Of a stretch of DNA of 64,000 bases, positions 1 through 64,000 are shown piece after piece (positions within the stretch are counted from its first letter, which is position 1; each line of letters starts with the position of its first letter). Both the position numbers and the translations under genes were made by a program. The DNA is taken from contig CALDDQ010000006.1 of the NCBI GenBank assembly GCA_937936785.1, positions 68,739-132,738 of the forward strand, in the 5' to 3' direction. Origin of the DNA: an uncultured Endomicrobiia bacterium. Its GTDB lineage: Bacteria; Elusimicrobiota; Endomicrobiia; DTEH01. A model generated the notes under the pieces. The model was not told where the DNA came from. It saw only the letters and a list, made by a program, of their open reading frames with translations, and did not search any database.

Positions 1-74
1 TTCACAAAATGTAAGCCATAGAAAATGCTACATATAATGGTCCTGTGTACTGCTCACTGTTTTTTTGGACAGTT

Positions 75-602
75 TTAAATTGCCATTATGAGAAAGTTTT
101 GCTGTGTCCATACTTGTGTAAACTCTTCTGGACTCAAATAACCGAGTGCTGAATGTTCATACCTGTTGTTATATTCTTCAATCTTGTGAGCAATCAGTTG
201 TTTTGCTTGTTCTACTGACTCAAATCCAACAAGCCATATTAGTTCTTCTTTAAGTGTTCTAATAAATCTTTCTGTATCAGCGTTACCTTTAGGATTGTTG
301 TATGAAGTAAATGCCTGTTTTATACCTAATAAAGCACATTCTTTCATAAGATGATAAACTTTCTTTTTGTTAATTTTTATATGTTCTCTATGATTTAACC
401 AGGCACAGAGTTGTCTATAACCCCAATACGGATGTTCAGTAACAATCTGTTTTATTTTTTCAATAGTATATTCGTCATCGGTATCTTCGGTCTGTATATT
501 CCGGGTATACCTTTTTGAACCAATTAAAGCATAAAAACTACTTCTTGCCATATTTAATGCCTTGCAGATGTCCGTAATCTTAAATCCTTCTTTAACCAAC
601 AT
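75..602 (-). pseudogene. IS3-family transposase OrfB (integrase) with internal deletion of the DDE core (both Asp residues missing)
   Basis: The N-terminal 'KKVYHLMKECALLGIK' and C-terminal 'KGNADTERFIRTLKEE...YNNRYEHSALGYLSPEEF' motifs are present, but about 120 aa between them, including D1 and D2, are absent. The frame is open upstream to the slippery site. Confidence 0.55.
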
Positions 603-622
603 TTTAATCTGTTCAAATTTAT

Positions 623-910
623 CTACCTCAGCAAATTCGCAGTTTTTTTTAGAACTTGTATTTCTATTGCTTGCTTACCGATTATTTGTTCATACTCTTG
701 AAGTTTATTCTGTAATTGCAGTTCAGCCGGTGATAATCTACCCATTTCCAGCGCCTTCTTACCAGATTCTAAAAACAAGTCACGCCATCTGTAATACTGA
801 CTTTGTGACACGTTGTATTTACGACACAACTCTACAACCTGGGTGCTGTCCTTTAATCCTTCAAGCACAATTGATAACTTCTCTTCAACTGACCTTTTGC
901 TCTTGTTCAT
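623..910 (-). CDS. IS3-family transposase OrfA (HTH DNA-binding subunit)
   Basis: 95 aa with HTH motif 'VVELCRKYNVSQSQYYRWR' and a leucine-rich C-terminus, typical of IS3 OrfA. An AGGAGG RBS lies upstream (919-924 on the complementary strand). Confidence 0.75.
   Translation of the reverse strand: MNKSKRSVEEKLSIVLEGLKDSTQVVELCRKYNVSQSQYYRWRDLFLESGKKALEMGRLSPAELQLQNKLQEYEQIIGKQAIEIQVLKKTANLLR
643..650 (-). other. -1 programmed ribosomal frameshift slippery run (A AAA AAA A) joining OrfA to OrfB
   Basis: A T8 run on the plus strand gives an A8 run within 'cta aaa aaa act' of OrfA. Shifting -1 here reads NCEFAEVDKFEQIKMLVKEGF with no stop, directly into the OrfB frame. Confidence 0.55.
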
Positions 911-954
911 GGTTTACCCCTCCTGGACTTATTATACAACATTTTTCTCTCATA

Positions 955-1731
955 TTAAAGTGTCCAAGTTTTCAGTGGGGCAGTATAAATATTTCCCAAT
1001 GCTTTTACCACTGCAACACGAACTTGATAATGTTTATCATTCATTTTTTCTCTTAAAATTGGTATTGCATCAATGTGCCCAATCCGTCCTAAAGATAACA
1101 CAGCTTCCCTGCGAACATCTTCAATATTGTCATAACATAATTTTTTTAAAACTTTTATTGCATCAAATTTATCTTTCTGTCCTAAAAGTATTGCTGCTGC
1201 TTTACGATAATCACGATTGTCAGATTCTGCCATTGGAATTAAATATTGTGTTGGAATATTGTAAATAAAAAGTTTGTTCACTACATATCTAAAATATCAG
1301 CGATTATTTTTCTCAAAAAATTCTAATATTATTTTATACAAATTTTCACTCTTAAAATTTATCAAAACTCTTAAAGTTGCAAATCTTATTTCATGTCTTT
1401 TATGAAAAATAAAATTAAATATTTCTTGTTCTGACTCTACAAAATCAAGTTCTCCTAATCTTTCTATAGCATAAATTTTTTTCCACCAAAAAATAGATCT
1501 TAATTGTTTTATATCTGCTAAATAAAAACCTAACATTTTATATAACTGCTTTATCCTTTGTTGCACTTCAGGTAAACTTTTCTTATATTCTTTAACCAAA
1601 AAATCACGAAACAATTTGCTATTTTTTAAAAAATTACTTTCTTTATCTAAAATCTTAAATTTATCATAAAATTCTGGAATTATATTTTCATAATATTTTT
1701 GTTTAAAATAATGAATAAAAACTGAATACAA
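955..1731 (-). pseudogene. HEAT-repeat (PBS-lyase-like) protein gene interrupted by an in-frame TGA (1297-1299), with its 3' end inside the IS3 end
   Basis: ORFs 1297-1731 and 955-1281 are in the same frame, separated only by TGA plus 5 codons: ...FFEKNNR*YFRYV(GTG)NKLFIY... Both halves contain HEAT-like 'xVRxxAxxxLGxIG' repeats. The last 11 codons and the stop lie inside the inferred IS terminal repeat. Confidence 0.55.
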
Positions 1732-1824
1732 ATATACTATTAAAAGAAAAATGAAAATCAGATATAAAACAATTAAAAACTCTCTTAGAAAAGGTAATAA
1801 TCTAGCAGATAGATCAAATATATT

Positions 1825-3021
1825 TTAAAATTTTTGTGTCAGATATGCATAATTCTTATAATTCTTTTTTAATTCTTTTATAGAATCACCACCAAATTTA
1901 ATTTTAATCTCGTTGGTCAGAGTTATTGCTAACATTGATTCTGCAATAACACTACAGGCAGGAACTGCTACAACATCACTTCTTATAATATCAGCAAAAT
2001 TTTGTTTTTTAGTTTTTATATTAACTGTCTTTAAAGGTTTTCCTAAAGTTGGTATTGGTTTCATCGTACATCTAACAATTATAGGTTCTCCGTTTGATAT
2101 CCCACCTTCAATACCACCTGCATTATTTGTTTTTCTATAAAATTTTAAATTTTTACCTTTCAACTTTGAACTATAAAATATTTCATCATGCACTTCAGAA
2201 CCAAATTTTGTCCCACAAACTTTTCCCATACCTATCTCTACAGATTTCACCGCTGGAATTGACATCATTGAAAACGCAATTTTTGCATCTAACCTTGAAG
2301 TCCATTGTGTATGACTTCCTAATCCTATAGGATTTTTAACTGAGAAAGTTACAAATTCACCACCAAGAGTATCTTTTTTTAACATTGTTTCATCAATAAA
2401 TTTTATCATCTGTTTTTCTACGGCCATATTTGTAACTCTTAGAACAGATTTTTCTGCTAAATTATGCAATTTTATAAGCAAATTATAGTTTGTAGTTAAA
2501 TAATCCAAATTCACTTTCACTTTGCCAATACTTGTAACAAAAGAACCAACAAAAATGTTTAACTGTGATAAAAACTGTTTACATACACTTCCAGCAACAA
2601 CACGACCAACAGTTTCTCTTGCAGAAGAACGTTCTGAAATATCTTTTAAATCTGACCTAAAAAATTTTATTGCGCCAGCAAGATCGGCATGTCCAGGACG
2701 TGGATTTAACAGTCTTTTAAAATTTGTTTCTTGAAATGTTTTACCTTTATTCTCAAAATTAAAATCATTTTTCCGCCAATCTTTGTTATATACAATAAAA
2801 CAAATCGGTGAACCTATAGTTTCACCAAACCGTAATCCAGAAATTATTTCTGCACTGTCTTTCTCTATTTCCATACGTTTTCCACGACCATAACCTTTTT
2901 GTCTACGAGCAAGTTCTTTGTTAATTTCATCTAATGAAAGTTTTAATCCTGCAGGTATCCCTTCCAAAATTACAACAATACCTTTGCCATGTGATTCTCC
3001 GGCTGTAATAAAATTTATCAT
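1825..3021 (-). CDS. aroC: chorismate synthase
   Basis: 398 aa. The N-terminal 'FITAGESHGKG', 'RPGHAD' and 'SARET' motifs are characteristic of AroC. Confidence 0.9.
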   Translation of the reverse strand: MINFITAGESHGKGIVVILEGIPAGLKLSLDEINKELARRQKGYGRGKRMEIEKDSAEIISGLRFGETIGSPICFIVYNKDWRKNDFNFENKGKTFQETNFKRLLNPRPGHADLAGAIKFFRSDLKDISERSSARETVGRVVAGSVCKQFLSQLNIFVGSFVTSIGKVKVNLDYLTTNYNLLIKLHNLAEKSVLRVTNMAVEKQMIKFIDETMLKKDTLGGEFVTFSVKNPIGLGSHTQWTSRLDAKIAFSMMSIPAVKSVEIGMGKVCGTKFGSEVHDEIFYSSKLKGKNLKFYRKTNNAGGIEGGISNGEPIIVRCTMKPIPTLGKPLKTVNIKTKKQNFADIIRSDVVAVPACSVIAESMLAITLTNEIKIKFGGDSIKELKKNYKNYAYLTQKF

Positions 3022-3044
3022 CTGTTCATACTCCTAAAAAATTT

Positions 3045-4457
3045 TTATACAATTTGTTCAATTTCTTTTATTGAAGACACAAATTTTATTTCTACACTTT
3101 TATTATTTTCAAACTTATCTTTTTGTTCATTTAACCTTATTTCATTTGCTTTTGGCAAATATATTTTTTTGTATCCTAATTTTATCGCTTCATTAATACG
3201 TTCCGTAACAAAACTTACCGCACGAAGTTCTCCCGTAAGTCCTATCTCTCCTAAATAAACACTTTTGTTGTCTATTAACAAATTTTTGTGTGCAGAAAAA
3301 ATGCTTACAACTATCGCTAAATCTAATGCTGTCTCTTTTGTTTTTATCCCTGAAACTACATTTATATAAATATCTTCGTTGATTAAGACTAATCCTGTGA
3401 ACTTCTCTAAAACAGAAATTAATAATGTAGCCCTATTATAATCAACCCCTGCAACCACACGTCTTGGTTGTGGAAAATATGTTCTACTGACCAGCGCTTG
3501 TACCTGAGTTAATATTGGTCTAGAACCTTCAATTAAACACGTTGTTACAGTACCTGCCAAACTTTCGTGGTATTCAACAAAAACTGTAGATGGATTTAAA
3601 ACTTCTTTTAAACCCAATGAAGTCATTTCAAAAACACCAATCTCTGATGTAGGACCAAAACGGTTCTTATAAACACGTAAAATTCTTAAATTACGGATTG
3701 TTTCTGATTCAAAATATAAAACTGTGTCAACCATATGTTCTAACAATCTTGGTCCTGCAATATCGCCATCTTTTGTCACATGACCTAAAATAAATACAGC
3801 AATGTTTTTCCATTTTGCGATACGAATAATTTCAGCAGTTACTCCTCGAATTTGTGCAACACTACCTTGCGTATTTGGTATATTTTCTGAAAACAAAGTT
3901 TGTATTGAATCCAAAATTAAAACTTCAGGATTAATATTTTCAACCAAAGATAAAACTTTTTCTATTGAAGTTTCTGATACAACATATAAATTTTCACTTC
4001 TAATTTCTAACCTATCAGCACGCAACTTTATTTGTTGAACAGATTCTTCTCCTGAAACATATAAAATTTTATAAAAACTTTTTTTTAACAAAGTAGTTTT
4101 GCTAATATTTTCTGCTACCTGTAACATTAAAGTAGATTTTCCAATACCCGGTGCACCTCCAAGTAAAATTACAGAACCCAAAACTATTCCTCCACCCATA
4201 ATCCTGTCAAACTCGTTAATGTTTGTAAAAATACGATTGATTTCAAAATCTTTTTTTATCAAATTAATCTGTTGAACTTCTGATGAAAAATCTGTAATAT
4301 TTTTTTTGCCAATTTGTAAATTATCAGTTCTAAATTCTATAAAACTATTCCAACTATTACATTCAGGACATTTGCCTAACCATTTCAATGATTCATAACC
4401 ACACTCACGACAAACAAATTTTATTTCTTGTTTTGTTTTTTTCATTTTATGTATCAC
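3045..4457 (-). CDS. radA: DNA repair protein RadA/Sms
   Basis: N-terminal C4 zinc finger (CRECGYESLKWLGKCPECNSW), RecA-like Walker A 'GGAPGIGKST', and a Lon-like C-terminal domain. Confidence 0.9.
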   Translation of the reverse strand: MIHKMKKTKQEIKFVCRECGYESLKWLGKCPECNSWNSFIEFRTDNLQIGKKNITDFSSEVQQINLIKKDFEINRIFTNINEFDRIMGGGIVLGSVILLGGAPGIGKSTLMLQVAENISKTTLLKKSFYKILYVSGEESVQQIKLRADRLEIRSENLYVVSETSIEKVLSLVENINPEVLILDSIQTLFSENIPNTQGSVAQIRGVTAEIIRIAKWKNIAVFILGHVTKDGDIAGPRLLEHMVDTVLYFESETIRNLRILRVYKNRFGPTSEIGVFEMTSLGLKEVLNPSTVFVEYHESLAGTVTTCLIEGSRPILTQVQALVSRTYFPQPRRVVAGVDYNRATLLISVLEKFTGLVLINEDIYINVVSGIKTKETALDLAIVVSIFSAHKNLLIDNKSVYLGEIGLTGELRAVSFVTERINEAIKLGYKKIYLPKANEIRLNEQKDKFENNKSVEIKFVSSIKEIEQIV

Positions 4458-4484
4458 ATTATAAAAATTTAAGTCAAAAATATT

Positions 4485-6284
4485 TTAATTCCTATCAATC
4501 TTTAACAACTCTATAAATGTCTCCTTAGGAATATCCACATTACCAAGCGATTTCATTTTTTTCTTACCTTCTTTTTGTTTCTCTAAAAGTTTACGTTTTC
4601 TGGTAATATCCCCTCCATAACATTTTGCAAGAACGTCCTTCCTCATTGATTGAATATCTTCTCGAGCAATAATTTTATTTTGGCATTTTACCTGTAATGG
4701 AATTGTAAACATATGTCTGGGAATAGTTTTTTTCAACTTTTCTAAAATTTTAACTGCCAAATTATGTGCTTTATCTTTATGTACTATCAATGAAAACGAA
4801 TCTACTGGTTCGTTGTTTACTAAAACTTCTAATTTAACCAAATCTGCCTCTTTGTAACCTATCTGCTCATAATCAAATGATGCATAACCTTTTGACACAG
4901 ACTTTATAGCATCAAAAAATCCTACTATAAGTTCTGCTAATGGAATTTCAAATACTACTATTACACTGTTCTCATCTATAAAATTTTGGTCTAATACCTC
5001 AGCTCTAAACAGTTTGCATGTCTCTATCACATTACTTAAATATGCAAGCGGAGTTACAACTGTAGTTTTGGTTATTGGTTCATAAATTTTTTCTATTTCA
5101 AACGGTTCTGGAAAATCAGATGGGTTATCAACTAAATGTTCTTTCTTATCAATTTTAATTACTTTATATTCTACATTTGGTATCGTAACAATTAAATCTA
5201 AATTGTATTCCCGTTCCAATCGTTCTTTAACAATATCCATATGTAAAGACCCTAAAAATCCACAATGAAATCCTCCACCTAAAACACGTGAACTGGTAAC
5301 TTTATATGATAATGAATAGTCCATTAAATGCAATTTTTGTAGTGCCATTTTTAAATCGTCATAATCTTTCGGACTTAGAGGATAAACTCCAGCAAAAACG
5401 TATGGTTTAACTTCTGGAGCAACAATTTTTGGTAACAAATTTTTTTCAATCTGTGGTTCAGTAATTATATCTCCAATTTTTATCTGATGAATATCTTTTA
5501 CTCCTGCTACAATATACCCAACTTCTCCTGCATAAAGTTCTTCTTTAGAAACAAAATTTAATTTTATATGTCCTAATTCTTCCACTTTATAAATTTTCTG
5601 TCCTTCAGCAGTGCTAAACTTAAATTGCATATCTTTAGAAATCTTTTTACTCAAAACTTTAACAAACATAACCACTCCCCTGTATGAGTCATAATACGCA
5701 TCAAAAACTAATGCTGACATAAAATTTATATCAAAAATTTTTGACCCGGGCAATTGTTTTATTATAGTTTCTAGTATTTTTTCTACATTAATACCTGTTT
5801 TTGCACTAATTGGTATAGGTTCAATTTCAATATTTAACGATTCCTGTATCTGCAAAATTGTTCTTTCAACATCAGCCCCAGGTAAATCAATTTTGTTTAT
5901 TACAGGAATAATTTTTAACCCAGATTTCTTAGCCAAAAAAGTGTTCGCCAAAGTTTGTGCTTCAACACCTTGCGATGCGTCTACTACCAAAATTGCTCCT
6001 TCACATGCGTTCATTACACGCATAACTTCATAAGTGAAATCTACATGACCTGGTGTATCAATTAAGTTTAAAATATAATCTTGACCATTGTAACTATATT
6101 CCATGCGAATAGTTTTTGACCTAATAGTAATTCCTCGTTCACGCTCTAATTCCATGCTATCAAGAAGTTGTTCTTGCATTAAACGTTTAGGAACTGTATT
6201 GGTAAGTTCTAACAATCTATCGGCTAAAGTAGATTTTCCATGATCTATGTGTGCTATTATACAAAAATTGCGTATCGTGTTCAT
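4485..6284 (-). CDS. lepA: elongation factor 4 (LepA)
   Basis: 599 aa. GTPase motifs 'AHIDHGKSTL' and 'DTPGHVDF', and LepA-specific C-terminal domain length. Confidence 0.9.
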   Translation of the reverse strand: MNTIRNFCIIAHIDHGKSTLADRLLELTNTVPKRLMQEQLLDSMELERERGITIRSKTIRMEYSYNGQDYILNLIDTPGHVDFTYEVMRVMNACEGAILVVDASQGVEAQTLANTFLAKKSGLKIIPVINKIDLPGADVERTILQIQESLNIEIEPIPISAKTGINVEKILETIIKQLPGSKIFDINFMSALVFDAYYDSYRGVVMFVKVLSKKISKDMQFKFSTAEGQKIYKVEELGHIKLNFVSKEELYAGEVGYIVAGVKDIHQIKIGDIITEPQIEKNLLPKIVAPEVKPYVFAGVYPLSPKDYDDLKMALQKLHLMDYSLSYKVTSSRVLGGGFHCGFLGSLHMDIVKERLEREYNLDLIVTIPNVEYKVIKIDKKEHLVDNPSDFPEPFEIEKIYEPITKTTVVTPLAYLSNVIETCKLFRAEVLDQNFIDENSVIVVFEIPLAELIVGFFDAIKSVSKGYASFDYEQIGYKEADLVKLEVLVNNEPVDSFSLIVHKDKAHNLAVKILEKLKKTIPRHMFTIPLQVKCQNKIIAREDIQSMRKDVLAKCYGGDITRKRKLLEKQKEGKKKMKSLGNVDIPKETFIELLKIDRN

Positions 6285-8059
6285 GAAGTTTTATTATTTT
6301 TGTTTTCATCTTCAGATAAAATTTTTATAACATCAGACCTATCATTAGTATTAAAAATTTTGTTAACCAACTCTTTTGCATCTGATAATACAAATCCACG
6401 AATTAATTTTTTTAATTTTAACACCAAAGCTGGTGGCACACTAAATTCGTCCAGACCCATACCTAATAAAACTTTTGTAAACGAAATATCAGATGCCATT
6501 TCACCACACATTGATACATGTTTTCCTTTACTATGTCCTGCATCTATAACATGTTTCATTAATCTTAGTACAGACAAATGTAATGGATCATACATATCTG
6601 CTACATTTTCGTTCATTCTGTCTACAGCAAGTGTATATTGTATTAAATCGTTTGTCCCTATGGACAAAAAATCTGCTTCCTGGGCTATGATATCACTTGT
6701 TAAAGCTGCTGAAGGTAATTCTATCATAGCACCAATTTTTATGTTCTGGTCAAAATTTATATTTCTATTTAACAATTCTTTTTTTACTTCTTCAACAACT
6801 TCTTTTGCAAGTCGAAATTCTTGAACACTAGATATTAACGGAAACATTATCTTCGTATTTTTAAACACAGATGCTCGCAAGATTGCTCTGATTTGTGTTT
6901 TGAACATATCTTTATATTTAAGAGCAAGACGAATACCACGTAAACCTAATGCCGGAGATGTTTCAGGTAACAACCCTTCTAACCCAAGCTTGGATAATTT
7001 ATCTCCACCTATATCTACTGTCCTAAAAATTATTGGATAAGGACTTATTTTCTCTGCAGTATAATAATATTTTTCAAACAATTCATCTTCTTTTGGTAAT
7101 TCATCTCTTTCAATATACATAAACTCTGTTCTAAAAAGTCCAACACCTTCTGCTCCTGATTTTAATACCTCTTCAATTTCTTGTGGAGAATCAAGATTGC
7201 ATACTATACTAACTTTATGACCATCAAGAGTTTCAGCAGGTAAATCTTTTAATTTTATCAAATACTCTCTTTCTTTTACTATTTCGTTGTGTTTCTTAGC
7301 GTACTTATTTAAAGTATTTTCATCAGGATTTATAATTACTGTACCTGTGTTTCCTTCAACAATAATATCTTGACCATCTTCTACAATTTCAGTAATATTT
7401 TTTAACCCAACAACTGCAGGTAATTGTAATCCTTGTGCTACAAGCGAAATGTGTGACGTTTTACTACCTATGTCTACTACAAAACCTGCACATTTTTTTT
7501 CTTTTAACACAACTGTATCCGATGGACTTAGTGTATGAGCTATAACTATCATATTTGGTTGTATATCAGACAAACTTTTTCTTTCTTTTCCTAAAATATT
7601 TCTTAATAGACGACGACCAACATCTCTTATATCAGATATCCTGCCTTTAAAATATTCATCCTCTATTTGTTCAAAAGATTGTATTATTCTGTTTAGTCCT
7701 ACACTAACAGCATACTCTGCTGTTACCAAATCTTCTTCTATCATTCTTACAACATCTCTTGTAAGCAGCGGATCATCTACCATACCTACATAAACATCTA
7801 TCAACAAAGCATGCTGTTTCCCTAAAGCTTTTAATAATCTCTCTTTTGCTGATAATAATTCTTTTTTAGTTTTTTCTAAAGATTCTTTATATAATGCAAC
7901 TTCTTTTTTAACATTTTCTTTTGAAATTTTTTTTAGTGGAATATATAAATCAGCTTCACGTTCAACTAAAAATGCTTTGCCTATTGCAATACCTTCACTT
8001 GCAGCTATACCTTTAAAAATTTTTTGAACTGGTTTATTTTCTTTCATTTTGTTGTTCAC
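6281..8059 (-). CDS. ptsI: phosphoenolpyruvate-protein phosphotransferase (PTS enzyme I)
   Basis: 592 aa. Active-site His region 'GSKTSHISLVAQGLQLPAVVG' and PEP-utilising motif 'GLFRTEFMY'. Its start overlaps the HPr stop by 4 nt. Confidence 0.9.
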   Translation of the reverse strand: MNNKMKENKPVQKIFKGIAASEGIAIGKAFLVEREADLYIPLKKISKENVKKEVALYKESLEKTKKELLSAKERLLKALGKQHALLIDVYVGMVDDPLLTRDVVRMIEEDLVTAEYAVSVGLNRIIQSFEQIEDEYFKGRISDIRDVGRRLLRNILGKERKSLSDIQPNMIVIAHTLSPSDTVVLKEKKCAGFVVDIGSKTSHISLVAQGLQLPAVVGLKNITEIVEDGQDIIVEGNTGTVIINPDENTLNKYAKKHNEIVKEREYLIKLKDLPAETLDGHKVSIVCNLDSPQEIEEVLKSGAEGVGLFRTEFMYIERDELPKEDELFEKYYYTAEKISPYPIIFRTVDIGGDKLSKLGLEGLLPETSPALGLRGIRLALKYKDMFKTQIRAILRASVFKNTKIMFPLISSVQEFRLAKEVVEEVKKELLNRNINFDQNIKIGAMIELPSAALTSDIIAQEADFLSIGTNDLIQYTLAVDRMNENVADMYDPLHLSVLRLMKHVIDAGHSKGKHVSMCGEMASDISFTKVLLGMGLDEFSVPPALVLKLKKLIRGFVLSDAKELVNKIFNTNDRSDVIKILSEDENKNNKTS

Positions 8060-8328
8060 TCATATTCTATATAAAATTTGTTATCTATCAAATCTTTTAA
8101 CATATTAATAACTTCTTGCTCATCCTCTCCATCAACTATAAATTTTATTGTATCACCACAAGCAGCGGCTAAAGTTAACACACCCATAACACTCTTAGCA
8201 TCCACCTGTTCATTTTCTTTCATAATTTTTACAGAAGATTTAAATTTACTAATCTTCTGTACTAATATTGCTGCTGGACGCGCATGTAATCCAAGTTTAT
8301 TTCTAATCACAAATTCTTGTTCTGTCAT
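8056..8328 (-). CDS. ptsH: phosphocarrier protein HPr
   Basis: 90 aa with 'GLHARPAA' around the His15 site. A Ser46 region (KSVMG) is present, consistent with HprK regulation. Confidence 0.85.
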   Translation of the reverse strand: MTEQEFVIRNKLGLHARPAAILVQKISKFKSSVKIMKENEQVDAKSVMGVLTLAAACGDTIKFIVDGEDEQEVINMLKDLIDNKFYIEYE

Positions 8329-8331
8329 ATT

Positions 8332-9081
8332 TTATTTATATATTAAAATTATCATATTAAATAAAAACAAGACATAAAAAATTATTATCTGTGCATATCT
8401 TTTACTTAACAATATTGACAAAATAATATTTAACCAAAAAATTATATTTAAAACATAATCTTCAAACGATATTGAATATACCAACGCGGATAATAACAAT
8501 AATAATATACCAATTTTTCTAAGACTTAAAACTTTCGTCTGTATACTAAATTTTGATAACTTATGTATAACATCACTGCTATATGTATACCCCCAATAAA
8601 CTGAAAAAAATCGTAATGGGATATGAACTAAATTATACAAAAACAAAAATATTGCTAAAATCAATTTTATGTTTACCTCAAACCAATAATTGTCTTTTCC
8701 AGAAAATAAAAATATTGAAACTGCAACAATACCACAAAATACTCTCCACGTGGACCAGATCAGTCTATCACCAATTGCAGCAACAGGTCCTGCTAACATA
8801 GTTTTTGTTCTTATAACTTCATCAGAAGATATCTCCCCACGACTATATTTTTCTTCCAATCGCATTACAATTCCTATTAACAAATTTGCAAGGTATGGAT
8901 GAGTATTAAAAAAACCAAAATGTGCTTTTATTCGTTCTCCTTGAACAACTTTGTCTTTATACAAATAATTTATAAATGGTTTTATACTAAAAGCAAAACC
9001 TACATTTTGCATACGTTCATAATTCCACATGCTTTGTATTAACAATGATCTTATAGCTATTCTTAAACTAAAAAATTTCAT
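8332..9081 (-). CDS. PTS mannose/fructose/sorbose-family EIID component
   Basis: N-terminal 'RSLLIQSMWNYERMQNVGFAFSIKPF' is the EIID-Man family signature. Multi-span membrane protein. Confidence 0.8.
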   Translation of the reverse strand: MKFFSLRIAIRSLLIQSMWNYERMQNVGFAFSIKPFINYLYKDKVVQGERIKAHFGFFNTHPYLANLLIGIVMRLEEKYSRGEISSDEVIRTKTMLAGPVAAIGDRLIWSTWRVFCGIVAVSIFLFSGKDNYWFEVNIKLILAIFLFLYNLVHIPLRFFSVYWGYTYSSDVIHKLSKFSIQTKVLSLRKIGILLLLLSALVYSISFEDYVLNIIFWLNIILSILLSKRYAQIIIFYVLFLFNMIILIYK

Positions 9082-9097
9082 ATTTTTATATTAAAAT

Positions 9098-9721
9098 TTA
9101 TTCTTCCATAAAATGTGCAATTCCTATACCAACTCCTATCGCAGGTAAAATATAAATTATGTCTCTAAAGTTTTCTTTCACAGGACAATATTGTATTAAA
9201 ACACAAACATTTTTTACAATAAAATAAATTATTGGTAAAACTATCAAATAAAATAATATTGTTCGTAAAAAAGATACAACTATACCATAATAGACTAACA
9301 AATTTATTCTTTTCTCTACAAATTCTGCTTTTGCAGTATCTACCCAACTTAAATACATATTATTTAGCGTTCTTATCTGAATATCAGTAAATTTATAAAC
9401 TAAACTAAATATTATTCCAAAAAATATTGACATCGGCATTCCTAAATCGTTGCATTCTCTTATATTAGCAAATACTACTGACAAAATTGTTGCTGCAGTA
9501 GCATCCGGCGGTATTTTTATCCCTATAGGTATAACAGATATATACATCAACTCTAAAATTACTCCTATCATCAAACCAGTTTGTGGTGAATTAAAAAAAT
9601 ATCCCACTATAGGTCCTACAACAATAGGTCTTGAAAACATAAACTGGCCAAAAACCATCGTGTCTAAATGCACCACACCACTAAATATCGCTAATAACAA
9701 AAATTTTAATGTAATGTTCAT
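9098..9721 (-). CDS. PTS mannose-family EIIC component
   Basis: 207-aa polytopic membrane protein, sitting immediately 5' of the EIID gene in the conventional IIC-IID order. Confidence 0.65.
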   Translation of the reverse strand: MNITLKFLLLAIFSGVVHLDTMVFGQFMFSRPIVVGPIVGYFFNSPQTGLMIGVILELMYISVIPIGIKIPPDATAATILSVVFANIRECNDLGMPMSIFFGIIFSLVYKFTDIQIRTLNNMYLSWVDTAKAEFVEKRINLLVYYGIVVSFLRTILFYLIVLPIIYFIVKNVCVLIQYCPVKENFRDIIYILPAIGVGIGIAHFMEE

Positions 9722-11829
9722 TTTATATTAATTTGTATCTCAAAAAAATTTTTTTCATTAGGTCCCAAAGTTATTTTATAATTTGGTGCTACACATACTC
9801 CTTGATATGTGCGCTCAAAACCACTCTCTGAAATAGAAATTGTTTCTATTGGAAATATCCAAAAGTTTGTTTTTTTTGAAACTAATATTTCTACCCTATA
9901 TCCATTTTCATTATCTTTAGAAATCCATTTTTCAGTATAAATTTCGCCTAAATTGTTTTTTTCAGGATATGAAATCATTAAATTATTCTCTGACATAAAC
10001 CATAATTCAACTTTTTTATCGGAATTATTTTTTATCATATATTTACAAGATATATTTGGAGCAAATTTATACTCTTTAACAACTTCTATACTTATTCTTT
10101 CATTATTTAACCAAACATTACCCTTACGGGATAGTTTTGTAACAAAATTTTTTTCATCTTTTGCAATTATCTCATATGGTTCCAAAACAAAATCTCCAAC
10201 CTCACCATATTGACATCGGACAAAATCGTTATATTTTGTATCCGGATGTAAAAAATGGTCCAAAAAACTATACCTGTTATACCAATCATAAAATAAGTAT
10301 TGACTTAAATTTTTCTCTTTGCTTAATACTAAATCATGTATTGTTTTAGTTTCGTTTGAGTTAAAAACATTTTGTTTTTTATCATATTCAATAAGTTTTC
10401 TATGGTATGCTTCTTTTCTACGAGTAAGCACGTTTAACAAATTTTTATTATAATCTTTTAAATCTAACTCTATAACACTTCCACCATATGAAGGCTTTAT
10501 TATTGCCTCGTAACTTATATTTTCTATAACAATTTCATCAAGACCATCCTTGTCATAATCTATTATAGACACTGTATCTTTTTTATACAACTCTTTCTCT
10601 GCTTTTATTAAATGTTCATAGATAGCTTCTCGCAAATGTGGAAGATACAAACCACCAAAAATACCATGCCAATAAGCACAGTTACACTGAGCTTTATATA
10701 AATTTGTAGTTATTTGTTCCATATTTAATTGGTTAAAAATCGGTTTTGTTTTCTCTTCACCACCTTTTACATTAGCATTATAATTTTTTATTTTTTTTAT
10801 CTTATTAACTTTATCGCTAACAAACAACATTTTCTTATGCATATTATTTGATTCTGAATATTTTGTCAAAAAATTTTTCCAATACCCACCACGCATAAAT
10901 TGTAAATATTTTTCTTTGTTTGGATTATGTTCAAATTCTTTCAAAATATCTTCAAATATTTCTTGAGTTTTTTGTGGCAAAGTCCATTCTCCCATTTCAA
11001 AATATGAAGCTGTAGGCAAATATATTCTTCCTTTTGGAAGTTGTACTTTTATAAATTCGCTATATGTCATTGTAGAAAGCCAATTTTGGTTTTCACAAAT
11101 TTTATTTAAAAACTTTTTTAACCATCCGTCTTTATAAACATGATCATATGTTTTTGGCCAACCACCAAACTTTTCTCCATCATCACACATAGTTAACCCT
11201 ACAACTTCGTTTTTATCACCAAACGAAAATTTTTTAAAAAATTCTATAACTTCTTCTACTAACCGAAACGGAATATAATATCTAAGCATCTGCGATATTG
11301 GGAAAATATATAATACACAACCTTCTTCTTCTGTAACATAATAACCTGTCAACTCCCGTTTTTCTAAACCAGCTGAGTAGAAATGATAATCATCAACTAA
11401 TGTATATTTTATTCCTGCACTAACAATATCTTTAACAATATTTTGTTCCCAAATACGTTCTGTAAGCCAAAGACCTTCAGGATTAACTCCAAAGGTTTTA
11501 AACAAAAATTTGTTCATCATTTTTATTTGGTTTATTCTATCTTTTTGTGATATTGAAGATAATATCGGTTCATAATATCCGCCAGATATCAATTCTATTT
11601 GTCCACGTTCAACCATTTCTTTAACTATTTTTATAAACTCGGGATGTCTATCGAAAAAGTAATCCCACAAAATACCAGAACAATGCATAGAAAATTTTAT
11701 TTGTGGATATTCGTACAATAAATCTATAAATGGTTTATATGAATAGTTATATGTATTTTCTATCACATGCTCAAAATTGCCAACTGGTTGATGATTATGT
11801 ATTCCAAACAAAAATTTTACCTGACTCAT
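9718..11829 (-). CDS. glycoside hydrolase family 57 alpha-glucan enzyme (4-alpha-glucanotransferase/amylopullulanase-like)
   Basis: 'FGIHNHQPVGNF' is the GH57 hallmark. The nucleophile region 'GLWLTERIWEQ' and the acid/base region 'CDDGEKFGGWP' are both present. 703 aa with a C-terminal beta-sandwich. 4-nt overlaps with IIB upstream and IIC downstream. Confidence 0.85.
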   Translation of the reverse strand: MSQVKFLFGIHNHQPVGNFEHVIENTYNYSYKPFIDLLYEYPQIKFSMHCSGILWDYFFDRHPEFIKIVKEMVERGQIELISGGYYEPILSSISQKDRINQIKMMNKFLFKTFGVNPEGLWLTERIWEQNIVKDIVSAGIKYTLVDDYHFYSAGLEKRELTGYYVTEEEGCVLYIFPISQMLRYYIPFRLVEEVIEFFKKFSFGDKNEVVGLTMCDDGEKFGGWPKTYDHVYKDGWLKKFLNKICENQNWLSTMTYSEFIKVQLPKGRIYLPTASYFEMGEWTLPQKTQEIFEDILKEFEHNPNKEKYLQFMRGGYWKNFLTKYSESNNMHKKMLFVSDKVNKIKKIKNYNANVKGGEEKTKPIFNQLNMEQITTNLYKAQCNCAYWHGIFGGLYLPHLREAIYEHLIKAEKELYKKDTVSIIDYDKDGLDEIVIENISYEAIIKPSYGGSVIELDLKDYNKNLLNVLTRRKEAYHRKLIEYDKKQNVFNSNETKTIHDLVLSKEKNLSQYLFYDWYNRYSFLDHFLHPDTKYNDFVRCQYGEVGDFVLEPYEIIAKDEKNFVTKLSRKGNVWLNNERISIEVVKEYKFAPNISCKYMIKNNSDKKVELWFMSENNLMISYPEKNNLGEIYTEKWISKDNENGYRVEILVSKKTNFWIFPIETISISESGFERTYQGVCVAPNYKITLGPNEKNFFEIQINIK

Positions 11830-12353
11830 TTGTTTGCCTCGTTTTTTACCGTTTTTTCTAAATCTAAAACTAAATCATTTAATTTAAGTTTTTTGTCATC
11901 TGGTAAAATATAATACTCCATAACTATTTTTTTTGAAATCAATTCTTTTAATAACTCTATATCTTTCATGTCTAAACACAATGCACGATATACTTGTTTT
12001 TTGTTACCACAATGACGTAATCCACCTATGTTTATTGTGTTTAACAGAGTTTTTTCTGAAAAACGAAGTACATTATTTACAAGAACATTTAGTTCTTGTA
12101 AAGAAGATATTAAAATCAACACATTTTCTTTCTCATACTTTTTTTCAACAATTTTTTTTGCTACCGTTTCAATATTATCACACTCAAGTGCTACATGTGG
12201 TGGTACAGAAAGTTTATATAAAGTCTTTTGCATTATATCACACGCAATTGTGTCGGAACAAATTGTTATCATAGAAATTTTTAACGGTTTTATCCAACCT
12301 TCAATAACTTGTCCATGGACTAGTCTATCATCTACCCTAATTATATAGCTCAT
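11826..12353 (-). CDS. PTS mannose-family EIIB component
   Basis: 'RVDDRLVHGQV' is the EIIB-Man phospho-His signature. Confidence 0.8.
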   Translation of the reverse strand: MSYIIRVDDRLVHGQVIEGWIKPLKISMITICSDTIACDIMQKTLYKLSVPPHVALECDNIETVAKKIVEKKYEKENVLILISSLQELNVLVNNVLRFSEKTLLNTINIGGLRHCGNKKQVYRALCLDMKDIELLKELISKKIVMEYYILPDDKKLKLNDLVLDLEKTVKNEANK

Positions 12354-12772
12354 TTGTTTGAATTAAGTTTTTTTACAAATTTTTCTTTCACATTGATTAT
12401 GCTATTCCTGCCAGAAGAAATTACTTTTTCTACATATTTGTTGATATCATCTATTTGTTCTCTTGCAGTAATAGCTGTAATTAACATGTATAAATTTACT
12501 CCACTAACTACAAAAATATTGTTTAAACTTTGGCATAACATTAATGATACATTGCACGGTGTGCCACCAAGCATGTCTGTCAATAAAATCATATATTCAA
12601 CTTTCATATCCACCATTTTTTGTTTTATTTTATCACACAAAGAACTTAAATTTAACTCGCTCATTACAGAAATTCCTTCTACCATATGTTTTGTCCCAAC
12701 TATAGAAAATGCTGTATTAACAAGCTCTTCTGCAAATTTCTCATGACTTAAAACTATTATACCTATTTTCAT
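12350..12772 (-). CDS. PTS mannose-family EIIA component
   Basis: 'GIIVLSHEKFAEEL' (His10 region) and 'LTDMLGGTPCN' match EIIA-Man. Confidence 0.75.
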   Translation of the reverse strand: MKIGIIVLSHEKFAEELVNTAFSIVGTKHMVEGISVMSELNLSSLCDKIKQKMVDMKVEYMILLTDMLGGTPCNVSLMLCQSLNNIFVVSGVNLYMLITAITAREQIDDINKYVEKVISSGRNSIINVKEKFVKKLNSNK

Positions 12773-13746
12773 ATTAACATTTTTATTTTTTCTGCTATTT
12801 TTATAGAATCATGTCGCAAAAAACGGCCTATTTTTTTTCTTGGGACAAAATCGCCACAAATTAATTTTAATCCCATGTTTTTTAAAATATTAAAATCATT
12901 CTCTACTGGAAAAGATTTTTCTTTTGCATAATAATGCAAATGTTTATCTGGTATTTTTCCACAATTAATAATCAAATAATCAAATTTAAATTCATTTTTA
13001 CAGTGTTCATATACTTTGTTAACATGCATAGAAGCAGTATAATTATCTGTCTCACCAGGTTGTGTCATAATATTACATATAAAAACTTTTCTTGCATTTG
13101 ATTTCTTTATTGCATTAACGATACCATTAAACATTAACGGTGGAATTAATGACGTAAACAATGAACCGGGACCTATTATCAATAAATCACAACATAAAAT
13201 ATTTTTTTCAACTTCAGGATAATGTTTAACTTGTTTTGGTATAATTTTTAATCTTTTTATTGGAATTTTTGATTTAGAAATTTTACTTTCTCCTTTAATA
13301 ACTTTTCCATTAACTAATTCTGCTACTAAATTTGCAGATTGTAATGTAACCGGCAAAACTTTTCCTTTAATGGATAAAATATCTGTTATAGCAGATAAAG
13401 CATTTTGAAAACCACCTAAAATATCTGACATTGCTATTAACAATAAATTACCTAACGAATGTCCACCAACCTCTGGATTTCCTCTTTTTATTGGAAACCT
13501 ATAATTAAATAATTCAGACAATAAATCTTCTTTATCCGATAACGCAACTAAACAATTACGAATATCTCCCGGCGGTACCACACCAAACTCTTTTCTCAAC
13601 CTACCAGAACTGCCTCCATCATCCATTGTAGTAACTATAGAAACAATATCTACATTTTTTATTGTTTTAATACCACGCAACAAAGTTGCTAAACCTGTCC
13701 CACCACCAATTGTAACTATCTTTTTTTTATTCATAATAAGTGACAT
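12769..13746 (-). CDS. yvcK: gluconeogenesis factor YvcK/GlmR (CofD-like, UDP-sugar binding)
   Basis: 325 aa. N-terminal 'IGGGTGL' and CofD-like fold motifs. Conserved partner of RapZ. Confidence 0.8.
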   Translation of the reverse strand: MSLIMNKKKIVTIGGGTGLATLLRGIKTIKNVDIVSIVTTMDDGGSSGRLRKEFGVVPPGDIRNCLVALSDKEDLLSELFNYRFPIKRGNPEVGGHSLGNLLLIAMSDILGGFQNALSAITDILSIKGKVLPVTLQSANLVAELVNGKVIKGESKISKSKIPIKRLKIIPKQVKHYPEVEKNILCCDLLIIGPGSLFTSLIPPLMFNGIVNAIKKSNARKVFICNIMTQPGETDNYTASMHVNKVYEHCKNEFKFDYLIINCGKIPDKHLHYYAKEKSFPVENDFNILKNMGLKLICGDFVPRKKIGRFLRHDSIKIAEKIKMLI

Positions 13747-14617
13747 CTCTATGATATAAACTTATCTCTGTATTACTACCACAAATATCTTTTTGTGAAA
13801 TTAAAAATTTGTATATTATTTGTGCTAAAGCAACTGATCTATGCTGTCCTCCTGTACAACCAAACGCAATTGTTAAATAATTTTTTCCTTCGGAAAAAAA
13901 ATTTGGTAAAATAAATCTTAATAAATTTTCTATATGTAAAATAAATTTTTCAGTTAATTCAAAACTCAAAACATATTCTTGGACTTTTTTGTGTTTCCCA
14001 GTATAATTTTTAAGTTTTTCCACATAGTTTGGGTTCGGTAAAAAACGTGTATCTAATATTATGTCTGCATTAATTGGCAGACCATATTTATAACCAAAAG
14101 ACATCACTGTAATATTTATCTTACCTGAAGTTTTTAAGTTTATAGTTTTTAAAACACAGAGTTTAAGTTCAGATAAATTTAAAGAAGAACTGTTTATTAC
14201 ATAATCTGCTTCTTTCTTAAATTCTTCTAACAAAGTTTTTTCTTTTTTTATTGCTTCAACAAGATTTCCTCCTAACGGATGTCTGCGCCGTGTCTCAGAA
14301 AAACGTTTTATCAAAGATTTTTCGTCTGCATCCATAAACAATTTTAGCACATCTACTTTTGATTTTTCAAATGAAACAATTTTAAACGCTTTTTTTAAAT
14401 CGTTTAAATTTTGTGCTGATCTTATATCTAATCCAATAGCGAAATTTGTTCTTTTAGTGTGTTTAAACAAATCTACAAATTTTGACATTAACTCTACTGG
14501 TAAATTATCTATACAAAAATATCCTTCGTCTTCTAAAATATTTAATGCTTGACTCTTACCTGCACCTGATAAACCAGAAACTATTATTAACCTTTTATTT
14601 TTCATGTTTTTTTTCAT
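13727..14617 (-). CDS. rapZ: RNase adapter protein RapZ (YvcJ/YhbJ)
   Basis: 296 aa. P-loop 'GLSGAGKS' at the N-terminus. Typical RapZ length, and position downstream of ptsN/hprK. Confidence 0.85.
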   Translation of the reverse strand: MKKNMKNKRLIIVSGLSGAGKSQALNILEDEGYFCIDNLPVELMSKFVDLFKHTKRTNFAIGLDIRSAQNLNDLKKAFKIVSFEKSKVDVLKLFMDADEKSLIKRFSETRRRHPLGGNLVEAIKKEKTLLEEFKKEADYVINSSSLNLSELKLCVLKTINLKTSGKINITVMSFGYKYGLPINADIILDTRFLPNPNYVEKLKNYTGKHKKVQEYVLSFELTEKFILHIENLLRFILPNFFSEGKNYLTIAFGCTGGQHRSVALAQIIYKFLISQKDICGSNTEISLYHRDVTYYE

Positions 14618-15545
14618 CTATGGCACGAAGAACTCGTTTGTCTAACTCTTCAACCGGAAAATATCCTTTTTCCTGCAATTTAAAATTTAATGCAGCAATT
14701 TCTATCAAAGTAGAAACATTTCTTCCGGGACCAACCGGAATTGTTATCTGTGGAATTTTTACTCCAAGTATTTCTAAAAACTTCCTTTCACTTCCAAGAC
14801 GATCATATTCACCAAAGTTTGAAAATAATTTTAGATTAATTAACAAATCTATTCTTGACCGATCCATTTTTATACCAACACCAAAAATAGCTGCAACATC
14901 TACTATTCCTAAACCCCTAACTTCAATAAAATCTTTTATTATTCCTTCAGATGTTCCCATCAAAACACCAGAAGAAGATACATAAGTTTTTACTATATCA
15001 TCAGCAACAAACATATGCCCACGTTTTAATAATTCTATTGCTGCCTCAGATTTTCCAATTCCTGAATCACCAGAAATAACTATCCCAACTCCATATACAT
15101 TCACCATAACACCCTGCAATGAACTACTCTTGGTTAGTTTTTCTTCCAAAATTATAGATAAATCGTTTACAAAAAGTACCGTTTCATAATCAGTACCTAA
15201 AATTACTACCGATTTTTCCTTTGCAAGTTCTATAATTTCAGGAAACGGTTCTAACCCTGCAGTAAAAATTATTGCTGGAATACTATCACCAAATTTTTCA
15301 AAAATATCAGAAATTCGTTTATATCTTTCTTCAGGCAATAACTCTTCTAAATACGAATATTCTGTCACGCCACAAACTTGTATTCTTTTCTCCGGGAACA
15401 GTTTATAATGTCCAACAACAGCAAGGCTTAATCTATGAACAAGTGGTTCTAAAATTACCTTATCCAAACCTTTATCTTCAGTAAAAACTTTAAAATTAAA
15501 CTTACTATTGGTATCTTTAATTAGATCTTTAACTTTATAAGACAT
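14595..15545 (-). CDS. hprK: HPr kinase/phosphorylase
   Basis: 316 aa with Walker A 'GDSGIGKSE', the HprK signature. Confidence 0.9.
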   Translation of the reverse strand: MSYKVKDLIKDTNSKFNFKVFTEDKGLDKVILEPLVHRLSLAVVGHYKLFPEKRIQVCGVTEYSYLEELLPEERYKRISDIFEKFGDSIPAIIFTAGLEPFPEIIELAKEKSVVILGTDYETVLFVNDLSIILEEKLTKSSSLQGVMVNVYGVGIVISGDSGIGKSEAAIELLKRGHMFVADDIVKTYVSSSGVLMGTSEGIIKDFIEVRGLGIVDVAAIFGVGIKMDRSRIDLLINLKLFSNFGEYDRLGSERKFLEILGVKIPQITIPVGPGRNVSTLIEIAALNFKLQEKGYFPVEELDKRVLRAIDEKKHEK

Positions 15546-15552
15546 ACATTTT

Positions 15553-16011
15553 TTAAAAATTATCTTCTTGTTTAATTATCTTTACTGCTTCTTCAATTGT
15601 TGACACATTTTTTAACGCTTCTCTAAAAAATCTATCTTTAAAAAATCTTGACACACGTGATATTGCCCTTAAATAATCACCAGTAGCATCTAATGGTGAA
15701 AGTATTAGAAAAATAAAATGTACTGGTTCACCATCTAAAGAGTCAAAATCTACTCCCTCACTAGATATCCCAAGCGCACCTACTAATTTTTCAACTGCAT
15801 TTGTTCTACCATGAGGAATTGCTACACCAGAACCTACACCAGTAGAACCTAATTTTTCTCTCTCAATAACACTGCGAACAGCTTCCTCTTCATCTTTAAT
15901 TTTCTTATTTTTGCTTAATTCACTGATTAGTTCTTTTATTATAGATTTCTTATCTTTGCCTTTTAATTCTAAAATAATCGATTTTGTATCTAAAAAACTC
16001 ATTATTTTCAT
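15553..16011 (-). CDS. ptsN: PTS EIIA-Ntr (nitrogen-regulatory IIA, fructose-type)
   Basis: 152 aa. 'GVAIPHGRT' phospho-His motif. Located after hpf. Confidence 0.85.
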   Translation of the reverse strand: MKIMSFLDTKSIILELKGKDKKSIIKELISELSKNKKIKDEEEAVRSVIEREKLGSTGVGSGVAIPHGRTNAVEKLVGALGISSEGVDFDSLDGEPVHFIFLILSPLDATGDYLRAISRVSRFFKDRFFREALKNVSTIEEAVKIIKQEDNF

Positions 16012-16035
16012 TTTCTATTTCTCCCCTTTTTTGTA

Positions 16036-16554
16036 TTAATATGTTTCTATTTGTGCCACTTTTACAAAATTATTTTTTTTATAAACTATATTTAACTTTT
16101 CCGTCTCTTTATCAATAAAAACAAAAAAATTTTCACGCCCTTCTTCAAACATTTTTATAGCATCCGCTCTAATCATCTTCTGAGCATAAATAACAGTCTC
16201 TTCACTATCAAAACTATCATATTGTTTGTCTACAAATATTTCACTAACTTTTTTTCTATGTTTCTTTAAAGACACAATTTTTTCTTTATGCCTTATCAAC
16301 AATTCTTTTATCCTGTTTGCTGACTTATCTATCGCTACATATAAATCTTTATCCACTTCTTTTATTTTAAATATTTTTTTGTTTGAATACAATATAACCT
16401 CTGCACTATGTCTATACTTATTTACCTCCAAAATTACCTGCACAGAAATTATATTATGGACATACTTTTCCATACCACCAAAACGTTTATTAACATAATC
16501 TGAAATCGCATCTGTAATTTTAACATGTCTACCTACAATTTTAATGTTTTCCAT
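16036..16554 (-). CDS. hpf: ribosome hibernation promoting factor (long HPF / sigma-54 modulation protein family)
   Basis: 172 aa. N-terminal RaiA/HPF domain 'IKIVGRHVKITDAISDYVNKRF' plus a C-terminal dimerisation extension. Confidence 0.8.
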   Translation of the reverse strand: MENIKIVGRHVKITDAISDYVNKRFGGMEKYVHNIISVQVILEVNKYRHSAEVILYSNKKIFKIKEVDKDLYVAIDKSANRIKELLIRHKEKIVSLKKHRKKVSEIFVDKQYDSFDSEETVIYAQKMIRADAIKMFEEGRENFFVFIDKETEKLNIVYKKNNFVKVAQIETY

Positions 16555-16568
16555 AAACAGATCTCCTT

Positions 16569-17300
16569 TTATAACTTAAACTTTTCTCCTAAATAAATTT
16601 TCCTTGCTTGGTCATCATTTACTAACTGTTGCGCATCACCATGAATTAATATGTCTCCACGATAAATTATGTATGCTCTATCAACTATTTCTAATGTTTC
16701 TCTTACATTATGATCTGTTAACAAAATACCAAGCCCACTTTTTTTTAATTTTAAAACTATAAGTTGTAATTCTTCAATTGTTTTTGGATCAATACCAACA
16801 AACGGTTCGTCTAATAACAAATATTTTGGGTTTGAAACTAATACTCTGGCAATTTCACATCTTCGTTTCTCGCCACCAGATAATGTATACGCTTTTTGTT
16901 TTCTTAAATGAACTAAGTTAAACTCATTTAACATTTTTTCTAAAACTTCATTTTTTTGTTTGTTTAAACTATAACAGATTTCTACTGCTGCAAAAATGTT
17001 TTCTTCCACAGTAAGTTTTCTAAATATTGATGGTTCTTGAGATAAATACCCAATACCTTTTCTTGCTCTAAAATAAACTGGCATATTAGTAACATTTTGT
17101 CCGTCAACAGAAATTGTCCCATTGTCAATTTTTACCAAACCCATTATTGAATAAAAAAATGTTGTTTTACCAGCTCCATTAGGACCTAACAATCCTACAA
17201 CTTCTCCAGGATTTATGGAAATAGAAATATTGTTTAATACTAACTTATGTTCATAAGATTTACTAACACTTTCAGCTATTATGCTCATTTTTAAACACAA
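16569..17300 (-). CDS. lptB: LPS export ABC transporter ATPase LptB
   Basis: Walker A 'GPNGAGKTT', signature 'LSGGEKRR', Walker B 'LLLDEP'. 243 aa. Sits between lptA and hpf. Confidence 0.85.
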   Translation of the reverse strand: MCLKMSIIAESVSKSYEHKLVLNNISISINPGEVVGLLGPNGAGKTTFFYSIMGLVKIDNGTISVDGQNVTNMPVYFRARKGIGYLSQEPSIFRKLTVEENIFAAVEICYSLNKQKNEVLEKMLNEFNLVHLRKQKAYTLSGGEKRRCEIARVLVSNPKYLLLDEPFVGIDPKTIEELQLIVLKLKKSGLGILLTDHNVRETLEIVDRAYIIYRGDILIHGDAQQLVNDDQARKIYLGEKFKL

Positions 17301-17964
17301 TCTCTACTTTCCCATCTAAATAAATTTTATTTTTATCTATATAAAAAATTGCCTTGTTTGAAGTAAAATATTCTACATTAATACTACTCTGCTTTGACAC
17401 AAACACTACCTTTTCACTACTATTTTCTTGTTCAAAATAGTTCATATAAACAATTTTGTTACTTATATAATATTCTGCATATGAACAACTTAATTCTCCT
17501 TGCATATTTTTTATTTTTACATTGCCTACACAAATAATTTTATCGTTATTTTCCTTGAACAAAATTTTTTCTGCATAAAGATGTGTATGTTGTTTTCCAT
17601 CACTGTTTTTGTATAACACGTATGGATTCTCTGTAAACTCAAGAACCATTCCCAAAGAATCATATTTTGCCATATTTGACCATATCTCTACCATAGAATT
17701 ATCTTTAGTAGAAATAATTATTGCATAAACATTAAATTTACATAGAATATTTTTATTGTTTTCATCAAATATCGCTTCGTTACAAAAAATTTTTCCATCT
17801 TTAAATTCAATTACTACATTTTGTTTAAATTTTATTATTTTGTCTTTTCTATTGTATTCAGTATTATCTGCCGTAATTTTTTTTATACTTTGTTCTTGTG
17901 CAAAAGTTATAGTAGTAAAAATTATAGATGTTAATAAGTATAATAACTTAATTCTGAGGTACAA
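17272..17964 (-). CDS. lptA: LptA-like periplasmic LPS transport protein (OstA N-terminal fold)
   Basis: Signal peptide plus a beta-jellyroll OstA-like sequence. Conserved position between lptC and lptB. Confidence 0.55.
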   Translation of the reverse strand: MYLRIKLLYLLTSIIFTTITFAQEQSIKKITADNTEYNRKDKIIKFKQNVVIEFKDGKIFCNEAIFDENNKNILCKFNVYAIIISTKDNSMVEIWSNMAKYDSLGMVLEFTENPYVLYKNSDGKQHTHLYAEKILFKENNDKIICVGNVKIKNMQGELSCSYAEYYISNKIVYMNYFEQENSSEKVVFVSKQSSINVEYFTSNKAIFYIDKNKIYLDGKVEIVFKNEHNS

Positions 17965-18478
17965 TTATTGTTTCCTTAATATTTATAGTTTTAAACCCGT
18001 CTTCTGTTTCAAAACCTTTCCCTGTTATTAAATTGTTCAACCTGTAAACTTTTATTTCTTTATCAGAAAAAGCTTTGTTAATCGAAGATATGTATTTTAT
18101 ATCATATGTAATTATTTTTTCTTTTTCAACGGTATTTACAATATTTTCACCAATAAAAAATATGTCGTTTGTTATTGTATTCATTATTGCTTGTTTAAAT
18201 ATCATTATGGAAACATAATCATCTTTTTTATAAAACTTTATACTACCATCAAAAATGGTTATTTTATTATTTTTTTCATCAATTTCAGCTTCTTTAGCAA
18301 ATATTTTCCATGTTGGCATACCATCTTTTGTTTCTGTTAAAGTAAAATTTATAATTTTTGAGACATCTTTGCTATCAACACGTAAAGAATTAGAATGTTT
18401 GTCACAAGAATATGTCAAAAATAATAATAACATTATTATTGTTTTTTTTAATTCCATCTTTTGTGTATCCAAATCCAT
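17948..18478 (-). CDS. lptC: LptC-like inner-membrane-anchored LPS transport protein
   Basis: N-terminal TM anchor (the true start is probably the internal Met of MELKKTIIMLLLF), about 170 aa, directly upstream of lptA. Confidence 0.45.
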   Translation of the reverse strand: MDLDTQKMELKKTIIMLLLFLTYSCDKHSNSLRVDSKDVSKIINFTLTETKDGMPTWKIFAKEAEIDEKNNKITIFDGSIKFYKKDDYVSIMIFKQAIMNTITNDIFFIGENIVNTVEKEKIITYDIKYISSINKAFSDKEIKVYRLNNLITGKGFETEDGFKTINIKETIIVPQN

Positions 18479-19320
18479 TGTGCTGGATAAAGTTTAATAT
18501 ATTCAGATAAAATATTATTTATTTCTGTAACTAATTTTATTTTATCGTTATATAAATTATAGTCTAACTGTTTAATTTTTATTTTATGTTTGGATTTTTT
18601 ACGCACTATAACACCTACTACAGAAGGTATTTTATATTTAATTACCATTTCAACCACACTTATAGGCGTAGAAGCAGTTTTACCTAAAAAAGGTATCTCA
18701 ACATTTTTTACTGAACTTATATTTTGATCCACTAAAACTCCTATTAAATATCCTCTTTTCAGTGCAAATAACAAATTTTTTATAGAATTTTGTTTTCCTC
18801 GTCCAATAACTATTTCGTTTACAGAACATCGCATCTTTTCTACAAAAAGATCAACCTCTTTAATATAATTTTCTCTAAAAATTACTGCTAATGGAAAACC
18901 TGATAAACTCAATTTTGCTCCAAGTAGTTCCCAATTACCAAAATGTCCTGAAAAAATTATTACTCCTTTACCTTCAGAATAAATTTTTTTTAAAATTGAT
19001 AAACTATCTTCTTCAAATTCAACTAAATTGTTTATTAAATATTTCATTCTTTCAAATAAAATAAATTCAAATATATTTTTCCCTAATTCACTAAACATCT
19101 GTTTAGTTATTTTACGAATTTCATCAAAATTTTTATCTGGAAAAATATATTTTAAGTTATTATATGCTACATATTTGTTCTTCATGTCAAAATAAAAAAA
19201 TATTTTACCTAAAATACTGCCTATTAATTGATTAATTTTTATTGGAAGATTACAGAAAAGTACATAAACTAAAAAAATAAAATACCAGATAATCTTATTT
19301 CTAATATTCTTTAAACTCAT
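18448..19320 (-). CDS. lpxL: lipid A biosynthesis lauroyl/myristoyl acyltransferase (LpxL/HtrB family)
   Basis: N-terminal TM segment and 'FSGHFGNWELLG' (HX4E-type acyltransferase motif). 290 aa. Confidence 0.8.
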   Translation of the reverse strand: MSLKNIRNKIIWYFIFLVYVLFCNLPIKINQLIGSILGKIFFYFDMKNKYVAYNNLKYIFPDKNFDEIRKITKQMFSELGKNIFEFILFERMKYLINNLVEFEEDSLSILKKIYSEGKGVIIFSGHFGNWELLGAKLSLSGFPLAVIFRENYIKEVDLFVEKMRCSVNEIVIGRGKQNSIKNLLFALKRGYLIGVLVDQNISSVKNVEIPFLGKTASTPISVVEMVIKYKIPSVVGVIVRKKSKHKIKIKQLDYNLYNDKIKLVTEINNILSEYIKLYPAQWIWIHKRWN

Positions 19321-19862
19321 TTATTATAAACAGAAAAAACTTTATCCCACTTTCCTTGTGATTTTAAAATAAGTTCAACAACTTCTCTAAAAACACCACA
19401 GCCTGAGTTATACGAAGAAATAAAATTTACATATTTTTTAACATCGTCCAATGCATCTTTAGGACAAACAGAAAGTCCTGAACGTTTTAATATTGAAATA
19501 TCTAACCAATCATCTCCTATATATGCAATTTCTTCATCAGAATAGTTACCTATTTTTTTTATTTTTTCATAAACATCTAATTTATCTTTTACATTTTGAT
19601 AAAAAAAATCTAATTTTAACTCTTTTGCACGATCTGATAACTGTTTACAACCTCTGCCACTTATCCAACCCAATTTTATATTTAAACCAGAAAGCCAAAT
19701 TAAAGTATATGCTAACCTATCTTTAATATCCCATATTTTAACCTCTTCACCACTATCAAGAACAATCAGTTCTCCTTTTGTTAACACACCATCAACATCA
19801 GATAATAAAACTTTAATTTTTTTTGCTTTTTGTAAATGTTTTTTTTCAAATTTCATTTTCAT
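19317..19862 (-). CDS. kdsC: 3-deoxy-D-manno-octulosonate 8-phosphate phosphatase (HAD family)
   Basis: 'KVLLSDVDGVLTKG' HAD motif I. 181 aa. Follows kdsD. Confidence 0.8.
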   Translation of the reverse strand: MKMKFEKKHLQKAKKIKVLLSDVDGVLTKGELIVLDSGEEVKIWDIKDRLAYTLIWLSGLNIKLGWISGRGCKQLSDRAKELKLDFFYQNVKDKLDVYEKIKKIGNYSDEEIAYIGDDWLDISILKRSGLSVCPKDALDDVKKYVNFISSYNSGCGVFREVVELILKSQGKWDKVFSVYNK

Positions 19863-20851
19863 TACAATCCTTCTTTTAAAATATCTCTTTCATCAATTAT
19901 GCCAACAACCACTAACTTTTTGTTCACTACAGGTAAATTGTCAAAATTAAATTCTTTCATCATTTCTTTAGCTTTCACTACTAAATCTGTTTCATAAATA
20001 AATTTTGGATTTTTTGTCATAACATCTTTTATTTTTTTATTTAACATATCTATATCATCACGAATTTTTCTTCTCAAATCTCCATCAGTAAAATATCCTA
20101 TTAATCTACCTTTATTATCAACAACACTTGTTGCACCAACACGACTTGATGTCATAACAATTATTGCATCTTTTACTTTAGTATTTTCTTTCACAACAGA
20201 TTTATATTTACCCTTGTGCATTAAATCTTTCACTCTGATATTAAGAATTTTTCCAAGTTTCCCAGATGGGTGTAATTTTGCAAAATCTTCTTTTTTAAAC
20301 CCACGCAATTGTGCTACTGTTATCCCAAGAGCATCACCAACCGCAAGCATTGCAGTAGTGGATGATGTTGGAACTATGCCATATGGACAGGCTTCTTTTG
20401 TAATTTTTGTATTAATAACAATATCAGAATTTTTTGCAAGTTTTGATTTTTTTTCACCTGTAAAAGATATTATTTTAATATTAAAATTTTTTAGAATTGG
20501 TAAAACATTTTTTATTTCTTCTGTTTCACCAGAATATGATAATACTAAAACTATATCCTCTTGTTTTATAGTTCCTAAATCACCATGAAGAAGTTCTACT
20601 GGATGCAAAAATATTGACGGAATGTTTATTGATGAAAATGTTGCAGCTAATTTCCGACCTATTAATCCAGATTTGCCAACTCCTAACACAATAAGTTTTC
20701 CTGATAAATCTCTCAACAACAACGCAGCTTTTATAAATTGTTTATCAATATGTTTTTTTTGTAACAAAATTTGTTTAGATTCAATTTCTATTATATTTTT
20801 TGCAAGATTTGTTATACTAAAATTTTTAGTATTTATTTTTTTTGTAACCAT
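19862..20851 (-). CDS. kdsD: arabinose-5-phosphate isomerase (SIS + tandem CBS domains)
   Basis: SIS motif 'VLGVGKSGLIGRKLAATF' and C-terminal CBS pair. 329 aa. Confidence 0.85.
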   Translation of the reverse strand: MVTKKINTKNFSITNLAKNIIEIESKQILLQKKHIDKQFIKAALLLRDLSGKLIVLGVGKSGLIGRKLAATFSSINIPSIFLHPVELLHGDLGTIKQEDIVLVLSYSGETEEIKNVLPILKNFNIKIISFTGEKKSKLAKNSDIVINTKITKEACPYGIVPTSSTTAMLAVGDALGITVAQLRGFKKEDFAKLHPSGKLGKILNIRVKDLMHKGKYKSVVKENTKVKDAIIVMTSSRVGATSVVDNKGRLIGYFTDGDLRRKIRDDIDMLNKKIKDVMTKNPKFIYETDLVVKAKEMMKEFNFDNLPVVNKKLVVVGIIDERDILKEGL

Positions 20852-21105
20852 GGTGTTATTTCCTTAGGTAATTCACGCATAAAAGGTTTTAATAAGTTGT
20901 TCAAAAGAAAAAATAATAATATCAACACGACATATATAACCAACAAAACTTTTATATGCCATATCCAAGTAGGTTTCCAGACTGGTTGTATTATTAGAGA
21001 TTGACCACATTTTTTACAAAATTTTGCTTCTGGTTTATTTTCTATATTACAATTAGGACATTTCATTTTTTTTTCTCCTAAAGTTAACTTATTTTTAAAT
21101 TTCAA
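20833..21105 (-). CDS. zinc-ribbon domain membrane protein (hypothetical)
   Basis: 'MKCPNCNIENKPEAKFCKKCGQ' C4 ribbon followed by one hydrophobic TM segment. Confidence 0.45.
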   Translation of the reverse strand: MKFKNKLTLGEKKMKCPNCNIENKPEAKFCKKCGQSLIIQPVWKPTWIWHIKVLLVIYVVLILLFFLLNNLLKPFMRELPKEITPWLQKK

Positions 21106-21112
21106 ATTTTTT

Positions 21113-22291
21113 CTATTCTACAACTATTTTTATAAAATTTAGTTTACCTATTTGTACAATTAACTCATTATAGTTTTCTAAATTAACCTCTATATTCTGG
21201 GTTACTTTCTGCTGGTTAATTTTTATCCCACCCTGATTTATTAAACGTTTTATTTCACTTTTTGATTTTATTATACCAGTTTTATTTATTAATTCTAACA
21301 AATCATATTTCTGTTTTTTTACTTTTATTTCTTTTATGTCATCAGGAATTTTTTTTTCTTTAAAAGTCTTATCAAAAATTTCTTTTTGTTTCACTGCAGT
21401 TTCTTTGCCATAATATTGACCTACAATTATTTGAGCTAAGTTTGATTTTGCATTTCTTGGATCAGTCTCGCAAAAATGTTTTATTATTTTCATATCTTCA
21501 TCTGTTAACAACTCGTAATATCTCAACATTAAATTATCCGGTATTGACATTATTTTTCCAAACATATCCTGTGGTGATTCTGTAATAGAAATATAGTTAT
21601 TATACGATTTTGACATTTTACGAACTCCATCAGTTCCTTCTAACAATGGCATTGTTAATATAACTTGTGGTTTTTGTCCTACATCCTTCTGTAACTCACG
21701 ACCTACAATTAAATTAAATTTCTGATCATTGCCACCTAATTCTACATCGGCTTTTATTGATACAGAATCATATCCTTGTAACAATGGATAAATAAATTCT
21801 AATATTGTTATTGGAGTATTGTTTTTAAATCGTTTTTCAAAATCGTCCCTCTCTAACATTCTTGCAACAGTATATTTTGAACATAAATTTAATATACCAT
21901 CAACACCTAACGACCCCAACCATCTGCTGTTATAAACTACCTCTGTTTTGTCTTTGTCCAAAATTTTAAACACTTGATCTTGATAAGTTTTTGCATTATG
22001 CAAGATTTCCACTTCTGTAAGCATTGGTCTGGTTGAATCTCTACCTGAAGGATCTCCAACTTTTGCTGTAAAATCTCCTATTATAAAAACTATTTTATGT
22101 CCTAAATCCTGAAATTGTTTTAACTTACGTAAAATTACTGTATGGCCAAGATGTAAATCTTTTGAAGTAGGATCTACCCCAAGTTTTACCACTAATGGTT
22201 TGGCTAATAACAACTTTTCTTTTAATTCTTGTACGGAAACTATATCTGAAATTCCACGCAATAAAATTTCCAATTGTTGTTCTATGTTCAT
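21113..22291 (-). CDS. tyrS: tyrosine--tRNA ligase
   Basis: 'HLGH' (DLHLGHTV) and 'KMSKS' class I motifs. C-terminal S4-like domain. Confidence 0.9.
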   Translation of the reverse strand: MNIEQQLEILLRGISDIVSVQELKEKLLLAKPLVVKLGVDPTSKDLHLGHTVILRKLKQFQDLGHKIVFIIGDFTAKVGDPSGRDSTRPMLTEVEILHNAKTYQDQVFKILDKDKTEVVYNSRWLGSLGVDGILNLCSKYTVARMLERDDFEKRFKNNTPITILEFIYPLLQGYDSVSIKADVELGGNDQKFNLIVGRELQKDVGQKPQVILTMPLLEGTDGVRKMSKSYNNYISITESPQDMFGKIMSIPDNLMLRYYELLTDEDMKIIKHFCETDPRNAKSNLAQIIVGQYYGKETAVKQKEIFDKTFKEKKIPDDIKEIKVKKQKYDLLELINKTGIIKSKSEIKRLINQGGIKINQQKVTQNIEVNLENYNELIVQIGKLNFIKIVVE

Positions 22292-22773
22292 ACCTTTATT
22301 TTTTCTTTTAATAACTGTATCAATCTTTTATCTGAATCATAGGATAAAATTTTTTCTACTTTATCTAAACTTACCCATTCAACACTTTGAATTTTTTCTT
22401 CTGTTTTGTCTGGAGATAGTTTATCAACTTCCTTCTCAGAAACAGGTTTCATAATAAACCAACTAACTGTTTTATATATTTTTGTGTTATTAAAAATAAA
22501 CCAATAATTCACATCATCAAGTTTTTCTACAATCTCTGCTTTTAAACCTGTTTCTTCTTCAACTTCTCTAATTGCAGCTTGCTTTCTACTCTCACCTTTC
22601 TCGATATGTCCTTTTGGAAATGTAAAAACTGTTTCTGCTTTTAAATTTTTTGTTTTAATTACTAAAACACTGTTGTTATAAATTACAACCCCGCCTGCTG
22701 AATGTTCATTACTGGTTTTTATAGTATTAACATCCATAAATTTATTATACCTATCTTTTGTCAAATTTATCAA
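22288..22773 (-). CDS. NUDIX hydrolase
   Basis: Nudix box 'GHIEKGESRKQAAIREVEEETGL'. Confidence 0.8.
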   Translation of the reverse strand: MINLTKDRYNKFMDVNTIKTSNEHSAGGVVIYNNSVLVIKTKNLKAETVFTFPKGHIEKGESRKQAAIREVEEETGLKAEIVEKLDDVNYWFIFNNTKIYKTVSWFIMKPVSEKEVDKLSPDKTEEKIQSVEWVSLDKVEKILSYDSDKRLIQLLKEKIKV

Positions 22774-23269
22774 TAAACATTATTTCTTCTATAGGTTTTT
22801 TAGTAATATTTTGAACTTGTTCTAAAACTTTCTCTTCAACATAACCTAATGGTATAATGCTTATTAACTTATAATTTTCTGGAACATTTAAAACTTTTTT
22901 AACTTCTTGAGCATAATCTTTTTTATCTCCAGCAACCCAACAACTTCCTAACCCATAATATCGTGCTGATAACAAAATATTTTCTGTTGCAGCACAACCA
23001 TCTTCTAAATAATATTTTACATCATCACAAAAAATTGTTATACAAACATCTGCTTGTGATATAAAACTTCCATTTCGTCCTGTAATTTGTGCAATTTTAT
23101 TTTTTAATTCTTTATTTCTTACTACCACAAAAATCCATGGTTGAACATTGTTTGCTGTAGGAGCTAACCGTGCACAATTTATTATTTCTTTGATAATTTT
23201 ATCTTCAACCTTTTTTTCTGCAAAAGTTCTAATACTTCGTCTTGTTTTTAACATTTCTATTCCATCCAT
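22751..23269 (-). CDS. nitroreductase-family protein
   Basis: 'RRSIRTF...' N-terminus and 'ANNVQPW' FMN-binding region. 172 aa. Confidence 0.7.
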   Translation of the reverse strand: MDGIEMLKTRRSIRTFAEKKVEDKIIKEIINCARLAPTANNVQPWIFVVVRNKELKNKIAQITGRNGSFISQADVCITIFCDDVKYYLEDGCAATENILLSARYYGLGSCWVAGDKKDYAQEVKKVLNVPENYKLISIIPLGYVEEKVLEQVQNITKKPIEEIMFIDKFDKR

Positions 23270-23289
23270 TTTTGTCCTCCATTAAAAAA

Positions 23290-24444
23290 TTAAATTAATA
23301 CCAGTATCATAACAAACGATATAAAAGAAATTATACTACTAAAAATAAATGGTGCTTGATGCCCTACTAAATCCCATAAACTACCAGCTATTAAGCTTGA
23401 AGGAAACAACATCATTCCTGTGAAAGTATACTGTAAACCTAACACCGAAGCTTTATGTTCTTCTGGAGAAAGTTCAGATAAAAAAGCTTTCTCCTGTCCT
23501 TCAACTAAACTCATATAAATCCCATAAATTAAAAATAATATCCATATAAAACTTTTCGTTTTAACATTTATTAGTCCAAATAATAAGTATACCAAACTAT
23601 AAATCAAATATCCAATCATTATAACTTTTTTTTTACCGATATTATCTCCAACAACTCCCGCTGGATAAGAAAATAAAAAATATGATAAGTTATATACCAA
23701 ATAAAATAATATTATATAACTTGCATCAAAACCTATACTTTTTGATTTTAACAATAAAAACTGGTTTGAAGAATTTCCTATTGCAAATATTGTAGAAATT
23801 AAAATATAAATTTTTGTTTTTTGTGGTATATATTTATAAAATTTTATACTAACTTTTTTAATCTCATCATTCTTTTTGTCAATGTTGCCACTATCTTTAA
23901 CAAAAAACAAAAACACTACTCCTATAACCGCTGGTATTGTAGCATATAAGAATATTTTTTTGTACACATTAAAATCGTTTATATATTTTTGAATAAAAAA
24001 ATATACTATCAAAATTCCACATATTGCACCTAAAGTATCCATTGAACGATGTAACCCAAACACACGCCCTTTTTTTTCTTCGCTAGTAGATTCAGCAATT
24101 AAAGCATCTCTTGGAGAAGTTCTAACACCTTTTCCAAACCTGTCAATAACACGAGCAAAAAGTACCAAAGGCCATGTGTTACTTAGAAATAAAAACAGTT
24201 TTCCTAGTGCAGAACCAAAATATCCTAATAATACAAATATTTTACGTTTTCTATATTTATCAGATATTGTTCCTGAAAAAATTTTTATTATATTAGCAAT
24301 ACTCTCTGCAATGCCTTCTATGAGGCCTATTAAAGTGTATGGTGTTCCTAAAGATGTAAGATAAATACCAATTAGCGGATAAATCATCTCCGACGAAATG
24401 TCTGTAAACAAACTTACAAAACCTAATAACACAATATTTCTCAT
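23290..24444 (-). CDS. MFS transporter
   Basis: 384 aa, about 12 predicted TM segments, and an MFS loop 2-3 motif 'DRFGKGVR'. Confidence 0.7.
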   Translation of the reverse strand: MRNIVLLGFVSLFTDISSEMIYPLIGIYLTSLGTPYTLIGLIEGIAESIANIIKIFSGTISDKYRKRKIFVLLGYFGSALGKLFLFLSNTWPLVLFARVIDRFGKGVRTSPRDALIAESTSEEKKGRVFGLHRSMDTLGAICGILIVYFFIQKYINDFNVYKKIFLYATIPAVIGVVFLFFVKDSGNIDKKNDEIKKVSIKFYKYIPQKTKIYILISTIFAIGNSSNQFLLLKSKSIGFDASYIILFYLVYNLSYFLFSYPAGVVGDNIGKKKVIMIGYLIYSLVYLLFGLINVKTKSFIWILFLIYGIYMSLVEGQEKAFLSELSPEEHKASVLGLQYTFTGMMLFPSSLIAGSLWDLVGHQAPFIFSSIISFISFVMILVLI

Positions 24445-24612
24445 AGTTTGTTAGTATATAAAAATATTGTGTTATCTTCAAGATCTATATTTTCATTTTT
24501 TTAGAAAAGTTTTTGCACTATTAATTAGCAGAAATATAATTTTCAATCTTTTTTTGAATTTCTTTTCTTGTAGAAACTAATAATGTACTAAAAACTACTT
24601 CTTGGACAAGTT

Positions 24613-26607
24613 TTAATTAAACGAATAAATTCTTTCTGGTAACAATGTTTTCTCTACTAAAATTTTTTTCTTGATAAGTTTGGCTATTGATTCTTTAATA
24701 ACATTTTCCTCAGGATATAAGTATTTTAAAAGGTTAAATTTAAAATCTCGTCCTATAGCAGAAGCTATCTGCAAAACTTCTTTTGTTTTAATATCTAACT
24801 GATCTACTTGACACATTACTGCTACATAAATTTTTTGTGGGATATCAATCTTATTTATTTGTCCACTTATTGAAAACCCATCACCATTATTCAATATTGC
24901 TCTTGTTTCTATTAAATTGTTCACCAAAGCTTCTACAAACAATGGTACCCCTTCAGCGTTTTGTAGTATTATATCTTTGACATTTTTTAATATCATATTT
25001 TCTCCCAAAAGATTATCCAACAACTTGTTTGAACAACCAATTGTCATTTCAGGCAACATAATCTCTCTAAAATAATTTTTTTTGCTCCAAGGAATTTGTG
25101 TATCAGGCAATGATGTTGTTATAACCAACAACTGTTTTGTCTCACAAAGATCTACTATAGACTCGAACAACGTTAGCAAAGTTGCATTTGCATAATTTAA
25201 GTCTTCTAAAAAAATTATTAGTGGTTCATTCTTTAATATTTCTACCAGAACTTGTTTTATTCCTGTATTAACAAATTTATTTTCTTTAACATCATATACA
25301 ACAACCATTGATCCTTGTTGTCCATAAGGTAAACATCTAAATTCAAAATATCGTATTCCTAATTGTTGTACATATTTTGATAGTTCATACATCAATCTTG
25401 ATTTCCCAAAACCATACTGTCCTGTAATAGATACTGCATAACCATTGTGTGAATTTTCTACAGAAACATCTTTTATCCTATCTATAAAATTTTTAGTAAA
25501 ATTATATTCTCGTTCAGGAATAATGTATGGCGAAATTTTATTATTAACAGATATAAAATTATATCTCAAATATTTTGCTCCTTTTAATTCATATATGTTT
25601 AAAGCATCCTGTTTACCTTTCACATTTATCGATGGAAGTTTATAAAACACAAACTCGTTCTTAGAATATTTGTAAGTTTCTTCAGAAATAACAATCTGGT
25701 TTGGTAGAGCAATTGTTTGCAACCTTGATGCCACATTAACAGTATCTCCCATGACAGTATACTCACTTCTCGTTTCAGAACCCATTTCACCAGCAACAAC
25801 TTCACCAGTATTTATTCCAATACGAATTTGTAATTTTTGTGGTAATTCAGCATGTGTTTTATTAAACTCTTGTAATTTATATAACATCATTAATGCAGTT
25901 TTAAGTGCACGCTGCGGATCATCCTCGTGAGTTATTGGTATCCCAAAAAGTGCCATTATAGCATCTCCAATAAATTTGTCAATAACACCACCATACATAT
26001 TTATTGCTTCAACAAAACCTTTAAAACATTCGTTTACAACTTTTTTAACATCTTCAGGATCCATCTGTTCAGCCATAGAAGTAAATCCTGTCAAATCTGC
26101 AAATAAAACAGTAACAATTCGTCTTTCACCTTCGGAAAATTTTGGGCCATAAATTATTTTATCTAACATTTCTTTTGGCAAAAATTTTTGTAATTGAGCA
26201 ATTCGTGCTTCAATAATTTTTTCTTCTCTTTGAACACGGCGCAAAGCTACTTTTACTCTTGCAATTAATTCACTAGAGTTGAACGGTTTTGTAACATAAT
26301 CATCAGCTCCTGTCTCTAACCCTTTAATTTTATTATCACTAGAACCTAAACTGGTACACATTATTACTGGAATGTGCATTGTTGTAGAATCGTTTTTTAT
26401 AATTCTTAGCACGTCCACTCCTTCCATATCAGGTAACTGCCAATCAAGAACAACAAGATCTGGTTGAATCTCTTTTACTTTTTTTATTCCTGTTTCGCCA
26501 TCATCTGCAGATGAAACATCGTATCCTTCATCATTTAAAAGTTCCACAATTAATCTTTGAATATCTATCTCATCATCAATAACAAGTATTTTAAATTTTG
26601 TGCCCAT
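24613..26607 (-). CDS. receiver (REC) - class III adenylate/guanylate cyclase - STAND/AAA ATPase fusion protein
   Basis: REC: 'ILVIDDE...DLVVLDWQLPDMEG'. Cyclase: 'VTVLFADLTGFTSMAE' and 'GDTVNVASRL'. ATPase: P-loop 'GQYGFGKSRL' and 'AEGVPLFVEAL', typical of cyclase-associated ATPase domains. No C-terminal TPR/HTH domain. Confidence 0.8.
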   Translation of the reverse strand: MGTKFKILVIDDEIDIQRLIVELLNDEGYDVSSADDGETGIKKVKEIQPDLVVLDWQLPDMEGVDVLRIIKNDSTTMHIPVIMCTSLGSSDNKIKGLETGADDYVTKPFNSSELIARVKVALRRVQREEKIIEARIAQLQKFLPKEMLDKIIYGPKFSEGERRIVTVLFADLTGFTSMAEQMDPEDVKKVVNECFKGFVEAINMYGGVIDKFIGDAIMALFGIPITHEDDPQRALKTALMMLYKLQEFNKTHAELPQKLQIRIGINTGEVVAGEMGSETRSEYTVMGDTVNVASRLQTIALPNQIVISEETYKYSKNEFVFYKLPSINVKGKQDALNIYELKGAKYLRYNFISVNNKISPYIIPEREYNFTKNFIDRIKDVSVENSHNGYAVSITGQYGFGKSRLMYELSKYVQQLGIRYFEFRCLPYGQQGSMVVVYDVKENKFVNTGIKQVLVEILKNEPLIIFLEDLNYANATLLTLFESIVDLCETKQLLVITTSLPDTQIPWSKKNYFREIMLPEMTIGCSNKLLDNLLGENMILKNVKDIILQNAEGVPLFVEALVNNLIETRAILNNGDGFSISGQINKIDIPQKIYVAVMCQVDQLDIKTKEVLQIASAIGRDFKFNLLKYLYPEENVIKESIAKLIKKKILVEKTLLPERIYSFN

Positions 26608-26623
26608 ATTTTTTTTATCAATA

Positions 26624-27367
26624 TTAAACTAATTTTTTAATATTGTCCAACAACTCTTTTTCAGAAAGTGGTTTTGTAAAATATTCTGACGCACCGTATA
26701 ACAACGCTTTTTGTCTGTATCCTTTTAAATCATAACCAGTAATAACTATTATTGGTATATGTTGTGTAACCTTGTCACGTTTCAAAATTTTCATCACAGA
26801 AAAACCATCCATACCAGGCATATGTAAATCTAACAAAATCAAATCTGGCAATTTTTGTTTTGCATATGTTACACCATCTGGTCCATTATCTACTATTTCT
26901 ACCATATAATTTTCCGAACCTAAGTATTCTTTTATATAACCAGACGTATCCTTTTCATCATCAATAATTAATACATGTTTCTTTTTATCAGCAGTTTTTT
27001 CAAGACCATTCTCAACATTTTTTATACTTTTATACAACTCACCAAACTCTATCGGCTTTGACAAAAAATCCACTGCACCAAGATAATATCCCCTTTCTTT
27101 CTGAATACCTTCAACTATTGAAATAAATATAACTGGAATATTTTGTGTTTCAGGATCTTTTTTTAACATCTCTAAAACTTGAAACCCGTTCATCTGTGGC
27201 ATCATTATGTCTAAAGTTATTAAATCAGGTTTGAATTGTTTAACTTTTTTTGATGCTTCATCTCCACTATATGCAACTTCTACATCATATCCTTCAAATT
27301 CTAAGTTGATTTTTATCAAATTTGCAATTGAATGTTCGTCATCTACTACCAAAATTTTTTTTATCAT
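26624..27367 (-). CDS. tandem-receiver response regulator (REC-REC, no output domain)
   Basis: Two CheY-like domains, each with DD...D...K residues: 'ILVVDDEHS...LITLDIMMP' and 'VLIIDDEKD...LILLDLHMPGMDG'. Confidence 0.8.
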   Translation of the reverse strand: MIKKILVVDDEHSIANLIKINLEFEGYDVEVAYSGDEASKKVKQFKPDLITLDIMMPQMNGFQVLEMLKKDPETQNIPVIFISIVEGIQKERGYYLGAVDFLSKPIEFGELYKSIKNVENGLEKTADKKKHVLIIDDEKDTSGYIKEYLGSENYMVEIVDNGPDGVTYAKQKLPDLILLDLHMPGMDGFSVMKILKRDKVTQHIPIIVITGYDLKGYRQKALLYGASEYFTKPLSEKELLDNIKKLV

Positions 27368-27390
27368 AAACTAAATTCTCCGTTAGTTTT

Positions 27391-29046
27391 TTATCTTTTA
27401 AAAAATTTTGTTAATGTATCGTATAATTGCATTATTTCTTCTTTTGAAACTTTTTTTATAAGATTGTTTATTTTACCTTTTTTTTCATTAAAAACTTGTT
27501 CGTTTACAAAAAGTTTCATCAATGGAACTTTTTCTATAATATGGTCCAACTTTAACAAAATATCTTTATTAACTTTGTTCTCCAATATTAAAATTATTGC
27601 CTTAGATTCTGGAGTTATTTTAATGTTTTTATTCGGAAATAACACTTCAATAACACTTTTTGAAACAAGTTTACTTGCTAAATATAATCCTTCATCTGTA
27701 ACATGTAAATTTTCGTCTGTACTAACAATTTTTTCTTTATCAGGTTGAATCTCATCATCTCTAATTTCTGTTTCTTTTATTTCTTGAACAAATTCTGTAT
27801 TTATCTGCTTTTGTTCTGCTTCTTTTTGTTCTTGTACTACATTTTCAATTTCTTTATCATGATGAGAAATATCTTCTACTAAATTTTCATTTTTAAGTTC
27901 TGGAACAATTTTTTCTTCTTGTATACTTAACTCTTCTATAATTACTTGTTGATTGCCAATATCTGTGTTTTTTTCAATTGTTGGGTAATCAACAGGTTTT
28001 TCTATCTTTTGTTCTTGTTTATCTAAACCTTGTGGTTCTGACGTTTTTTTTAAATTACTTTGTTCAATTGATTCACCTGTTATATTTTGCATTTTATCTT
28101 CATTTTTAGTATCCAAAAACATTGTAAAATCCGGAGGTAATAATGAAGTTTCAACACTTGAACTAATATTTTCTGTTTCTTTATTAGTTATAACTTCTTC
28201 TACTGAATTATCATCTAAAATATTTTTTTCTTGTATATTCTGTTCCACAATATCTTGTTGTTCTATAACAGACATCTTATCTTCATCTCTTTTTTCATAA
28301 AATATTTCGTTAGTTGTTTCAGATGGTTGATTATCATGAATTTTTGGAATAATTTCTTCCAACACAGATAATTCTTCTGGTATTACATTGAAATCATCAG
28401 TAACAACAACAGGTTCATTTTTTATTAAACTATTATCAATTACTGACTGTTCAGTATTTGCTACAAATTGTTCATTGTTTGAACTAACAAAAAAATTTTT
28501 TTCTGATTGAATTTGATCTTGACCTTTTGGTTCAGGGACAAAATTTTCTGTTTCTAATTCTACAACTTTATTCTCTTGGTCAGGTTTTGTTTTTTCAATA
28601 ACATCTTTAGATTCTTTAGAAATAGTTTCTGTATTTATAGATTCTTGCATACTTGATTGCTCTAAACCTTTTTTATTAATATCACCTAAAACTTTTTTTA
28701 CTACAGCAACAATTTTTTCTTCTTCATATGGTTTCTGAATAAAATCTTTTGCATCAAATTTTATTAGCATTTGCATTTCTTGATCAAATTTTCTACCGGT
28801 AACCATAACAACAGGAATATTTCTTGTTTCCTGTATACTTTTTAATTTTTGTAAAAGTTCATAACCAGTCAAAAAAGGCATATTGTTATCTGTAATAATC
28901 ATATCAGGTTTTTTTTCTTTTGCAACGACAACTGCTTCTTCTCCATCTGATGCTTCTAAAACTTCTATGTCATAAGGTTCTAAGTATATTTTTACAAGGT
29001 TTCTTAAATCTTCTTCATCTTCAGCAATTAAAACTTTTTTTGTCAT
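27391..29046 (-). CDS. response regulator with N-terminal REC, about 330-aa acidic low-complexity linker and an uncharacterised C-terminal domain
   Basis: REC: 'VLIAEDEEDL...DMIITDNNMP'. Then an E/Q/K/N/D-rich disordered segment. C-terminal about 110 aa of unknown fold. Confidence 0.65.
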   Translation of the reverse strand: MTKKVLIAEDEEDLRNLVKIYLEPYDIEVLEASDGEEAVVVAKEKKPDMIITDNNMPFLTGYELLQKLKSIQETRNIPVVMVTGRKFDQEMQMLIKFDAKDFIQKPYEEEKIVAVVKKVLGDINKKGLEQSSMQESINTETISKESKDVIEKTKPDQENKVVELETENFVPEPKGQDQIQSEKNFFVSSNNEQFVANTEQSVIDNSLIKNEPVVVTDDFNVIPEELSVLEEIIPKIHDNQPSETTNEIFYEKRDEDKMSVIEQQDIVEQNIQEKNILDDNSVEEVITNKETENISSSVETSLLPPDFTMFLDTKNEDKMQNITGESIEQSNLKKTSEPQGLDKQEQKIEKPVDYPTIEKNTDIGNQQVIIEELSIQEEKIVPELKNENLVEDISHHDKEIENVVQEQKEAEQKQINTEFVQEIKETEIRDDEIQPDKEKIVSTDENLHVTDEGLYLASKLVSKSVIEVLFPNKNIKITPESKAIILILENKVNKDILLKLDHIIEKVPLMKLFVNEQVFNEKKGKINNLIKKVSKEEIMQLYDTLTKFFKR

Positions 29047-29077
29047 TATTTTACCTCATAAACTTGATTTATTGTAT

Positions 29078-30517
29078 TTAAATTCTTACACCATCTTTTG
29101 GTACATACTGTTTAGGCAATGTAAACCAAAACGTAGTCCCAACATCAACTTCGCTTTCAACCCAAATTTTTCCTCCATGACCTTCTGTTAACCCTTTTGC
29201 AATTGACAAACCTAAACCAGTCCCTTTTGCACCTTTAACCTTTTTTCTGTGTTCAGAAACCTGTTCAAACTTGCTAAAAATTTTTCCTAAAGATTCCTTT
29301 GGTATTCCTATCCCTGTATCTGCAACACCTATTTGAACATACTCTCCTTTGTCAATATATTTTAATGTAATTTTTCCACCTTCAGGAGTAAATTTAAGTG
29401 CATTACTTAACAAATTTGTTATAATTTGTCCAACCCTATCTTTATCTATCATAAGTTTAGGTGCATCTGGTGGAACTTCGGAAATTAAAGTAATCTTTTT
29501 ATCTTCAGCAACAGATTTCATCAATGTCATAATTTCGTTTGCTGGTTCATACAAACTTACTAATTCAGGTTTTATTTCCATCATACCAGCTTCGATCTTT
29601 GCTAAATCTAAAATATCATTTATAAACCTGCCTAACCGACTTGTGTTATTACTAACTATTGTTAAAAACTCTTTTTGTCTTGGAGAAATTTCACCTGCTC
29701 TACCTTCTAACATTAAGTTAATATAACCTTTTATTGCAGTTAGTGGAGATCTTAGTTCATGTGTGACTGAAGACATAAAATCTTCTTTCATTCTGTCAAG
29801 TTCTTTTAATTTCTGTGCCATTAAATTAAAATCTTTTGCTAATTCGCCAAGTTCATCTTTACTTTTTACATTAATTACAGTATCTAACTTTCCTTCACCA
29901 ATTTTGGCTGCTCCCTGAGCTAGTTTTTTTATTGGATTTGTCATTGTCTGAGCTAAAATAAATGAACCCACTAATCCTAATATCAAAGCTATTGCTGCAA
30001 CAATCAAAATCCTGTCTCTAGTTTTGTTTAACGCAACTAAAACATCCTTGTCAATAACTTCCTGCAAAAGACCTAATCGCACATACCCTACTATATTATT
30101 TTGAATTCTTACTGGCACAGAAATGTCTAAAACTTTTTTATTTTGATTTTCCCAAGAATTTATTGCAACAGAATTTGTATTATAAATTTTATTCCAAACT
30201 TCATCATTAATTTCAACACCCATCTGTTCAAAATTTGTATGAGCATAAACTATTCCAAGAGATGAAATAAACATTGCATACGAAATCTCAGGTTTTTTTT
30301 TGATCAATTTAATATAATTTAATAGCACTAACTCGTCTGAAATAATTATTGATTCTTTCGCAATCTCAGACAACGATTCTGCATCACGAATGCGAGACTC
30401 TTGTTTTTCTTTTATTAATGTTTGTCGTTCAAAAATAAATAACACTACCGCTACTAAAAGTATTACTGTTATAACAAGAGAAACTGCAGTTAGACCAAGT
30501 TTTGTCCTTAATTTCAT
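29078..30517 (-). CDS. sensor histidine kinase (TM - HAMP - HisKA - HATPase_c)
   Basis: H-box 'SSVTHELRSPLTAI', N-box and G-boxes 'GTGLGLSI', and two N-terminal TM segments flanking a periplasmic domain. Confidence 0.85.
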   Translation of the reverse strand: MKLRTKLGLTAVSLVITVILLVAVVLFIFERQTLIKEKQESRIRDAESLSEIAKESIIISDELVLLNYIKLIKKKPEISYAMFISSLGIVYAHTNFEQMGVEINDEVWNKIYNTNSVAINSWENQNKKVLDISVPVRIQNNIVGYVRLGLLQEVIDKDVLVALNKTRDRILIVAAIALILGLVGSFILAQTMTNPIKKLAQGAAKIGEGKLDTVINVKSKDELGELAKDFNLMAQKLKELDRMKEDFMSSVTHELRSPLTAIKGYINLMLEGRAGEISPRQKEFLTIVSNNTSRLGRFINDILDLAKIEAGMMEIKPELVSLYEPANEIMTLMKSVAEDKKITLISEVPPDAPKLMIDKDRVGQIITNLLSNALKFTPEGGKITLKYIDKGEYVQIGVADTGIGIPKESLGKIFSKFEQVSEHRKKVKGAKGTGLGLSIAKGLTEGHGGKIWVESEVDVGTTFWFTLPKQYVPKDGVRI

Positions 30518-30623
30518 TTTTTTACTTTAGATATAGAAATAGCCAAAGAATTGCTAATCAATTTATTTAAACTTATAATTTTTTTAAGAACAAATCAATA
30601 TATAAAAATTAACTTTTTAGACA

Positions 30624-32576
30624 TTATTTTTTAATTTCTTTTTCCAAACGTTCTACTCCTTTTTTTGCACGATCATTTCCTGGATCAAGTTCGGATGATT
30701 TTTTCCACAACTCATACGCTTTTTTCAAATCACCAGAAGTGTAAGCTTTTAGCCCTTCCGTATAAAGTTTTGCTGATTCTTCTTTGTTTAAAACAATTTG
30801 TAGTTCATATTTTTGTTGTGCTTGAGATAATTTTGATGACACATCTTTATAATTTGGTATCAACTCTAACAATTTTTTGAAAAGTTCTACTGATTTTGAA
30901 TAATTTCCTCTATCAAAAAATGCTGTTGCTTCTTGATACATTTTTTCTGCTTGTTTTAATTTTTCTGTCTCTTTTTGTTTCGCTACCATCTCATTTTGTT
31001 TTTGTTTTGATAATGTTAAATATTCTTTTGCTTTTTCATGGTTGGGGTCTATCTCTAAAATATTTTCCATTCGTTGAATAGCTTTTGTATAATTACCTTT
31101 TTCATAAAAATTTATCCCTTCAGTAAAATAAACTGTTATACGTTGTTTAATTGCCTCTTTATGTATGTTATCAATTTTTTGCAAGTAAGATTTTGATTCT
31201 TTATGTTCAGGATTTAGTTTTATTATTATATCAAAGATTTCTCTAGCTTTTAAGATATCTCCTTTATCAAACAAATCTTTCGCTTGATTAAAACTTTCTT
31301 TTATTTCTTTATCAATCTTTTCTTTTAGTTTTTCTTGTTGCACTTGTTTAAACAATTCCTCAATTTTTTTAATTTCAGTTTTTGCTTCAGTATGAGTAGG
31401 ATCAAGTTCTGTTATGTATAACAACTCTCTATATGCATGCAGATATTTCCCTGAACTTATATACAACATAGATTTTTTATATGATTTATCAATTAAATAT
31501 GATACTACACTTATCTTAGATGATGTTACGTTACCAAATTTAATTGTAATATTTGCCTTGTGTGTTTCACCAAATACCACAAACGGTGCAAAAGAATAAT
31601 CAAACCGAAAATTATTAATTCCTATACCAAAACCTATCCTTGGACCTTGGTCAAGATATAACTCTGAAGCAAACTTATATCCTGCACGAATGGCTAATAT
31701 ATTCATTATAAAATATTCTGCCCCAAAACTTATAAAATTTGGATTTAAATTAAAATCTATTCCTGTAGTCAATGGATTCCCAACAATATCTTTTCGATAC
31801 GCAATACCAAATTTTGTATTCAATGGAAATTCTGACATTTCTGTATCAAACTGTAATCCACCAAAATAATTTTGTACAGAAACACCTGTTCTAATACTAC
31901 CATTAAAAAGTTTAGTTTTAGGTATAAATAATAAACCAAAATCTGAAGTTATACCTGACTTTGTTATTTCAGCTAATTTTTTGTTTACTAACTTTGCACT
32001 AATCCCTGCATATAGTCCAGGTTTAAAATCTGGCATATCAATTGTTTCTTTATACCTTGCTATTCTTTGAGAATAAACTAAACTAATTGCCATATCGTTT
32101 GCTATAACTGTCCCTTTAGAAACACCACTAGAATCGTAAGCTTTTATCTCTTCCATACTTAAATAATATATCCCTATCCCAATATTGAAATCATAACTTT
32201 TCTTTCCCTGCCTTTTAAATATAAATGGGAAATTGTATCCACTGGTAAAATAATTTATATTTTCTATATACCTGTTGTAGCCAAAAGATAATTCATACAA
32301 ATCCAGCTGTGCTAATCCTGCAGGATTATAATAAATACTTGTAACATCATCACTTATTGCACAAAATGTTTCTGCTAACCCTGTTGCACGGGCACCAATG
32401 CCTATTTTTAAAAAGTTTGCTGTAGTATTTGAAGAAAAACTTTCCTGAACAAAAAGGTAAAATTGTAGAACAAAAAAAATTTTTGTTATCATTATAAAAA
32501 ATATCTTTATGTAAACATTACTTTTCACTTTAACAACTTTTTTTACCATGAAATATTTTCTATAAACATTTTTCAT
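30624..32576 (-). CDS. PorV/PorQ-like (FadL-like) outer-membrane beta-barrel fused to C-terminal TPR repeats
   Basis: Signal peptide. 'GARATGLAETFCAISDDVTSIYYNPAGL' resembles the N-terminal signature of T9SS PorV/PorQ family barrels. About 350-aa beta-strand-rich region, then about 280 aa of TPR-like helical repeats (KAIQRMENILEIDPNHEKAKEYL and similar). Confidence 0.45.
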   Translation of the reverse strand: MKNVYRKYFMVKKVVKVKSNVYIKIFFIMITKIFFVLQFYLFVQESFSSNTTANFLKIGIGARATGLAETFCAISDDVTSIYYNPAGLAQLDLYELSFGYNRYIENINYFTSGYNFPFIFKRQGKKSYDFNIGIGIYYLSMEEIKAYDSSGVSKGTVIANDMAISLVYSQRIARYKETIDMPDFKPGLYAGISAKLVNKKLAEITKSGITSDFGLLFIPKTKLFNGSIRTGVSVQNYFGGLQFDTEMSEFPLNTKFGIAYRKDIVGNPLTTGIDFNLNPNFISFGAEYFIMNILAIRAGYKFASELYLDQGPRIGFGIGINNFRFDYSFAPFVVFGETHKANITIKFGNVTSSKISVVSYLIDKSYKKSMLYISSGKYLHAYRELLYITELDPTHTEAKTEIKKIEELFKQVQQEKLKEKIDKEIKESFNQAKDLFDKGDILKAREIFDIIIKLNPEHKESKSYLQKIDNIHKEAIKQRITVYFTEGINFYEKGNYTKAIQRMENILEIDPNHEKAKEYLTLSKQKQNEMVAKQKETEKLKQAEKMYQEATAFFDRGNYSKSVELFKKLLELIPNYKDVSSKLSQAQQKYELQIVLNKEESAKLYTEGLKAYTSGDLKKAYELWKKSSELDPGNDRAKKGVERLEKEIKK

Positions 32577-32717
32577 TTATTTATTTCTCCTATTTAATAT
32601 CCTCACCATTTTTTTAACTTATCCTTTGACAAATAATCTATAAACTTTTTTTCACACTCTCTTTTCAATTAACTTTTGTATAAAGTAGGTATGGTCATCT
32701 ACTATTGGTTCTTTCAT

Positions 32718-33089
32718 TTACTTTATTACAATAACTTTCCCTGCTTTACTTTCATTATCCTTCTTTATAATATAAATATAAACATCACTTGAAGGCAAAT
32801 ATTCGCTAAACTTCCACTCCGACTGAAAATCTTTTTTATTATTTCCTTCATAAATAGTTAAAACTTTTTCGCCATTTAATGTGTAGATATCAATAATTGC
32901 ATCTTTTGGTAAATCGGTAAATTTTATACTCTTGTCTTTGTTAAAATAACATGGTACCGGATACACCCAGGAACTTTCAATTCCTGTTTCACAAAATATG
33001 TTTTGTGTCCCAAAATTTATCAAGCATACAATTGTTATTAAAAAAACTGTTTTGGCTGAAACTTTTATTTTGCACATTTTTTTCTCCAT
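32718..33089 (-). CDS. small secreted protein consisting of a signal peptide plus a T9SS C-terminal sorting domain only
   Basis: 'WVYPVPCYF...AIIDIYTLNGEKV...DVYIYIIKKDNESKAGKVIVIK' parallels the giant protein CTD 'YAYPVPYRPN...AVIKIYTINGELI...DVYIYIIENKKNKKTGKLIVVR'. An 18-nt identical DNA stretch (tatataaatataaacatc) is shared. Confidence 0.6.
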   Translation of the reverse strand: MEKKMCKIKVSAKTVFLITIVCLINFGTQNIFCETGIESSWVYPVPCYFNKDKSIKFTDLPKDAIIDIYTLNGEKVLTIYEGNNKKDFQSEWKFSEYLPSSDVYIYIIKKDNESKAGKVIVIK

Positions 33090-33144
33090 TATTAAAAATT
33101 CTATTTTATTTTTTTCTTCAGTATCAAATATCTCATATTTACTA

Positions 33145-36100
33145 TTATCTTACAACAATCAACTTACCTGTTTTTTTATTTTTTTTATTTTCTATTATAT
33201 AAATATAAACATCGCTACCTACATTAACATCTTCCCAAGAAGTTTTGTAATCTTCAATACCATCATCTTGAGGTTCTTTAATTGTTTTTATAAGTTCACC
33301 ATTGATGGTATAAATTTTTATAACTGCTTCTCGGGAAAGGTTTGTAAAAGTAATCTTTTTATGTGAGGAATCAGTATTTGGTCTATATGGCACAGGATAA
33401 GCATATGCATCATCTAACGAATAATCCTCTTCCCCGACAATCATATAAACTGAAAAATGTTGAACATAAACAGATACAGTATTTTCTTCTATATCAACTA
33501 CAGAATCTGGAATCCTTATCCAAACATTGTCTTCTTCGTCTAAATAGTAAATTTTTAATGTTTTTTCTTTAACTTTTTTAGACAGATTGTCTATATAACC
33601 ATCTTGATCATCATCTTTATATGGAATTGTAATCTTAATTTTATTTTTAAAATTTCTTTTTATGACATTTTTGTTTTCATCATATAAAACAAATTCTCGC
33701 ATAGTATTCACAAGAGATGTTTTATCTTCTACCTTTGTTATTTTATCATTTGCAATTTCAATTTTTTGTGGTTTAACATCTACTTGATTAGATTGTGGAT
33801 CTTTGCCTATTATTAAATAAGCATCTTGTGATAAAGTATTTGGATAAATCTCTACTACTGTTTTATCTTCTTCTAAAGCAAATTTGTTTTCCTTCTCATA
33901 ATCCATAATTGTAGTAAAAACAAAATCTATTTTTTGATCAATGGTATTACCAAAAATATCTTTCACACCAGAAGAAATTGTTACTTTATACTTATAATTT
34001 TTATTTAAAACTTCAACAGGAATAAGTTTTATTTCTAAGTTATCTAAAGAAAATACTCTATAATTTACCTCTTGATTAATTTGTTGATTTAAATTATTTT
34101 TTATCTCAAAAATCTTTACTGCATTGGAAATTGTCATTGTATCTATATAATCATCATAATATATTGTTGGAATTATAGTATTAGCAATCCCTGCATCATT
34201 ATTTTGTGGATAATGTGATATTACTGAAGCGACATATTTTGTAACAATTTGCACTGCATCAGAATATTCTGACCAATGACCAATATCATCTTTTGTCCTA
34301 ATCCAAAATTTATATGTTGTTTTTGGTAATAAATCAGATAATATTATACTTGCAGAAACTGACGGACTAAACGATGTTGTAAAATATATCATAAACTCTG
34401 CTGAATTAGCATTTGAAACCATAGATGAACTATATTTAATTTCTACTGCTCCATCAACTACACTCCCTACATATCCATCATCACCAGGATATGTCCAAGT
34501 AAGTTTTATCTGTCCAATTGATGTACCTTTAACTGCAGTTAAATCTTTAACTTTTCCAGGAGGAAAATTATCCTGAGCATAAGTAGATACTGTTGTTGCT
34601 TGAGATAATAAATAATTTAGGTTATAACTCGCTATTCGATAAAAATATGTGGTATCCAAAATCAGGTTTGTATCTATAAAACTTGTATCAATACAAGAAG
34701 ATGTTAATTGAACCCAATAATTTGTATCAGTAGACCGTTCAATTTTATATCCTGCAACACCGCCAATAGGATGTGCCCATTTAAGTTCTATTGCATTGCT
34801 TGACAATGTTTCTAAACTAACATTTTGTGGAGGTAATGAATGTGTTACTACAGTAACTATTTCACTATATTTTGTTTCAATATTATCTTCATTTCTGGCT
34901 TTTACTCTTACATAATATGCAGTATTAGGAATTAAACCAACAACATTTGTACCAACATCTCCTCCCCAAGAAGAATATGTTTGCCAAAACGGTATTAAAG
35001 ACAATGTTCCATCTGTTTGAACACTAACACTTGAACTAAAATTTGAATATGTGCTTACATAAATAATAAACTTTGTATTTTGCGGATTATCATTTGGAGA
35101 AATTTTTAAGTTAAAAGTAGTCGTTGAATATGTGGAAATTATTGGAATATCTGGATCATTAGCTAAAGTATATCTTGACATTGTTACACTACTGCTAAAA
35201 ACTCCATCACCATTAGTATAACGAACAGAATAAGTATATTTTTCATTTGGTGGTAAACCTGCAATCAAAGTTGCGTTGGCAGAGGTATCAACAGAATAAC
35301 CACCTGCTCCCTCTATGCAATCAAAATAATATCTACTTAACTCAGATCTATCATTTCTAAATTTTTCAACTGACATAAAAATTGCTCCTGCAACAAGTTC
35401 TGTATTCATAACAAAATTTTGTGGGACTCTGGTTTTTGTATACTTTCTTAATACTGTTGTATTATATTCGCTCCATATACCATTTACATTCTTATATTTT
35501 ATTCTATACTCATATGAAGTATTTTCCAATAATCCCGTATCTGTAATAACATAACTTCCTGTAGTTATATAAATTTTTCCTGTTGTTACACATTCTATCA
35601 TAACCCCAGCTTGCCCTAAAGTCGCATTATGTAAAGGTTCTGAAGTTCTTATTACTAGAAACGCTGATGATGAAATATCTATATCAACCCATAACTTGTT
35701 ATTTGTTGGATTTGAAATTAAAGTATAGGTGGTTATATCTAAAGTTTGAGAAACTTCTTCCCCAATCACATTTCTTGTTTTAATTATATACCTATAATGT
35801 GAATTTTCATTCAATCCAGTATCCGTATGTGCTGGATCAACAGACCATCCTCTACTATCAGAACCACCACCTTGCGACATTGACAGAAAACTTATCCCTG
35901 ACAAACCTAAATTTAAGTTGTTTAAAACATCTAACAATCTTAATGAAATACTGCTAGTTCCAACATAATCCCAAACTGCTTCCGTAGGATATTTCATTGC
36001 TGTATAAGAAACTATACTTGAAGTTGTTGTCTCTATTCCACCAAAATTTCGCGCTTTAACAAATAATTGATATGAAGTATTATGTAACAGTTCATTATTA

Positions 36101-39100
36101 GTTGACCAATAAGTTGTATTTATCCAGCCAGAAGTTTTTAATTTAGAATACGGTGTTGTCGTAGTCGTCCACACTTCAGCAAAAAATTCGTTTTCGCCAG
36201 AAGATGCTTCCCAACCCCAAATAATACTTTGTGGTGTTGCGGTAAGTTTACAAAGATTTTTTGGTGGAATAGAAGGTGTAATTTTCACACCTAAAAAAAT
36301 TGTTGTTGTTTCTACCAACGACTCATTTCGTGCTTTTACTCTGAAATAATAGGATGTATTTCCTGTTAAACCTAAAATTGTCCAAGTAGTTTTTGCAATC
36401 CAGCCACTATTGGCAAATATAGAACTAAAATTTTCTCCTGTTGTAGAACATTCAACATAATACTTTGTGATTAAAGAATTGTTGTTTGGCCACCATGAAA
36501 CTGTTATAGAATCAATGCTAATATCTAAAAACGGTTCTGTAGGTACAACTGGGACATTGGCAAATGTCCAAATAGTTGTAGTGTTGACAAAATCACTAAA
36601 TTCTCCCTCTGCATTTTTATACCTTATTCTATATTGATATGCAGAATTTGGTAAAAGATTATCATCAATAAATATTCTTTGTGTAGAAGAATTTCCTCCA
36701 CCAGAATCATATATACAAGTCCATTCATAACCAGAATTGCCTATAGTATCATTAGAAAAACTATCAACAGAAAGTTGTACTGATTGGGTAGATAAAACTA
36801 TCACACTAACATTTTTTGGTATATTACATAATGTATATTTATATTTTAATTCACTATATTCACACCATACACCATTAACATTTTTATATCTTGCTTTATA
36901 ATAATAACTCGTATTTTCTAAAAGTTGATTTTCTTGCCATGAATATTGTCCTGTTAAAATTGTAGAACTACCAGTATTTATATTAACAATTTCACATCCG
37001 GTTTGTCCTAAGGATTGGTTCGGTGGTGTAGATAAGTTTACAACTAAAAATGTGGAAGAAGATGCTATTATATTTATTTTTGATAATGTTGGAACTGCAA
37101 TTAGTGTATAGGTAGAAATTTCTGTTGTAAAATTTGTTTCCACATTATCAGCATTACGAGATTTTATTTTATATGAATATGAAGTATTTTCTGTTAAATC
37201 AGTGCAAAAAAATTCTAAACTTTTTTGCCAGAAAGATTCTTTTATTTCTCCACTGCCAGAAGTAACATAAAAATATACTCCTGATTGTCCTGAAGTTATG
37301 TTTGTTAAATTGTTTAATATACGAATACCGATACTACTTGATCCTACAAAATAAATTTCTGAGTCAGTAACAGGTTCTATTGCTGTATATGTTTTTGTAG
37401 ATACAACATTAGTTTCTATATCAAAAACATTTCTTGATTTAAGATTCAAGGTATATTCTGTATTTGGTAACAAATTGTATACTGTCCAACTTGTCATTTT
37501 TATCCAACCACTATTTGTTGATGGTTCTATTATATATGAATAAAATTCTTTCTCACTGCCACCAGATGTCCAATTCCAAGTTATTGTGTTTAATGTTATT
37601 GATGAGCTTAAAACTATTATTGGCACATTTGATAATGTAGCTGTTGTGCCTAAAATATAGTACGGTTCTGTCTCTGGAGTTGAAATGTTGTTATTATTTA
37701 TTGCACGAATTCTAAAATAATATGATGTGTTAGAAACAAGCCCATTAAAAATATAGTTCGTGTTTATGGTTAAAGAACTTGTTATTATAGAATTAAAATT
37801 AGAAGTAGAAGATGTTTCTATAAAATATTTTGTCCAAATTGGATTAAAATTGTTTGACCAACTGACTTTGATTGTGTGCGTTGAAAGTTCTGAAAATAAA
37901 TTTTCTACACTTACAGGAGAATTACACAAAGTAGATGTAGCGTTGAATAAGACAAAATCTGTTGTTACATTTTCATAATTAATTGCACTTATACGAAAAT
38001 AATATGTAGTATTTGGAAATAAATTAGTAAATATTGCTTTTAAATTTGTCGTTGTAGAAGAATTTAATATTGGTAGAAAGTTTATATTTGTTGATATTTG
38101 GACAAAATATTTTGTCCCTTGAGGGTTCTGAGGTAATGATGATGTCCAAACAGAGTGTATGGCAGAAGAAGTTATTGTTTCATATCCTTCAACAACAGGA
38201 TTTGAACACAAGGTAACTTTGGTCCCTAAATAAATTTCTTTTGTAGGAACATTTTTATGATTGATTGCTTTTACTTTGAAATAATATGTTGTATTCGGCA
38301 ACAGATTGTCAAATATAGCATATAAATTGTACGTTTGTGAAGAAGTTATAATATTTTCAAAATTATCTTGTGAAATTTCACACAAATATTTTGTTTTGTT
38401 TGGCGGATTACCGTTATTACTCCAATTTGCTTGTATTGACGAAATAAAAATGTTGCTAAAAGATGCTGTTGAAGGTTCTATACATAAAGTTACCGTTGTT
38501 CCTATAGCACCCCACAAACTTATGTTACCTTTAGTATCTTTAAACTTTTGTGAGAAATAATATGTTGTATTATACAAAAGTTCTGTTACATAAAAAGTAG
38601 GATTTTCACTACTAACCCATATCAGATCTATCCAGTTAATTCCATCAGTACTTTTTCTCACCTGCCATTGCCATAGACCTACTCCTATTTCTGTAACTGA
38701 AGATTGGAAAACATTAATTGAACTTATTAAAACTTCTGAAAAAGATGTTATTCCTATATTGTAAGGTGCAATTTTATCTATCACAAATTGTTCACTTAAA
38801 ACACTTAGTATAAAATTACCGTCTGTTAATGTTATACTTGTATGTACTGTATTGTAATAGTTACTGTCTAATTCTAATGTGTCAAATAAAAAAGTTATTT
38901 TGTTTTCTTGGTTGGAAATATTTGTTAATATTTGTTTATTTTCACTTTCACCAATCTGATATTCTAAACCATCAATGCTTAAAATACCATCTGAATCATA
39001 ATATGAAGCAGTGGCTGTGGATATTACACACTTGTTCCATACACTTAAATCTGTTGTTGTAGTATAACTTACCATTAACTTACATTTGTCTGAATTTTCA

Positions 39101-42100
39101 TCATTAATTTCAACTTGAACTGTTATTTTTCCACTACCGTCAGTTGTTTGAGTTGGTAAAGAAATATAATTTACTGTAGGGGCTACATTTGAAACAAAAG
39201 CAAGAAATGTTGTTGTACTGAAATTTGTATCAATATAGTTACCATATTCATCTTTCACTGTTGGAGGTGTGGTAGTAATTTTTATTGTATAGGTACTTTG
39301 TTGCAAATGTTCCTCTTGAGTATAAATCCTAAATGTGTTCCCGCTTATATAAGTAATACTCGTTATGGTTAAAATAATTTCAGGTGAACTACTCATATAA
39401 ACAGAATAATATGTTGTGTTAGTAGAAACATTTATATTCATCATTTTATCAAAAGAAAAGTTTGCACTGTTTGTACTAACTGCATTTGAAACAGATAAAA
39501 GTTTTGGCGAAGTACCACTATAGTTTATAACAAAAGTCGTAATATCAACAGAATAAACATTTCTATAATTTGCAGAACGAACTTTGAAATACCAAAATCC
39601 ATCACTATCTGCTTGTTTAATAATTTCTGTCCCATCCCAAAATGTTGTTGGAATTGCATTAATATCTGTTCCCCAATAATAGTAATAATGACTTGCAATC
39701 GCTTTAACACTAAAAGTTGCTATCCGACCTTCGTAACCACATTTTGCACTTGACGCTGTACTAGAAACAAAAATGCCTGAATAAAAAATTTTAGGTTCTG
39801 TTGGCAACGTGCACGTTGAACCAAAAAATGTTAGCTCACTTTCTATAAACTCTTCATTTTGTGACTTTCCTATAAAATAATACGTCGTATTAGCATCTAA
39901 TTTTGTAAATAAATAATTGTTGCTATTTGTCCAATTAGAAGTTTCACTAAATATAGTAAAATTTATGTCAGTAGAAACCGATACAAAATATTTTGTATAT
40001 AACGGATTTTGATTGTTAGACCAATTTAATATTATAGTGTAAGTAGAGATGTTTGTAAAACTGTTAAAAATGGGAATATTGGCTAAAGTAAATCTTGCCG
40101 TAGTTTCAGAAATTAAACTTTCTACTAAATCATTATATGCTACAACATATCTATAATAAGATGTGTTTGGAACAAGATTTTTTTCATTATAATATGTTGT
40201 ATTAAAACTTATATCTGCCAATATTCCACCAGTTGAACTTTTTAGTTTATACCCTATTTCTGCTAAAGAATTATCTTTCCATGCCCATTGAATTGAACCT
40301 GTGGTAATATTTACTGCTATAAATCCAGTTGGCGGATTAAATAATGTCTTGGTATAAATTGCTGTTGAAAGTTCTGATTCCAGCGGTGAACTAAAATATC
40401 CAAAACCTATGTCACCTAAATCTGTTGCTATAAGTTTGAAATAATACGTCACACCTGCAATAAGGTTTGTAACTACGGTATTACTACTCGGATGAAAAAC
40501 TGTTTTTGTTGAAACAAAATTGTCAGTCTTGGATTCAAAATTATATGTTGCATAATAAATGTTATATTTACTTCTATCATCAAAATATTCTGGTGGGTGA
40601 GGATTTGTCCATTCCAAAAATATATCTGTTTCACCAAGTGTAAACGCAGTAAGGTTTGTTGGGACAGATAATGGTAAATCTGCAGCAAATGTTGACACAG
40701 TATCTGACCATACGGACCAGTTTGGTCTTTCATCTGAAGCACGAATTTTAATATAAAAAGTTGTTCCTGGAAATAATCCTGTTAACGAAAAAGTTTGTTT
40801 CTCTGCTTGAATATATGAAGTAGTTAATATCACAAAATCAGATGGGATAAAATCTGTGCTTGTTGAATACTGTATCTGCCACCTTCCAAAAGAAACATTC
40901 CCTGTATAATTATTATCTCCTGGAGCAGTCCAGATAAGAATTATTTCGCTATCAACATTTCCTGTGTTTGCACTAAATCCGGTAATTTTTCCTGGCGGGA
41001 TATAATCATCTCGCGAGCACGTCGAAATTATAACACTAAATTCGGCCCAATTCGGAACTTCGTCTGCCATACGAACTTTTATGTAATATGAAGTATTATT
41101 AATCAATCCAGTTAAAACTATACTTTGAGAAGAATGTAGTATTGTATCCGTAGAACGAATTATCTTGTCGTATATAGAAAAACTACCATCAGTAGAAAAC
41201 TGTATTTCATATTTTCCTCCAACAATATTTCCATAATAATTATCATCACCAGGAGCAATCCAACTAAAAATTATTTCGCCTTCATTTGCTCCAGTTAATG
41301 CAGATAGATGATTTACTATACCTGGCGATTGGTTTGGACAAATCTGTTGCACTATTGACCAACTTGAAGTTCTAAGACCAGAATCAATTGTTTTCACCCA
41401 CCAATAATATGTTGTATTTTCTATTATATTTTTTAATATATGATTTTTCTCACTTCCAGTTCTTACAAAATTTCCCATTAATGGACTACCAAATGAACCA
41501 GAAACAATTATTGAATCTGTTGGCAATATACTTGTGGTAATATGTATGTTATAATATAACCCTGAAATTCCTGTTTCCGTATCAGAAAATCCACTAAATC
41601 TTAAATTTAGTTTTCCGCTATCAAACCATGACAAAAACAATGTTGGAACCGTTGGAGAAAAGTTAGAATTAGAAAATTCTGCTTCTAAAGATTTATAAAC
41701 ATAGTTTTTTTGGCCATAATTACCAAATACAATATCTAAATCTCCATCATTGTCTACATCACCCCATTCTGAAGTTCGTGTAGATTCTAATTTAACAGAT
41801 TCCCAAGATAAATTAAAATTGTTAAAAAAATTATTATATCTATATATTCTATTTTTACCATCGTTAGATATTAATTGATCCAAATATCCATCATTATCAT
41901 AATCTCCCCAAGAAACTTTATATGTGTTATCCACATCTAAAGATTCCCAAAAAAAATAAAAATCTGTTCCATTATTATTTTTGTATACCTGATTTTTTCC
42001 TAAATTGCCAACTAAAATGTCTAAATAACCGTCATTATCGTAGTCTCCCCACGCTACACTACTTGGGTCTGTACTAATTCCAATTAAAGATTTTTCTTGA

Positions 42101-45100
42101 CTAAAAGTTCTATCACCATTATTCTTATAAACTGATACAATACCAATATTGTTAGAACTTATTCCTACAATTACAAAATCTAAATAACTATCATTGTTAT
42201 AATCTCCCCATGATACTCCTTTTGTATAGTATGAGATCGGATTAAAACTATTCTCTAATTCAAATGTTCCATTACCTTTATTGCGATATATTCTATTTTG
42301 TTGTGTGGAAAGACCAGATCTACCAACTAAAATGTCTATAAAACCATCATTATCATAATCTCCCAAACTTATACTTGTAGGAGTACCTATATCTACTGAC
42401 CAAATATTTATAAAATTTTCGTTTCCATTGTTACTATAGACTCTAAGATACCCTACATTTCCTTCTATAAAATCAAGGTTACCATCGTTGTTAATATCGC
42501 CCCACGAAACACATCTTGTATTTTCAGCTAATGTAGAAACCCAAACTAGTTCAAAGTTGTTATTTCCATTATTGCGATAAATTTTATTTTTTTCTCCAAA
42601 ACCATCTAATGTACCAAAATTTCCTTCTAAAATATCTAAATATCCATCATTGTTGTAATCACCAAGAACTATCTGTGACGTGTTTTCTGCGCCAGTAGAA
42701 CTCCAAACTTCAAAAAAACTTCCAGGAATAACACTACACGTTGTGCTACTTGACCAATTATCCACCTCATCTGCAACACGTATACTAAAATTATGAACAA
42801 CTCGTGGTTGTAATCCTGTCAAAATCAAAACTTGTTCTTGTCCTTGGGATGCAGAAAATGTTTGTGTTGAAAAATACCATTGAACCCAATTTGTAGTATA
42901 ACTAATTTCATACTTACCACCTACTATATCTCCAAAATAATTATTATCTCCCGGTGTTATCCAGGTCAACTTCACTTGTTCATCAGTTACTCCAACAAAA
43001 CTTGTTACAATACCAGGTGCTACAATATCTCTCTGTGCCCAAGTAGTTGCTGTATTAGAAATTTCTGACCACAATGGTACTTCATCCGCAAACCAAATTT
43101 TAATATAATAAGTTACTCCTATGGTTAGTCCAGAAATTGTATGATTAACAACTGACCCCGGAGGTGGTGCAATGTTAAATTTTTCAACATACTGTGCTGA
43201 GATAGTGGACCAATTTATCCCAACCCAAGTTGATACTTGTATTCTACCTTCTCCTTTGTCAAACTGTTTTCTATATCCGTTATCTCCAGGAAAACTCCAA
43301 CTCAACTTTATTTCTCCTTCAAAATTCCCTGGTTCTCCCATAAGGTCTGTAACCATACCAGGTGGTACTGTATCTATTGTAATAGCATAACCTAAATTTG
43401 ACATCTCAGACAAATTGTTTCTTTCATCAAAAGATTTTATTGCAAAATAATATGTCGTATCGCCAGACAAATCTTTTGCAAAACGAAATTCCTGACTTCC
43501 TGCAGATTTTGGTAAATCATCTGGAATAGTACTCAATGTTGATGCAGAATCAAATGGTATGATCTTAACTTGAGTTGTGTTATATTCACCAAGAATAGGT
43601 TCCGGTACAACTTTTTTTCTTACAAAAATATTGTCCACATACCATCCTTCATAAGTATTACTACTTTCATCTACTGTATCAAATGTAAATTTAAGTTTTA
43701 ATGTTCCTGAAAAACCTGATATACCAACCGTTTTCTTAGACCACAAATCTGCTCTATCAGTTTTACTCCATAAAAGAACCCAACCATATCCACTACTTAT
43801 ATATACAGCCATATTATCTTTGTCATCATCTGTGTTATTCCAACTCTGAAAATTTAATTCTAAGTCACAATTTTCATTAAAAACAAAGTTTGGTGTTTCA
43901 GCAGAACCATTATTTGCAGATGGATAAGAATCATAAGTGTCGTAAGATATGCCATTTTTATTCATACTATATTTCAAATGTGGTGTTGGAATATTATTCT
44001 CCCATCGTTGATAATTTTGATGAAATGATATCGTACTAAATCTTTGCTCAAATGTCCATCCTGTATCAAATGTTTCATCTCCAAATACAAATGTATTTTT
44101 TATGTTACTGGTAAACCATGCATTATAATTTCCAAAGTACATATAAATATAATTTTCGCCAGGATAAATTTTTGGAATCTTTACCCAAATGTTTGCTTGT
44201 AAATAATTTGTTTTATTTTCAATCCAGTAACTTAACTCTTTTCTTTCTACTGAATCATCTGTGAACCTCAAATCACTAAAATCATACTTCATTGTTGGTT
44301 CATACCATACTGTAAAATTTAAAGAATAATCTTCAATAGTAGTACTTGAATTTATTTTATACCTTCTTTCCCATTGCCAACTACCACCACCAGAATTTGA
44401 TAAATTTACAATAGCAACTGTAGCACATTTTATTATATAACTTGATACTGTTCCTTCATAATTGTCATCACCTGGAGATATCCAACTTAAATTTATAATC
44501 CCGGCAGTATCACTTGAAGTTGCAACTAAAGTTGTAATTTTACCTGGTAAAACTTCAGTTGCAGATCGCCATTGATAGTTAGAAATTCCACTCATATTAT
44601 TCCTTTCATCAACAACACGAATTGCAAAATTGTTCCATCCTTTAGGGACATTATTAAGAACCAATTCTTCGCTTGTTCCTGCTTGTTGTGGTGCAGGTAT
44701 TGTTGCATTAATTGGAGGCAAAGTAACACTATAAGCACTGTTCCATGATAATTCGTTATCAATTGAATTTATAGAAGAATACCGTATTAAATAACTTGAT
44801 GCTGTCCCTGTTGAATAATCATCTCCGACAGCAATCCAAGTTAATTTTATCTGTCCTTCAACAGAAGTTGAACTTACAACAAGTGTTGTTATTATTGAAG
44901 GAGGAATTTCTATTGGAGAAACACTTATTGTAGTACTTGAAATTGGGGACATGTTCCCATAATCGTCAATAGCACGAATCGCAAAATACCAGATACCTTT
45001 TGGAACATTGTTTATAATAACTTCTTGAGTTGTTCCTGCAACTAATGGAACTGGCGGATTTGTCAATGTTGGTGCTGTGGTTATATCTGTTGCTTTTGAC

Positions 45101-46209
45101 CATAAAGATTCTGTATGTATACCAAAAGATGCATATTTTATGGTATATAAAGTTGCTGTTCCAACATATAAATCATCGCCCGTAGCAACCCATTTTAGTT
45201 TTATTTCACCTTCATTTGAAGTAACCTTTATTGTCAAACCTGTAATTTTACCTGGAGAAATATTGTCCACTTGTGCCCATTGTGTAGTACCGTTAGAAAT
45301 TAAACTATAATTTTGTTCTTCATCGACACTCCATAAACGAAAATAATATGTCACCCCTCTATTTAATCCAGTAATTGTGTAATTAACTGTTGTTCCAGGA
45401 GTTACACCATAAGTTGAAATTGTTACTTGTGCATTCGCAGTTGACCAATATACAATATTAAATGTTGAATATTGAATCTTATAACTTGAACCTTCTTCTA
45501 AAGGATTGGTTATTCCATTATCTTCACCCGGAACTGACCAAATAAGTTTTATTTTACCTTCTGTTTCACCTACAACAGATCTTAAATCTGACACTTTTCC
45601 TGGAGGAACAGCATCCTTGACCTTTATACCCGGTGAATTTGAAATTTTTGACATATTGGAAGTTTCTTTATTAATAGCTCTTATCGCAAAAAATAATACT
45701 TTTTTTGGCAAACCAGAAACAATCCATTGTTCTTGACTACCATATGGTTTTGGTACTGGAACCGAAGAAATAGTTATTGAATTATTCCAAATTTGATCGT
45801 TTGTAATTTGTTCTGTGGAATATTTTATAATATATCTTTCAGCACTACCATCTGTTCCATCATTTCCTGGTGCAGTCCAAAAAAGTTTTATTTCACCATC
45901 GTTGTCACCAGTTTCTCCTGATAAATCTGTTATTTTAGAAGGTGTCGGCGCATAAAATCTAAACAAAATATCGGAACTTGTATGAACTTGCCAAAAACTA
46001 CCGGAATTTGTTGATATAACCATTACACCATTCGTTCCCCAAAAAGATTTTAAATTATACGGTGTGGTGGGAGTGGCTGCAGTAACAGAACTTTGATAAC
46101 AGTTTAATAAATCTCCTCCATTAGACCTAAAAAATATTCTATAAGTTTTGTCTGTATAAAGTGTTGCAGGAGTAATTGTTTTTTCTATCCATGAAAATGT
46201 TGTCGGCAC
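33145..46209 (-). CDS. giant T9SS cargo/adhesin-like protein body (FN3 repeats, DUF2341-like beta-sandwich, 7-blade FG-GAP propeller, C-terminal sorting domain); continues upstream past an in-frame TAA
   Basis: 4354-aa ORF. The N-terminus lacks a signal peptide and the frame is open back to 46395. Many about 90-aa FN3-like units ending in TxYYF[RK]-type motifs. A 'DFSDLRFTDD' beta-sandwich lies at about 44255-44290. A T9SS CTD lies at about 33145-33390. Confidence 0.8.
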   Translation of the reverse strand: MPTTFSWIEKTITPATLYTDKTYRIFFRSNGGDLLNCYQSSVTAATPTTPYNLKSFWGTNGVMVISTNSGSFWQVHTSSDILFRFYAPTPSKITDLSGETGDNDGEIKLFWTAPGNDGTDGSAERYIIKYSTEQITNDQIWNNSITISSVPVPKPYGSQEQWIVSGLPKKVLFFAIRAINKETSNMSKISNSPGIKVKDAVPPGKVSDLRSVVGETEGKIKLIWSVPGEDNGITNPLEEGSSYKIQYSTFNIVYWSTANAQVTISTYGVTPGTTVNYTITGLNRGVTYYFRLWSVDEEQNYSLISNGTTQWAQVDNISPGKITGLTIKVTSNEGEIKLKWVATGDDLYVGTATLYTIKYASFGIHTESLWSKATDITTAPTLTNPPVPLVAGTTQEVIINNVPKGIWYFAIRAIDDYGNMSPISSTTISVSPIEIPPSIITTLVVSSTSVEGQIKLTWIAVGDDYSTGTASSYLIRYSSINSIDNELSWNSAYSVTLPPINATIPAPQQAGTSEELVLNNVPKGWNNFAIRVVDERNNMSGISNYQWRSATEVLPGKITTLVATSSDTAGIINLSWISPGDDNYEGTVSSYIIKCATVAIVNLSNSGGGSWQWERRYKINSSTTIEDYSLNFTVWYEPTMKYDFSDLRFTDDSVERKELSYWIENKTNYLQANIWVKIPKIYPGENYIYMYFGNYNAWFTSNIKNTFVFGDETFDTGWTFEQRFSTISFHQNYQRWENNIPTPHLKYSMNKNGISYDTYDSYPSANNGSAETPNFVFNENCDLELNFQSWNNTDDDKDNMAVYISSGYGWVLLWSKTDRADLWSKKTVGISGFSGTLKLKFTFDTVDESSNTYEGWYVDNIFVRKKVVPEPILGEYNTTQVKIIPFDSASTLSTIPDDLPKSAGSQEFRFAKDLSGDTTYYFAIKSFDERNNLSEMSNLGYAITIDTVPPGMVTDLMGEPGNFEGEIKLSWSFPGDNGYRKQFDKGEGRIQVSTWVGINWSTISAQYVEKFNIAPPPGSVVNHTISGLTIGVTYYIKIWFADEVPLWSEISNTATTWAQRDIVAPGIVTSFVGVTDEQVKLTWITPGDNNYFGDIVGGKYEISYTTNWVQWYFSTQTFSASQGQEQVLILTGLQPRVVHNFSIRVADEVDNWSSSTTCSVIPGSFFEVWSSTGAENTSQIVLGDYNNDGYLDILEGNFGTLDGFGEKNKIYRNNGNNNFELVWVSTLAENTRCVSWGDINNDGNLDFIEGNVGYLRVYSNNGNENFINIWSVDIGTPTSISLGDYDNDGFIDILVGRSGLSTQQNRIYRNKGNGTFELENSFNPISYYTKGVSWGDYNNDSYLDFVIVGISSNNIGIVSVYKNNGDRTFSQEKSLIGISTDPSSVAWGDYDNDGYLDILVGNLGKNQVYKNNNGTDFYFFWESLDVDNTYKVSWGDYDNDGYLDQLISNDGKNRIYRYNNFFNNFNLSWESVKLESTRTSEWGDVDNDGDLDIVFGNYGQKNYVYKSLEAEFSNSNFSPTVPTLFLSWFDSGKLNLRFSGFSDTETGISGLYYNIHITTSILPTDSIIVSGSFGSPLMGNFVRTGSEKNHILKNIIENTTYYWWVKTIDSGLRTSSWSIVQQICPNQSPGIVNHLSALTGANEGEIIFSWIAPGDDNYYGNIVGGKYEIQFSTDGSFSIYDKIIRSTDTILHSSQSIVLTGLINNTSYYIKVRMADEVPNWAEFSVIISTCSRDDYIPPGKITGFSANTGNVDSEIILIWTAPGDNNYTGNVSFGRWQIQYSTSTDFIPSDFVILTTSYIQAEKQTFSLTGLFPGTTFYIKIRASDERPNWSVWSDTVSTFAADLPLSVPTNLTAFTLGETDIFLEWTNPHPPEYFDDRSKYNIYYATYNFESKTDNFVSTKTVFHPSSNTVVTNLIAGVTYYFKLIATDLGDIGFGYFSSPLESELSTAIYTKTLFNPPTGFIAVNITTGSIQWAWKDNSLAEIGYKLKSSTGGILADISFNTTYYNEKNLVPNTSYYRYVVAYNDLVESLISETTARFTLANIPIFNSFTNISTYTIILNWSNNQNPLYTKYFVSVSTDINFTIFSETSNWTNSNNYLFTKLDANTTYYFIGKSQNEEFIESELTFFGSTCTLPTEPKIFYSGIFVSSTASSAKCGYEGRIATFSVKAIASHYYYYWGTDINAIPTTFWDGTEIIKQADSDGFWYFKVRSANYRNVYSVDITTFVINYSGTSPKLLSVSNAVSTNSANFSFDKMMNINVSTNTTYYSVYMSSSPEIILTITSITYISGNTFRIYTQEEHLQQSTYTIKITTTPPTVKDEYGNYIDTNFSTTTFLAFVSNVAPTVNYISLPTQTTDGSGKITVQVEINDENSDKCKLMVSYTTTTDLSVWNKCVISTATASYYDSDGILSIDGLEYQIGESENKQILTNISNQENKITFLFDTLELDSNYYNTVHTSITLTDGNFILSVLSEQFVIDKIAPYNIGITSFSEVLISSINVFQSSVTEIGVGLWQWQVRKSTDGINWIDLIWVSSENPTFYVTELLYNTTYYFSQKFKDTKGNISLWGAIGTTVTLCIEPSTASFSNIFISSIQANWSNNGNPPNKTKYLCEISQDNFENIITSSQTYNLYAIFDNLLPNTTYYFKVKAINHKNVPTKEIYLGTKVTLCSNPVVEGYETITSSAIHSVWTSSLPQNPQGTKYFVQISTNINFLPILNSSTTTNLKAIFTNLFPNTTYYFRISAINYENVTTDFVLFNATSTLCNSPVSVENLFSELSTHTIKVSWSNNFNPIWTKYFIETSSTSNFNSIITSSLTINTNYIFNGLVSNTSYYFRIRAINNNNISTPETEPYYILGTTATLSNVPIIVLSSSITLNTITWNWTSGGSEKEFYSYIIEPSTNSGWIKMTSWTVYNLLPNTEYTLNLKSRNVFDIETNVVSTKTYTAIEPVTDSEIYFVGSSSIGIRILNNLTNITSGQSGVYFYVTSGSGEIKESFWQKSLEFFCTDLTENTSYSYKIKSRNADNVETNFTTEISTYTLIAVPTLSKINIIASSSTFLVVNLSTPPNQSLGQTGCEIVNINTGSSTILTGQYSWQENQLLENTSYYYKARYKNVNGVWCEYSELKYKYTLCNIPKNVSVIVLSTQSVQLSVDSFSNDTIGNSGYEWTCIYDSGGGNSSTQRIFIDDNLLPNSAYQYRIRYKNAEGEFSDFVNTTTIWTFANVPVVPTEPFLDISIDSITVSWWPNNNSLITKYYVECSTTGENFSSIFANSGWIAKTTWTILGLTGNTSYYFRVKARNESLVETTTIFLGVKITPSIPPKNLCKLTATPQSIIWGWEASSGENEFFAEVWTTTTTPYSKLKTSGWINTTYWSTNNELLHNTSYQLFVKARNFGGIETTTSSIVSYTAMKYPTEAVWDYVGTSSISLRLLDVLNNLNLGLSGISFLSMSQGGGSDSRGWSVDPAHTDTGLNENSHYRYIIKTRNVIGEEVSQTLDITTYTLISNPTNNKLWVDIDISSSAFLVIRTSEPLHNATLGQAGVMIECVTTGKIYITTGSYVITDTGLLENTSYEYRIKYKNVNGIWSEYNTTVLRKYTKTRVPQNFVMNTELVAGAIFMSVEKFRNDRSELSRYYFDCIEGAGGYSVDTSANATLIAGLPPNEKYTYSVRYTNGDGVFSSSVTMSRYTLANDPDIPIISTYSTTTFNLKISPNDNPQNTKFIIYVSTYSNFSSSVSVQTDGTLSLIPFWQTYSSWGGDVGTNVVGLIPNTAYYVRVKARNEDNIETKYSEIVTVVTHSLPPQNVSLETLSSNAIELKWAHPIGGVAGYKIERSTDTNYWVQLTSSCIDTSFIDTNLILDTTYFYRIASYNLNYLLSQATTVSTYAQDNFPPGKVKDLTAVKGTSIGQIKLTWTYPGDDGYVGSVVDGAVEIKYSSSMVSNANSAEFMIYFTTSFSPSVSASIILSDLLPKTTYKFWIRTKDDIGHWSEYSDAVQIVTKYVASVISHYPQNNDAGIANTIIPTIYYDDYIDTMTISNAVKIFEIKNNLNQQINQEVNYRVFSLDNLEIKLIPVEVLNKNYKYKVTISSGVKDIFGNTIDQKIDFVFTTIMDYEKENKFALEEDKTVVEIYPNTLSQDAYLIIGKDPQSNQVDVKPQKIEIANDKITKVEDKTSLVNTMREFVLYDENKNVIKRNFKNKIKITIPYKDDDQDGYIDNLSKKVKEKTLKIYYLDEEDNVWIRIPDSVVDIEENTVSVYVQHFSVYMIVGEEDYSLDDAYAYPVPYRPNTDSSHKKITFTNLSREAVIKIYTINGELIKTIKEPQDDGIEDYKTSWEDVNVGSDVYIYIIENKKNKKTGKLIVVR
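41700..42700 (-). repeat. seven tandem FG-GAP/VCBS-type repeats (WGDYDNDGYLDILVGN...) forming a predicted 7-blade beta-propeller inside the giant gene
   Basis: Seven copies of the G-D-[YVI]-[DN]-N-D-G-x-L-D motif at about 40-aa spacing. Matching DNA motifs TC[AG]TAATCTCCCCA recur on the plus strand. Confidence 0.7.
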
Positions 46210-46395
46210 ACTAGTAGAATTCGCTAATACACCTGAACTTACTATTGTACCACTACCTCCACCAGTTATATCTCTTAACTCATAATCTATTGAATTAGTA
46301 GGATTACCAACTTTTCTTACATAAAACCCAACTTTTGTAATTGTTGTTGTAAAATTAAATACAAATTGTTCTCCAATTGATACTCCTGCACCAAC

Positions 46396-47055
46396 TTACC
46401 ACTTACGAATATTCTCTACCTGTATTCTTACAATAGAATTCCCATGGTAAAATCCATCACTATATTTTATTAAAAAAATCGGCATATAATTTTTAACATT
46501 CCAACTATTAGAAGACCATTCTATATAATTTAAATTGTTGTCCTCAATTTGATTTTCTGGAATTAAATTTACTCTAGGTAAAGTGTATACTGTAGTAATA
46601 TAATTGCTATCCATACCATTATAATCTATAACTATATGATAAACTTTGTCTTTAACTAATGTTGTGCTTGAAATATTAATCGTTGCCCATGAGTTTGGGG
46701 AAAAAGAATTATAAAATGTGTAAGACAACCATATATTATTTGGTTTTCCATTACCATCATCTCCCATTATACCTATCTTATAATTTGGACTACCAATTAC
46801 ATTTGCAACAGGATACATAATTAGATCAATAACACCATCTTTTGGTGCTGTAAAACTAAATGATAAATATTTTAAATTTAATGAATTTATAGGAGGACTG
46901 ACTGGTTTAATTCCAGCTATACTTTGATTACCCACATACTCGCCAGCAAAAAGATTTGATAAGTTGAAAAGAATAAAAGAAAAAACAAATATTAAAAAAT
47001 AAATGTTAAAAATTTTATCATCCATCTTTTGATTAATAAAATTTTTGTTTATCAC
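46396..47055 (-). CDS. N-terminal signal-peptide-bearing segment of the giant adhesin gene (separated from the body by a single TAA at 46396-46398)
   Basis: 219 aa. 'IFNIYFLIFVFSFILFNLSNLFAG' signal peptide. Same reading frame as the 33145-46209 ORF. The 62 intervening codons have no stop and look protein-like (…DITGGGSGTIVSSGV…). Confidence 0.7.
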   Translation of the reverse strand: MINKNFINQKMDDKIFNIYFLIFVFSFILFNLSNLFAGEYVGNQSIAGIKPVSPPINSLNLKYLSFSFTAPKDGVIDLIMYPVANVIGSPNYKIGIMGDDGNGKPNNIWLSYTFYNSFSPNSWATINISSTTLVKDKVYHIVIDYNGMDSNYITTVYTLPRVNLIPENQIEDNNLNYIEWSSNSWNVKNYMPIFLIKYSDGFYHGNSIVRIQVENIRKW

Positions 47056-47119
47056 CTTTTTAATTTTATAATTATTTTAATAATTTTAATAAAAAATATT
47101 TACTTAAAGAACCTATTTC

Positions 47120-47128
47120 ATTATACCA
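47120..47128 (-). promoter_or_regulatory. extended -10 promoter (TGgTATAAT) upstream of the giant adhesin gene
   Basis: Minus-strand reading is 'atgaatatggTATAATgaaatagg', about 65 nt upstream of the 47055 start. It is preceded by tandem A/T-rich 'ttacaactttttta' repeats (UP-like). Confidence 0.4.
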
Positions 47129-47227
47129 TATTCATATCACAAAACTGTAAAAAAGTTGTAAAAAAGTTGTAAATTTTTGTTTATGTGCTTTAAGAATTTG
47201 GTAGGATTTATAAAAATTTTAAAATTT

Positions 47228-48277
47228 TTAATATGATTTCAAAATTTTTATAAGTTCTTCTGTGGAATTGTCAAACCTTACTTTTTTTATAGGCTTACCT
47301 TTGGCAAATAAAAGACCTACACCTTTACCAAAAGCTATTCCTAAATCAGCATTTTTTGCCTCACCAGGTCCGTTAACTTCACAACCCATAATTGCTACCT
47401 TTATAGGTTTTTCAAAAAATTTTATATTTAATGAAGGTAGTTCTTTTTCAAAAGAAGATACTATTTTTTGTAAATTTATCTTACACCTACCACATGTTGG
47501 ACATGAGATTAGTTCTATTCCATAGTTACGCAAATTTAGTGATTTTAAAATTTCATACCCAACTATTACTTCATCTATAGGATCACTTGTTAAAGAAACT
47601 CTTATTGTATCTCCGATACCGTTATATAACAGTACTCCTAATCCTATGGCAGATTTTATACTACCTACTAACTTTGTCCCGGATTCTGTAATTCCTAGAT
47701 GCAATGGATAATTGTATTTTTTTGCAATTTGATGATAAAGTTTTATTGTAGAAACCACATCAGACGCTTTGGCTGAAATTATTATATCACCGAAATTATT
47801 TTTTTCAAACATTTCTATATAACTTTCTAATGTTTTCATCATTGTAGTTTCAAGGTTCATTTTATCTTTTTTTATTGAACCTGAGTTTAAACCAAGCCGA
47901 ATTGGAACTTTATTTTTTTTTGCTTCGTTGATTATTAATTTTACTCGTTCTTCAGAACCAATATTGCCAGGATTTATCCTAATCTTATCCGCACCACTTT
48001 TTATAGATTCAATTGCTAATCGGTAGTCAAAATGTATATCTGCAACTAATGGTATTTTTATGTTTTTTTTAATTTGTCTTATAGCATACGCAGAATCTAA
48101 GTCTGGTACCGCTACACGTATAAGTTCACACCCTGCTTCTTCTAACTGTTTTATTTGTTTTACTGTCTGTTTAACATCAGTAGTTTGCGTTTTTGTCATT
48201 GACTGAACAACAATAGGGTTTCCACCACCAATTTTTATCCCACCTACAGTTATAACCTTCGTCCTACCTCTATACAT
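47228..48277 (-). CDS. ispG: 4-hydroxy-3-methylbut-2-en-1-yl diphosphate synthase (IspG/GcpE)
   Basis: 'ELIRVAVPD', the TIM-barrel domain, and the C-terminal 4Fe-4S motif 'CPTCGRC...GC'. The start is taken at the internal Met (MYRGRTKVITVGG), because the longer ORF runs into the IS200 hairpin. Confidence 0.85.
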   Translation of the reverse strand: MYRGRTKVITVGGIKIGGGNPIVVQSMTKTQTTDVKQTVKQIKQLEEAGCELIRVAVPDLDSAYAIRQIKKNIKIPLVADIHFDYRLAIESIKSGADKIRINPGNIGSEERVKLIINEAKKNKVPIRLGLNSGSIKKDKMNLETTMMKTLESYIEMFEKNNFGDIIISAKASDVVSTIKLYHQIAKKYNYPLHLGITESGTKLVGSIKSAIGLGVLLYNGIGDTIRVSLTSDPIDEVIVGYEILKSLNLRNYGIELISCPTCGRCKINLQKIVSSFEKELPSLNIKFFEKPIKVAIMGCEVNGPGEAKNADLGIAFGKGVGLLFAKGKPIKKVRFDNSTEELIKILKSY

Positions 48278-48288
48278 AGTTTCGTAGT

Positions 48289-48304
48289 GCACCCTTAAGG
48301 GTGC
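48289..48304. repeat. perfect 16-bp palindrome (left-end hairpin of the IS200-like element; REP-like)
   Basis: GCACCCTT|AAGGGTGC, immediately upstream of the ispG start. Confidence 0.7.
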
Positions 48305-48311
48305 TTTACAA

Positions 48312-48797
48312 TTATAACACAAATTTGTCTATTGGAATTTGCATCTTTTCTCTTGTTTCACCAAAATATTGTCTATAACTTGAAAATTCGTAATCTTTAA
48401 CATCTATAACCAATTTTTGTCTAACAGGATTGTTGTGAATATAATTTATTCTATTAATCAACTCTTTTTTATCTTTCAACACAGTCTCATAATACCTTCT
48501 CTGCCATACATGATCTGTTTTTTTATAAATTTGATTATATTTTCGTGCAAAATTACCCTTAATAAAATTCATTATCTTTGATAACGAATATTTTTCTGAT
48601 GGAGCAATAATTATATGAAAATGTTCTGGCATTATTACATAACCAAAAAGTTTAAATTCTAATATGAACCTATGATATGATATTGTTGCCAAAAGAAATC
48701 TTGCATTTATTGGTTCTAAAAATATTTTTCTTCTTAAATACGTAACTGATGTAACAAAATAAACGCCTTCTTTTTGAAAAAAATGTTTTAGTTTCAT
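48312..48797 (-). CDS. tnpA: IS200-like / REP-associated tyrosine transposase (HUH Y1 transposase)
   Basis: 161 aa. HUH motif 'MPEHFHIIIAP' and catalytic Tyr region 'NYIHNNPV'. Confidence 0.8.
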   Translation of the reverse strand: MKLKHFFQKEGVYFVTSVTYLRRKIFLEPINARFLLATISYHRFILEFKLFGYVIMPEHFHIIIAPSEKYSLSKIMNFIKGNFARKYNQIYKKTDHVWQRRYYETVLKDKKELINRINYIHNNPVRQKLVIDVKDYEFSSYRQYFGETREKMQIPIDKFVL

Positions 48798-48810
48798 TCA
48801 AGTAATATTG

Positions 48811-48836
48811 GTAGAGCACCATTAATGGTGCTCTAC
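48811..48836. repeat. perfect 26-bp palindrome (right-end hairpin of the IS200-like element; REP-like)
   Basis: GTAGAGCACCATT|AATGGTGCTCTAC. It shares the GTAG.GCACC core with the left hairpin. Confidence 0.7.
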
Positions 48837-48844
48837 ATAAAAAA

Positions 48845-49459
48845 TCAATTTTTATTCAAAATAATTTCTATCAATTTTTCTACAGGTTCTTTTAAATGAT
48901 CATATCCGTTTTGTTCATTTTTTATTACAACAATTTCATACTCTTTAAGTTGCACTAATTTATCCTTGTCATCGTATAAATAAGTTTTTTCCATTTCTTC
49001 TCTTGAAACCAGATGGTCATCAGTTCCTGCTGCAATTGCGTTTTTGTGCCGTTCAACATTACGTTCCCAACATATTTCAAATGAACAATCAATATAAACT
49101 ATTACAGAATTTTTTAAAATTTGTTGTGAAAAATTTTTCAGTGCATTGACATAATTTGAACGTGAAAATTCTACAAATATCACCTCATCACTTTTAAACT
49201 TTAACAAATCTTTGTTAACTTGTTTTAAAATATCATCCCAAATAGTATCATCTGTAACTTTATACCCTCCATCGGGCGTTTTTTTACATCGTTTCCATTC
49301 ACCAGTTTTTTCATCATTTTGAAATATTGCCCACAATTTTGGGAAATCATCCACTCGCGGATATTCTTTGCCAACATTTTTTTGTTTTAATTTATCTATC
49401 ACCATTCTATAAATTGCTGATTTGCCACAACCTGGCCTTCCTAATAAAAATATGTACAT
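48845..49459 (-). CDS. P-loop NTPase, small kinase-like (AAA_33/zeta-toxin/nucleoside kinase-like) hypothetical protein
   Basis: 'LLGRPGCGKSAIY' Walker A at residues 5-17. 204 aa. No further recognisable motifs. Confidence 0.5.
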   Translation of the reverse strand: MYIFLLGRPGCGKSAIYRMVIDKLKQKNVGKEYPRVDDFPKLWAIFQNDEKTGEWKRCKKTPDGGYKVTDDTIWDDILKQVNKDLLKFKSDEVIFVEFSRSNYVNALKNFSQQILKNSVIVYIDCSFEICWERNVERHKNAIAAGTDDHLVSREEMEKTYLYDDKDKLVQLKEYEIVVIKNEQNGYDHLKEPVEKLIEIILNKN

Positions 49460-49509
49460 AAAACTTTTCTCCTTTATAATATTATTTTAATTATTGAAAA
49501 ACCTGGCAC

Positions 49510-50499
49510 TTATTCCCAACTAACCCCTGCATCTTTGCAAACTTCTTTTAAATAATCTTGTTCTTTGTGAATAATATTTTTTGTATTCAACAACTCATCA
49601 ATTTCTCGGACAGCTGTTTCTACCACTACAAGTTTAACTTTTTTCTTTTCCATAATTTTTATTAAATTTACAAGATTCTCTCTTTTTAATAAACCTTTTT
49701 CATAATATAACGGTGGATGAAACTTTTTTATCACAGGGACATAATCGTTTAAATGCATTTGACCAATATATTTTTCTGGTATTATATCAAAAACTTTTTC
49801 TGGCGGTTGAGGAACCTGTTTCCCAACATCTGCTCTTGTAAACCAATGTCCAATATCAAAACAATATTTTATAATATCACCTCTTGGATCAATTCTTTCC
49901 AACAACTCCAAATTTTCTTCAATCTCTACCATTATAAAATCAAATGCTGTATTATTTTCCAAGTGTAACATAATTCCTTTATTATACGAATATTGTGCAA
50001 GTTCCGAATACGACCTGTACAAACTTTCCTTTACAATATTTAAATATTCACCTGTAGACTGGTAAAATGGTACACTACCAGGATGTAGAACACAGTTTAT
50101 ACAACCTAATTTTTTTGATTGATCAATGTATCGTTTTAACAGGTCTATAGCACATTTTCTATCTTCTTCCTGAAAAGATGCAATAGAATTAGAAACGAAT
50201 GTATACGGTAAATGAAAAGACATTGTTATATCATAAGTTTTAGATAGTTCTCTTGCTGCAAATAAACTTTCATCATCCATCGCCAAAAACGGATTTGGGA
50301 CACCACCATCAAGTTCTATGTGTCTTACAGTTAAATCATCAGCAATTTTAATATGTGTAATAATATCTGCCTTAACCTTTATTTGCACTTTAGCATCCAT
50401 ATCTGGTACTTTTAACTTTTCTTCTTTCAACAACTGCCGTTCTTCCTCTGTCAAATATAATGTATTTAACATGTTTGTAAAATCTCGTCCAAATCTCAT
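49510..50499 (-). CDS. xylose isomerase-like TIM-barrel protein (sugar phosphate isomerase/epimerase family)
   Basis: 329 aa. 'GIMLHLENN' and 'HLND' metal-binding-type motifs of the AP_endonuc_2/XI-like barrel. Confidence 0.6.
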   Translation of the reverse strand: MRFGRDFTNMLNTLYLTEEERQLLKEEKLKVPDMDAKVQIKVKADIITHIKIADDLTVRHIELDGGVPNPFLAMDDESLFAARELSKTYDITMSFHLPYTFVSNSIASFQEEDRKCAIDLLKRYIDQSKKLGCINCVLHPGSVPFYQSTGEYLNIVKESLYRSYSELAQYSYNKGIMLHLENNTAFDFIMVEIEENLELLERIDPRGDIIKYCFDIGHWFTRADVGKQVPQPPEKVFDIIPEKYIGQMHLNDYVPVIKKFHPPLYYEKGLLKRENLVNLIKIMEKKKVKLVVVETAVREIDELLNTKNIIHKEQDYLKEVCKDAGVSWE

Positions 50500-50595
50500 T
50501 TTTTCTCCCCTTTTATTTTTAGTGTGAAAAACATTTTTCTGTTATTTATGTATAAAAATTTTTCTTAAAACATTAAAGTTTATAAAGTTACTAAT

Positions 50596-51507
50596 TTATT
50601 TTATGTTTTCAAAATGTGTTAATTTTTTAATTTCACAACATCTATCTACTATCTGTTTATATTTTTTGTTTACAATACCTCTTATACTAAAATTTTCTAC
50701 ACAAAACGATCCCATAACACTACCTAAAATTATCCCTTGCCTTAATACCTGCTCATTAACATTTTTGCTTTTTACAACATAACCCATAAATCCACCTGCA
50801 AAACTATCCCCTGCACCTGTCGGGTCAAAAACATTTTCTAACGGATATGACGGAACTGCAAACATACTATTATTACTAAAACACATTGCACCATACTCAC
50901 CACGTTTTACTATTAACACTTTTGGTCCCATTTTTAACACATACTTTGCTGCTTTTATAATGTTTGATTCTTGGGCTAATTGTCTGACTTCTGCCTCGTT
51001 AACTAAAAATATATCAATAACTTTTAATAACTTTTTTAATTCTTTGGATTTATTTTTTATCCAAAAATTCATTGTGTCACATGCAACAATTTCAGTATTA
51101 GACATTTGCTTATAAACAGAATATTGTAGTTGTGGATCTATGTTGCCTAAAAATATTTTTTTTATGTTCTTATACTGCTTTGGAATTTTTGGATTAAAAT
51201 CTTTAAATACATTCAATTGTGTATCTAAAGTTGTTGCAGAATTTAAGTCATACATATAATGTCCAGACCAACGAAAAGTTCTGCCTTCAACTTGTCCAAG
51301 TCCTGAGGTATCAATGTTATGCTTGTTTAATAATTTAATATATTTTTTTGGGAAATCTGTCCCAACAACTGCTATAAGTGAAGGCTGAGTAAAATAACTT
51401 GCTGCAATTGATGAATATACTGCTGACCCTCCAAGTGCATCTTTAACCTTGCCAAACGGTGTTTCAACAGTATCCAGTGCAACAGAACCTACTATTAATA
51501 AACTCAT
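50596..51507 (-). CDS. PfkB-family carbohydrate/nucleoside kinase (ribokinase-like)
   Basis: 'DPTGAGDSFAGGF' anion-hole/catalytic motif and an N-terminal GG motif region. 303 aa. Confidence 0.8.
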   Translation of the reverse strand: MSLLIVGSVALDTVETPFGKVKDALGGSAVYSSIAASYFTQPSLIAVVGTDFPKKYIKLLNKHNIDTSGLGQVEGRTFRWSGHYMYDLNSATTLDTQLNVFKDFNPKIPKQYKNIKKIFLGNIDPQLQYSVYKQMSNTEIVACDTMNFWIKNKSKELKKLLKVIDIFLVNEAEVRQLAQESNIIKAAKYVLKMGPKVLIVKRGEYGAMCFSNNSMFAVPSYPLENVFDPTGAGDSFAGGFMGYVVKSKNVNEQVLRQGIILGSVMGSFCVENFSIRGIVNKKYKQIVDRCCEIKKLTHFENIK

Positions 51508-51593
51508 TTTTGACCCCTGTTTCCCCTCTTCTTATTTTTTATAATTTCTATTTATTAAAATTATATTTCCTACACTATTCATTATTCAAGTAT

Positions 51594-52538
51594 CTATTTA
51601 ACATACTTTCCTATCAACAACTCTAACTTTTTCAATGTTTTTTTGTTCATAGCATCTTTGCGAGTAAATATCGCATGTTTTAAAGTTTCATTACATTTAC
51701 ATTTTTTTTCTTCTGTATCCAAATTTGATACCACTAAACTTATCAACCGTTTTGAATTTTCTACATTAGCGTTCAAATTTTCTACAACTTTTTTTGCGTT
51801 AACTTCTTCACCTTCTTTCCACACATCATAATCTGTTACCAATGCAATTGTAGCATAACACATCTGTGCCTCACGAGCAAGTTTTGCTTCTGGCAAAGCT
51901 GTCATTCCTACCACGCTAAACCCTAATTGTTGATTAACTTTTGACTCTGCTTTGGTAGAAAATTGCGGTCCTTCTATGCAAACATATGTTCCACCGAAGT
52001 GTGTTATAAGACCTAAATTTTTACAACTGGTATAAATTGTTTTTCTTAAATCATAACAATATGGTTCATCAAAAGTAACATGGCTTACAATCCCTTCACC
52101 AAAAAAAGTATTTTTTCTTAATCTTGTCCGATCAAATAACTGATCCGGTAAAACAATTTCTCTTGGACGGATCTCTTCTTTTAACGAGCCACAGGCTGAA
52201 ATACTTATTAACACTTCAACTCCTAATAATTTTAATGCATAAATATTTGCATGTGAATTTATTTCTGTGGGCAAAATATGATGTCCTCTACCATGTCGTG
52301 GTAAGAATGCTACTTTTTTATATACACCACCTTTACCTTCCATCTCCCCTACTACAATATTGTCTGAAGGAAAACCAAATGGTGTTTTAACTTTTATTTC
52401 TTGAACATTTTTTATACTTTCAATATTATAAATCCCACTACCACCAATTATCCCAATTTTTACTTCAGAAGAAAAAAAATTTTTAACATCTTTCTTTGAT
52501 TTTATTTCTAAAACTTTTTTTTTATCTAACTTTTTCAT
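51594..52538 (-). CDS. MTAP-family purine nucleoside / 5'-methylthioadenosine phosphorylase
   Basis: 'KIGIIGGSGIY' N-terminal phosphate-binding motif and PNP/MTAP fold length. Probable N-terminal extension or misplaced start. Confidence 0.75.
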   Translation of the reverse strand: MKKLDKKKVLEIKSKKDVKNFFSSEVKIGIIGGSGIYNIESIKNVQEIKVKTPFGFPSDNIVVGEMEGKGGVYKKVAFLPRHGRGHHILPTEINSHANIYALKLLGVEVLISISACGSLKEEIRPREIVLPDQLFDRTRLRKNTFFGEGIVSHVTFDEPYCYDLRKTIYTSCKNLGLITHFGGTYVCIEGPQFSTKAESKVNQQLGFSVVGMTALPEAKLAREAQMCYATIALVTDYDVWKEGEEVNAKKVVENLNANVENSKRLISLVVSNLDTEEKKCKCNETLKHAIFTRKDAMNKKTLKKLELLIGKYVK

Positions 52539-52603
52539 TTCTTGTTTTTAGTCAAATTATATCTCTTAATTTAAATTTATTAGATAAGTTTTTTGTTTTT
52601 TAA

Positions 52604-53908
52604 CTATCTCATCATACCTTCCATTTCATCTTCTGACAATGCATCACTGATAGATTTTAAAAAGTCATGATTGGACTTTGTTTGTTTCAACTTTTTTATT
52701 AACGTTTCCATAGCTTCTGTAGGTGGTAATTGCATTAACGCTTTTCTTAAAACCCAAATTTTTTTTAAATCTTTTTCTGGAATTAACAACTCTTCTTTTC
52801 TTGTTCCTGAACGTGTTATATCTATTGCAGGAAAAATTCGTCTATCAGCAAGTTTGCGGTCTAAATATATTTCCATGTTACCTGTACCTTTAAATTCTTC
52901 AAATATAACATCATCCATACGAGATCCTGTTTCTACTAATGCTGTTGCAATAACTGTCATTGATCCTCCTTCTTCAATTTTTCTTGCTGAACCAAAAAAT
53001 CGCTTCGGTCTTTGTAATGCGGTAGAATCTATCCCACCGGATAAAACTCTACCACTTGATGGTGTAACTGTATTATATGCTCTAGCTAACCTTGTTATTG
53101 AATCTAACAAAATTACAACATCATTACCATGTTCTACCAAACGTTTTGCTTTTTCTAAAACCATCTCCGCAACTTGAACATGCCGTTCTGCTGGTTCATC
53201 AAACGTTGAAGATATAACTTCACATTTTACCGAACGTATCATATCAGTAACTTCTTCAGGACGTTCATCAATTAATAATGCAATGAGTTTTATCTCAGGA
53301 TGGTTTATAGTAATAGAATTTGCAATTTTTTGTAACAAGACAGTTTTCCCGGTCCTTGGAGCAGCGTTTATTAATGCTCTTTGTCCTTTGCCTAGTGGTG
53401 TTAACAAGTCTATTACTCTAGTGGCAACATCGTCTCTTGTTGTCTCTAACTTTATATGTTCTTGAGGATATAATGGAGTTAAGTTGTCAAAAAACATTCT
53501 TTCTCGGATCTTTTCCGGTTCAACACCGTTAACAGACTGAATTTGTAACAAAGCATAATACTTTTCATCATTTTTCGGTGGACGAACATACCCGCCAACA
53601 GTATCCCCCTTTCTTAGACCAAACTTTTTTATTTGTGACGGAGAAATATAAATATCTTCATTACTTTGTAAATAATTAAAATTCGTAGACCTTAAAAATC
53701 CAAACCCGTCAGGTAAAATCTCTAATACTCCTTCATTATACATAAGACCGTTGGTCTGTGATTGCGCTTCAATAACTTTGGAAATTAACTGTTGTTTTTT
53801 TAATCCTGAAACTGGTTCTATTTTTAATTCTTTAGCTAGTTTCATCAAATCAGTTAATTTCATTTGTGCTAATGATGATATGTTAAATGTTACTTGTTGC
53901 ATTGTCAT
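52604..53908 (-). CDS. rho: transcription termination factor Rho
   Basis: 434 aa. N-terminal RNA-binding domain, Walker A 'APRTGKT', Q- and R-loops. Confidence 0.9.
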
Positions 53909-54258
53909 TTTGTTTTATTCCTCCCTAAAATTATTATTTATATTATTTTATTATGTGAGTTTTTTAAATTGTAAAACAATATAATTGTAAATACAAAAAA
54001 TTTTTTATGCTTAACTTTTTTAATAATTCAATTATGAAAAACACCATTAGTTAATTGTATGAAATTATTATTTTTATATAATTTGAAGACATTTTAATTG
54101 CTATTATATTAAATATTGTTTGTTTAAGTTTATAGTTAACATGAAGATTGTTATTTTTATTTGTCAAATTTCAAAGCTTGTAAAAACACTAGTTTTTTTT
54201 CCTGATTGGACTTTTTATAATTTTAAAATTTTATGTAGATACTTTTTGGATTATAGAT

Positions 54259-54287
54259 CTTATATTAAAAAACAAAAAACTTGTCAA
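54259..54287 (-). promoter_or_regulatory. sigma70-like promoter TTGACA-17-TATAAG, candidate rho promoter with a leader of about 345 nt
   Basis: Minus-strand reading is 'TTGACAagttttttgttttttaaTATAAG'. It is oriented toward rho (start 53908) and no ORF intervenes. Confidence 0.4.
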
Positions 54288-54309
54288 TAGGTTTACTACA
54301 ATCATTTTT

Positions 54310-54387
54310 TGGTAGCGGGGGATGGATTTGAACCACCGACCTCCAGGTTATGGGCCTGGCGAGCTAACCGGGCTGCTCCACCCCGCA
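54310..54387 (-). tRNA. tRNA-Met (anticodon CAU), CCA-encoded; initiator-like acceptor end (U1-U72 mismatch) and TTCAAAT T-loop, but A29:U41 and C33
   Basis: The reverse complement folds as a cloverleaf: acceptor GCGGGG/CCCCGC, D-stem GAGC/GCTC, anticodon stem CCAGG/CCTGG with loop CCCATAA, T-stem GGTGG/CCATC, and 3' ACCA. Confidence 0.85.
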
Positions 54388-54421
54388 ATATTGTGTTTTA
54401 AAAAACATATTTATTTTGTCT

Positions 54422-54450
54422 ATTATACTAAAAAAATTTTTTTTTGTCAA
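54422..54450 (-). promoter_or_regulatory. consensus sigma70 promoter TTGACA-17-TATAAT driving the tRNA-Met gene
   Basis: The plus strand has 'tgtcaa' at 54445-54450 and 'attata' at 54422-54427, with an exactly 17-nt spacer. The -10 element ends 34 nt before the tRNA 5' end. Confidence 0.6.
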
Positions 54451-54499
54451 ATATTTTTAATTATTTTCTACTATATTATCATACTTCAATAATCTTTTA

Positions 54500-55195
54500 C
54501 TACAAATCAAACCTATAACCAACATTTTCTATCGTTTTAATAAATTTTCCAACATCTTCACCTAACTTTTTTCTTAAATTCATAATATGGACATCAAGAG
54601 TTCTTGTTTTTTCCATTTCTTGAACATCTGCATATCCCCAAAGTGTTTCTAACAAATACCGTCTTTCAACTACACGACCACGACTTTTTAGTAGTAAGTA
54701 TAATAACTGAAACTCTTTTGGTGTAAGGTCAACATTGTGTGGCTGTAAAACTGTAACTTTATGACATGCTACATCAAGAGTAATAGGGCCAACAGTTAGA
54801 ATTTCATCCGGTTTGTTCCCATAAAGTTCTACACGACGTAAAAGTGCCTTTATTCTTACCAACAACTCTTGTGGTTCAAACGGTTTTGTCATATAATCTT
54901 CAGCACCACATTCAAATCCAACAATTTTGTCCTCAGTAGAAATTCGTGCTGTAAGAATTATTACAGGTATACTTTTAAACCGCACATCAGACTTCATTTC
55001 ACGACAAACATCTATCCCATCAGCATCAGGTAAAGTCAAATCTAACAATACTAAATCAGGCATAAACCGTTCAATTTTTTTTATTATATCCTTCCCACTA
55101 TAATAATGTTCAACTGTATAACCTGCATTTTCTAATAAAACTTTTACAAATACTGAAATTTCCTGATCATCTTCAAAATATAATATTTTTGTCAT
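54500..55195 (-). CDS. OmpR-family response regulator (REC + winged-helix DNA-binding domain)
   Basis: 'ILYFEDDQEI...DLVLLDLTLPDADG' and C-terminal 'LTPKEFQLLYLLLKSRGRVVERRYLLETLWG'. Confidence 0.85.
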   Translation of the reverse strand: MTKILYFEDDQEISVFVKVLLENAGYTVEHYYSGKDIIKKIERFMPDLVLLDLTLPDADGIDVCREMKSDVRFKSIPVIILTARISTEDKIVGFECGAEDYMTKPFEPQELLVRIKALLRRVELYGNKPDEILTVGPITLDVACHKVTVLQPHNVDLTPKEFQLLYLLLKSRGRVVERRYLLETLWGYADVQEMEKTRTLDVHIMNLRKKLGEDVGKFIKTIENVGYRFDL

Positions 55196-55273
55196 ATTTA
55201 TTTTATATAAAAACTTATAGTTTTTTTCAATACTTGCTAAACTTTTAAAAAAATTTATATATTTGAAATATAT

Positions 55274-56221
55274 ATGTTAAAAGATAGGTTTGGCAGGAGA
55301 ATAAATTATCTTCGGGTTTCTATTACTAATAGGTGTAATTTTAATTGCATATATTGCAATACATTACCTGTAAAAGATATAGATTATCCAATTGAAAATT
55401 TTTTAAAAATTATTTATTGTGCATCGTCTATCGGAATAAAAAATATCCGAATAACCGGTGGTGAACCATTCATAAAAAAATATTTATTAGACTTTTTAAA
55501 AGAACTTAAAAAAATGAATTTAAATATTGCAATAACTACTAACGCTTCTTTAATAAAAGAATCTTTTATACCAGAAATCGTATCACTAAAAATTAAAAAG
55601 TTTAACATTTCTCTTGACTCTATACATAACACCACTTTTCTTAAAATTACTAAAAAAAATTGTATAAAAACTGTCTTACAAAATATTAACCAATTAAAAA
55701 AAGAAACTAAATCTAACGAAATAAAAATTAACACAGTTTTGTTAAACAAGATTAATTCTGATGAGATTTATGATATGATAAATTTTGCTTCTCAACAAGG
55801 TTTAATTCTAAAATTTATTGAATATATGCCTATAGGATTGCAAAATTTTAATTTTAAAAAAAGTAATCTAAAAAAGTTGTTTTTTCCAATAAAAAATATA
55901 GTCCAAAATGTTGTAGAAAAATATAATTTAAATCCAATAGAATACAAATCTTTAGGCCCTGGAAAATATTATAAAAATAAAAACACCATCATAGGATTTG
56001 TTTGTGCAATTAGCACACCATTTTGTTCTTCTTGCAATAGATTAAGAATAACTTCGGACTTAAAATTACGTGCTTGTCTTGGAAATAATATAGAACTTGA
56101 TTTAAAAAATCTTTCCGAAAAAGAAATTAAAAAAGCATTTTTTTTAATAACTGAAATTAAACCTATCCAACACAGGTTTGAATCAACACCAAAAGATTGT
56201 ATGCGAAATATTGGAGGATAA
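55274..56221 (+). CDS. moaA: GTP 3',8-cyclase MoaA (radical SAM)
   Basis: 'NRCNFNCIYC' radical-SAM cluster motif, 'ITGGEP', and a C-terminal second Cys cluster 'CSSCNRLRIT'. Confidence 0.85.
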   Translation: MLKDRFGRRINYLRVSITNRCNFNCIYCNTLPVKDIDYPIENFLKIIYCASSIGIKNIRITGGEPFIKKYLLDFLKELKKMNLNIAITTNASLIKESFIPEIVSLKIKKFNISLDSIHNTTFLKITKKNCIKTVLQNINQLKKETKSNEIKINTVLLNKINSDEIYDMINFASQQGLILKFIEYMPIGLQNFNFKKSNLKKLFFPIKNIVQNVVEKYNLNPIEYKSLGPGKYYKNKNTIIGFVCAISTPFCSSCNRLRITSDLKLRACLGNNIELDLKNLSEKEIKKAFFLITEIKPIQHRFESTPKDCMRNIGG

Positions 56222-56295
56222 TTTTTTAATATAAATCTAACCTGGTATATATTTATAAATTTCTTTTTATAAATAAACAAAAAAGAGGTAATTTT

Positions 56296-56751
56296 ATGAA
56301 TAAAATAAATATGATAGACATTACACAAAAAATATCAACAACACGAACTGCCGTTGCAACTGGAAAAATTTTTTTCTCAAGAAAAGTTTTTCTAGCAATA
56401 AAAAATAAAAAATTATCAAAAGGTAACCCTTTAGAAGTTGCTAAAATATCTGGAATCCTGGCCTCAAAAAATGTCGCTCAAACAATACCTTTGACCCATC
56501 CAATAAATATTACCCACTGCAATATTGAAATAGTCCTAAATAATAAAAAAAATAAATTTTTTGCACAAGTAATTACTACTATAAAACTAATTTCAAAAAC
56601 AGGTCCTGATATTGAAGCAATGTATGCAACTTCTGTTGCATTACTTACAATTTATGATATGATAAAACCAATTGACCCATCGGCAATAATTTCTGAAATA
56701 AAACTGGTCCAAAAAACCGGTGGAAAAAGTAATTATAATATAAACAAATAA
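56296..56751 (+). CDS. moaC: cyclic pyranopterin monophosphate synthase MoaC
   Basis: 151 aa. 'PLTHPINI' and 'ALLTIYDM' conserved MoaC motifs. Immediately follows moaA. Confidence 0.8.
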   Translation: MNKINMIDITQKISTTRTAVATGKIFFSRKVFLAIKNKKLSKGNPLEVAKISGILASKNVAQTIPLTHPINITHCNIEIVLNNKKNKFFAQVITTIKLISKTGPDIEAMYATSVALLTIYDMIKPIDPSAIISEIKLVQKTGGKSNYNINK

Positions 56752-56773
56752 TTCTTAACATAAAATAAAATCG

Positions 56774-57644
56774 TTACTTATACTCTTTTTGTTTCACATT
56801 ATTTTTACTGCTGTTTTTTACTTCATACATTAAATTGTCAACTTCAATAACCATTTTATCAACATCTTCATACGGTTTAATAAATGTTCCTATACCAATA
56901 CTAAACGTAACCGGTCACTGATTTTTTTTCATTTCCAACAATAAATTATCTCTAACCTTTTCTATTACACCTTCTATTAAAGAACTTGGAGTTTCCGGAA
57001 ACATAATTACAAATTCGTCCCCCACCAATACGCGCAACAGTATCCGTCTTTCTTATCCCGTCTTTTATCGTGTTGGCAACAATATACAACAAATTATCAT
57101 CAATATTATGACCATACATATCGTTTACTGCCTTAAAGTTGTCTATGTCTACATACGCAATTGTTATTGGAAGATTGTTTCTGATCATTTTATTTTTTTC
57201 ATAATTTAATATTTCAAAGAAATGTCTCGAATTTGAAATTTTTGTTAAGGAATCTGTCCTTGACATTTCTTTTTCTTTCTCAAGAGCTTTTATAAGTCTT
57301 AACAACAAAAATACGCTTATATAAAAAAATCCTAACCGCACCAATGTGTTCCAAAAAGGAATAATTTTTTGTGAATAAACATGCCCTGCAGTAACATCAG
57401 CTAACAACCAAACAATACCACCAATAATCGTCATTAAAATCCCTAATGTTCGCGATTTTGTAAACCAAACAACAAACATTATTGGCACTAAATAAAATAC
57501 TGAAAACGAATATTCCCACCACGTAAAATGGTCCACAAAACCTAAAATCACAAACAACATCAATCCTATAATTACAATTGTTTTTTTTGACTTTTTGCTG
57601 AAATATTCGTTTATTGTCATAAAAAATTTATTTATTTGAAACAA
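56774..57644 (-). pseudogene. membrane-anchored GGDEF diguanylate cyclase gene disrupted by a +1 frameshift in a G5/C5 run at the GGDEF motif and by an in-frame TGA
   Basis: The annotated ORF ends 'VARIGGGRICNYV'. Deleting one C of the plus-strand C5 run (57019-57023) gives 'RIGGDEFVIMFPETPSSLIEGVIEKVRDNLLLEMKKNQ'. After that comes TGA (56915-56917), then in frame 'PVTFSIGIGTFIKPYEDVDKMVIEVDNLMYEVKNSSKNN', the canonical GGDEF C-terminus. Confidence 0.6.
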
Positions 57645-59050
57645 ATTTTTAGTTCTTTTAAATATTTTTCAAACCCTTTTCGACCAAGTAACGCATAAGT
57701 ATAATTTTTTCCCAACTCCACACCCGGCTGGTCAAAAGCATTTATGTTAAACATTTCGCCTGCATATGCCGTGGCAAGTTCTAACATATAAATAAATTCG
57801 CCAACTGTATTTTCATTAATTTGCGGAAATGAAATTGTCATATTAGGACGGTTAGCTTGTGTTAATGAAACTCGTGTCCCATGTTCTTCAGATTTAATAA
57901 GTTTGTTCAATGTCAAACCAAACAAATAATGGTCTGCAAAAAGTTTTTTGTCCAAATGAGGAATTTTTATCTCTACCGATTTACCATTTACAGTATGTTT
58001 ATCTACTGAAAGAAAAACTATAATTTTATCGTTTGGACCCTCACGATACAATTGTATCTGTGAATGCTGATCAGTAACACCTAACGCTTTTATTGGTGTT
58101 GGTCCTACATTAATTATTTTTCCATTAACATCTTTTGCTTTTCCTAAACTTTCCGCCCATAACTGTCTAAACCAATCTGAAAACGAATACAACTGATCCG
58201 AATATGGCATCATAACACACAATTTTTTTTCTTTTTTATAAAAAATATGATTAATAGTAGCAAAAATGTATGCAGGATTAATATGTTTAATCTTATGGTT
58301 TTCAACTATATCTTCTTTAACACCACACTTCATCGCCATATTTTTTGCACCAGACAATAATTCTTTTATGTCAACCCCTGTGCAAGCAGCAGAAACTAAT
58401 CCTACTGATGACAACACAGAAAATCTGCCTCCAACATTTGATGGAACAACAAAACTTTCCCTACATAATCCTTTGTTTGCTAACTCTCTTAAATATCCTT
58501 TTTCTCTATCCGTAGAAATTATTATTTGTTTATTAGCATTCTTTTTACCAACATTTTTTACCAACTTGTCATATAAAATAAAAAATGTAGCTAATGATTC
58601 TACCGTATTTCCTGCTTTTGAAATTACATTTATTATAGTTCTTTTTATATCAATATTTTCTAAAAAACTTTTCATTGTCGTAGGGTCAACATTGTCCAAA
58701 ACAAATAATCTCAACCAACCAGCACGATGCTTTGTTGTCAAGTTGTTCCAATTTTTATCTTTCAACGCTGTCTGCAAAGCAATATTGCCCAGTGCCGAAC
58801 CGCCAATGCCTACAACTACAAAATTGTCATATTTCCACCTTAAACTTTTTGCCAAGTCTAAAATCTTATCTATATGCTGGTTAAAAGGTAAATATAACCA
58901 TCCTAAAGGGATATCTTTATCTTGCGACTTTTTTATTATCGTAGAATGAATCTTTGAAAATTTTTTATAATAATTTTCTAACTCTCTAATGCTTATACCT
59001 TCTTTGCCAATTTTTTTTGTCATACAATTTTCATAATCTAATTTTATCAT
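57632..59050 (-). CDS. pgi: glucose-6-phosphate isomerase (short, about 450-470-aa type)
   Basis: 'ISKAGNTVESLA' (the SKSGTT-like motif) and 'DQHSQIQLYREGPNDK' PGI signature 2. Confidence 0.8.
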   Translation of the reverse strand: MIKLDYENCMTKKIGKEGISIRELENYYKKFSKIHSTIIKKSQDKDIPLGWLYLPFNQHIDKILDLAKSLRWKYDNFVVVGIGGSALGNIALQTALKDKNWNNLTTKHRAGWLRLFVLDNVDPTTMKSFLENIDIKRTIINVISKAGNTVESLATFFILYDKLVKNVGKKNANKQIIISTDREKGYLRELANKGLCRESFVVPSNVGGRFSVLSSVGLVSAACTGVDIKELLSGAKNMAMKCGVKEDIVENHKIKHINPAYIFATINHIFYKKEKKLCVMMPYSDQLYSFSDWFRQLWAESLGKAKDVNGKIINVGPTPIKALGVTDQHSQIQLYREGPNDKIIVFLSVDKHTVNGKSVEIKIPHLDKKLFADHYLFGLTLNKLIKSEEHGTRVSLTQANRPNMTISFPQINENTVGEFIYMLELATAYAGEMFNINAFDQPGVELGKNYTYALLGRKGFEKYLKELKICFK

Positions 59051-59283
59051 TTGTCCTTTTCCTTTATCTTTTTTTATATATAAATAAAACTAATTTTCTA
59101 CTAAAAATCTATCAAATCTGTATAAACTTACAAATTTTTATTTACATAATCAAGAATATATTACAAAAACAAATCTTAAACAAATTTATATTATCATCAA
59201 TTATAAAAACAACAATATAAGAAAGAAAAATTAATCTGTTAAATTATTGAATTTTAATTAATATATTTTATAAAATTAAAATA

Positions 59284-60171
59284 ATGAATTTAATCATAAA
59301 TAATAAATGTAAACTTTTAGTTCTTATACTTTTGATAATCAACTTTCATCAAACAATTTTTAGCGAAATACATCTTGGAATAATGGGTTCAGTATTAAGT
59401 CATTCCAAAAAACTTAAACAAAAATTAGACAATGAAATTGTTTATCCTGACACAGACAGCGCACCTACACTTACTATCAAATGGTGGTCAACAATAAATT
59501 CTACAAACACTTCTGACCCGACAAAATATCCTGTTCCTATAGATGAAGTTATCAATCAAGGTATGTCAACTTTTGGTACAAGAAAAGGTGGTAATCCTGG
59601 TTATAGTGACCAGATGACTTTGTGGGTTGCATCTTCCTCTTGGAAACCCATTTACGCTTTAACTGATGGTGTTGTAATTTGTCTTCATAAAGGTTATGAC
59701 CAGGACCATCAGGTAATAAAATATGGTAGAAACTGGGCTATAGAATATTGTCATTTTGCTGAAATTAGTCCTGATCTTTATATTGGAAAAATTGTTAAAA
59801 AAGGTGATTATATAGGAAGAATTGTCCCTATGAATCCAAATACCGCCGAAGGTATACCACCTAAATCAGGATATTTTGAGTATCGTTTACTTAGAAAAAA
59901 TGAAAATGGAAACTGGATTGCGGTAAACCCTTATAACCTTCTTGACGATGTTTCAAAAGAAAATATAAAACAAATCTGGTTAAAAAAAAGAAATACAACC
60001 TGGGGTAATACTGATTATTTTGGAAATCTGATTACCGATGATAATATCCATAATATGAATCTAAAAGAAATAAATAGAGATGATTTTAATTATAATTCAA
60101 GGATACTTTATAATTACTGGAATACAGATAGTTTTCATTTTCAATCAGGCTATTATGAACCACCTGAATAA
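59284..60171 (+). CDS. secreted degenerate LytM (M23 peptidase-like) domain protein lacking the HxH zinc ligands
   Basis: Signal peptide. 'DGVVICLHKGYDQ...YCHFAEISPDLYIGKIVKKGDYIGRI...GYFEYRLLRKNENGNWIAVNPYNLL' aligns to the M23 core, but HLHFE is replaced by GYFEY. Confidence 0.45.
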   Translation: MNLIINNKCKLLVLILLIINFHQTIFSEIHLGIMGSVLSHSKKLKQKLDNEIVYPDTDSAPTLTIKWWSTINSTNTSDPTKYPVPIDEVINQGMSTFGTRKGGNPGYSDQMTLWVASSSWKPIYALTDGVVICLHKGYDQDHQVIKYGRNWAIEYCHFAEISPDLYIGKIVKKGDYIGRIVPMNPNTAEGIPPKSGYFEYRLLRKNENGNWIAVNPYNLLDDVSKENIKQIWLKKRNTTWGNTDYFGNLITDDNIHNMNLKEINRDDFNYNSRILYNYWNTDSFHFQSGYYEPPE

Positions 60172-60733
60172 AATAAAAAAATATACTTTTTTAGTTTTTG
60201 TCCTTTTATTGATAACTACTTTTATTACAACAAATATCTTTTGTCTGGAAGAACCTAAAAAAATTCAACCATCGCTCTTCAAAGACAAGTTTTCTTTAGG
60301 TATTTCAATAGAAGAAACAACCATACCTTTGTTAAGAACAAAACTGCGTATAACCAATAACACCTATGCTGAAGTTAGATTCGGTGTTGCAAACGAAATG
60401 AAAGGCGAGGACTTAGTTATAGGTATCTTTCTTTATGGTGCAAGATTTTATAACACTTTAAAATTCCAGAACACAAATACAAAATTAACTTATACCAAAC
60501 TTTACTGGGGGATAGAAACTGATTACTTAAATGTGTTGCATACAAGCATAGAACTGGGAAAAGGTTACGTAATAGGTAGTTTTATTGGAGCAGAAAAATT
60601 TTTATTCAAAAATTTAACTTTAAATTTAGATATAGGTCCTTATTACTTGTATATAAAACATCCTATATTTGATAAAGAAGTAAATTCTGTTGATATAATC
60701 TTTAACCTAATGTTTAACTATTATTTATGGTAA
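60155..60733 (+). CDS. small outer-membrane beta-barrel protein (hypothetical)
   Basis: The internal Met 'MNHLNKIKKYTFLVFVLLLITTFITTNIFC' gives a signal peptide. Alternating amphipathic beta-strands. The C-terminal 'FNYYLW' aromatic terminus is typical of OMPs. Confidence 0.45.
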   Translation: MNHLNKIKKYTFLVFVLLLITTFITTNIFCLEEPKKIQPSLFKDKFSLGISIEETTIPLLRTKLRITNNTYAEVRFGVANEMKGEDLVIGIFLYGARFYNTLKFQNTNTKLTYTKLYWGIETDYLNVLHTSIELGKGYVIGSFIGAEKFLFKNLTLNLDIGPYYLYIKHPIFDKEVNSVDIIFNLMFNYYLW

Positions 60734-60786
60734 GTAAAATCTATATCGTATTAATGAATACTAAATATATCTAAAAGTTTCCTGAT

Positions 60787-61671
60787 TTATTCTAAAATAT
60801 CTGAAAAAGCTTTTATCGTATTGAAATGTACCTGTGCAGTATCGTTAACATCTACTGCATATCCACCACCGAGAGTTATAACTATTGGCAAATCTTTAAA
60901 AAATTCTTTTACCATTAAATCACGTTTATAAATACCTTCTTGTGTAATCTTTAAATTTCCTAACATATCTTTTTCATAAATATCAACCCCTGCCTGGTAT
61001 ATGCAAAAATCTGGATTCCAAATTTTAACCTCTGCCAAACCTTTTTTTAATAATTCTAAATATCTATTATCTTCTGTTCCAAATGGCAAGGAAATGTCTA
61101 AACTACTTTTTTGTTTTGGATACGGATAAATCTCTTCTTCATGAATTGAAAATGTAAAAACATTATTATCTTGTTCAAAAATTTTTGCTGTGCCATTTCC
61201 TTGATGTAAATCGCAGTCAATAATAGCAACTTTTTTTACTCCAAATTTTTGTTGTAAAATTTTTGTCGCAACAGATAAATCGTTAAAAATACAAAAACCT
61301 TCTCCATGGTCAGAAAACGAATGATGCCATCCACCACCTAAATGTATCCCAACTTTTTCTTTTAATGCAATCTCTCCTGCCATAATCGTTCCACCAACAG
61401 CATAAACCGCTGCATCTCGGATCTGTTTGTTAAAAGGCAATTCTAATCTTGTAATCTCTTCTAAACTCAAGGTTAAATTTAACACTCTTTCTACATAATC
61501 TCTTTTATGGACAATCTCTAACTCTTCTTTTGTAGCAGGACGTGATTCTATAAATTCTAAATTTTTTATTTCAGATTTTTTTAACTTATCTATCAATAAC
61601 GAATATTTCTTAGTATTGAAAGGATGTGTGCCTAAATCTATCTCATACTTTTTTGAATAAATTAGTTTCAT
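60787..61671 (-). CDS. histone deacetylase / acetoin-utilisation (arginase-deacetylase superfamily) protein
   Basis: 'IIDCDLHQGNGT' and 'FSIHEE' correspond to the Dx(D)xHHGNG and zinc-binding motifs of class I/II HDAC-like enzymes. Confidence 0.75.
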   Translation of the reverse strand: MKLIYSKKYEIDLGTHPFNTKKYSLLIDKLKKSEIKNLEFIESRPATKEELEIVHKRDYVERVLNLTLSLEEITRLELPFNKQIRDAAVYAVGGTIMAGEIALKEKVGIHLGGGWHHSFSDHGEGFCIFNDLSVATKILQQKFGVKKVAIIDCDLHQGNGTAKIFEQDNNVFTFSIHEEEIYPYPKQKSSLDISLPFGTEDNRYLELLKKGLAEVKIWNPDFCIYQAGVDIYEKDMLGNLKITQEGIYKRDLMVKEFFKDLPIVITLGGGYAVDVNDTAQVHFNTIKAFSDILE

Positions 61672-61697
61672 TATTTTATAATTTTTTCTTAAATAAT

Positions 61698-62582
61698 CTA
61701 TGATAAAAATTTTCCTCTTTTCAATAATATATACAAAATTAAATTCAAAATTCCTAATGCAACAAACCCTGCAACTCCTAAAGGGCCTATTAACAATTCA
61801 TGACCACCTTTTAACATTATTATCCCGACTCCGTACGTTCCGTTAAGCGTTCCGTGCATTATCGACGCAGCAACTACTGATTTTGATTTTAATCTTATAT
61901 AACAAAATATCGGTGTTAACAATATACACCATATTGTCATCATAAAAACACCCAACAAAGCGTGGTTAGGATAATTGTGTCCTTGTAAAATTGCTGGCGC
62001 ATGCCAAATACCCCAAATCAGTCCAATCCACAACGATATACGCCAGAAACGTCCATGGTCACCAACCATACCAAACTCTTTCACCAAAAATCCGCGCCAA
62101 CCTAACTCTTCCCCAAACCCTGCCACTGCATTAACTGTAAATCCTGCAATTAATCCTTGAAAAATGCCTAACCATATAGGATGTATTTTTAGTGATGCAA
62201 TTTGTTGTTTCATTTGTTCAACCTGTTGGAAAGTTAATCTATCAGCAAACCGTTCAAACATTCCTTCCATACCGGGCGAAAATTCTACTCCGGGAAATAA
62301 TAAACTTATCCCAAAACTTAGTAATGCAAAAATTACAGGTAAAACCCATGCAACTAAAAACCACCAGTTAAGTTTGAACGAAATCCCAAGGTCAGAAAAA
62401 TTTTCTTTATAAACTTTTTGTACAACAAAAACGCTCCATGCAGGAACAAACATATATACCAGCGCAACTATTAGCACACCGGGTGTGTTCCATTTACCGC
62501 CTAATAAATAATATACAGTTGCAATTGTCCAACTTACCCCAAACGTCAATCCTAAGAACAATCCTATCTTTTTTTTGTTCAT
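61698..62582 (-). CDS. CPBP-family intramembrane glutamic endopeptidase (CAAX protease-like)
   Basis: Motif 1 'EELGWRGF', motif 2 'FWRISLWIGLIWGIWH', motif 3 'HGTLN'. Polytopic membrane protein. Confidence 0.75.
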   Translation of the reverse strand: MNKKKIGLFLGLTFGVSWTIATVYYLLGGKWNTPGVLIVALVYMFVPAWSVFVVQKVYKENFSDLGISFKLNWWFLVAWVLPVIFALLSFGISLLFPGVEFSPGMEGMFERFADRLTFQQVEQMKQQIASLKIHPIWLGIFQGLIAGFTVNAVAGFGEELGWRGFLVKEFGMVGDHGRFWRISLWIGLIWGIWHAPAILQGHNYPNHALLGVFMMTIWCILLTPIFCYIRLKSKSVVAASIMHGTLNGTYGVGIIMLKGGHELLIGPLGVAGFVALGILNLILYILLKRGKFLS

Positions 62583-62862
62583 ATTATCTCCTTATTGTTA
62601 ATTTTTTTCCACAAATTACACATATATCATTATTATGATTTCACAAATTTTAAATTCCGTGTTAATTCGTGTCATCCATGCCTAATTTTTTTCAAAATTC
62701 TCATACTGATTCTGCCTGCGGATAAGATAAAGTACCTCATTTTTTAAGATTCTCTACCCTACAATATTTTTCAAACTTCGGACTTAGAACCTCGCACATT
62801 ATTTCTCCGACTTCCTACATCAAACTTCTCACTTCTTGCATCCTGTACCTAACTTCTGTATT
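62583..62862 (-). promoter_or_regulatory. about 280-nt 5' leader / candidate structured RNA upstream of the CPBP gene with a repeated GAAGU motif; compositionally GC-richer than its surroundings
   Basis: Plus-strand 'ACTTC' recurs (aaacttcgg, ccgacttcc, aaacttctc, cacttcttg, taacttctg). No ORF on either strand. Sits between two minus-strand genes. Confidence 0.3.
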
Positions 62863-63849
62863 CTACCAAAAATCCGTTATCCGCCTAATTTCCAACCCAC
62901 ATGCTTTCCAAATATAATCAAACTCTATCGCTAAATAAATTTTATTAACAATGGAATTGCCAAAATATTTCTTTAATAATTCAACCAAATTTTTGTATAT
63001 TTCAATCCTTATCGGGCGAGAATATCTATACTTCCCATCTGGACACAAAACCATCTCAGGCCAAACAATATTTGACTTTCTGTCAACCAATTGTTTAAAC
63101 TGTTTTTTGGTAAATCTTAGTAATGACAAACTTATTGTATGGATTTTGTCTTTATTATCAGATATTAAATCACTTGTTTTGCGAATCAATTCTTCGTATT
63201 CTGACATCATCTCTTTTATCACAATTTCTGTATTTCTGTTATCCAAATTTCTAATTATTATCGGTTCAAACCGTAACCCGAGCAGCATACCTTTGTCAAT
63301 TGCCTTAATTAAATTTTCAATTCTTTCATCAACACAAGACACAAGTGGCTCAACAGTTTTTCTTATATTTTCAGGGATTAAACTTGTGGCAAATACTACT
63401 TTCACGTTCTTATTGCCTACATTTATCATTTTTTCAACATTATTTGTCTTTGTCCTAATCTCAATTGTAACATTTTTATTATATTCACCCGCCATTGTTG
63501 ACAAAAAGTCAATTATCCCTTCTGCCAGCAGTGTATGTTCTATTGTTAGCAAACTGTCTGCTGTTTCCCCACAATTTAGATAAAAATATTTTTCATTTTG
63601 TGTCTCTATAAATTCTTCTATTTCTTTAAACAAAAAATCTTTGTTTTCGTACAAAACTGGTTTAGACGGTGTTTTTACAAAATTTAAATAACAGTATTCA
63701 CAACCTAAATTGCACGAAGTAGCATATGAAAGTATATACTCGCCCAAATCTACTATATCATTGCCATACTTGTATCTACTTATAAAACATGTCTTACGCA
63801 GATATTGTAAATTAAAATTTTTATTTTTCATTAAAAAATCATATCCCAC
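62863..63849 (-). CDS. radical SAM protein, spore-photoproduct-lyase-like (COG1533 family)
   Basis: 'SCNLGCEYCYLNF' CxxxCxxC motif near the N-terminus. 328 aa. Confidence 0.55.
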   Translation of the reverse strand: MGYDFLMKNKNFNLQYLRKTCFISRYKYGNDIVDLGEYILSYATSCNLGCEYCYLNFVKTPSKPVLYENKDFLFKEIEEFIETQNEKYFYLNCGETADSLLTIEHTLLAEGIIDFLSTMAGEYNKNVTIEIRTKTNNVEKMINVGNKNVKVVFATSLIPENIRKTVEPLVSCVDERIENLIKAIDKGMLLGLRFEPIIIRNLDNRNTEIVIKEMMSEYEELIRKTSDLISDNKDKIHTISLSLLRFTKKQFKQLVDRKSNIVWPEMVLCPDGKYRYSRPIRIEIYKNLVELLKKYFGNSIVNKIYLAIEFDYIWKACGLEIRRITDFW

Positions 63850-64000
63850 TGTTAAAAATTTCTATAACATTCCTAATTATTATTTTTACTCTTTCAGTTA
63901 AATTATTTAATTCAAAATTGTTAATTTTCAGTAATTGCTCATTTAAAATTATCTCTTTACCATTCATTAAAAAAATTTTTGGATCACGTTCTAACATTTT
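63839..64000 (-). CDS. partial ORF running off the window end (hypothetical). Its last 10 nt overlap the radical SAM gene start in another frame.
   Basis: '...MLERDPKIFLMNGKEIILNEQLLKINNFELNNLTERVKIIIRNVIEIFNSGI*'. Open to position 64000. Confidence 0.25.
   Translation of the reverse strand, partial: KMLERDPKIFLMNGKEIILNEQLLKINNFELNNLTERVKIIIRNVIEIFNSGI

Follow-up and report, generated by a model that had tools for sequence, protein, structure and literature searches.

A GH57 4-alpha-glucanotransferase-type gene inside a mannose-family PTS operon of Elusimicrobiota suggests a probable link of storage-glucan turnover to carbon sensing by the PTS

The PTS linked to hprK, ptsN and rapZ in Gram-negative-type bacteria is widely seen as regulatory, but few of its outputs are known outside a small number of proteobacteria. 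The rpoN-linked regulatory PTS cluster has the gene order lptB-rpoN-hpf-ptsN-hprK-rapZ-IIA(Man)-ptsH-ptsI, as for example in Xanthomonas (XC_1304-1310; PMC6916182), and the incomplete hprK/IIA-Man PTS clusters of Xanthomonas and Brucella are regulatory and have no transport use (PMC6916182, PMC2937029). Clusters of the Desulfuromonadales/Myxococcales type, such as that of Malonomonas rubra DSM 5091, additionally carry IIB, IIC and IID and are ordered lptB-rpoN-hpf-ptsN-hprK-rapZ-IIA-IIB-IIC-IID-HPr-EI.

Glycoside hydrolase genes inside or beside EII genes are known from the PTS operons of GH1 and GH4 phospho-glycosidases and from mngA-mngB, in which MngB belongs to GH38; these glycosidases process the phosphorylated sugars delivered by the PTS, and their presence is tied to that of the permease. 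The 4-alpha-glucanotransferases of family GH57 (EC 2.4.1.25) are analogues of amylomaltase and disproportionate alpha-1,4-glucan chains of glycogen or maltodextrin. In E. coli, the glycogen phosphorylase genes are not known to be clustered with the pts genes. HPr of E. coli binds and regulates glycogen phosphorylase (GlgP), which is a documented control of a storage-glucan breakdown enzyme by the general PTS (PMC11046441).

In this study, a GH57 gene lying between IIB and IIC of a mannose-family PTS operon was analyzed in an uncultured Endomicrobiia bacterium (Elusimicrobiota). The window, i.e. the whole stretch of DNA analyzed, comprises 64,000 nucleotides. The genes and junctions of the operon are listed below in the direction of transcription.

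16569-17300, minus strand: lptB-type ABC ATPase, upstream end of the conserved backbone (domain search)
16036-16554, minus strand: ribosome hibernation factor gene hpf, directly after lptB with no rpoN between
15553-16011, minus strand: PtsN, EIIA-Ntr type (PF00359)
14595-15545, minus strand: HPr(Ser) kinase/phosphorylase HprK, 316 aa (Pfam)
13727-14617, minus strand: RapZ, 296 aa (Pfam)
12769-13746, minus strand: YvcK/CofD-related UDP-GlcNAc-binding protein, 325 aa (Pfam)
12350-12772, minus strand: PTS EIIA, mannose family, 140 aa (Pfam), phospho-acceptor His10 conserved
11826-12353, minus strand: PTS EIIB, mannose/sorbose family, 175 aa (Pfam), with RVDDRLVH13GQV matching the phospho-His motif of ManX IIB
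11826-11829, minus strand: ATGA overlap of IIB stop and GH57 start (direct reading: IIB ends ...AAC AAA TGA, GH57 ATG within aATGa)
9718-11829, minus strand: GH57 4-alpha-glucanotransferase-type gene, 703 aa, ATG start (list of open reading frames, Pfam, 1K1W alignment)
9718-9721, minus strand: ATGA overlap of GH57 stop and IIC start (direct reading: GH57 ends ...ATA AAA TGA, IIC ATG within aATGa)
9098-9721, minus strand: PTS EIIC, mannose family, short divergent form, 207 aa (Pfam)
8332-9081, minus strand: PTS EIID, mannose family, short divergent form, 249 aa (Pfam)
8056-8328, minus strand: HPr, 90 aa (Pfam), His15 and Ser46 counted in the translation
6281-8059, minus strand: Enzyme I (EI), 592 aa (Pfam)

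The GH57 protein shows the three-domain architecture of a (beta/alpha)7 barrel, a helical middle domain and a C-terminal beta domain, with matches to PF03065 (Glyco_hydro_57; 2e-50), PF09094 (middle domain; 4e-32) and PF09095 (C-terminal domain; 2.6e-63), each far over the gathering cut-off; GH38 was a secondary Pfam match (1.3e-10). Alignment with the 4-alpha-glucanotransferase of Thermococcus litoralis (TLGT; PDB 1K1W) runs end to end (E=4e-152, residues 1-681 covered) and equates the nucleophile Glu in CSR-3 (WLTE124RIW) with E123 and the acid/base, i.e. the proton donor Asp in CSR-4 (CDD217GEKFG), with D214 of TLGT. All five GH57 CSRs are kept (HNHQP, GQIELIS, WLTE124RIW, CDD217GEKFG and AQCNCAYWH). 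The fingerprint of 4-alpha-glucanotransferases, consisting of Lys at logo position 23 (CSR-4) and Trp-His at positions 35-36 (end of CSR-5; PMC6037648), is present as K220, W387 and H388, and the equivalents of the acceptor-site residues Y181, F185 and W219 of PSGT (PMC9582752) are conserved. The alignment of the N-terminus (MSQVKFLFGIHNHQP...) with the cytoplasmic archaeal TLGT starts at residue 1 of the latter, and no signal-peptide-like segment was found in this N-terminus, neither in the sequence nor in the 1K1W alignment; a secreted enzyme was therefore rejected. Since E124, D217 and the CSRs are kept, a pseudogene or a "4AGT-like" protein lacking the catalytic residues was rejected as well. 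Judged by its sequence, the protein is a cytoplasmic enzyme of the 4-alpha-glucanotransferase type with intact catalytic residues.

Compared with TLGT (1K1W/1K1X/1K1Y), AmyA of Dictyoglomus thermophilum and PSGT of Pyrococcus sp. ST04, the protein belongs to the same length class and has the same three domains, catalytic Glu and Asp, five conserved regions, Lys23 plus W-H and acceptor aromatics (PMC6037648, PMC9582752). It differs in its host, a mesophilic, low-GC bacterium, and in its context, which is a PTS operon and not a maltodextrin or glycogen cluster. In comparison with TLGT, it also carries Cys at the Asp354 position and a variable insertion of ~30 residues following the middle domain (1K1W alignment).

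The membership of the EII proteins in the mannose family is based on PF03610, PF03830, PF03609 and PF03613, all above the gathering cut-offs. When compared with known structures, H10 of IIA and H13 of IIB fall on the phospho-His positions of the two domains (ManX His10 and His175). Assignment to a characterized subfamily (ManXYZ, Aga, sorbose and others) was not obtained, as all NCBIfam scores were far under the curated cut-offs (IIC 54 bits versus 340, IID 108 bits versus 293), and the Pfam profiles of IIC and IID match only across their N-terminal two-thirds. These results bear out the preliminary description of this locus, which had reported an alpha-glucan-type, presumably cytoplasmic GH57 enzyme with both catalytic residues (in WLTERIWE and CDDGEKFGGW), encoded inside a mannose-family IIA-IIB-GH57-IIC-IID-HPr-EI operon with 4-nt overlaps to IIB and IIC, and hprK, ptsN, rapZ and yvcK at the same locus.

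A GAGG is located 7 nt upstream of the GH57 ATG (direct reading). The 4-nt overlaps are not peculiar to GH57, as they also occur at the yvcK/IIA, IIA/IIB, HPr/EI and EI/lepA junctions. The whole array from kdsD to aroC is tightly packed: neighboring genes either overlap or are separated by no more than 27 nt. This also applies to the unrelated housekeeping genes kdsD, kdsC, lptCAB, lepA, radA and aroC of the array. The scan for promoters and terminators yielded 118 promoter-like sites versus 115 expected and no intergenic terminator-like site, but is uninformative in this AT-rich DNA. Rfam and tRNA scans gave nothing in or near the operon. No other glycogen genes, including those for glycogen synthesis, were present among the scanned ORFs of the 64-kb window, in which the shorter ORFs between 47 and 64 kb were covered in part. 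The identical operon arrangement was found in an independent assembly (Logan ERR9287890). In a super-operon that seldom rearranges, a needed gene may also be kept for neutral reasons, which counts against co-regulation.

Downstream of lptB, the locus follows the order of the rpoN-region regulatory PTS cluster, with HprK present and rpoN absent. With the Xanthomonas/Brucella cluster it has the backbone genes and their order, HprK, HPr with His15 and Ser46, and IIA-Man in common (PMC6916182, PMC2937029, PMC3162934), but it lacks rpoN and additionally contains yvcK, IIB, IIC and IID. Elusimicrobium minutum was listed without sigma-54 by Francke et al. (PMC3162934). The Desulfuromonadales/Myxococcales-type clusters have the same subfamily of short IIC (230-240 aa) and IID (246-280 aa) in the same order, whereas GH57 and yvcK are absent and IIB and IIC contiguous in all six loci examined. 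The backbone cluster works without GH57 in these delta-proteobacterial-type loci, which counts against the proposed tie to storage glucan. A GH57 gene between IIB and IIC is unreported in PMC6916182, PMC2937029 and PMC3162934; no description of the arrangement was found in the literature on GH57 with PTS, HPr kinase or Elusimicrobia, and the supplements of the Endomicrobia genome paper contain no GH57 or glycogen entries.

The placement of GH57 in the PTS operon is old and is conserved over Elusimicrobiota and several other phyla. The closest relatives (69% and 58% identity) have the same gene order and the same overlaps, and IIA-IIB-GH57-IIC-IID-HPr-EI was present in 8/8 Elusimicrobiota genome loci sampled. 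Pairwise distances of GH57 correlate with those of its neighbors EI (r=0.90), IID (0.93), IIB (0.91), HprK (0.86) and LepA (0.84), with Mantel p<=0.001 for each. At 0.26-0.29, the gene does not differ from its flanks in GC content, and with the gene order common to relatives and the correlated distance matrices, a recent insertion or horizontal transfer of GH57 was rejected. In the synteny survey and the full alignment suggested at the outset, the gene is no recent insertion with inactivating substitutions but is found in all sampled relatives with unchanged catalytic residues.

To see the breadth of the linkage, at least 160 loci of homologues from genome-collection and metagenome scans were compared, a sample with indicative counts rather than a census, in which a few contigs are common to both sets (e.g. 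L004 = L100). A PTS-cluster gene was located within 1.5 kb of the GH57 homologue in 61/160 loci, including genomes of Firestonebacteria, Krumholzibacteriota, NC10, Planctomycetia and the FCB group, while ~60% of the sampled loci were without PTS linkage, which counts against the proposed tie. IIB-GH57-IIC with overlapping codons was the commonest PTS-linked arrangement, but at least seven different upstream neighbors of GH57 were counted among the sampled PTS-linked loci, and FCB-group genomes show the different order hprK-mlaD-GH57. Arrangements with no permease gene nearby were also seen, namely IIA, PtsN, YvcK or HprK followed by GH57 and HPr with gaps below 110 nt; at these loci, no IIB, IIC or IID was found within the sampled flanks, which reach 7-10 kb on contigs that are long enough. 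The persistence of GH57 beside HPr-EI in such flanks indicates an association with the general or regulatory PTS proteins and not with transport. Further glycogen genes occur in or at the same cluster: at one locus recovered in both sets (L004/L100), it contains a DUF4912 gene together with two GH57 genes of the branching-enzyme type, and a branching-enzyme-like gene is located immediately upstream at others (L095/L096, L091, L115). At non-PTS loci, the GH57 homologue is clustered with 4aGT, GalT-like, DUF4912 and GH57 branching-enzyme genes, and these unlinked homologues in glycogen clusters carry the same 4-alpha-glucanotransferase residues. Residues setting PTS-linked apart from unlinked homologues were limited to Y85 versus F, which gives no signal; the sequences thus give no hint of a specialized phospho-acceptor or binding surface.

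The cross-phylum synteny and the extra glycogen genes in the cluster (branching enzymes, DUF4912) lend support to a functional link between PTS and alpha-glucan turnover as suggested in the preliminary description, whose permease-centered framing is not supported in view of the linkage without IIB, IIC and IID in sampled flanks. Its further suggestion of a sugar-phosphate product finds no support in the fingerprint, which is that of a 4-alpha-glucanotransferase and not of a phospho-glycosidase. For the same reason we consider it highly improbable that GH57 cleaves an alpha-linked oligosaccharide that the Man-type PTS has taken up and phosphorylated, in analogy to GH4/GH1 enzymes or to GH38 MngB with its MngA PTS. 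The position of the gene within the EII set and the distant relationship of GH57 to GH38 would fit such a hydrolase, but the acceptor subsites are conserved along with the full fingerprint, the same residues are found in unlinked homologues from glycogen clusters, the linkage persists where the sampled flanks are without IIC and IID, and no residue marks the PTS-linked enzymes. A metabolic coupling, in which GH57 frees glucose or short maltodextrins from cytoplasmic glycogen or maltodextrin and the Man-type IIAB/IICD phosphorylates the glucose with PEP in place of glucokinase, either at the inward face of IICD or after leak and recapture, appears quite unlikely. Here, all four EII proteins are intact with their phospho-His sites, in the commonest arrangement GH57 overlaps IIB on one side and IIC on the other, and many Endomicrobiaceae are without glucokinase and are said to use this PTS for glucose-6-phosphate (PMC11257099). 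However, GH57 stays beside HPr-EI in clusters whose sampled flanks are without IIB, IIC and IID and which therefore encode no EII for glucose, although one may be encoded elsewhere in these genomes, a characterized GH57 4-alpha-glucanotransferase seldom frees glucose and forms mainly maltotriose and longer products (PMC9582752), and the branching enzymes in the same cluster need no sugar kinase.

Another explanation is neutral hitch-hiking, i.e. one ancient insertion of a housekeeping glycogen gene into a stable super-operon, with a passively inherited and functionally meaningless position. The unrelated genes with equally tight junctions in the array, GH57 distances that follow those of LepA no less closely than those of the PTS genes, the pattern of simple vertical descent, and the lack of PTS-specific GH57 residues agree with it. 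Against this stand the survival of the adjacency after independent loss of IIB on the upstream and IIC-IID on the downstream side, its occurrence in several phyla with changing upstream neighbors, the joining of further glycogen genes to the cluster in some lineages and the deviating order in the FCB group, so that we regard neutral hitch-hiking as unlikely.

In our opinion it is probable that a glycogen- or maltodextrin-disproportionating GH57 enzyme, co-expressed with the hprK/ptsN/rapZ/yvcK PTS supra-operon, ties storage-glucan turnover to the carbon status of the PTS. The active cytoplasmic enzyme would disproportionate alpha-1,4-glucan chains of glycogen or maltodextrin, and it is a long-standing member of an lptB-hpf-ptsN-hprK-rapZ-yvcK-IIA(Man)-IIB-[GH57]-IIC-IID-ptsH-ptsI supra-operon in Elusimicrobiota and several other phyla. 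Co-transcription and the overlap of its start and stop codons with those of the neighbors would make its synthesis follow the synthesis of the PTS proteins. Its functional partner would be the general or regulatory PTS (HPr, EI, HprK, IIA-Man) and not the permease, and remodeling or mobilization of storage glucan could be coordinated with the PTS-sensed carbon status, for which the control of glycogen phosphorylase by HPr in E. coli serves as a conceptual model. The target in E. coli is GlgP and was found biochemically, whereas the candidate in Elusimicrobiota is a GH57 transferase known from genomic linkage. The adjacency may have been selected for co-regulation, with HPr, IIA or HprK influencing GH57 either directly or only via shared expression. 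Direct targeting, in which HPr (His~P or Ser~P) or Man-type IIA/IIB binds or phosphorylates GH57 and PEP/pyruvate and FBP/ATP sensed by EI/HprK switch storage-glucan remodeling, is a doubtful extension of this proposal; if true, it would constitute a conserved transport-independent switch from PTS to glycogen in Elusimicrobiota, NC10, Planctomycetota and other little-studied phyla.

The arrangement points to storage-glucan turnover being tied to carbon sensing by the PTS, a connection of which no description was found. GH57, kept beside ptsH-ptsI across phyla even where the sampled flanks are without permease genes, is a concrete and testable candidate output of this type of PTS. If the proposed coupling is true, the PTS-glycogen link would be widened from HPr-GlgP of E. 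coli, the single well-known case, to other enzymes and phyla. Metabolic reconstructions of Elusimicrobiota would be affected too, in which the operon has so far been interpreted as no more than a system for glucose uptake (PMC11257099).

A further observation concerns CSR-5 of the enzyme. The position of TLGT Asp354, which is non-catalytic, is Asp in the characterized archaeal enzymes and is absent from the fingerprint list of the GH57 review (PMC6037648), is occupied by Cys384 in the 703-aa protein, a change that may bear on activity and is weighed against the proposed reading. The change was rejected as a mark of PTS linkage, as both were uncorrelated in the alignment of homologues. It distinguishes a large bacterial group of GH57 glucanotransferases, with no sampled sequence from a characterized enzyme: in the alignment of 161 sequences (159 bacterial homologues, the 703-aa protein and TLGT), 131 carry Cys and 22 carry Asp at this position.

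The ORF at 9718-11829 on the minus strand encodes a GH57 protein of 703 aa with the Pfam domains PF03065, PF09094 and PF09095, which is the alpha-amylase/4-alpha-glucanotransferase architecture. The sole solved relative by sequence was the Thermococcus litoralis 4-alpha-glucanotransferase (TLGT, 1K1W; E=4e-152, residues 1-681 aligned). In the alignment, E124 (WLTE124RIW) corresponds to the nucleophile E123 of 1K1W and D217 (CDD217GEKFG) to its acid/base D214, so that both catalytic residues named in the preliminary description are kept. All five conserved GH57 regions were found. The protein also carries the sequence fingerprint of 4-alpha-glucanotransferases, with Lys at logo position 23 and Trp-His at 35-36 (PMC6037648), and equivalents of the acceptor-subsite residues Y181, F185 and W219 of the Pyrococcus sp. 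ST04 enzyme PSGT (PMC9582752). In conserved region 5, Cys384 (codon 10678-10680) replaces Asp354 of TLGT (AQCNCAYWH vs AQCNDAYWH); among 161 aligned sequences (159 bacterial homologues, this GH57 and TLGT) this position is Cys in 131 and Asp in 22, with no relation to PTS linkage. Like the cytoplasmic archaeal enzyme, the protein begins directly at the first strand of the barrel, and therefore a signal peptide is absent. The GC content of the gene (0.26-0.29) is that of its flanks. These features show that the predicted glucan transferase is cytoplasmic and intact.

Every gene of the region is on the minus strand. GH57 is part of a co-directional array of kdsD, kdsC, a lipid A acyltransferase gene, lptC, lptA, lptB, hpf, ptsN, hprK, rapZ, yvcK, IIA(Man), IIB, GH57, IIC, IID, HPr, EI, lepA, radA and aroC, which also contains the four regulatory genes hprK, ptsN, rapZ and yvcK reported initially. 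From kdsD to aroC, neighbouring genes either overlap or are separated by no more than 27 nt, and no terminator-like sites were found in the intergenic gaps of the array. The two proposed overlaps of GH57 were read directly from the sequence:

11826-11829, minus strand, ATGA, 4-nt overlap of IIB and GH57
9718-9721, minus strand, ATGA, 4-nt overlap of GH57 and IIC

Since 4-nt overlaps are the usual junction type in the array (also yvcK/IIA, IIA/IIB, HPr/EI and EI/lepA), those of GH57 indicate one transcription unit and not a GH57-specific trait. An independent assembly had the identical arrangement. By its junctions, GH57 is predicted to be obligatorily co-expressed with the PTS proteins. Between lptB and hpf, the normal slot of rpoN in the conserved cluster, only 14 nt (16554-16569) are present; this absence of rpoN fits the lack of sigma-54 reported for Elusimicrobium minutum (PMC3162934).

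The PTS proteins of the operon look functional from their sequences, and the phospho-site residues are kept (IIA His10, IIB motif RVDDRLVH13GQV, HPr His15 and Ser46). With 207 and 249 aa respectively, IIC and IID are short, and though divergent they are genuine homologues of ManY and ManZ. Their scores were far below every NCBIfam substrate-subfamily cut-off, so that no substrate subfamily could be assigned.

Named protein homologues of GH57 were nearly all from Elusimicrobiota/Endomicrobiia, with 69% identity for the best non-self match. For a broader survey, 160 homologue loci (L numbers; 36-62% identity to the query) were sampled, 80 from species-representative genomes and 80 from metagenome contigs, and neighbours were located by tblastn with the neighbour proteins of the window. 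These loci are a sample and not a census, and a few contigs are counted twice. In at least 61, a PTS-cluster gene lay no more than 1.5 kb from GH57, and in at least 37 GH57 was preceded by IIB and followed by IIC. The inferred IIB-to-GH57 spacing in the sampled loci was mostly -14 to +60 nt, and an overlap of GH57 and IIC was inferred for 27 of the 37. As far as contigs reach, the order IIA-IIB-GH57-IIC-IID-HPr-EI proposed initially was present in 8/8 sampled Elusimicrobiota genome loci (L001, L002, L004, L005, L006, L007, L012, L041), and also in a Firestonebacteria genome (L069) and an unclassified genome (L074). In the closest relatives (69%, 58% and 57% identity) both order and overlaps were the same as in the window. 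In relatives of about 58% identity hprK is missing and ptsN is followed directly by rapZ (L166, 4745-6068; L168, 3709-5061; L086), while IIA-IIB-GH57-IIC-IID-HPr-EI is kept; HPr Ser46 control may therefore be dispensable in part of the clade. IIC and IID are seemingly fused in L074 (12183-13808, one ORF of 541 aa); in the Krumholzibacteriota locus L037 (4217-5305), a 362-aa protein with an IID domain is all that remains of them.

From the PTS side, six loci of other lineages (Malonomonas rubra, a Myxococcales MAG and four further contigs) were examined via IID homologues of 33-40% identity. All six carried lptB-rpoN-(hpf)-ptsN-hprK-rapZ-IIA-IIB-IIC-IID-HPr-EI with contiguous IIB and IIC; rpoN was kept in each, and GH57 was found in none of these delta-proteobacterial-type clusters. 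The PTS backbone is thus a known, widespread cluster, to which GH57 is, judged from synteny, a lineage-restricted addition.

In a neighbour-joining tree, PTS-linked GH57 sequences formed several clades following organismal groups. Pairwise GH57 distances among linked loci correlated with those of EI (r 0.90), IID (r 0.93), IIB (r 0.91), HprK (r 0.86) and LepA (r 0.84), all five with Mantel p<=0.001, and the degree of conservation of GH57 was close to that of EI (mean distances 0.53 and 0.48). The comparisons show an old placement, present in several phyla. Rather than a recent, inactivated insertion absent from relatives, GH57 is by these measures long established in the operon, passed on vertically and held under purifying selection, with intact catalytic residues.

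Several loci have GH57 in the equivalent position but lack EII components:

rapZ-IIA-GH57-HPr, L056 and L064 (NC10/Methylomirabilis)
rapZ-IIA-GH57-HPr-EI, L101 and L108
rapZ-IIA-branching-enzyme-like gene-GH57-HPr-EI, L095 and L096
ptsN-GH57-HPr-EI, L090 and L119
yvcK-GH57-HPr-EI, L061 (Planctomycetia)
hprK-GH57-HPr-EI, L157

Apart from the insert in L095/L096, gaps were below 110 nt, and no IIB, IIC or IID turned up in the flanks sampled, which extend to 7-10 kb if the contig is long enough. A different layout, hprK-mlaD-GH57, was present in Ignavibacteria, Zixibacteria and Bacteroidota genomes and is, by gene order, a second way of linkage to the rpoN/hprK region. In FCB-group genomes a MlaD-domain gene precedes the GH57 homologue (L010, L022, L033; also L009, L038, L043, L047, L052), in three loci with hprK directly upstream (lptB-rpoN-hpf-hprK-mlaD-GH57). 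By these layouts, GH57 is retained alongside hprK and ptsH-ptsI, whereas the presence of the transporter genes varies; its link, as judged from neighbourhoods, is not to the permease.

Unlinked homologues were located in glycogen-type clusters with the 4-alpha-glucanotransferase gene, a GalT-like gene, DUF4912 and a GH57 branching enzyme, with an NDP-sugar pyrophosphorylase/phosphoglucomutase fusion nearby. The Elusimicrobiota-type PTS cluster of L004/L100 (same contig) holds DUF4912 as well as two further genes, one for a GH57 branching enzyme and one branching-enzyme-like; in L004 (4754-10004) the order is rapZ-DUF4912-GH57 branching enzyme-IIA-IIB-second GH57 branching-enzyme-like gene-GH57 4-alpha-glucanotransferase-IIC-IID. 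A branching-enzyme-like gene is also directly upstream of the glucanotransferase gene in L095/L096 (5352-6998), L091 and L115. In some lineages, then, the PTS cluster has gained further glycogen genes, and both contexts place the GH57 family in storage alpha-glucan metabolism.

We infer that remodelling or mobilisation of storage glucan is most likely coordinated with carbon status as sensed by EI, HPr and HprK, via shared expression and possibly via direct interaction of HPr or IIA with GH57. RapZ binds amino-sugar metabolites, as does YvcK according to its NCBIfam name, and with both in the unit the operon looks like a carbon-allocation hub between envelope precursors and storage. A precedent is the HPr-glycogen phosphorylase pair of E. 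coli (PMC11046441). The originally suggested link between PTS and alpha-glucan turnover is strengthened by the recruited glycogen genes and broad synteny, but not its permease framing, as EII-depleted loci keep GH57.

The same loci weaken the reading in which GH57 frees glucose for phosphorylation by the PTS, which we consider unlikely: many Endomicrobiaceae do lack glucokinase (PMC11257099), but a characterised GH57 transferase releases little glucose (PMC9582752). Hydrolysis of a phosphorylated PTS product (the preliminary description suggested a sugar-phosphate product) is highly improbable given the permease-less variants and the 4-alpha-glucanotransferase fingerprint. Neutral hitch-hiking of GH57 in a frozen super-operon would agree with the finding of no PTS-specific residues among GH57 homologues, and has a small though appreciable chance of being correct. 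Coordination of storage glucan with PTS carbon status is the reading we prefer.

Both components, enzyme family and PTS backbone, are known. We found no description in the accessible literature of a GH57 glucanotransferase, sometimes joined by branching enzymes, conservedly embedded in the hprK/ptsHI cluster, and Endomicrobia genome papers treat the operon solely as a glucose uptake system (PMC11257099). The arrangement is a solid, testable comparative-genomics lead.

Elsewhere in the window lies a giant ORF of 4354 aa (33145-46209, minus strand). Its repeats are of the fibronectin-III, FG-GAP, DUF2341 and Big_5 types, along with one that resembles a purple-acid-phosphatase N-domain, and its product is probably a huge protein of surface or adhesin type. 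A signalling set (24613-30517, minus strand) comprises a response regulator-adenylate/guanylate cyclase domain fusion (664 aa), another protein with a receiver domain (551 aa) and a histidine kinase of Cache-HAMP type (479 aa). GC skew on the plus strand was uniformly and strongly negative (-0.16 to -0.47; profile of 1-24000), and the long genes in this part are all on the minus strand.

Follow-up and report, generated by a model that had tools for sequence, protein, structure and literature searches.

The window analysed here is a 64,000-nucleotide stretch of DNA from an uncultured Endomicrobiia bacterium (Elusimicrobiota; contig CALDDQ010000006.1, nucleotides 68,739–132,738 of the forward strand). 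Domains were assigned from Pfam and NCBIfam, and L-numbers are the labels of the loci that were compared with it. A block at 24613–47055, on the minus strand throughout, contains in order the genes for a giant surface protein, a mini-protein consisting of a T9SS-type C-terminal domain (CTD), a beta-barrel with a TPR tail, a sensor histidine kinase (HK), a receiver protein with a long linker, a double-receiver (REC-REC) protein and a receiver-cyclase-P-loop protein, separated from the giant to the cyclase by 55, 141, 106, 31, 23 and 16 nt. A first-pass annotation had listed eight consecutive minus-strand genes; the strand and the genes described are correct, but one in-frame TAA splits the giant gene, and the eight ORFs amount to seven genes. 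The block is co-directional, as was also claimed, and is flanked by housekeeping genes; nearly all genes across some 55 kb (75–55195) are, however, on the minus strand, so the shared orientation is not above chance and carries no weight.

The giant gene opens with a 219-aa ORF (46396–47055) that specifies a predicted Sec-type signal peptide (MDDKIFNIYFLIFVFSFILFNLSNLFA), has no match in Pfam or NCBIfam and ends at the in-frame TAA (46396–46398). The main body (33145–46395) continues in the same reading frame and encodes 4,354 amino acids from its first start codon, a GTG at 46209, upstream of which the frame is open for 62 codons as far as the TAA. A product of 4,354 aa is likewise called on Logan contig ERR9287890_222439. 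At least nine fn3 domains are present, together with FG-GAP, DUF2341 and Big_5 domains. The size of about 4,600 aa first given for this protein applies only if the TAA, codon 220, is read through to give 4,636 codons; otherwise the gene consists of ORFs of 219 and 4,354 aa. The TAA separates the signal peptide from the CTD and may leave the cargo of this genome without function, which counts against our preferred reading of the block.

The giant's CTD (33154–33399) scores 25.6 bits against TIGR04183 (cut-off 23), and the 123-aa mini-protein (32718–33089), which is composed of a signal peptide and one CTD, scores 27.3 bits; the two CTDs are 40% identical. Against Pfam PF18962 (cut-off 27) they reach 17.9 and 18.1 bits, respectively, and both are best described as putative, borderline type A CTDs. 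This marginal fit, barely over one threshold and under the other, is a point against the main reading. The free CTD mini-protein is thus as first described, while the label of T9SS-sorted adhesin for the giant holds by TIGR04183 and not by PF18962. The signal peptides of the mini-protein and the 219-aa ORF were read as Sec-type from N-termini that are hydrophobic by inspection. The structure model of the mini-protein is of low confidence (pLDDT 60), and its top Foldseek matches include the T9SS substrate NucA (complex 8glk), PorZ and the RgpB CTD (E 0.01–0.03). In L001 and L002 the CTD is the best-conserved part of the giant, at 74–83% identity. The mini-protein is kept in L001, L002, L170 and L009, and as a CHU_C-type mini-protein in cassettes from sediment contigs.

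The next gene (30624–32576) encodes a 650-aa protein, of which residues 51–347 (31536–32426) form an outer-membrane beta-barrel scoring 128.7 bits against the PorV/PorQ family model NF033709 (cut-off 90). Its best equivalog match in NCBIfam is PorQ (NF033711, 87.7 bits; cut-off 220), followed by PorV (NF033710, 49.6 bits; cut-off 250), and by these scores it is assigned to the PorV/PorQ family as a predicted member that is not an orthologue of either protein. The fold is FadL-like, with PorV as the best structural match. No match to TIGR03519 (PorP/SprF) was found at E ≤ 0.01, and the barrels of the sediment cassettes score 28.8–42.5 bits against that model (cut-off 90.55). The barrel runs on into a helical tail of about 290 residues (357–649; 30630–31508), predicted to be periplasmic, in which four long helices of 34–42 residues alternate with TPR hairpins. 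Its last 115 or so residues are 35–37% identical to the tails of distant cassettes. Profile search and fold therefore bear out the earlier description of a PorV/PorQ-like barrel fused to TPRs.

Could the barrel instead be a channel of FadL type that takes up some hydrophobic compound, with a kinase that senses the substrate and CTD proteins that are there incidentally? The barrel has a weak Toluene_X match, and its relatives carry UPF0164, which we take to be a Treponema family. Three FadL-like proteins of T. pallidum also have periplasmic helical TPR extensions (PMC8407342). PorV is nevertheless clearly the better match in a profile search with the barrel (E 9.6e-40, against 2.7e-5 for TodX), the mini-protein and the giant's CTD have been kept alongside it, and in the nearest barrel subfamily a CTD-bearing gene directly precedes 53 of the 79 barrels (67%), compared with 8% of background ORFs. 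We consider an uptake channel very improbable. The same count shows the earlier statement that PorV-type shuttles and their cargo are normally unlinked to be wrong; in Bacteroidota, too, type B cargo genes frequently have a porP/sprF shuttle gene linked to them (PMC12618676, PMC9143113).

The sensor kinase (29078–30517, 479 aa) was correctly recognized: sCache_3_2, HAMP, HisKA and HATPase_c all exceed their Pfam cut-offs, and two transmembrane segments, located by inspection, bracket the periplasmic sCache_3_2 domain. Below it lie the proteins described as a REC protein with an acidic linker and a REC-REC protein, and both descriptions are accurate. The former (27391–29046, 551 aa) consists of a receiver, a linker of about 320 residues rich in Glu, Ile, Lys, Asn and Gln, and a C-terminal domain of about 110 residues that matched no family; its counterpart in L001 has 344 aa. 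The latter (26624–27367, 247 aa) is 59% identical to its counterpart in L172 and 72–77% in L170, and both of its receivers have their phospho-acceptor residues. Indeed, all four REC domains of the block retain the acidic pocket, the phospho-acceptor Asp, the Thr/Ser and the Lys.

The last protein (24613–26607, 664 aa) joins a receiver to a class III cyclase (PF00211, 123.6 bits) and a P-loop NTPase. The best solved relatives of the cyclase are Cya2 (2w01), its fusion construct 6fht and CyaB (3r5g). By aligning the protein with 2w01 and 6fht, and by the positions of motifs, we placed the metal-binding residues at D171 and D215, the specificity residues at K211 and T284, and the transition-state residues at N291 and R295. 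All six catalytic residues are present, and the Lys/Thr pair presumably denotes adenine specificity, which makes cAMP the likely product. That the output of the block is a cyclic nucleotide, as originally suggested, is plausible, since the catalytic residues are complete and cyclases are linked to barrel-TPR genes in L172 and L029. The NTPase has a Walker A motif (GQYGFGKS, residues 396–403) and an AAA_16 score of 23.7 bits, below the cut-off of 32.6; no solved homologue of this part was found, and no repeat domain follows it. The protein was first called a REC-cyclase-STAND ATPase, of which REC and cyclase are confirmed and STAND is not. Its counterparts are a full-length protein in L172 with 38% identity, whose AAA_16 match carries no mark of weakness in Pfam, and a protein of 691 aa in L001.

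Relatives within Endomicrobiia also have the block. In L001 the order is complete (giant, mini-protein, barrel-TPR, HK, REC, REC-REC and REC-cyclase), the barrel is 54% identical, and the genes beyond the cyclase end differ from those of the window. In another MAG (L172) a 6,935-aa giant is accompanied by barrel-TPR (37%), Cache-HK (49%), REC-REC, REC and REC-cyclase-AAA_16 genes. Cargo, barrel-TPR and Cache-HK genes are followed by other signalling proteins in L010 and L173, and eleven sediment contigs contain cargo, CTD-mini, barrel-TPR, Cache-HK and REC genes, with barrels about 25% identical to that of the window. The barrel and HK genes of these cassettes often overlap by 4 nt, and their lone REC is nearest to that of the cyclase protein (1e-31, versus 1e-20 for the other receivers). 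In L170 the order is the same, all genes of the block are broken, an IS lies inside the barrel gene and the neighbouring genes are intact; this copy has decayed as a unit. Homologues are thus syntenic in other genomes, distant lineages included, as the first-pass annotation had asked to see, and this conserved synteny, unlike the co-directionality, exceeds chance. Judged by comparative sequence analysis, the genes evidently form one conserved module.

Two unrelated neighbouring operons, one for the adhesin and barrel and one for the kinase, receivers and cyclase, would also look co-directional in such a region; promoters could lie in the gaps of 106 and 141 nt on either side of the barrel gene, and promoter and terminator scans were uninformative as to operon structure. 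The order recurs, however, where the barrels are only 24–38% identical, the L170 genes decayed together beside intact neighbours, and an adjacent kinase goes specifically with barrels that have a TPR tail. This explanation is already disfavoured, and we give it very little credence.

Kinase adjacency deserves further attention. An HK lies directly downstream of 15 of the 32 TPR-tailed barrels and of one of the 87 tail-less ones (Fisher p = 2e-9), a value that is uncorrected for relatedness and not phylogenetically independent, with eleven of the loci in one clade at 67–90% identity. Clustering the TPR-tailed barrels at 50% identity gives 17 clusters, and those directly next to an HK form four groups with no more than 30% identity between them. 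Kinases built like that of the window come after the barrel-TPR genes of L001, L010, L172, L173, L093 and the sediment cassettes. Their identity to the window HK is 26–35% in the sensor, 56–64% in the TM-HAMP region and 42–54% in the catalytic part. No kinase was found near the TPR-tailed barrels of L009, L011, L012, L013 and L040, which is a point against the main reading. In L029 a Cache-HAMP-cyclase protein is encoded close to two barrel-TPR genes, perhaps a one-component version of the same logic.

From this arrangement we propose one conserved cell-envelope module, with a dedicated CTD-anchoring barrel, a periplasmic tail coupled to a kinase, and cAMP as the output; we hold it with even confidence. 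The giant fn3/FG-GAP protein and the mini-protein would be exported by Sec, each bearing a T9SS-type C-terminal beta-sandwich. Both CTDs would be bound at the outer membrane by the dedicated PorV/PorQ-type barrel, by analogy with PorV and its substrate CTDs, PorQ-PorZ and SprF-SprB. The long helical TPR tail that continues the C-terminus of the barrel into the periplasm would touch the periplasmic Cache domain of the adjacent HK, such that kinase activity is set by whether the barrel has the CTD of the giant or the mini-protein bound to it, or is under load. Signalling, we infer, would run inwards, with the receiver of the REC-cyclase taking up phosphate and cAMP synthesis changing in response, and the REC-linker and REC-REC proteins may act as branch points or phosphate sinks. 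The block suggests a link, undescribed so far, from the cell surface to cAMP signalling. The 64-kb window contains none of the T9SS core genes (SprA/Sov, PorK-N or PorU), and our literature searches found no report of T9SS in Elusimicrobiota; this counts against a reading in which a protein of 4,600 residues would have to pass the outer membrane. Of the earlier label of a dedicated secretion and surface-sensing module, the module is thus supported, and secretion and surface sensing are putative roles.

The information might instead flow in reverse. Cache domains usually bind small molecules and typically serve to sense them, so the barrel may not be a necessary input to the kinase; the latter could sense a small extracellular or periplasmic ligand, and the phosphorelay and cAMP could control how the adhesin is produced, exported or anchored, with the TPR tail as a docking or assembly scaffold for export and no transducer of signals. 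Conserved synteny fits this scheme as well as it fits inward signalling. An OmpR-type or NtrC-type regulator adjoins the block in some lineages (L001, L174), and for the T9SS of P. gingivalis the two-component pair PorX/PorY is listed as one of the transcription regulators (PMC9143113, PMC10947112). On the other hand, a cargo-regulating kinase would be expected beside tail-less barrel-cargo pairs too, where it is nearly absent; no DNA-binding output lies inside the window block; and the 4-nt overlap of barrel and kinase genes in many cassettes suggests coupled translation. We consider reverse flow unlikely, though a serious alternative to signalling from barrel to kinase.

Distant loci raise the matter of motility. 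In L003, L005, L048, L059, L081 and L153, and as variants in L041 and L054, a FliF_C/FliG_M/FliG_C protein, MotA and two MotB genes stand between barrel-TPR and HK, and REC-rich proteins follow, one ending in GGDEF. A single MAG contig (JBDRRS010000014.1) has both a motor-type cluster (L041) and a block of the window type with a cyclase (L172). The window block might accordingly be a remnant or motor-less variant of a surface-motility system, in which the TPR tail would connect the barrel and the adhesin held by it with a FliG/MotAB-type motor in the inner membrane, encoded elsewhere in the genome, under CheY-like control by the kinase and receivers. SprF of Flavobacterium has a periplasmic C-tail through which the barrel that holds SprB is coupled to the GldK track as it moves (PMC12635249). 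FliG, MotA and MotB homologues are, however, absent from the 64-kb window and from the L001 and L172 blocks, and blocks of the window type end in a cyclase, not a motor. We regard a motility function for the window block as improbable.

More broadly, and rather tentatively, the block may belong to a family of envelope-spanning devices new to description, built of T9SS-like parts outside Bacteroidota, in Elusimicrobiota and uncultured sediment lineages. In these a PorV/PorQ-like barrel would hold a CTD adhesin, a CTD-only paralogue would compete for or complement the site, and the periplasmic TPR rod fused to the barrel would convey mechanical or occupancy signals to partners in the inner membrane, which in Endomicrobiia would be a Cache kinase leading to cAMP and in other lineages a non-flagellar FliG/MotAB motor with c-di-GMP output.

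Among the closest known systems are the PorV-substrate and PorQ-PorZ pairs of the Bacteroidota T9SS. The window barrel passes the family model shared by PorV and PorQ and resembles PorV most in structure, its partner proteins carry a putative CTD beta-sandwich, and the mini-protein of the relative L009 has its best match at the CTD end of the PorZ model. PorZ itself is anchored by PorQ at the surface of the cell, with its CTD uncleaved (PMC10947112). Unlike PorV and PorQ, the window barrel falls under both equivalog cut-offs, has a 290-residue periplasmic TPR tail and is encoded next to presumed cargo and a kinase; the host belongs to Elusimicrobiota, where no T9SS core is known, and the mini-protein is a CTD without the body of PorZ.

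In SprB-SprF and the type B cargo/PorP-SprF pairs of F. johnsoniae and P. gingivalis, as here, the gene for a giant adhesin adjoins that of its own barrel (PMC12618676, PMC9143113). SprF also has a periplasmic C-terminal tail that joins the inner machinery, its twin cysteines bonding to GldK (PMC12635249), and the distant cassettes have CHU_C (type B-like) CTDs and barrels with some PorP/SprF similarity. The window barrel is instead of the PorV/PorQ type and the CTDs of the block pass TIGR04183, a type A model; where SprF has a short Cys tail the window barrel has a long TPR solenoid, and its partners are an HK and a cyclase rather than a gliding track. The FadL-like proteins of T. pallidum, compared by description only, likewise have a barrel of the FadL/PorV superfamily followed by a presumptively periplasmic alpha-helical TPR extension; no link to CTD cargo or a kinase is reported for them, uptake is their proposed role, and a similar C-terminal domain was reported in no other Pfam FadL member (PMC8407342).

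The cyclase protein resembles response regulator-controlled class III cyclases and cyclase-AAA_16 fusions, such as the cyclase-ATPase part of TIGR03903, in combining REC, Guanylate_cyc and a P-loop, and it aligns with positions 282–548 of that model. It differs from these in being short, with no TPR or HTH past the NTPase, and in sitting at the end of an adhesin-barrel-kinase block. Finally, in the TonB-dependent transducer/FecR, RcsF-IgaA-RcsC and NlpE-CpxA systems events at the surface are reported across the periplasm, by a component of the outer membrane, to a signalling protein of the inner membrane. The logic proposed here is the same and the parts are unrelated: the transducer would be a TPR tail on a PorV-type barrel, and the output a cyclic nucleotide.

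The genes of the block on the minus strand between 24613 and 47055 were confirmed as the open reading frames listed in the first-pass annotation, with corrections. The window has a G+C content of approximately 29%, and its nearest relatives are MAGs labelled Endomicrobia or Endomicrobiia, phylum Elusimicrobiota. The intergenic gaps within the block are 55, 141, 106, 31, 23 and 16 nt. Since the genes from 75 to 55195 are almost all on the minus strand and the flanking ones are housekeeping genes, co-directionality and short gaps are no evidence in themselves. On one side the flank comprises IspG, an IS200-type transposase, a sugar kinase, a nucleoside phosphorylase and Rho; on the other are an MFS transporter, a nitroreductase, NUDIX, TyrRS, the KdsD/Lpt genes, HPF, PtsN, HprK, RapZ and a mannose PTS. 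Scans of 24300-33400 for promoters and terminators gave the same counts as shuffled sequence, with no minus-strand terminator, and therefore say nothing about operon structure.

Several other features of the window were recorded. The minus-strand cluster at 12769-18478 contains lptC, lptA, lptB, hpf, a ptsN-like EIIA gene, hprK, rapZ and a CofD/YvcK-like gene; rpoN, which lies between lptB and hpf in many Proteobacteria, is absent from that position. The IS200/Y1-type transposase gene (48312-48797) lies two genes upstream of the block and adjoins IspG, and an integrase-core (rve_3) fragment occupies the window edge at 75-602. An OmpR-type response regulator without an adjacent kinase is encoded 7 kb upstream of the block (54500-55195), and near it, at 56952-57644, lies the gene of a 230-aa protein whose GGDEF domain is partial (profile positions 3-87 of 161).

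The gene for the giant surface protein, annotated at about 4,600 aa, is not a single intact ORF. Its frame, running from 47055 to 33145, comprises 4,637 codons including the terminal stop, and is split by an in-frame TAA at codon 220 (46396-46398, minus strand), the sole internal stop. The upstream ORF (219 aa) bears the signal peptide, while the downstream ORF (4,354 aa) has none of its own; the frame of the latter is open for 62 codons 5' of its first possible start, reaching the TAA. An identical 4,354-aa gene call in Logan contig ERR9287890_222439 indicates that the stop is probably present in this second assembly too. An exact look-up of the 219-aa ORF returned no record. We read the giant as a single gene with a nonsense codon, which could represent early decay or pseudogenisation, a polymorphism or an assembly error; the first of these would fit the wholly decayed copy of the block in locus L170 (see below). 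Repeat similarity across the TAA was weak in an internal repeat test (E 0.002 over 28 residues), and the domain just after it matched no Pfam family. Elsewhere the protein contains at least nine fn3 domains, together with FG-GAP, DUF2341 and Big_5.

The last ~80 residues of the giant score above the cut-off of TIGR04183, the model of the type A T9SS sorting domain (25.6 bits vs 23), and below that of Pfam PF18962 (17.9 bits vs 27). The 123-aa mini-protein consists of a signal peptide and one TIGR04183-type domain (27.3 bits), which is 40% identical to that of the giant over 92 residues. By curated cut-offs, these predicted C-terminal sorting domains (CTDs) are borderline. The giant CTD is 74–83% identical among the window and two related loci, L001 and L002; the L170 giant is ~70% identical to that of the window over the last 112 residues and 27–28% identical in the body. 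Only three sequences were available for a structure model of the mini-protein (pLDDT 60), and its Foldseek matches to T9SS CTDs were not significant. The mini-protein of another locus, L009 (L009:9452-9790), has its best match to the CTD end of the PorZ model.

Profile searches bore out the similarity of the 650-aa barrel protein to PorV/PorQ: it passes the family model NF033709 with 128.7 bits (cut-off 90). It falls below both the PorV and PorQ equivalogs, PorQ being the better (87.7 bits vs 220), and the profile of the barrel family matches PorV (E 9.6e-40) and TodX (2.7e-5). An AlphaFold model built from 36 sequences (mean pLDDT 86.4) predicts a short helical N-terminal segment, a beta-barrel at residues 94-347 and an all-helical region at 357-649, in which four long helices (34–42 residues) alternate with TPR hairpins. 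Both termini of PorV-type barrels are on the periplasmic side, and the TPR tail should therefore be periplasmic. An exhaustive phmmer search gave 190 representatives at E < 1e-30, dozens of which, 590–700 aa in length, align across barrel and tail, which makes the barrel-TPR fusion a sizeable family. C-terminal tails appear to be a recurring theme in PorV/PorQ-like barrels: L063:9959-11569 encodes one with an OmpA/MotB-like periplasmic extension, and five further loci (L017, L034, L036, L047 and L053) encode barrels with other, unassigned extensions, the whole proteins being 510–530 aa long.

The histidine kinase has the architecture TM, sCache_3_2, TM, HAMP, HisKA, HATPase_c. All four receivers of the block retain the acidic pocket, the phospho-acceptor Asp, the Thr/Ser and the Lys. 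In the 551-aa REC protein a Glu-rich linker is followed by a conserved domain of ~110 aa (27394-27726), which matches no Pfam family and resembles an L001 sequence weakly (E 2e-4). The cyclase domain of the last protein matches PF00211 with 123.6 bits, its closest solved relatives being Cya2 (2w01) and 6fht, a Cya2 fusion construct. Metal-binding D171 and D215 and transition-state N291 and R295 are present, with Lys211/Thr284 at the specificity positions; in the alignments the specificity site is Glu in 2w01 and Lys in the query and 6fht. Since a Lys at this position is the mark of ATP use, cAMP is the likely product. The C-terminal third of the protein had been called STAND, a label that is only loosely supported: the region, a P-loop NTPase, carries a Walker A motif, its AAA_16 match is under threshold, and it matched no PDB sequence and thus has no solved homologue there. 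In sum, the parts of the block are what their domain assignments indicate.

Homologues of these genes are syntenic elsewhere. Locus L001 (GCA_026416325.1), with a barrel 54% identical to that of the window, carries the giant (cut by the contig end), mini-protein, barrel-TPR, kinase, REC (344 aa), REC-REC and REC-cyclase-AAA_16 genes; the genes beyond are unrelated, so the block has the same boundary at the cyclase end. The short contig L002 holds giant, mini-protein and barrel-TPR. L172 (GCA_043825615.1) encodes a 6,935-aa giant, barrel-TPR (37% identical to the window protein), Cache kinase (49%), REC-REC (59%), REC and REC-cyclase-AAA_16 (38% over its full length), with no mini-protein in the block. 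Two further loci, L173 and L010, have a Big_5/CTD cargo, barrel-TPR and Cache kinase followed by REC-GAF-PAS kinases. In L029, from a groundwater Elusimicrobia MAG, the giant and barrel-TPR are followed by a 1,670-aa fn3 protein, an sCache_3_2-HAMP-cyclase, a second barrel-TPR and a FliG-like gene; this is a one-component form of the route from Cache sensor to cyclase. After the L009 barrel-TPR come genes for a TPR protein and for an RND efflux pump; a kinase therefore does not adjoin every barrel-TPR gene.

The only degraded copy that we found is L170 (JGI 3300066320, Ga0599197_11183, 1-17200), which preserves the entire block in order. A DDE transposase (IS; DDE_Tnp_IS240/rve) is inserted in the barrel gene at approximately residue 189, and frameshifts or stops break the genes for the giant, barrel-TPR, kinase, REC-REC and REC-cyclase. 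All of the block is thus broken and has decayed as one unit, while the housekeeping genes beside it, for a GlnRS-type synthetase, a nitroreductase and a radical-SAM protein, remain intact. This decay in one Endomicrobiia lineage, together with the nonsense codon in the window, suggests that the block is lost once surface contact ceases to matter.

Compact, more distantly related versions were found on 11 metagenome contigs from sediment, comprising a cargo of 635–770 aa, a CTD-only mini-protein of 143–216 aa, a barrel-TPR of 512–524 aa, a Cache kinase and one REC protein. Here the genes for barrel and kinase often overlap by 4 nt. Their barrels are ~25% identical to that of the window and 67–90% identical among themselves. 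The kinases share the architecture of the window kinase, with 26–28% identity in the sensor, 56–63% in TM-HAMP and 42–54% in the catalytic part, and the REC is nearest to the window cyclase receiver (E ~1e-31 vs 1e-20 for the other three). The L098 cargo, the only one run against Pfam, contains fn3 and a CTD of CHU_C type. Across loci, the CTD type follows the barrel type: CHU_C (type B-like) CTDs on cargo and mini-protein accompany barrels somewhat similar to PorP/SprF in these cassettes (L098:524-2967), and type A-like CTDs are paired with PorQ-like barrels in Elusimicrobiota.

Among all fetched loci that extend far enough to show the following gene, a kinase lies directly downstream of 15 of 32 TPR-tailed barrels vs 1 of 87 tail-less ones (Fisher p = 2e-9, not corrected for relatedness). 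The TPR-tailed barrels form 17 clusters at 50% identity, and the kinase-adjacent ones fall into four groups with mutual identity ≤30%. The kinase goes specifically with TPR-tailed barrels, and the parts of the block travel together across deep lineages. For this subfamily, the statement that such barrels are normally not linked to their cargo is wrong: 53 of 79 barrels (from Elusimicrobiota, Zixibacteria, FCPU426, Eisenbacteria, KSB1, Marinimicrobia, Ignavibacteria, Bacteroidota and others) come directly after a gene on the same strand whose product has a CTD-like domain at its end, against a background of 55 of 683 ORFs. The CTD model was iterated (HMM, 48 to 121 hits), and because of possible drift ten tails were run against Pfam. 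They matched FlgD_ig, Por_Secre_tail or CHU_C, so "CTD" in this count denotes a related set of Ig-like tails that is not strictly type A.

A different arrangement occurs in six distant loci (L003, L005, L048, L059, L081 and L153), with variants in L041 and L054. Here a CHU_C-type CTD cargo gene lies upstream of an 840-aa barrel-TPR, followed by a FliF_C/FliG_M/FliG_C protein, MotA, two MotB genes, a kinase and RECx3-GGDEF, RECx2 and RECx3 proteins. Such a cluster looks like a FliG/MotAB motor of non-flagellar type, connected with a CTD adhesin and with c-di-GMP as output; we found no description of such clusters in the literature, and they hint at the use of FliG/MotAB outside flagella. Contig JBDRRS010000014.1 (GCA_043825615.1) carries both the variant L041 (1-15 kb) and the window-type block L172 (132-154 kb; giant, barrel-TPR, kinase, REC proteins and cyclase), so the two versions can coexist in one genome. 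A motor reading of the window block itself is only a minor rival, since the 64-kb window contains no FliG, MotA or MotB homologues.

For the window we instead propose that the CTDs of the giant and mini-protein would be bound by the barrel, by analogy with PorV and its substrate CTDs, PorQ-PorZ and SprF-SprB. The periplasmic tail may touch the Cache domain of the kinase, placing the kinase under the control of the state of the barrel; phosphate would pass to the receiver of the cyclase and alter cAMP output, with the REC-linker and REC-REC proteins perhaps buffering or branching the signal. At the CTD site the mini-protein could act as a placeholder or as a competitor; alternatively, it could partner the giant CTD. 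The main rival keeps the module and reverses its logic, the kinase sensing a ligand and controlling the adhesin. That the kinase associates specifically with tailed barrels speaks for a physical link between barrel and kinase; we do not claim it as proof of direction. The first-pass interpretation as a secretion and surface-sensing module with a cyclic-nucleotide output is partly supported: comparative evidence gives good support to the existence of a module and to its cyclic-nucleotide end, and surface sensing is put forward as a hypothesis.

If our proposal is true, the pairing of cargo CTD and barrel known from the Bacteroidota T9SS would be a far wider principle of surface display, reaching phyla with no known T9SS; our literature search found nothing relevant on PorV or T9SS in Elusimicrobia, Endomicrobia or Elusimicrobiota. 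An outer-membrane barrel could have a direct connection, by way of the periplasmic TPR tail fused to it, with a two-component kinase and a second messenger, a simple and testable route for sensing the fate of a surface adhesin, and the CTD-only protein would be a ready tool to probe CTD recognition. This should interest those working on T9SS, envelope signalling and Elusimicrobiota.

In Bacteroidota, PorV handles all type A CTDs, and genes for type B cargo are often linked to their cognate porP/sprF (PMC12618676). Type B cargo is anchored by PorP-like proteins, SprB being thought to be anchored via SprF (PMC9143113), and PorQ holds PorZ, whose CTD is uncleaved, on the cell surface (PMC10947112). 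The periplasmic C-tail of SprF is joined through a disulfide to GldK in the moving track (PMC12635249). In Treponema pallidum, three FadL-like proteins have helical extensions that contain TPRs and have been placed in the periplasm, with no similar C-terminal domain in other Pfam FadL members according to that study (PMC8407342). The window system has in common with these the pairing of barrel and CTD and the notion that a periplasmic tail has a function; it differs from them in its barrel subfamily, its long TPR tail, its CTD-only paralogue, its fixed link to a Cache kinase and cyclase, and its host phylum.

What the first reader, a model, noticed from the sequence alone, without database searches (positions are those of the whole stretch)
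30624..32576. PorV/PorQ-like outer-membrane barrel fused to about 280 aa of TPR repeats
The N-terminal half carries the GxxAxGxAxxxxAxxDDxxxxxxNPAGL signature I associate with T9SS PorV/PorQ FadL-like barrels, which normally have no extra domains. Here a C-terminal TPR array is appended, and the gene sits directly downstream of T9SS cargo genes. A TPR-bearing shuttle could be a dedicated chaperone or adaptor for the giant cargo.
Basis: partly seen in the sequence, partly recalled or inferred. Interest (0 to 1): 0.55.

Follow-up and report, generated by a model that had tools for sequence, protein, structure and literature searches.

The report
PorV-like barrel with periplasmic TPR arm
This gene encodes an outer-membrane barrel of the PorV/PorQ family carrying a 300-residue TPR-like arm, probably periplasmic, and it appears to be the dedicated membrane partner of the giant surface protein encoded just upstream; the design turns out to be common in uncultivated bacteria, though nobody has studied it.

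Summary
ORF 30624..32576 (-) encodes 650 aa. Residues 51-347 match NCBIfam NF033709 (PorV/PorQ family) end to end at 128.7 bits (cut-off 90). The AlphaFold model (pLDDT 91) is closest to Flavobacterium PorV (8gl6_F). Residues ~352-650 form five TPR-like repeats.

It is not an orthologue of PorV or PorQ, because both equivalog scores fall far below cut-off.

The fusion is not rare. At least 67 clusters at 50% identity combine this barrel with a C-terminal extension of 250 aa or more. NCBI already labels the close Endomicrobia relatives 'PorV/PorQ family protein'.

The gene sits in a conserved cassette: giant FN3/FG-GAP/Big_5 protein with a T9SS type-A C-terminal domain (CTD), small CTD-only protein, barrel-TPR, sCache histidine kinase, response regulators, cyclase. 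Across 64 related loci, 47 have a CTD gene next to the barrel (Fisher p 9e-21).

Relatives carry an OmpA_C domain in the same C-terminal position, which supports a periplasmic location for the arm.

Best reading: a cargo-dedicated PorV-like anchor or shuttle whose periplasmic arm docks partners. Whether these Elusimicrobiota have a type IX translocon could not be tested. I rate it a new variant of a known kind, of moderate interest.

The parts
30624..32576 (-). Gene for the 650-aa PorV/PorQ-family barrel with a C-terminal TPR-like arm
   Evidence: ORF. NF033709 at 128.7 bits against cut-off 90. AlphaFold model with pLDDT 91.2. An independent gene caller uses the same start and stop.
32430..32576 (-). 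N-terminal leader, about aa 1-49: basic stretch, then hydrophobic stretch IFFIMITKIFFVLQFYLFV. Read by eye as a Sec signal peptide.
   Evidence: Sequence. RBS AGGAG 10 nt upstream of ATG 32576. The N-terminus is conserved in P0002. No signal-peptide predictor was available.
31536..32426 (-). Hatch segment (aa 51-93, with the NPAG motif at 84-87) plus the beta-barrel (aa 94-347), ending in ...NITIKF
   Evidence: NF033709 covers aa 51-347. Strands span model residues 66-319, which is ORF aa 94-347. Best Foldseek hit is PorV 8gl6_F, E 2.8e-12, TM 0.65. N84, A86 and G87 are invariant across 68 homologues.
30627..31523 (-). C-terminal arm, aa 352-650: five TPR-like repeats, each a 34-aa TPR motif plus a K/E/Q-rich helical spacer. 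Inferred to be periplasmic.
   Evidence: Pfam TPR_2 at 71.3 bits. Helices 324-621 of the model. Repeat alignment. Relatives have OmpA_C in the same position.
32718..33089 (-). Small 123-aa protein: a leader followed by a CTD only
   Evidence: TIGR04183 at 27.3 bits against cut-off 23. 39% identical to the giant's CTD. Equivalent small ORFs occur in L001, L009, L010 and L011.
33145..46209 (-). Giant 4354-aa presumed surface protein (FN3, FG-GAP, DUF2341, Big_5) with a C-terminal CTD
   Evidence: Pfam. TIGR04183 at 29.4 bits on the last 151 aa.
33148..33441 (-). CTD of the giant protein (aa 4257-4354)
33910..34227 (-). Big_5 domain of the giant protein (aa 3995-4100). The C-terminal Big_5-to-CTD module is the part conserved among the cargoes of all full-length barrel-TPR loci.
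   Evidence: Pfam PF13205. phmmer with giant aa 3951-4260 gives E 3e-11 to 5e-72 against the cargo in the eight other full-length loci (L001, L007-L012, L068) and E 3e-27 in L013.
29078..30517 (-). sCache_3_2-HAMP-HisKA-HATPase sensor histidine kinase directly downstream
   Evidence: Pfam. Orthologues sit in the same position in L001, L007, L008 and L068 (E 5e-127 or better), and nearby in L013 and L014.
27391..29046 (-). Response regulator (REC, low-complexity linker, small C-terminal domain)
26624..27367 (-). Double-REC protein
24613..26607 (-). REC plus class III nucleotidyl cyclase plus P-loop region. This is the last conserved gene of the cassette.
   Evidence: Orthologues in L001, L007 and L008.

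Best explanation
The gene encodes an outer-membrane protein. Its first half is a plugged beta-barrel of the PorV/PorQ family, which I count as 14 strands. Its second half is a 300-residue arm of five TPR-like repeats that, by topology, hangs into the periplasm.

I propose it is the cognate 'PorV-like' partner of the CTD-bearing proteins encoded immediately upstream. It would bind their CTD at the outer face of the membrane and hold the giant FN3/FG-GAP protein on the cell surface, as PorQ holds PorZ, PorV holds PorU, and PorP/SprF-type barrels hold type-B cargo in Bacteroidota. The periplasmic arm would dock the barrel to periplasmic or inner-membrane partners. That is the job done in trans by the TPR lipoproteins PorE and PorW in the classical type IX system.

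Shown here: family membership, fold, a CTD on the neighbouring genes, conserved synteny, and enrichment of CTD genes next to such barrels. Inferred: periplasmic position of the arm, CTD binding, surface anchoring, the partners of the arm, and which translocon moves the cargo.
For: 1. Family and fold.
- NF033709 at 128.7 bits (cut-off 90), full-length match.
- Profile of 68 homologues against PDB sequences: PorV 6h3i_F at E 7e-44.
- AlphaFold pLDDT 91.2. Top Foldseek hit is PorV within the SprA-PorV-substrate complex 8gl6_F (E 2.8e-12, TM 0.65), ahead of TodX, TbuX and FadL.

2. Cargo link.
- Both upstream genes pass TIGR04183.
- No terminator-like site was found on the coding strand between the cassette genes.
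- All nine full-length barrel-TPR loci (window, L001, L007-L012, L068) have a co-directional Big_5+CTD protein directly upstream. Five of them also have a small CTD-only ORF in between.
- Across 64 loci, 47 have a CTD gene adjacent to the barrel. Adjacent genes are CTD-positive in 55 of 117 cases against 43 of 517 for other genes (Fisher p 9e-21). With un-iterated phmmer the figures are 21 of 64 loci and p 2e-10.
- The curated model passes on the cargo tails of L001, L009, L010, L011, L068 and L002. The strongest matches are to the CTDs of PorZ and PorU, the two proteins known to stay bound to PorQ and PorV (PMC10202324).
- A distant 840-aa barrel-TPR family shows the same order behind a type-B CTD protein.

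3. Periplasmic arm.
- The barrel ends in a beta-signal-like ...ITIKF.
- I read the DSSP string as 14 strands, counting the kinked 116-146 stretch as one.
- Relatives carry the peptidoglycan-binding OmpA_C domain in the same C-terminal position, and one has OmpA_C followed by TPR.
- TPR matches are mostly to periplasmic, OM-associated TPR proteins such as BamD, PilW, Tgl, TraC and YbgF, though cytoplasmic ones (MamA, SycD/LcrH) are also hit.

4. The organism is a diderm with LPS: LptB, LptC, KdsC, KdsD and LpxL are in the window.

5. The concept already exists. Cognate PorV-like barrels are discussed in PMC10202324, specialised PorP/SprF shuttles linked to their cargo genes in PMC12618676, and PorE (TPR ... 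OmpA_C) binding PorP in PMC12152298 and PMC12773672.
Against: - No binding data exist, and I could not run a complex prediction.
- The protein fails the PorV and PorQ equivalog cut-offs.
- Type IX secretion is described as confined to Bacteroidota or the FCB group (PMC10994853, PMC12398890), and I found no paper reporting it in Elusimicrobiota.
- No SprA, PorK/L/M/N, PorU or PorZ gene was seen in the 64-kb window or in the sampled flanks of related Elusimicrobia loci. The translocon for a 4354-aa cargo is therefore unknown.
- Members of the same superfamily in Treponema pallidum, some with a small C-terminal TPR bundle, are interpreted as nutrient importers (PMC8407342).
- Pfam's own CTD model stays below threshold on both neighbours. 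Four of the ten relatives' cargo tails tested are below the TIGR04183 cut-off.
- The iterated CTD HMM could have drifted towards generic C-terminal beta-sandwiches.
Confidence: 0.58

Rival explanations
1. It is a secretion-coupled signalling relay. The periplasmic TPR arm, or the small CTD-only protein held by the barrel, talks to the periplasmic sCache domain of the histidine kinase encoded next door. Occupancy of the barrel or load on the adhesin would then control the response regulators and the cyclase. This can coexist with the anchor role.
For: The sCache-HAMP kinase is directly downstream in the window, L001, L007, L008 and L068 (E 5e-127 or better), and a related kinase lies nearby in L013 and L014. 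The REC-REC and REC-cyclase genes are conserved too. Kinase and regulator genes also flank the distant fusions in L005 and L006. There is a precedent: the CTD of the small cargo PorA binds the kinase PorY in the periplasm and switches on PorXY-SigP (PMC12152298). The CTD-only ORF is conserved in five loci.
Against: L009, L010, L011 and L012 have the cargo-barrel pair without the kinase downstream; they have TPR-only proteins, efflux genes or glycosyltransferases instead. There is no evidence of contact. The kinase is not a PorY orthologue by any test run here, and the 551-aa regulator matches PorX only in its receiver domain.
Confidence: 0.2
2. It is a FadL-type importer of hydrophobic nutrients, like the UPF0164/FadL-like barrels of Treponema pallidum. 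The TPR arm would hand the substrate to periplasmic carriers, and the position next to the giant gene would be incidental.
For: It belongs to the same superfamily and has a hatch with the NPA motif. There are weak hits to Toluene_X (16.2 bits) and UPF0164 (14.5 bits). TodX, TbuX and FadL are among the Foldseek matches. T. pallidum TP0548, TP0859 and TP0865 have a periplasmic C-terminal helical bundle with a TPR motif (PMC8407342). Type IX secretion is not documented in Elusimicrobiota.
Against: CTD genes are strongly enriched next to the barrels (p 9e-21), and cargo-barrel synteny holds down to 22-25% identity. PorV is the best structural and sequence match, well ahead of FadL. The Pfam FadL and UPF0164 scores are below cut-off.
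Confidence: 0.12
3. It is itself the exporter of the neighbouring surface protein: a TPR-plus-barrel translocon in the manner of Slam (type XI) or of PgaA/BcsC.
For: It combines TPR with what I count as a 14-strand barrel, next to its presumed substrate. There are weak TPR_Slam hits of 29 bits here and 20-31 bits in the neighbouring TPR proteins of L009 and L012. No other translocon was seen nearby.
Against: TPR_Slam is below its 35.2-bit cut-off. The domain order is reversed, since Slam, PgaA and BcsC have the TPR at the N-terminus. The barrel is homologous to PorV rather than to DUF560 and is modelled as plugged by its own N-terminus. A barrel this small cannot pass a folded 4354-aa multi-domain protein.
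Confidence: 0.05
4. The fusion is an assembly or gene-calling artefact that joins two separate genes.
For: In L014 the barrel (373 aa) and a TPR protein (415 aa) are adjacent ORFs in different frames.
Against: The single ORF is uninterrupted here. It was assembled independently in a second data set (P0001 and L070). It is conserved end to end in at least 67 sequence clusters.
Confidence: 0.01

Closest known systems
[quoted passage not shown] Flavobacterium johnsoniae PorV in PDB 6h3i and 8gl6
   Same: It is a FadL-type barrel plugged by its own N-terminus and the best structural and sequence match. It belongs to the same NCBIfam family, NF033709. PorV binds CTDs of cargo, and here CTD genes are adjacent.
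   Different: The PorV equivalog score is 49.6 against a cut-off of 250. PorV is a general shuttle for all type-A cargo, has no C-terminal domain (402 aa in 6h3i_F), and is not usually encoded next to one cargo. Here there is a 300-aa periplasmic arm, a dedicated genomic partner, and an Elusimicrobiota host.
The PorQ-PorZ pair of the Porphyromonas gingivalis attachment complex
   Same: A PorV-like barrel permanently holds one protein through its uncleaved CTD (PMC10202324). PorQ is the best equivalog match of this barrel at 87.7 bits. The cargo CTDs of related loci match the PorZ CTD best, up to 60.9 bits.
   Different: The score is below the PorQ cut-off of 220. The cargo is a giant FN3/FG-GAP protein rather than PorZ. 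PorQ has no TPR arm.
PorP/SprF-type shuttle barrels with type-B CTD cargo, and the lipoprotein PorE that binds PorP
   Same: The barrel gene lies next to the gene of its own cargo, often a huge adhesin such as SprB (PMC12618676, PMC9143113). PorE supplies periplasmic TPR and OmpA_C domains to the PorP barrel (PMC12152298, PMC12773672). Here the TPR is fused to the barrel, and relatives add OmpA_C.
   Different: The window protein has no PorP/SprF (TIGR03519) match at E<=1. The cargo CTD is type A rather than type B. The domains are fused instead of being separate proteins.
Treponema pallidum FadL-like / UPF0164 proteins TP0548, TP0859 and TP0865
   Same: They combine a 14-strand FadL-superfamily barrel containing an NPA-motif hatch with a C-terminal, presumably periplasmic helical domain carrying a TPR motif (PMC8407342).
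   Different: Those have a single three-helix bundle, not five repeats. They have no CTD neighbours, are interpreted as importers, and are spirochaetal. The authors found no other FadL with such a tail, whereas searches show that many exist.
Slam (type XI secretion), and PgaA or BcsC
   Same: Each combines TPR with an outer-membrane barrel that serves a surface or exported product.
   Different: The domain order is the opposite and the barrels are unrelated. TPR_Slam scores only 29 bits against a cut-off of 35.2.

Membership tests
PorV/PorQ family (NCBIfam NF033709) | Full-length profile match above the curated cut-off | tested here: met
   128.7 bits against 90; aa 51-347 cover profile positions 2-326 of 326. 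All 64 long relatives also match at E<=1e-5.
PorV/PorQ family (NCBIfam NF033709) | 14-strand FadL-type barrel with the N-terminal segment inside the pore | tested here: met
   Model pLDDT 91.2. I count 14 strands if the kinked 116-146 stretch is taken as one. Best Foldseek hit is PorV 8gl6_F, E 2.8e-12, TM 0.65. Coordinates could not be inspected, so the plug position is inferred from the family.
PorV/PorQ family (NCBIfam NF033709) | Binds the CTD of type IX cargo | not testable with these tools
   Only genomic linkage is available: CTD genes lie directly upstream and are enriched next to such barrels.
PorV orthologue (NF033710 equivalog) | Score at or above 250 bits | tested here: not met
   49.6 bits.
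PorQ orthologue (NF033711 equivalog) | Score at or above 220 bits | tested here: not met
   87.7 bits.
PorP/SprF family (TIGR03519) | Profile match | tested here: not met
   No hit at E<=1 for the window protein. The distant 840-aa fusions give only 24-29 bits against a cut-off of 90.55.
Type IX secretion system (as a system) | Translocon SprA/Sov, motor PorL/M, ring PorK/N and sortase PorU in the same genome | not testable with these tools
   None were seen in the window or in the sampled flanks of related loci (the remaining window ORFs were read by eye).
Type IX secretion system (as a system) | Cargo with a type-A or type-B CTD | tested here: met
   TIGR04183 scores 29.4 and 27.3 bits against a cut-off of 23. 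Pfam PF18962 is below its cut-off. The model of the CTD-only protein was too poor to confirm the fold (pLDDT 59).
FadL / Toluene_X (PF03349) and UPF0164 (PF03687) | Pfam match above the gathering score | tested here: not met
   16.2 bits against 29.7, and 14.5 bits against 21.4. Superfamily-level structural similarity is present.
TPR repeats | Pfam TPR models above the gathering score, with helix-turn-helix repeats | tested here: met
   TPR_2 71.3 bits, TPR_1 35.1, TPR_11 34.9, TPR_19 35.3. Five repeats. Alternating 14-aa and 34-43-aa helices. The array is not contiguous and canonical, because each motif is followed by a long helical spacer.
Slam / type XI secretion | N-terminal TPR_Slam plus a C-terminal DUF560 barrel | tested here: not met
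   TPR_Slam scores 29 bits against 35.2, there is no DUF560 hit, and the domain order is reversed.

The most novel reading that the evidence does not exclude
Elusimicrobiota, which lie outside the Bacteroidota/FCB group where type IX secretion is described, may carry self-contained display-and-sense cassettes. In this reading a giant adhesin is held by its own PorV-like barrel. The barrel has absorbed the periplasmic TPR function of PorE or PorW. A CTD-only mini-protein, acting like PorA, reports barrel or translocon occupancy to the adjacent sCache kinase, and the output runs through receiver proteins to a nucleotide cyclase. In distant relatives the same barrel-TPR sits beside a membrane FliG-like protein and MotA/MotB stators, which hints that such barrels could be moved or loaded by a motor.
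Probability: 0.2. Interest if true: 0.75.

Novelty: new variant of a known kind. Interest (0 to 1): 0.48.

Why it matters
Work on type IX secretion has begun to recognise that CTD cargo can be handled by cognate PorV-like barrels (PorQ with PorZ, PorP/SprF with type-B cargo). That work comes almost entirely from a few Bacteroidota.

This locus shows that one-cargo-one-barrel pairing is widespread in uncultivated phyla, and that a large subfamily has fused a periplasmic TPR arm onto the barrel. A fusion of this kind points to a physical partnership, here barrel with TPR scaffold, that is otherwise hard to find. It gives experimenters a defined construct for asking what the periplasmic side of a PorV-like barrel touches.

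The tight linkage to a sensor kinase and to a CTD-only protein offers a second, independent case for testing the recent claim that a CTD can act as a ligand for a two-component system.

It also raises a concrete, checkable question: do Elusimicrobiota have a type IX translocon, or do CTD and PorV-like barrels work with something else?

Tried and rejected
- **FliG-like regulator?** I asked whether the 551-aa response regulator is a FliG-like protein, as found in the distant loci. BLASTP against the L002 and L006 proteins found nothing. It is REC plus a variable linker plus a small conserved tail.
- **Type IX core genes nearby.** I looked for them next to related barrels in Elusimicrobia loci. 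The neighbours were TPR-only proteins, RND efflux, glycosyltransferases, ComEC-like proteins, transporters, and an O-antigen-ligase-like TPR protein. No SprA, PorK-N or PorU was found.
- **Fold of the CTD-only protein.** With only 3 sequences the model reached pLDDT 59. Foldseek gave nothing at E<=0.001. T9SS CTDs (8glk_D, the PorZ entry 5m11, the RgpB CTD 7pq4) appear only among weak hits. The PDB sequence search was empty. I treat this as inconclusive.
- **Homologues of the CTD-only protein.** The word-index search found only an identical copy and one protein at 68% identity, so that tool could not measure its spread. Offline phmmer found equivalents in L001, L009, L010 and L011.
- **Literature.** Searches for type IX secretion in Elusimicrobia or Endomicrobia returned nothing relevant.
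- **Alternative start codon.** I considered M29 as the true start. The RBS before M1 and the conserved N-terminus in P0002 favour M1.
Full report
**1. What is there**

The ORF is exactly as reported: 30624..32576 on the minus strand, 650 aa. AGGAG lies 10 nt before the ATG, and an independent assembly and gene call give the same protein (P0001 and L070).

The window has about 29% G+C, and nearly all genes are on the minus strand. The nearest named relatives are MAG proteins from Endomicrobia/Endomicrobiia, at 65% and 54% identity. NCBI already labels both 'PorV/PorQ family protein'.

LptB, LptC, KdsC, KdsD and an LpxL-type acyltransferase are in the window, so the organism has an LPS-containing outer membrane.

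**2. The barrel**

- Residues 51-347 match NCBIfam NF033709 (PorV/PorQ family) over the whole profile at 128.7 bits, against a cut-off of 90.
- The equivalog models are far below cut-off: PorQ 87.7 of 220, PorV 49.6 of 250, PorV2 46 of 325. The protein is therefore a family member and not an orthologue of either.
- Pfam sees only sub-threshold PorV, UPF0164 and Toluene_X hits.
- An AlphaFold model built on 68 homologues has pLDDT 91.2. It shows short N-terminal helices carrying the conserved ...DDxxxxxxNPAG... segment, then long strands from ORF aa 94 to 347, ending in ...NITIKF.
- I read the strands as 14, counting the kinked 116-146 stretch of the model as one strand.
- The top PDB match is PorV in the SprA-PorV-substrate complex (8gl6_F, E 2.8e-12, TM 0.65), followed by TodX, TbuX and FadL.
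- The family profile finds PorV 6h3i_F at E 7e-44.
N84, A86 and G87 are invariant in the alignment.

**3. The arm**

Residues 352-650 are all helical, alternating 14-residue and 34-43-residue helices. They align as five repeats with the pattern xxAxxxFxxGxYxKAxExFxxILxLDPxHxxAKxxL, each followed by a K/E/Q-rich helical spacer. Several Pfam TPR models pass their cut-offs.

Three observations place the arm in the periplasm:
- It follows the last strand of what I count as an even-stranded barrel.
- Relatives carry the peptidoglycan-binding OmpA_C domain at the same place: P0257, P0245, P0127, L015, L020 and L063. One relative, P0237, has barrel, OmpA_C, then TPR.
- The TPR similarities are mostly to periplasmic, OM-associated TPR proteins such as BamD, PilW, Tgl, TraC and YbgF, although cytoplasmic ones (MamA, SycD/LcrH) are also hit.

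This is an inference, since no topology predictor or model coordinates were available.

**4. How unusual is the fusion?**

It is not unusual.
- An exhaustive profile search of 1.84 billion cluster representatives gave 26,871 hits at E<=1e-3.
- Among the best 150, 127 have a complete barrel. Of these, 53 carry a 250-400-aa C-terminal extension and 14 carry more than 400 aa.
- All 64 of the long proteins that I aligned match NF033709, and 55 match TPR-type models.
- In a barrel-only search, 83 of 119 homologues have no tail. The rest have short TPR, HEAT, SH3 or OmpA tails, and an LpoB-like tail was seen in one homologue from the first search.
- In species-representative genomes, five of the six full-length matches are in Elusimicrobiota MAGs and the sixth (L008) is in an unclassified 'bacterium' MAG. 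Barrel-only relatives occur in Calditrichia, Zixibacteria, KSB1, WOR-3, Latescibacteria, Fermentibacteria, Cloacimonadota, Ignavibacteriales and others.
- A published precedent is the trio of T. pallidum FadL-like proteins with a small periplasmic TPR bundle. Its authors thought this arrangement unique (PMC8407342).

**5. Context**

The gene order in the window is:
- giant 4354-aa FN3/FG-GAP/DUF2341/Big_5 protein (33145..46209);
- 123-aa protein (32718..33089);
- barrel-TPR;
- sCache-HAMP histidine kinase;
- response regulator;
- REC-REC protein;
- REC-cyclase.

Both upstream proteins end in a type-A CTD above the TIGR04183 cut-off. The small one is a leader plus a CTD and nothing else, and its CTD is 39% identical to the giant's. 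No terminator-like site lies on the coding strand between these genes.

The same cassette recurs in other genomes:
- L001 (54% identity) carries the full cassette.
- L007 and L008 (36%) carry it without the small CTD-only ORF.
- L068 (34%) has the cargo, barrel and kinase, but different regulator genes downstream (hybrid kinases and a T2SS-type ATPase) and no REC-cyclase orthologue.

L009-L012 keep the cargo-barrel pair but not the kinase downstream.

In every full-length locus, the cargo shares the Big_5-to-CTD tail with the window's giant, while the rest of the protein varies.

With a CTD HMM iterated on the held loci, 47 of 64 loci have a CTD gene adjacent to the barrel. Adjacent genes are CTD-positive in 55 of 117 cases, against 43 of 517 for other genes (Fisher p 9e-21). 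Using only un-iterated phmmer hits, the result is 21 of 64 loci and p 2e-10.

The curated model confirms the CTD on six of ten cargo tails tested. All ten match the CTDs of PorZ and PorU, and PorZ is the top hit for eight of them.

**6. Interpretation**

In Bacteroidota, PorV shuttles type-A cargo. PorU and PorZ keep their CTDs and remain bound to PorV and PorQ. Type-B cargo is handled by PorP/SprF-type barrels encoded next to the cargo gene (PMC10202324, PMC12618676). PorP is bound by PorE, a periplasmic lipoprotein with TPR and OmpA_C domains (PMC12152298, PMC12773672). PorW, another TPR lipoprotein, links the translocon to the PorK/N ring (PMC8754138).

The protein here looks like a cognate PorV-like barrel for the neighbouring giant protein that has the scaffold arm built in.

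The kinase next door and the CTD-only mini-protein recall PorA, whose CTD activates PorY (PMC12152298). That supports a signalling side to the cassette, but only by analogy.

The FadL-type importer reading fits the superfamily but does not explain the gene pairing. A Slam-like exporter reading fails on domain order, on homology, and on the plugged barrel of only 14 strands.

**7. What remains open**

I could not determine whether these genomes encode SprA/Sov, the PorKLMN machinery or PorU. None is present in the window or in the sampled flanks, and the literature held here does not report type IX secretion in Elusimicrobiota. This is the single most informative missing fact.

**8. Verdict**

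It remains an uncharacterised variant of a known kind, with a well-supported genomic partnership and a plausible but unproven mechanism.

Noticed in passing
L002:615-9819, L005:298-9695, L006:3097-10242: Distant barrel-TPR fusions (about 840 aa and 555 aa) sit beside a 500-585-aa protein with FliG_M and FliG_C domains (plus a faint FliF C-terminal hit in L005 and L006), a MotA/ExbB protein, a histidine kinase and a response regulator. L002 and L005 also have two MotB/OmpA proteins. In L002 the upstream fn3 protein carries a type-B CTD. This looks like a stator-and-rotor module attached to a cargo-barrel pair, and I know of no described system like it.
   Followed up: partly
window 32718-33089 (-): A 123-aa protein consisting only of a leader and a CTD, a paralogue of the giant's CTD (39% identity), lies between the cargo and the barrel. 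Equivalent small ORFs occur in L001, L009, L010 and L011. It may be a PorA-like ligand or a competitor for the barrel. Its model was too poor to confirm the fold.
   Followed up: partly
L014:2718-5089: In one Elusimicrobia MAG the barrel (373 aa) and a TPR protein (415 aa) are separate adjacent ORFs in different frames. This is either a natural split of the fusion or a frameshift in the assembly.
   Followed up: no
L009:11892-13364, L011:12009-13367, L012:7170-10507: TPR-only proteins lie directly downstream of the barrel-TPR gene. Those in L009 and L011 resemble the arm itself (phmmer E 6e-20 and 6e-14), as if the module had been duplicated to act in trans.
   Followed up: partly
L021:10965-13154: In L021, the gene directly after the CTD-cargo and barrel pair encodes a 729-aa protein that is O-antigen-ligase-like (IctB / PEP O-glycosylation ligase models) with a TPR tail. 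This hints at attachment of the cargo to a glycan.
   Followed up: no
window 48312-48797 (-): A REP-associated tyrosine transposase (NF047646, 121 bits against a cut-off of 80) is wedged between ispG (gcpE) and a P-loop kinase-like gene.
   Followed up: no
window 36001-40000: GC skew is about 0 inside the middle of the giant gene, whereas the rest of the window runs between -0.09 and -0.36. This is presumably the composition of the repeated FN3 modules.
   Followed up: no
window 56952-57644 (-): By eye, this membrane protein ends in ...ARIGGGRIC... where a GGDEF motif would be expected. That suggests a frameshifted or degenerate diguanylate cyclase. I did not test it.
   Followed up: no
window 27391-29046 (-) and L001:10137-11171: The response regulator of the cassette keeps a 70%-identical receiver domain and a small conserved C-terminal domain. 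The acidic low-complexity linker between them differs by about 200 aa between the two genomes.
   Followed up: partly

Follow-up and report, generated by a model that had tools for sequence, protein, structure and literature searches.

A giant surface-protein gene of an uncultured Endomicrobiia bacterium interrupted by an in-frame TAA, probably a recent nonsense mutation

The interrupted reading frame and its surroundings

The minus strand of the window, by which we mean the whole 64-kb stretch of DNA that was analysed, carries an ORF that begins with a signal peptide and, downstream of it, a second ORF of more than 13 kb (Table 1). Both had been placed in one frame by the initial annotation, with a lone TAA between them, and all of the coordinates and counts behind this claim are confirmed; a frame offset was looked for and is ruled out by the spacing of the two starts, which lie 846 nt (282 × 3) apart. 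The TAA, read from 46398 to 46396 in the context cgt aag tgg TAA gtt ggt, is the sole stop that separates the two ORFs, and no low-complexity run is present in the sequence around it.

Table 1. Positions of the features of the locus, numbered along the window
Feature	Position	Strand	Remarks
PorV/PorQ-family outer-membrane protein fused to TPR repeats, downstream	30624..32576	-	NF033709 PorV_fam, 128.7 bits (cutoff 90)
123-aa ORF, downstream, little beyond a T9SS type A sorting domain	32718..33089	-	27.3 bits, passes the cutoff
T9SS-like C-terminal sorting domain of the giant protein	33148..33417	-	TIGR04183 Por_Secre_tail, 21.3 bits (cutoff 23)
Called body ORF, 4,354 aa from GTG 46209	33145..46209	-	stop at 33145-33147
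Whole head module, about 330 aa, interrupted by the TAA	45949..46944	-	two DUF4082-like, lectin/CBM-like beta-sandwiches
62 sense codons separating the TAA from the called GTG	46210..46395	-	start of the second beta-sandwich, including a conserved GEQF motif
Premature in-frame TAA	46396..46398	-	TGG TAA G context; variable loop joining two beta-sandwiches; carried by both assemblies
Upstream ORF, 209 aa from ATG 47025	46399..47025	-	Sec-type signal peptide (about aa 1-27) and first beta-sandwich
Promoter-like region upstream of the signal-peptide ORF	47120..47175	-	putative promoter, read by eye
rho gene	52604-53908		within the window

Counted to its stop, the upstream ORF spans 46396 to 47055 and encodes 219 aa from a mechanically assigned GTG at 47055, whereas gene callers use the ATG at 47025 and obtain a protein of 209 aa that is identical to protein P0001 of public collections. 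The N-terminus, MDDKIFNIYFLIFVFSFILFNLSNLFA followed by GEYVGNQ, reads as a Sec signal peptide, and in the alignment many homologues have their own signal peptide and 'Y.GNQ' start at the same place. Upstream of this ORF, the promoter-like region comprises an extended -10 element, TGgTATAAT (47128–47120), preceded by three direct TTTACAAC/TTTACAG repeats. A consensus scan of positions 45900–47400 returned promoter-like sites at chance level only and no terminator-like sites; an internal promoter or terminator between the two ORFs was considered and rejected, as the scan yielded nothing above chance.

The body ORF encodes nine or more fn3 domains, FG-GAP repeats and DUF2341, Pur_ac_phosph_N-like and Big_5 domains, and is devoid of a signal peptide. 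Its called start, GTG 46209, is not preceded by a Shine-Dalgarno motif, which approximately 45% of the genes in the window possess, and nearly all of these genes begin with ATG. Within the 62 codons from 46395 to 46210 there is no in-frame ATG, GTG or TTG. From the TAA onwards, the frame remains fully open for 4,416 codons in a gene of 29% G+C and still matches the family profiles, and an uninterrupted protein would comprise about 4,626 aa. We note that the intact 13.2 kb downstream of the TAA also fits continued selection on the body, that is, some expression.

The C-terminal domains of the giant protein and of the neighbouring 123-aa protein share 40% identity (E = 6e-18). Core T9SS components (PorK/L/M/N and Sov) were not seen within the 64-kb window, and no REP elements were found near the RAYT transposase.

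The head module and the position of the TAA

The TAA falls within a module that is conserved at the N-terminus of many very large proteins. A profile was derived from 27 foreign homologues, with the window's own sequence excluded, and matches the upstream ORF over profile positions 2–177 (E = 2e-43) and the sequence directly after the TAA over positions 185–331 (E = 2.5e-39), such that the second match starts only 8 profile positions past the end of the first. The probability that 62 codons remain open by chance is about 0.004 or less, whether estimated from this composition or from the gene's own off-frame stop density. Together with the profile match right after the TAA, this open run indicates that the stretch is more than a product of chance, in agreement with its earlier description as stop-free and protein-like. 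The translation across the junction reads ...VENIRKW-X-VGAGVSIGEQFVF..., where X marks the TAA, and in the family alignment this column belongs to a variable linker flanked by the motifs 'DG.Y.GNPY' and '[IV]YG..GE.F'.

An exhaustive HMMER search recovered 158 relatives of the head module at E <= 1e-10 and 279 at E <= 1e-3. The module is unbroken across the junction in 144 of 149 homologues, and none of the 149 ends or starts at the linker. All of the early-ending homologues terminate inside the second sandwich or past the linker, a pattern that fits contig-end fragments; a recurrent split within the family was therefore rejected. Often the module stands directly behind a signal peptide, in homologues of 1,200–3,400 aa, and in many of these signal peptide, head module and long body reside on one polypeptide. 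In the homologue P0023, the module is joined to fn3 domains and a CHU_C T9SS signal.

An AlphaFold (AF2) model of the head (pLDDT 91.5, pTM 0.86) comprises two beta-sandwiches. Residues 1–174 form the first, and the TAA maps to the coil that joins the two, adjoining the stretch of lowest confidence. According to this model, the upstream ORF comprises the signal peptide and a complete first beta-sandwich, and the TAA lies in the loop between the two sandwiches of the predicted fold. Foldseek searches with the model matched nothing more specific than generic folds of the tandem jelly-roll, lectin and CBM kinds. Pfam DUF4082 is matched by 17 of 28 aligned family members (best E-value 1.5e-11), whereas the window's own head sequence matches neither DUF4082 nor any other Pfam entry, even at E <= 10, so that the link of this head to DUF4082 is indirect and runs through those 17 homologues. 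The predicted fold resembles that of DUF4082 (PF13313), a tandem jelly-roll or lectin-like sandwich, but the conserved unit here is a fixed N-terminal pair of two sandwiches of about 330 aa. The analysis thereby defines a conserved N-terminal head of tandem DUF4082-like sandwiches that stands at the front of many very large secreted proteins and has only partial Pfam coverage.

Comparison with the family establishes a single-gene ancestry for the two ORFs: the TAA lies inside a region that is continuous in homologues, and the halves of the foreign profile abut at it. The initial annotation's view of one gene split by a stop is thus borne out, with one correction, namely that the TAA does part the signal-peptide N-terminus from the body but does not sit at their border, being located instead in the inter-domain loop of the head. 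The main benefit is to annotation: the called 209-aa and 4,354-aa genes belong together and should be recorded as a single interrupted gene instead of a small hypothetical protein and a giant one that lacks a signal peptide.

A stable arrangement of two genes, in which a secreted single-sandwich protein of 209 aa and a body initiated separately at GTG 46209 or at a non-canonical start are each functional, might be envisaged from the clean end of the upstream ORF past a complete folded domain and from the homologues P0121 and P0146, where the second sandwich type occurs without the first. We give this arrangement very little weight. GTG 46209 lies in the middle of the second beta-sandwich, so that a start there would remove about 60 of its residues; no independent start is apparent for the body, given the start-free 62 codons, the missing ribosome-binding site and the lack of an above-chance promoter signal. 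Furthermore, the body lacks a signal peptide yet bears a C-terminal domain of the export type, the 62 supposedly non-coding codons retain motifs conserved in the family, and the arrangement is found in none of the homologues.

Origin and consequences of the stop codon

The organism is known from metagenome-type assemblies only and the locus is present on only two contigs, which leaves some room for an error in sequencing, assembly or consensus calling that hides a sense codon at 46396–46398 and an intact gene in the real genome. The second contig, built independently in the Logan assembly of ERR9287890, carries the same TAA and differs from the window by three SNPs and one in-frame 3-nt indel over 16.5 kb; it is thus not the same consensus as the window, although the identity between the two assemblies is 99.96% and both may stem from one study or even from the same reads. 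A literature search for this run returned nothing. The indel is an in-frame ACA (Thr) polymorphism at 46340, and all three SNPs are nonsynonymous; together they are too few for a selection test. An in-frame stop of this kind requires a base substitution, and substitutions are the rarest type of consensus or assembly error. Since a second, non-identical assembly has the same TAA, and with a defect that preserves the frame, rather than a homopolymer indel, in surroundings that are not of low complexity, we regard an error as very improbable.

No close orthologue or intact allele was present in any collection searched. Among the non-self matches of the exhaustive HMMER search, the first dozen are all at most 33% identical, with values of up to 39% over short stretches lower down, and a scan for the junction peptide in GTDB species genomes and JGI metagenomes gave no match. 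A word-indexed protein search returned the 209-aa ORF itself only; it missed the 4,354-aa body despite a query overlap of 100 aa, so it can overlook matches. Exact-sequence look-ups of P0001, Rho and the body protein were not on record, and a neighbouring protein of 204 aa was found on the same two contigs only. A placement by way of ispG neighbours reached just 54–59% identity, to MAGs from Acetivibrionales, Omnitrophota and Endomicrobia. The assignment as a pseudogene would consequently be one made from homology at the level of the family rather than from an orthologue.

The genetic code is standard: TAA, TGA and TAG end 33, 10 and 8 of the 51 ORFs in the window, respectively, and an alternative code is ruled out, all three stops being in use and TAA the commonest. 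A ribosome hop or frameshift was also rejected, as a hop from the TGG would place the ribosome out of frame on the following TGG, 8 nt further on, and a stop would be met within about 11 codons.

Alternatively, the stop could be real and the full-length protein still be made at a low, possibly useful level, through readthrough of the UAA by near-cognate decoding or by a suppressor tRNA encoded elsewhere, which would throttle an expensive 13.9-kb gene. The perfectly intact 4,416 downstream codons are compatible with this scenario, as is the location of the stop, since a variable surface loop would tolerate whichever residue is inserted, and the G at position +4 is unusual among the natural TAA terminators of the window, most of which have A or T there. 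However, TAA is the least leaky stop in bacteria and the main terminator in this window, no stimulatory RNA structure follows it (fold z = -0.72), and the only tRNA in the window is a tRNA-Met, not a suppressor. The site is split in none of the 149 homologues, and a conserved stop at the linker is accordingly not seen in relatives; orthologues from which conservation across species might be judged were absent from the collections searched. Within the window there is no other in-frame split gene, the remaining same-frame neighbour pairs being unrelated genes (LepA/RadA-like, chorismate synthase/HEAT and PTS IID/HPr). We therefore consider low-level production of the full-length protein unlikely.

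A stronger form of this idea is that the UAA is kept on purpose, such that rare readthrough or suppression at a tolerant loop acts as a translational throttle on a T9SS-type protein of 4,626 aa. The giant protein would then be made by few ribosomes, while the others would terminate and set free a small lectin-like domain that is secreted. UAA readthrough regulated in this way on a giant bacterial gene would be of wider interest; we hold this to be a highly speculative proposal with very little chance of being correct.

The trio of explanations offered by the initial annotation (pseudogene, error or readthrough) is supported and can now be ranked, with a recent nonsense allele or pseudogene in first place, an error unlikely and readthrough without positive evidence. 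In our estimation, the probability is roughly three in four that the locus represents one giant cell-surface-protein gene with a genuine nonsense mutation, that is, a recent nonsense allele or a young pseudogene. Most likely, a 13.9-kb gene for a secreted surface protein was recently inactivated, which is an ordinary event.

In the ancestral protein, a Sec signal peptide would have preceded the two-domain DUF4082-like head, and an extended stalk built from fn3, FG-GAP, DUF2341 and Big_5 domains would have led to a T9SS-like sorting domain at the C-terminus. A sense codon in the loop that connects the two halves of the head would then have become TAA. Ribosomes that initiate at the only good start, ATG 47025, would release the 209-aa product, in which the signal peptide is followed by the first sandwich. 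The body would be made poorly or not at all and could not cross the inner membrane, because the 62 codons after the stop are free of starts, no ribosome-binding site precedes the GTG and there is no signal peptide. In addition, an untranslated message of 13.2 kb would be exposed to Rho-dependent polarity. The T9SS-like C-terminal domain of the body and the PorV/PorQ-family neighbour lend further weight to the earlier claim that the body, on its own, cannot be exported, and they suggest that export needs the signal peptide severed by the TAA; this peptide is encoded by the 209-aa ORF beyond the stop and not by the body, whereas the reconstructed ancestral gene would carry the N-terminal Sec signal peptide of a T9SS cargo. 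Loss of function appears probable, and the mutation is presumably young, since all of the downstream codons are still open in a gene of such low G+C content and still match the family profiles. Should the stop prove to be fixed in the population, the organism would recently have switched off its largest surface protein. Speculatively, such a loss could follow phage pressure or life in an enrichment or a host.

Comparison with known systems

Programmed stop-codon readthrough is exemplified by the A1 protein of phage Q-beta, which is produced at a UGA, and the known bacterial and phage cases employ a leaky UGA or UAG that is conserved among relatives. Like Q-beta A1, the present locus has an in-frame stop beyond which the frame stays open for a long distance and encodes real protein domains. 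Here, by contrast, the stop is a UAA with nothing stimulatory after it, and no homologue conserves it.

Giant T9SS cargo adhesins of the Bacteroidota/FCB group include SprB-type proteins and carry CHU_C or type A C-terminal sorting domains. The multi-kilobase gene described here shares with them the long arrays of fn3/Ig-like and FG-GAP domains, a C-terminal domain of ~80–90 aa related to TIGR04183 and an adjoining PorV/PorQ-family gene. It is distinct in that its C-terminal domain scores just under the curated cutoff (Table 1), and in that the gene is interrupted, leaving the polypeptide with the C-terminal domain devoid of a signal peptide.

Nonsense-mutation pseudogenes of large surface and adhesin genes are a well-known class in bacteria. 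The locus resembles them in its single early in-frame stop within a very long and otherwise intact ORF, and in that this stop severs the export signal from the functional body while the flanks are still recognisably coding.

Continuity of the giant gene across the TAA

The signal-peptide ORF and the body share one frame, as the initial annotation had stated; their start coordinates differ by 846 nt, a multiple of 3, and re-inspection revealed no frame offset. Translation of 45700-47130 contains only one stop from the signal-peptide ORF to the body, which confirms the TAA at 46396-46398 (...cgt aag tgg TAA gtt ggt gca gga..., read from 46398 to 46396) as the sole separator of the two ORFs. Gene callers take ATG 47025 as the start of the upstream ORF, yielding a 209-aa product. 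After the TAA come 62 sense codons, none of them ATG, GTG or TTG, ahead of GTG 46209. An open stretch of this length has P ≤ 0.004, whether calculated from the base composition of the gene or from the frequency of stops in its off-frames. The code in the window is the standard bacterial one, with TAA (33), TGA (10) and TAG (8) terminating 51 ORFs.

Coordinates of the giant gene and of other features in the window
Feature	Position	Strand	Remarks
Upstream (signal-peptide) ORF	46396..47055	minus	219 aa from GTG (ORF listing)
Body ORF	33145..46209	minus	4,354 aa from GTG (ORF listing)
123-aa ORF, almost solely T9SS type A sorting domain	32718-33089	minus	27.3 bits, cutoff 23; directly behind giant gene
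650-aa PorV/PorQ-family outer-membrane domain with C-terminal TPR repeats	30624-32576	minus	128.7 bits, cutoff 90
Histidine kinase and two response-regulator proteins	24613-30517		beyond PorV/PorQ-family gene
Three direct repeats	47145-47175	minus	ahead of signal-peptide ORF
Extended -10-like TGgTATAAT	47128-47120	minus	downstream of the repeats
REP-associated tyrosine transposase (RAYT)	48312-48797	minus	121 bits; just upstream of ispG, overlapping start of its longest ORF
rho	52604-53908
703-aa ORF	9718-11829	minus	no NCBIfam match at E ≤ 1e-5

We searched 1.84 billion representative proteins exhaustively with HMMER, using the 373-aa junction region as query with X at the stop; 279 relatives reached E ≤ 1e-3, and 158 of them E ≤ 1e-10. 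The column of the stop falls in a length-variable linker of low conservation, flanked by conserved 'DG.Y.GNPY' (DGFYHGNSI in the window) and '[IV]YG...GE.F' (VGAGVSIGEQF) motifs. On local re-alignment, 144 of 149 retrieved homologues matched without a break over query positions 190-230, which include the stop. None of the 149 was found to end or start at the linker; early-ending short matches terminate within the second half or past the linker, the pattern expected of contig-end fragments. In a foreign profile of 27 homologues, from which the window's own sequence was left out, positions 2-177 align with the upstream ORF (E = 2e-43) and positions 185-331 with the stretch starting directly behind the TAA (E = 2.5e-39), and the two matches abut at the TAA. 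The continuous homologues and abutting profile halves thus bear out the proposal of one gene split by an in-frame TAA, and the second match agrees with the earlier description of the 62 codons as protein-like.

AlphaFold2, run on the merged head module with a 28-sequence alignment, returned a confident model (mean pLDDT 91.5, pTM 0.86) with two predicted β-sandwiches, the first formed by residues 1-174 and the second by residues 189-332 (numbering of the trimmed sequence). The model places the stop (residue 183) in the coil joining the sandwiches, beside its lowest-confidence stretch, such that the TAA is predicted to lie in an inter-domain loop of the conserved N-terminal head. The TAA does separate the signal-peptide N-terminus from the body, as had been noted, but the upstream part is predicted to hold a whole domain rather than a signal peptide only.

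Two assemblies and the status of the stop

In public collections the 209-aa product forms a two-member cluster, with one member from an NCBI/ENA contig of 136 kb and the other from the Logan assembly of run ERR9287890. The Logan contig (L001) aligns with window positions 36399-52913 at 99.96% identity and carries the same TAA, yet represents a different consensus, since 3 SNPs and one 3-nt indel distinguish it from the window. The indel is an in-frame difference in the number of ACA (Thr) codons, located in a run of ACA within the 62-codon stretch (window 46340, L001 6574-6576), giving NFTTTITK versus NFTTTTITK. All three SNPs are nonsynonymous (48135, Ala/Val in ispG; 46448, Tyr/Phe in the upstream ORF; 37606, Ser/Arg in the body), and these events are too few for a selection test. 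The presence of the TAA in a second, non-identical assembly argues against an assembly or sequencing error, as does the need for a substitution to create an in-frame stop, a kind of error that assemblies do not usually make. Because both assemblies may derive from one source, we rate such an error as unlikely.

The collections searched yielded neither a close orthologue nor an intact allele of the giant gene. A word-indexed protein search returned solely the upstream ORF itself, the junction peptide had no match in GTDB species genomes and JGI metagenomes, and neighbour proteins of the locus were found on the same two contigs only. In the exhaustive HMMER search, non-self matches of the junction region reach 31-33% identity in the best dozen and none exceeds 39%. 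The ispG gene shares 54-59% identity with MAGs belonging to three phyla. We interpret the locus as one giant surface-protein gene with a genuine premature TAA, most probably a null allele of recent origin or a young pseudogene (probability roughly 0.75); a nonsense-interrupted gene is in itself an ordinary phenomenon.

Translation and export of the body

The readings offered initially (pseudogene, error or readthrough) are supported as a set, the first being the likely one and functional readthrough or suppression at the TAA improbable. The 4,416 downstream codons are perfectly intact and the stop occupies a tolerant loop position, the two points that still speak for readthrough or reinitiation, but both are equally expected of a very young mutation. 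Nothing positive supports either process: no stimulatory RNA fold follows the stop (no better than shuffles, z = -0.72), no suppressor tRNA is present within the 64-kb window, where tRNA-Met is the only tRNA, and UAA is the least leaky terminator in bacteria. Ribosome hopping from this TGG onto the one that follows (+8 nt) was rejected, since it would land out of frame. No other in-frame split gene was found in the 64-kb window, the remaining same-frame neighbours being unrelated genes.

A stable two-gene arrangement, with a separate start for the body, is also very unlikely, given the 62 codons devoid of an in-frame start and the location of GTG 46209 inside the second sandwich (alignment and AlphaFold2). 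This GTG lacks a Shine-Dalgarno motif; ~45% of the window's genes have such a motif, and nearly all of the genes begin with ATG. Between the ORFs, a consensus scan picked up no promoter signal beyond chance level, nor any terminator. Long untranslated messages are subject to Rho-dependent polarity, and a rho gene lies within the window. Ahead of the signal-peptide ORF, the three direct repeats (TTTACAAC-TTTTT-TACAAC-TTTTT-TACAG) and the -10-like element may constitute a promoter or operator of the giant gene.

The body contains fn3 (at least nine), FG-GAP repeats, DUF2341, Pur_ac_phosph_N-like and Big_5 domains. Its ~90 C-terminal residues score 21.3 bits against TIGR04183 (T9SS sorting domain, cutoff 23), and its C-terminal domain shares 40% identity (E = 6e-18) with that of the 123-aa ORF. 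This small ORF may be left over from a different cargo gene, may have arisen by duplication of a C-terminal domain, or may encode a cargo or decoy protein of small size. The PorV/PorQ-family gene comes next in order. Judging from the N-terminal signal peptide, the T9SS-like C-terminal domain and this neighbour, the intact protein would be a two-step export substrate, crossing the inner membrane by Sec and then following a T9SS-like route. The predicted route needs the signal peptide severed by the stop, in support of the view that the body is not exportable alone.

Across positions 1-64000, where G+C is 24-33%, gene-like ORFs of ≥ 100 aa are nearly all on the minus strand, and 30 of 32 two-kb intervals have a negative GC skew; this agrees with a long co-oriented stretch, probably of the leading strand. 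The other two intervals (36000-40000, mid giant gene) rise to about 0, against -0.15 to -0.36 elsewhere, which probably reflects the composition of the repeated fn3/FG-GAP region. Near the RAYT gene, within 46900-49600, neither REP-like palindromes nor repeats were detected.

The head module among known proteins

Pfam DUF4082 is matched by 17 of the 28 aligned members of the head-module family, and not by the window's own sequence. A profile search of PDB sequences with the head module returned nothing significant, and Foldseek against the PDB recovered only generic tandem jelly-roll, lectin and CBM folds. Stand-alone modules of ~340-356 aa that lack a signal peptide and begin M[VSA]YNPA... 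(database proteins P0032, P0033, P0072, P0107 and P0145) suggest that the tandem sandwich also occurs as a protein in its own right, perhaps one that is not secreted or is carried by phages. The outlines of this widespread tandem DUF4082-like head module are a by-product of some use. Many homologues carry a signal peptide followed directly by 'Y.GNQ' and the head module, placing it N-terminally in proteins of 1,249-3,407 aa; in one database protein, P0023, the module is followed by fn3 domains and then a CHU_C T9SS signal.
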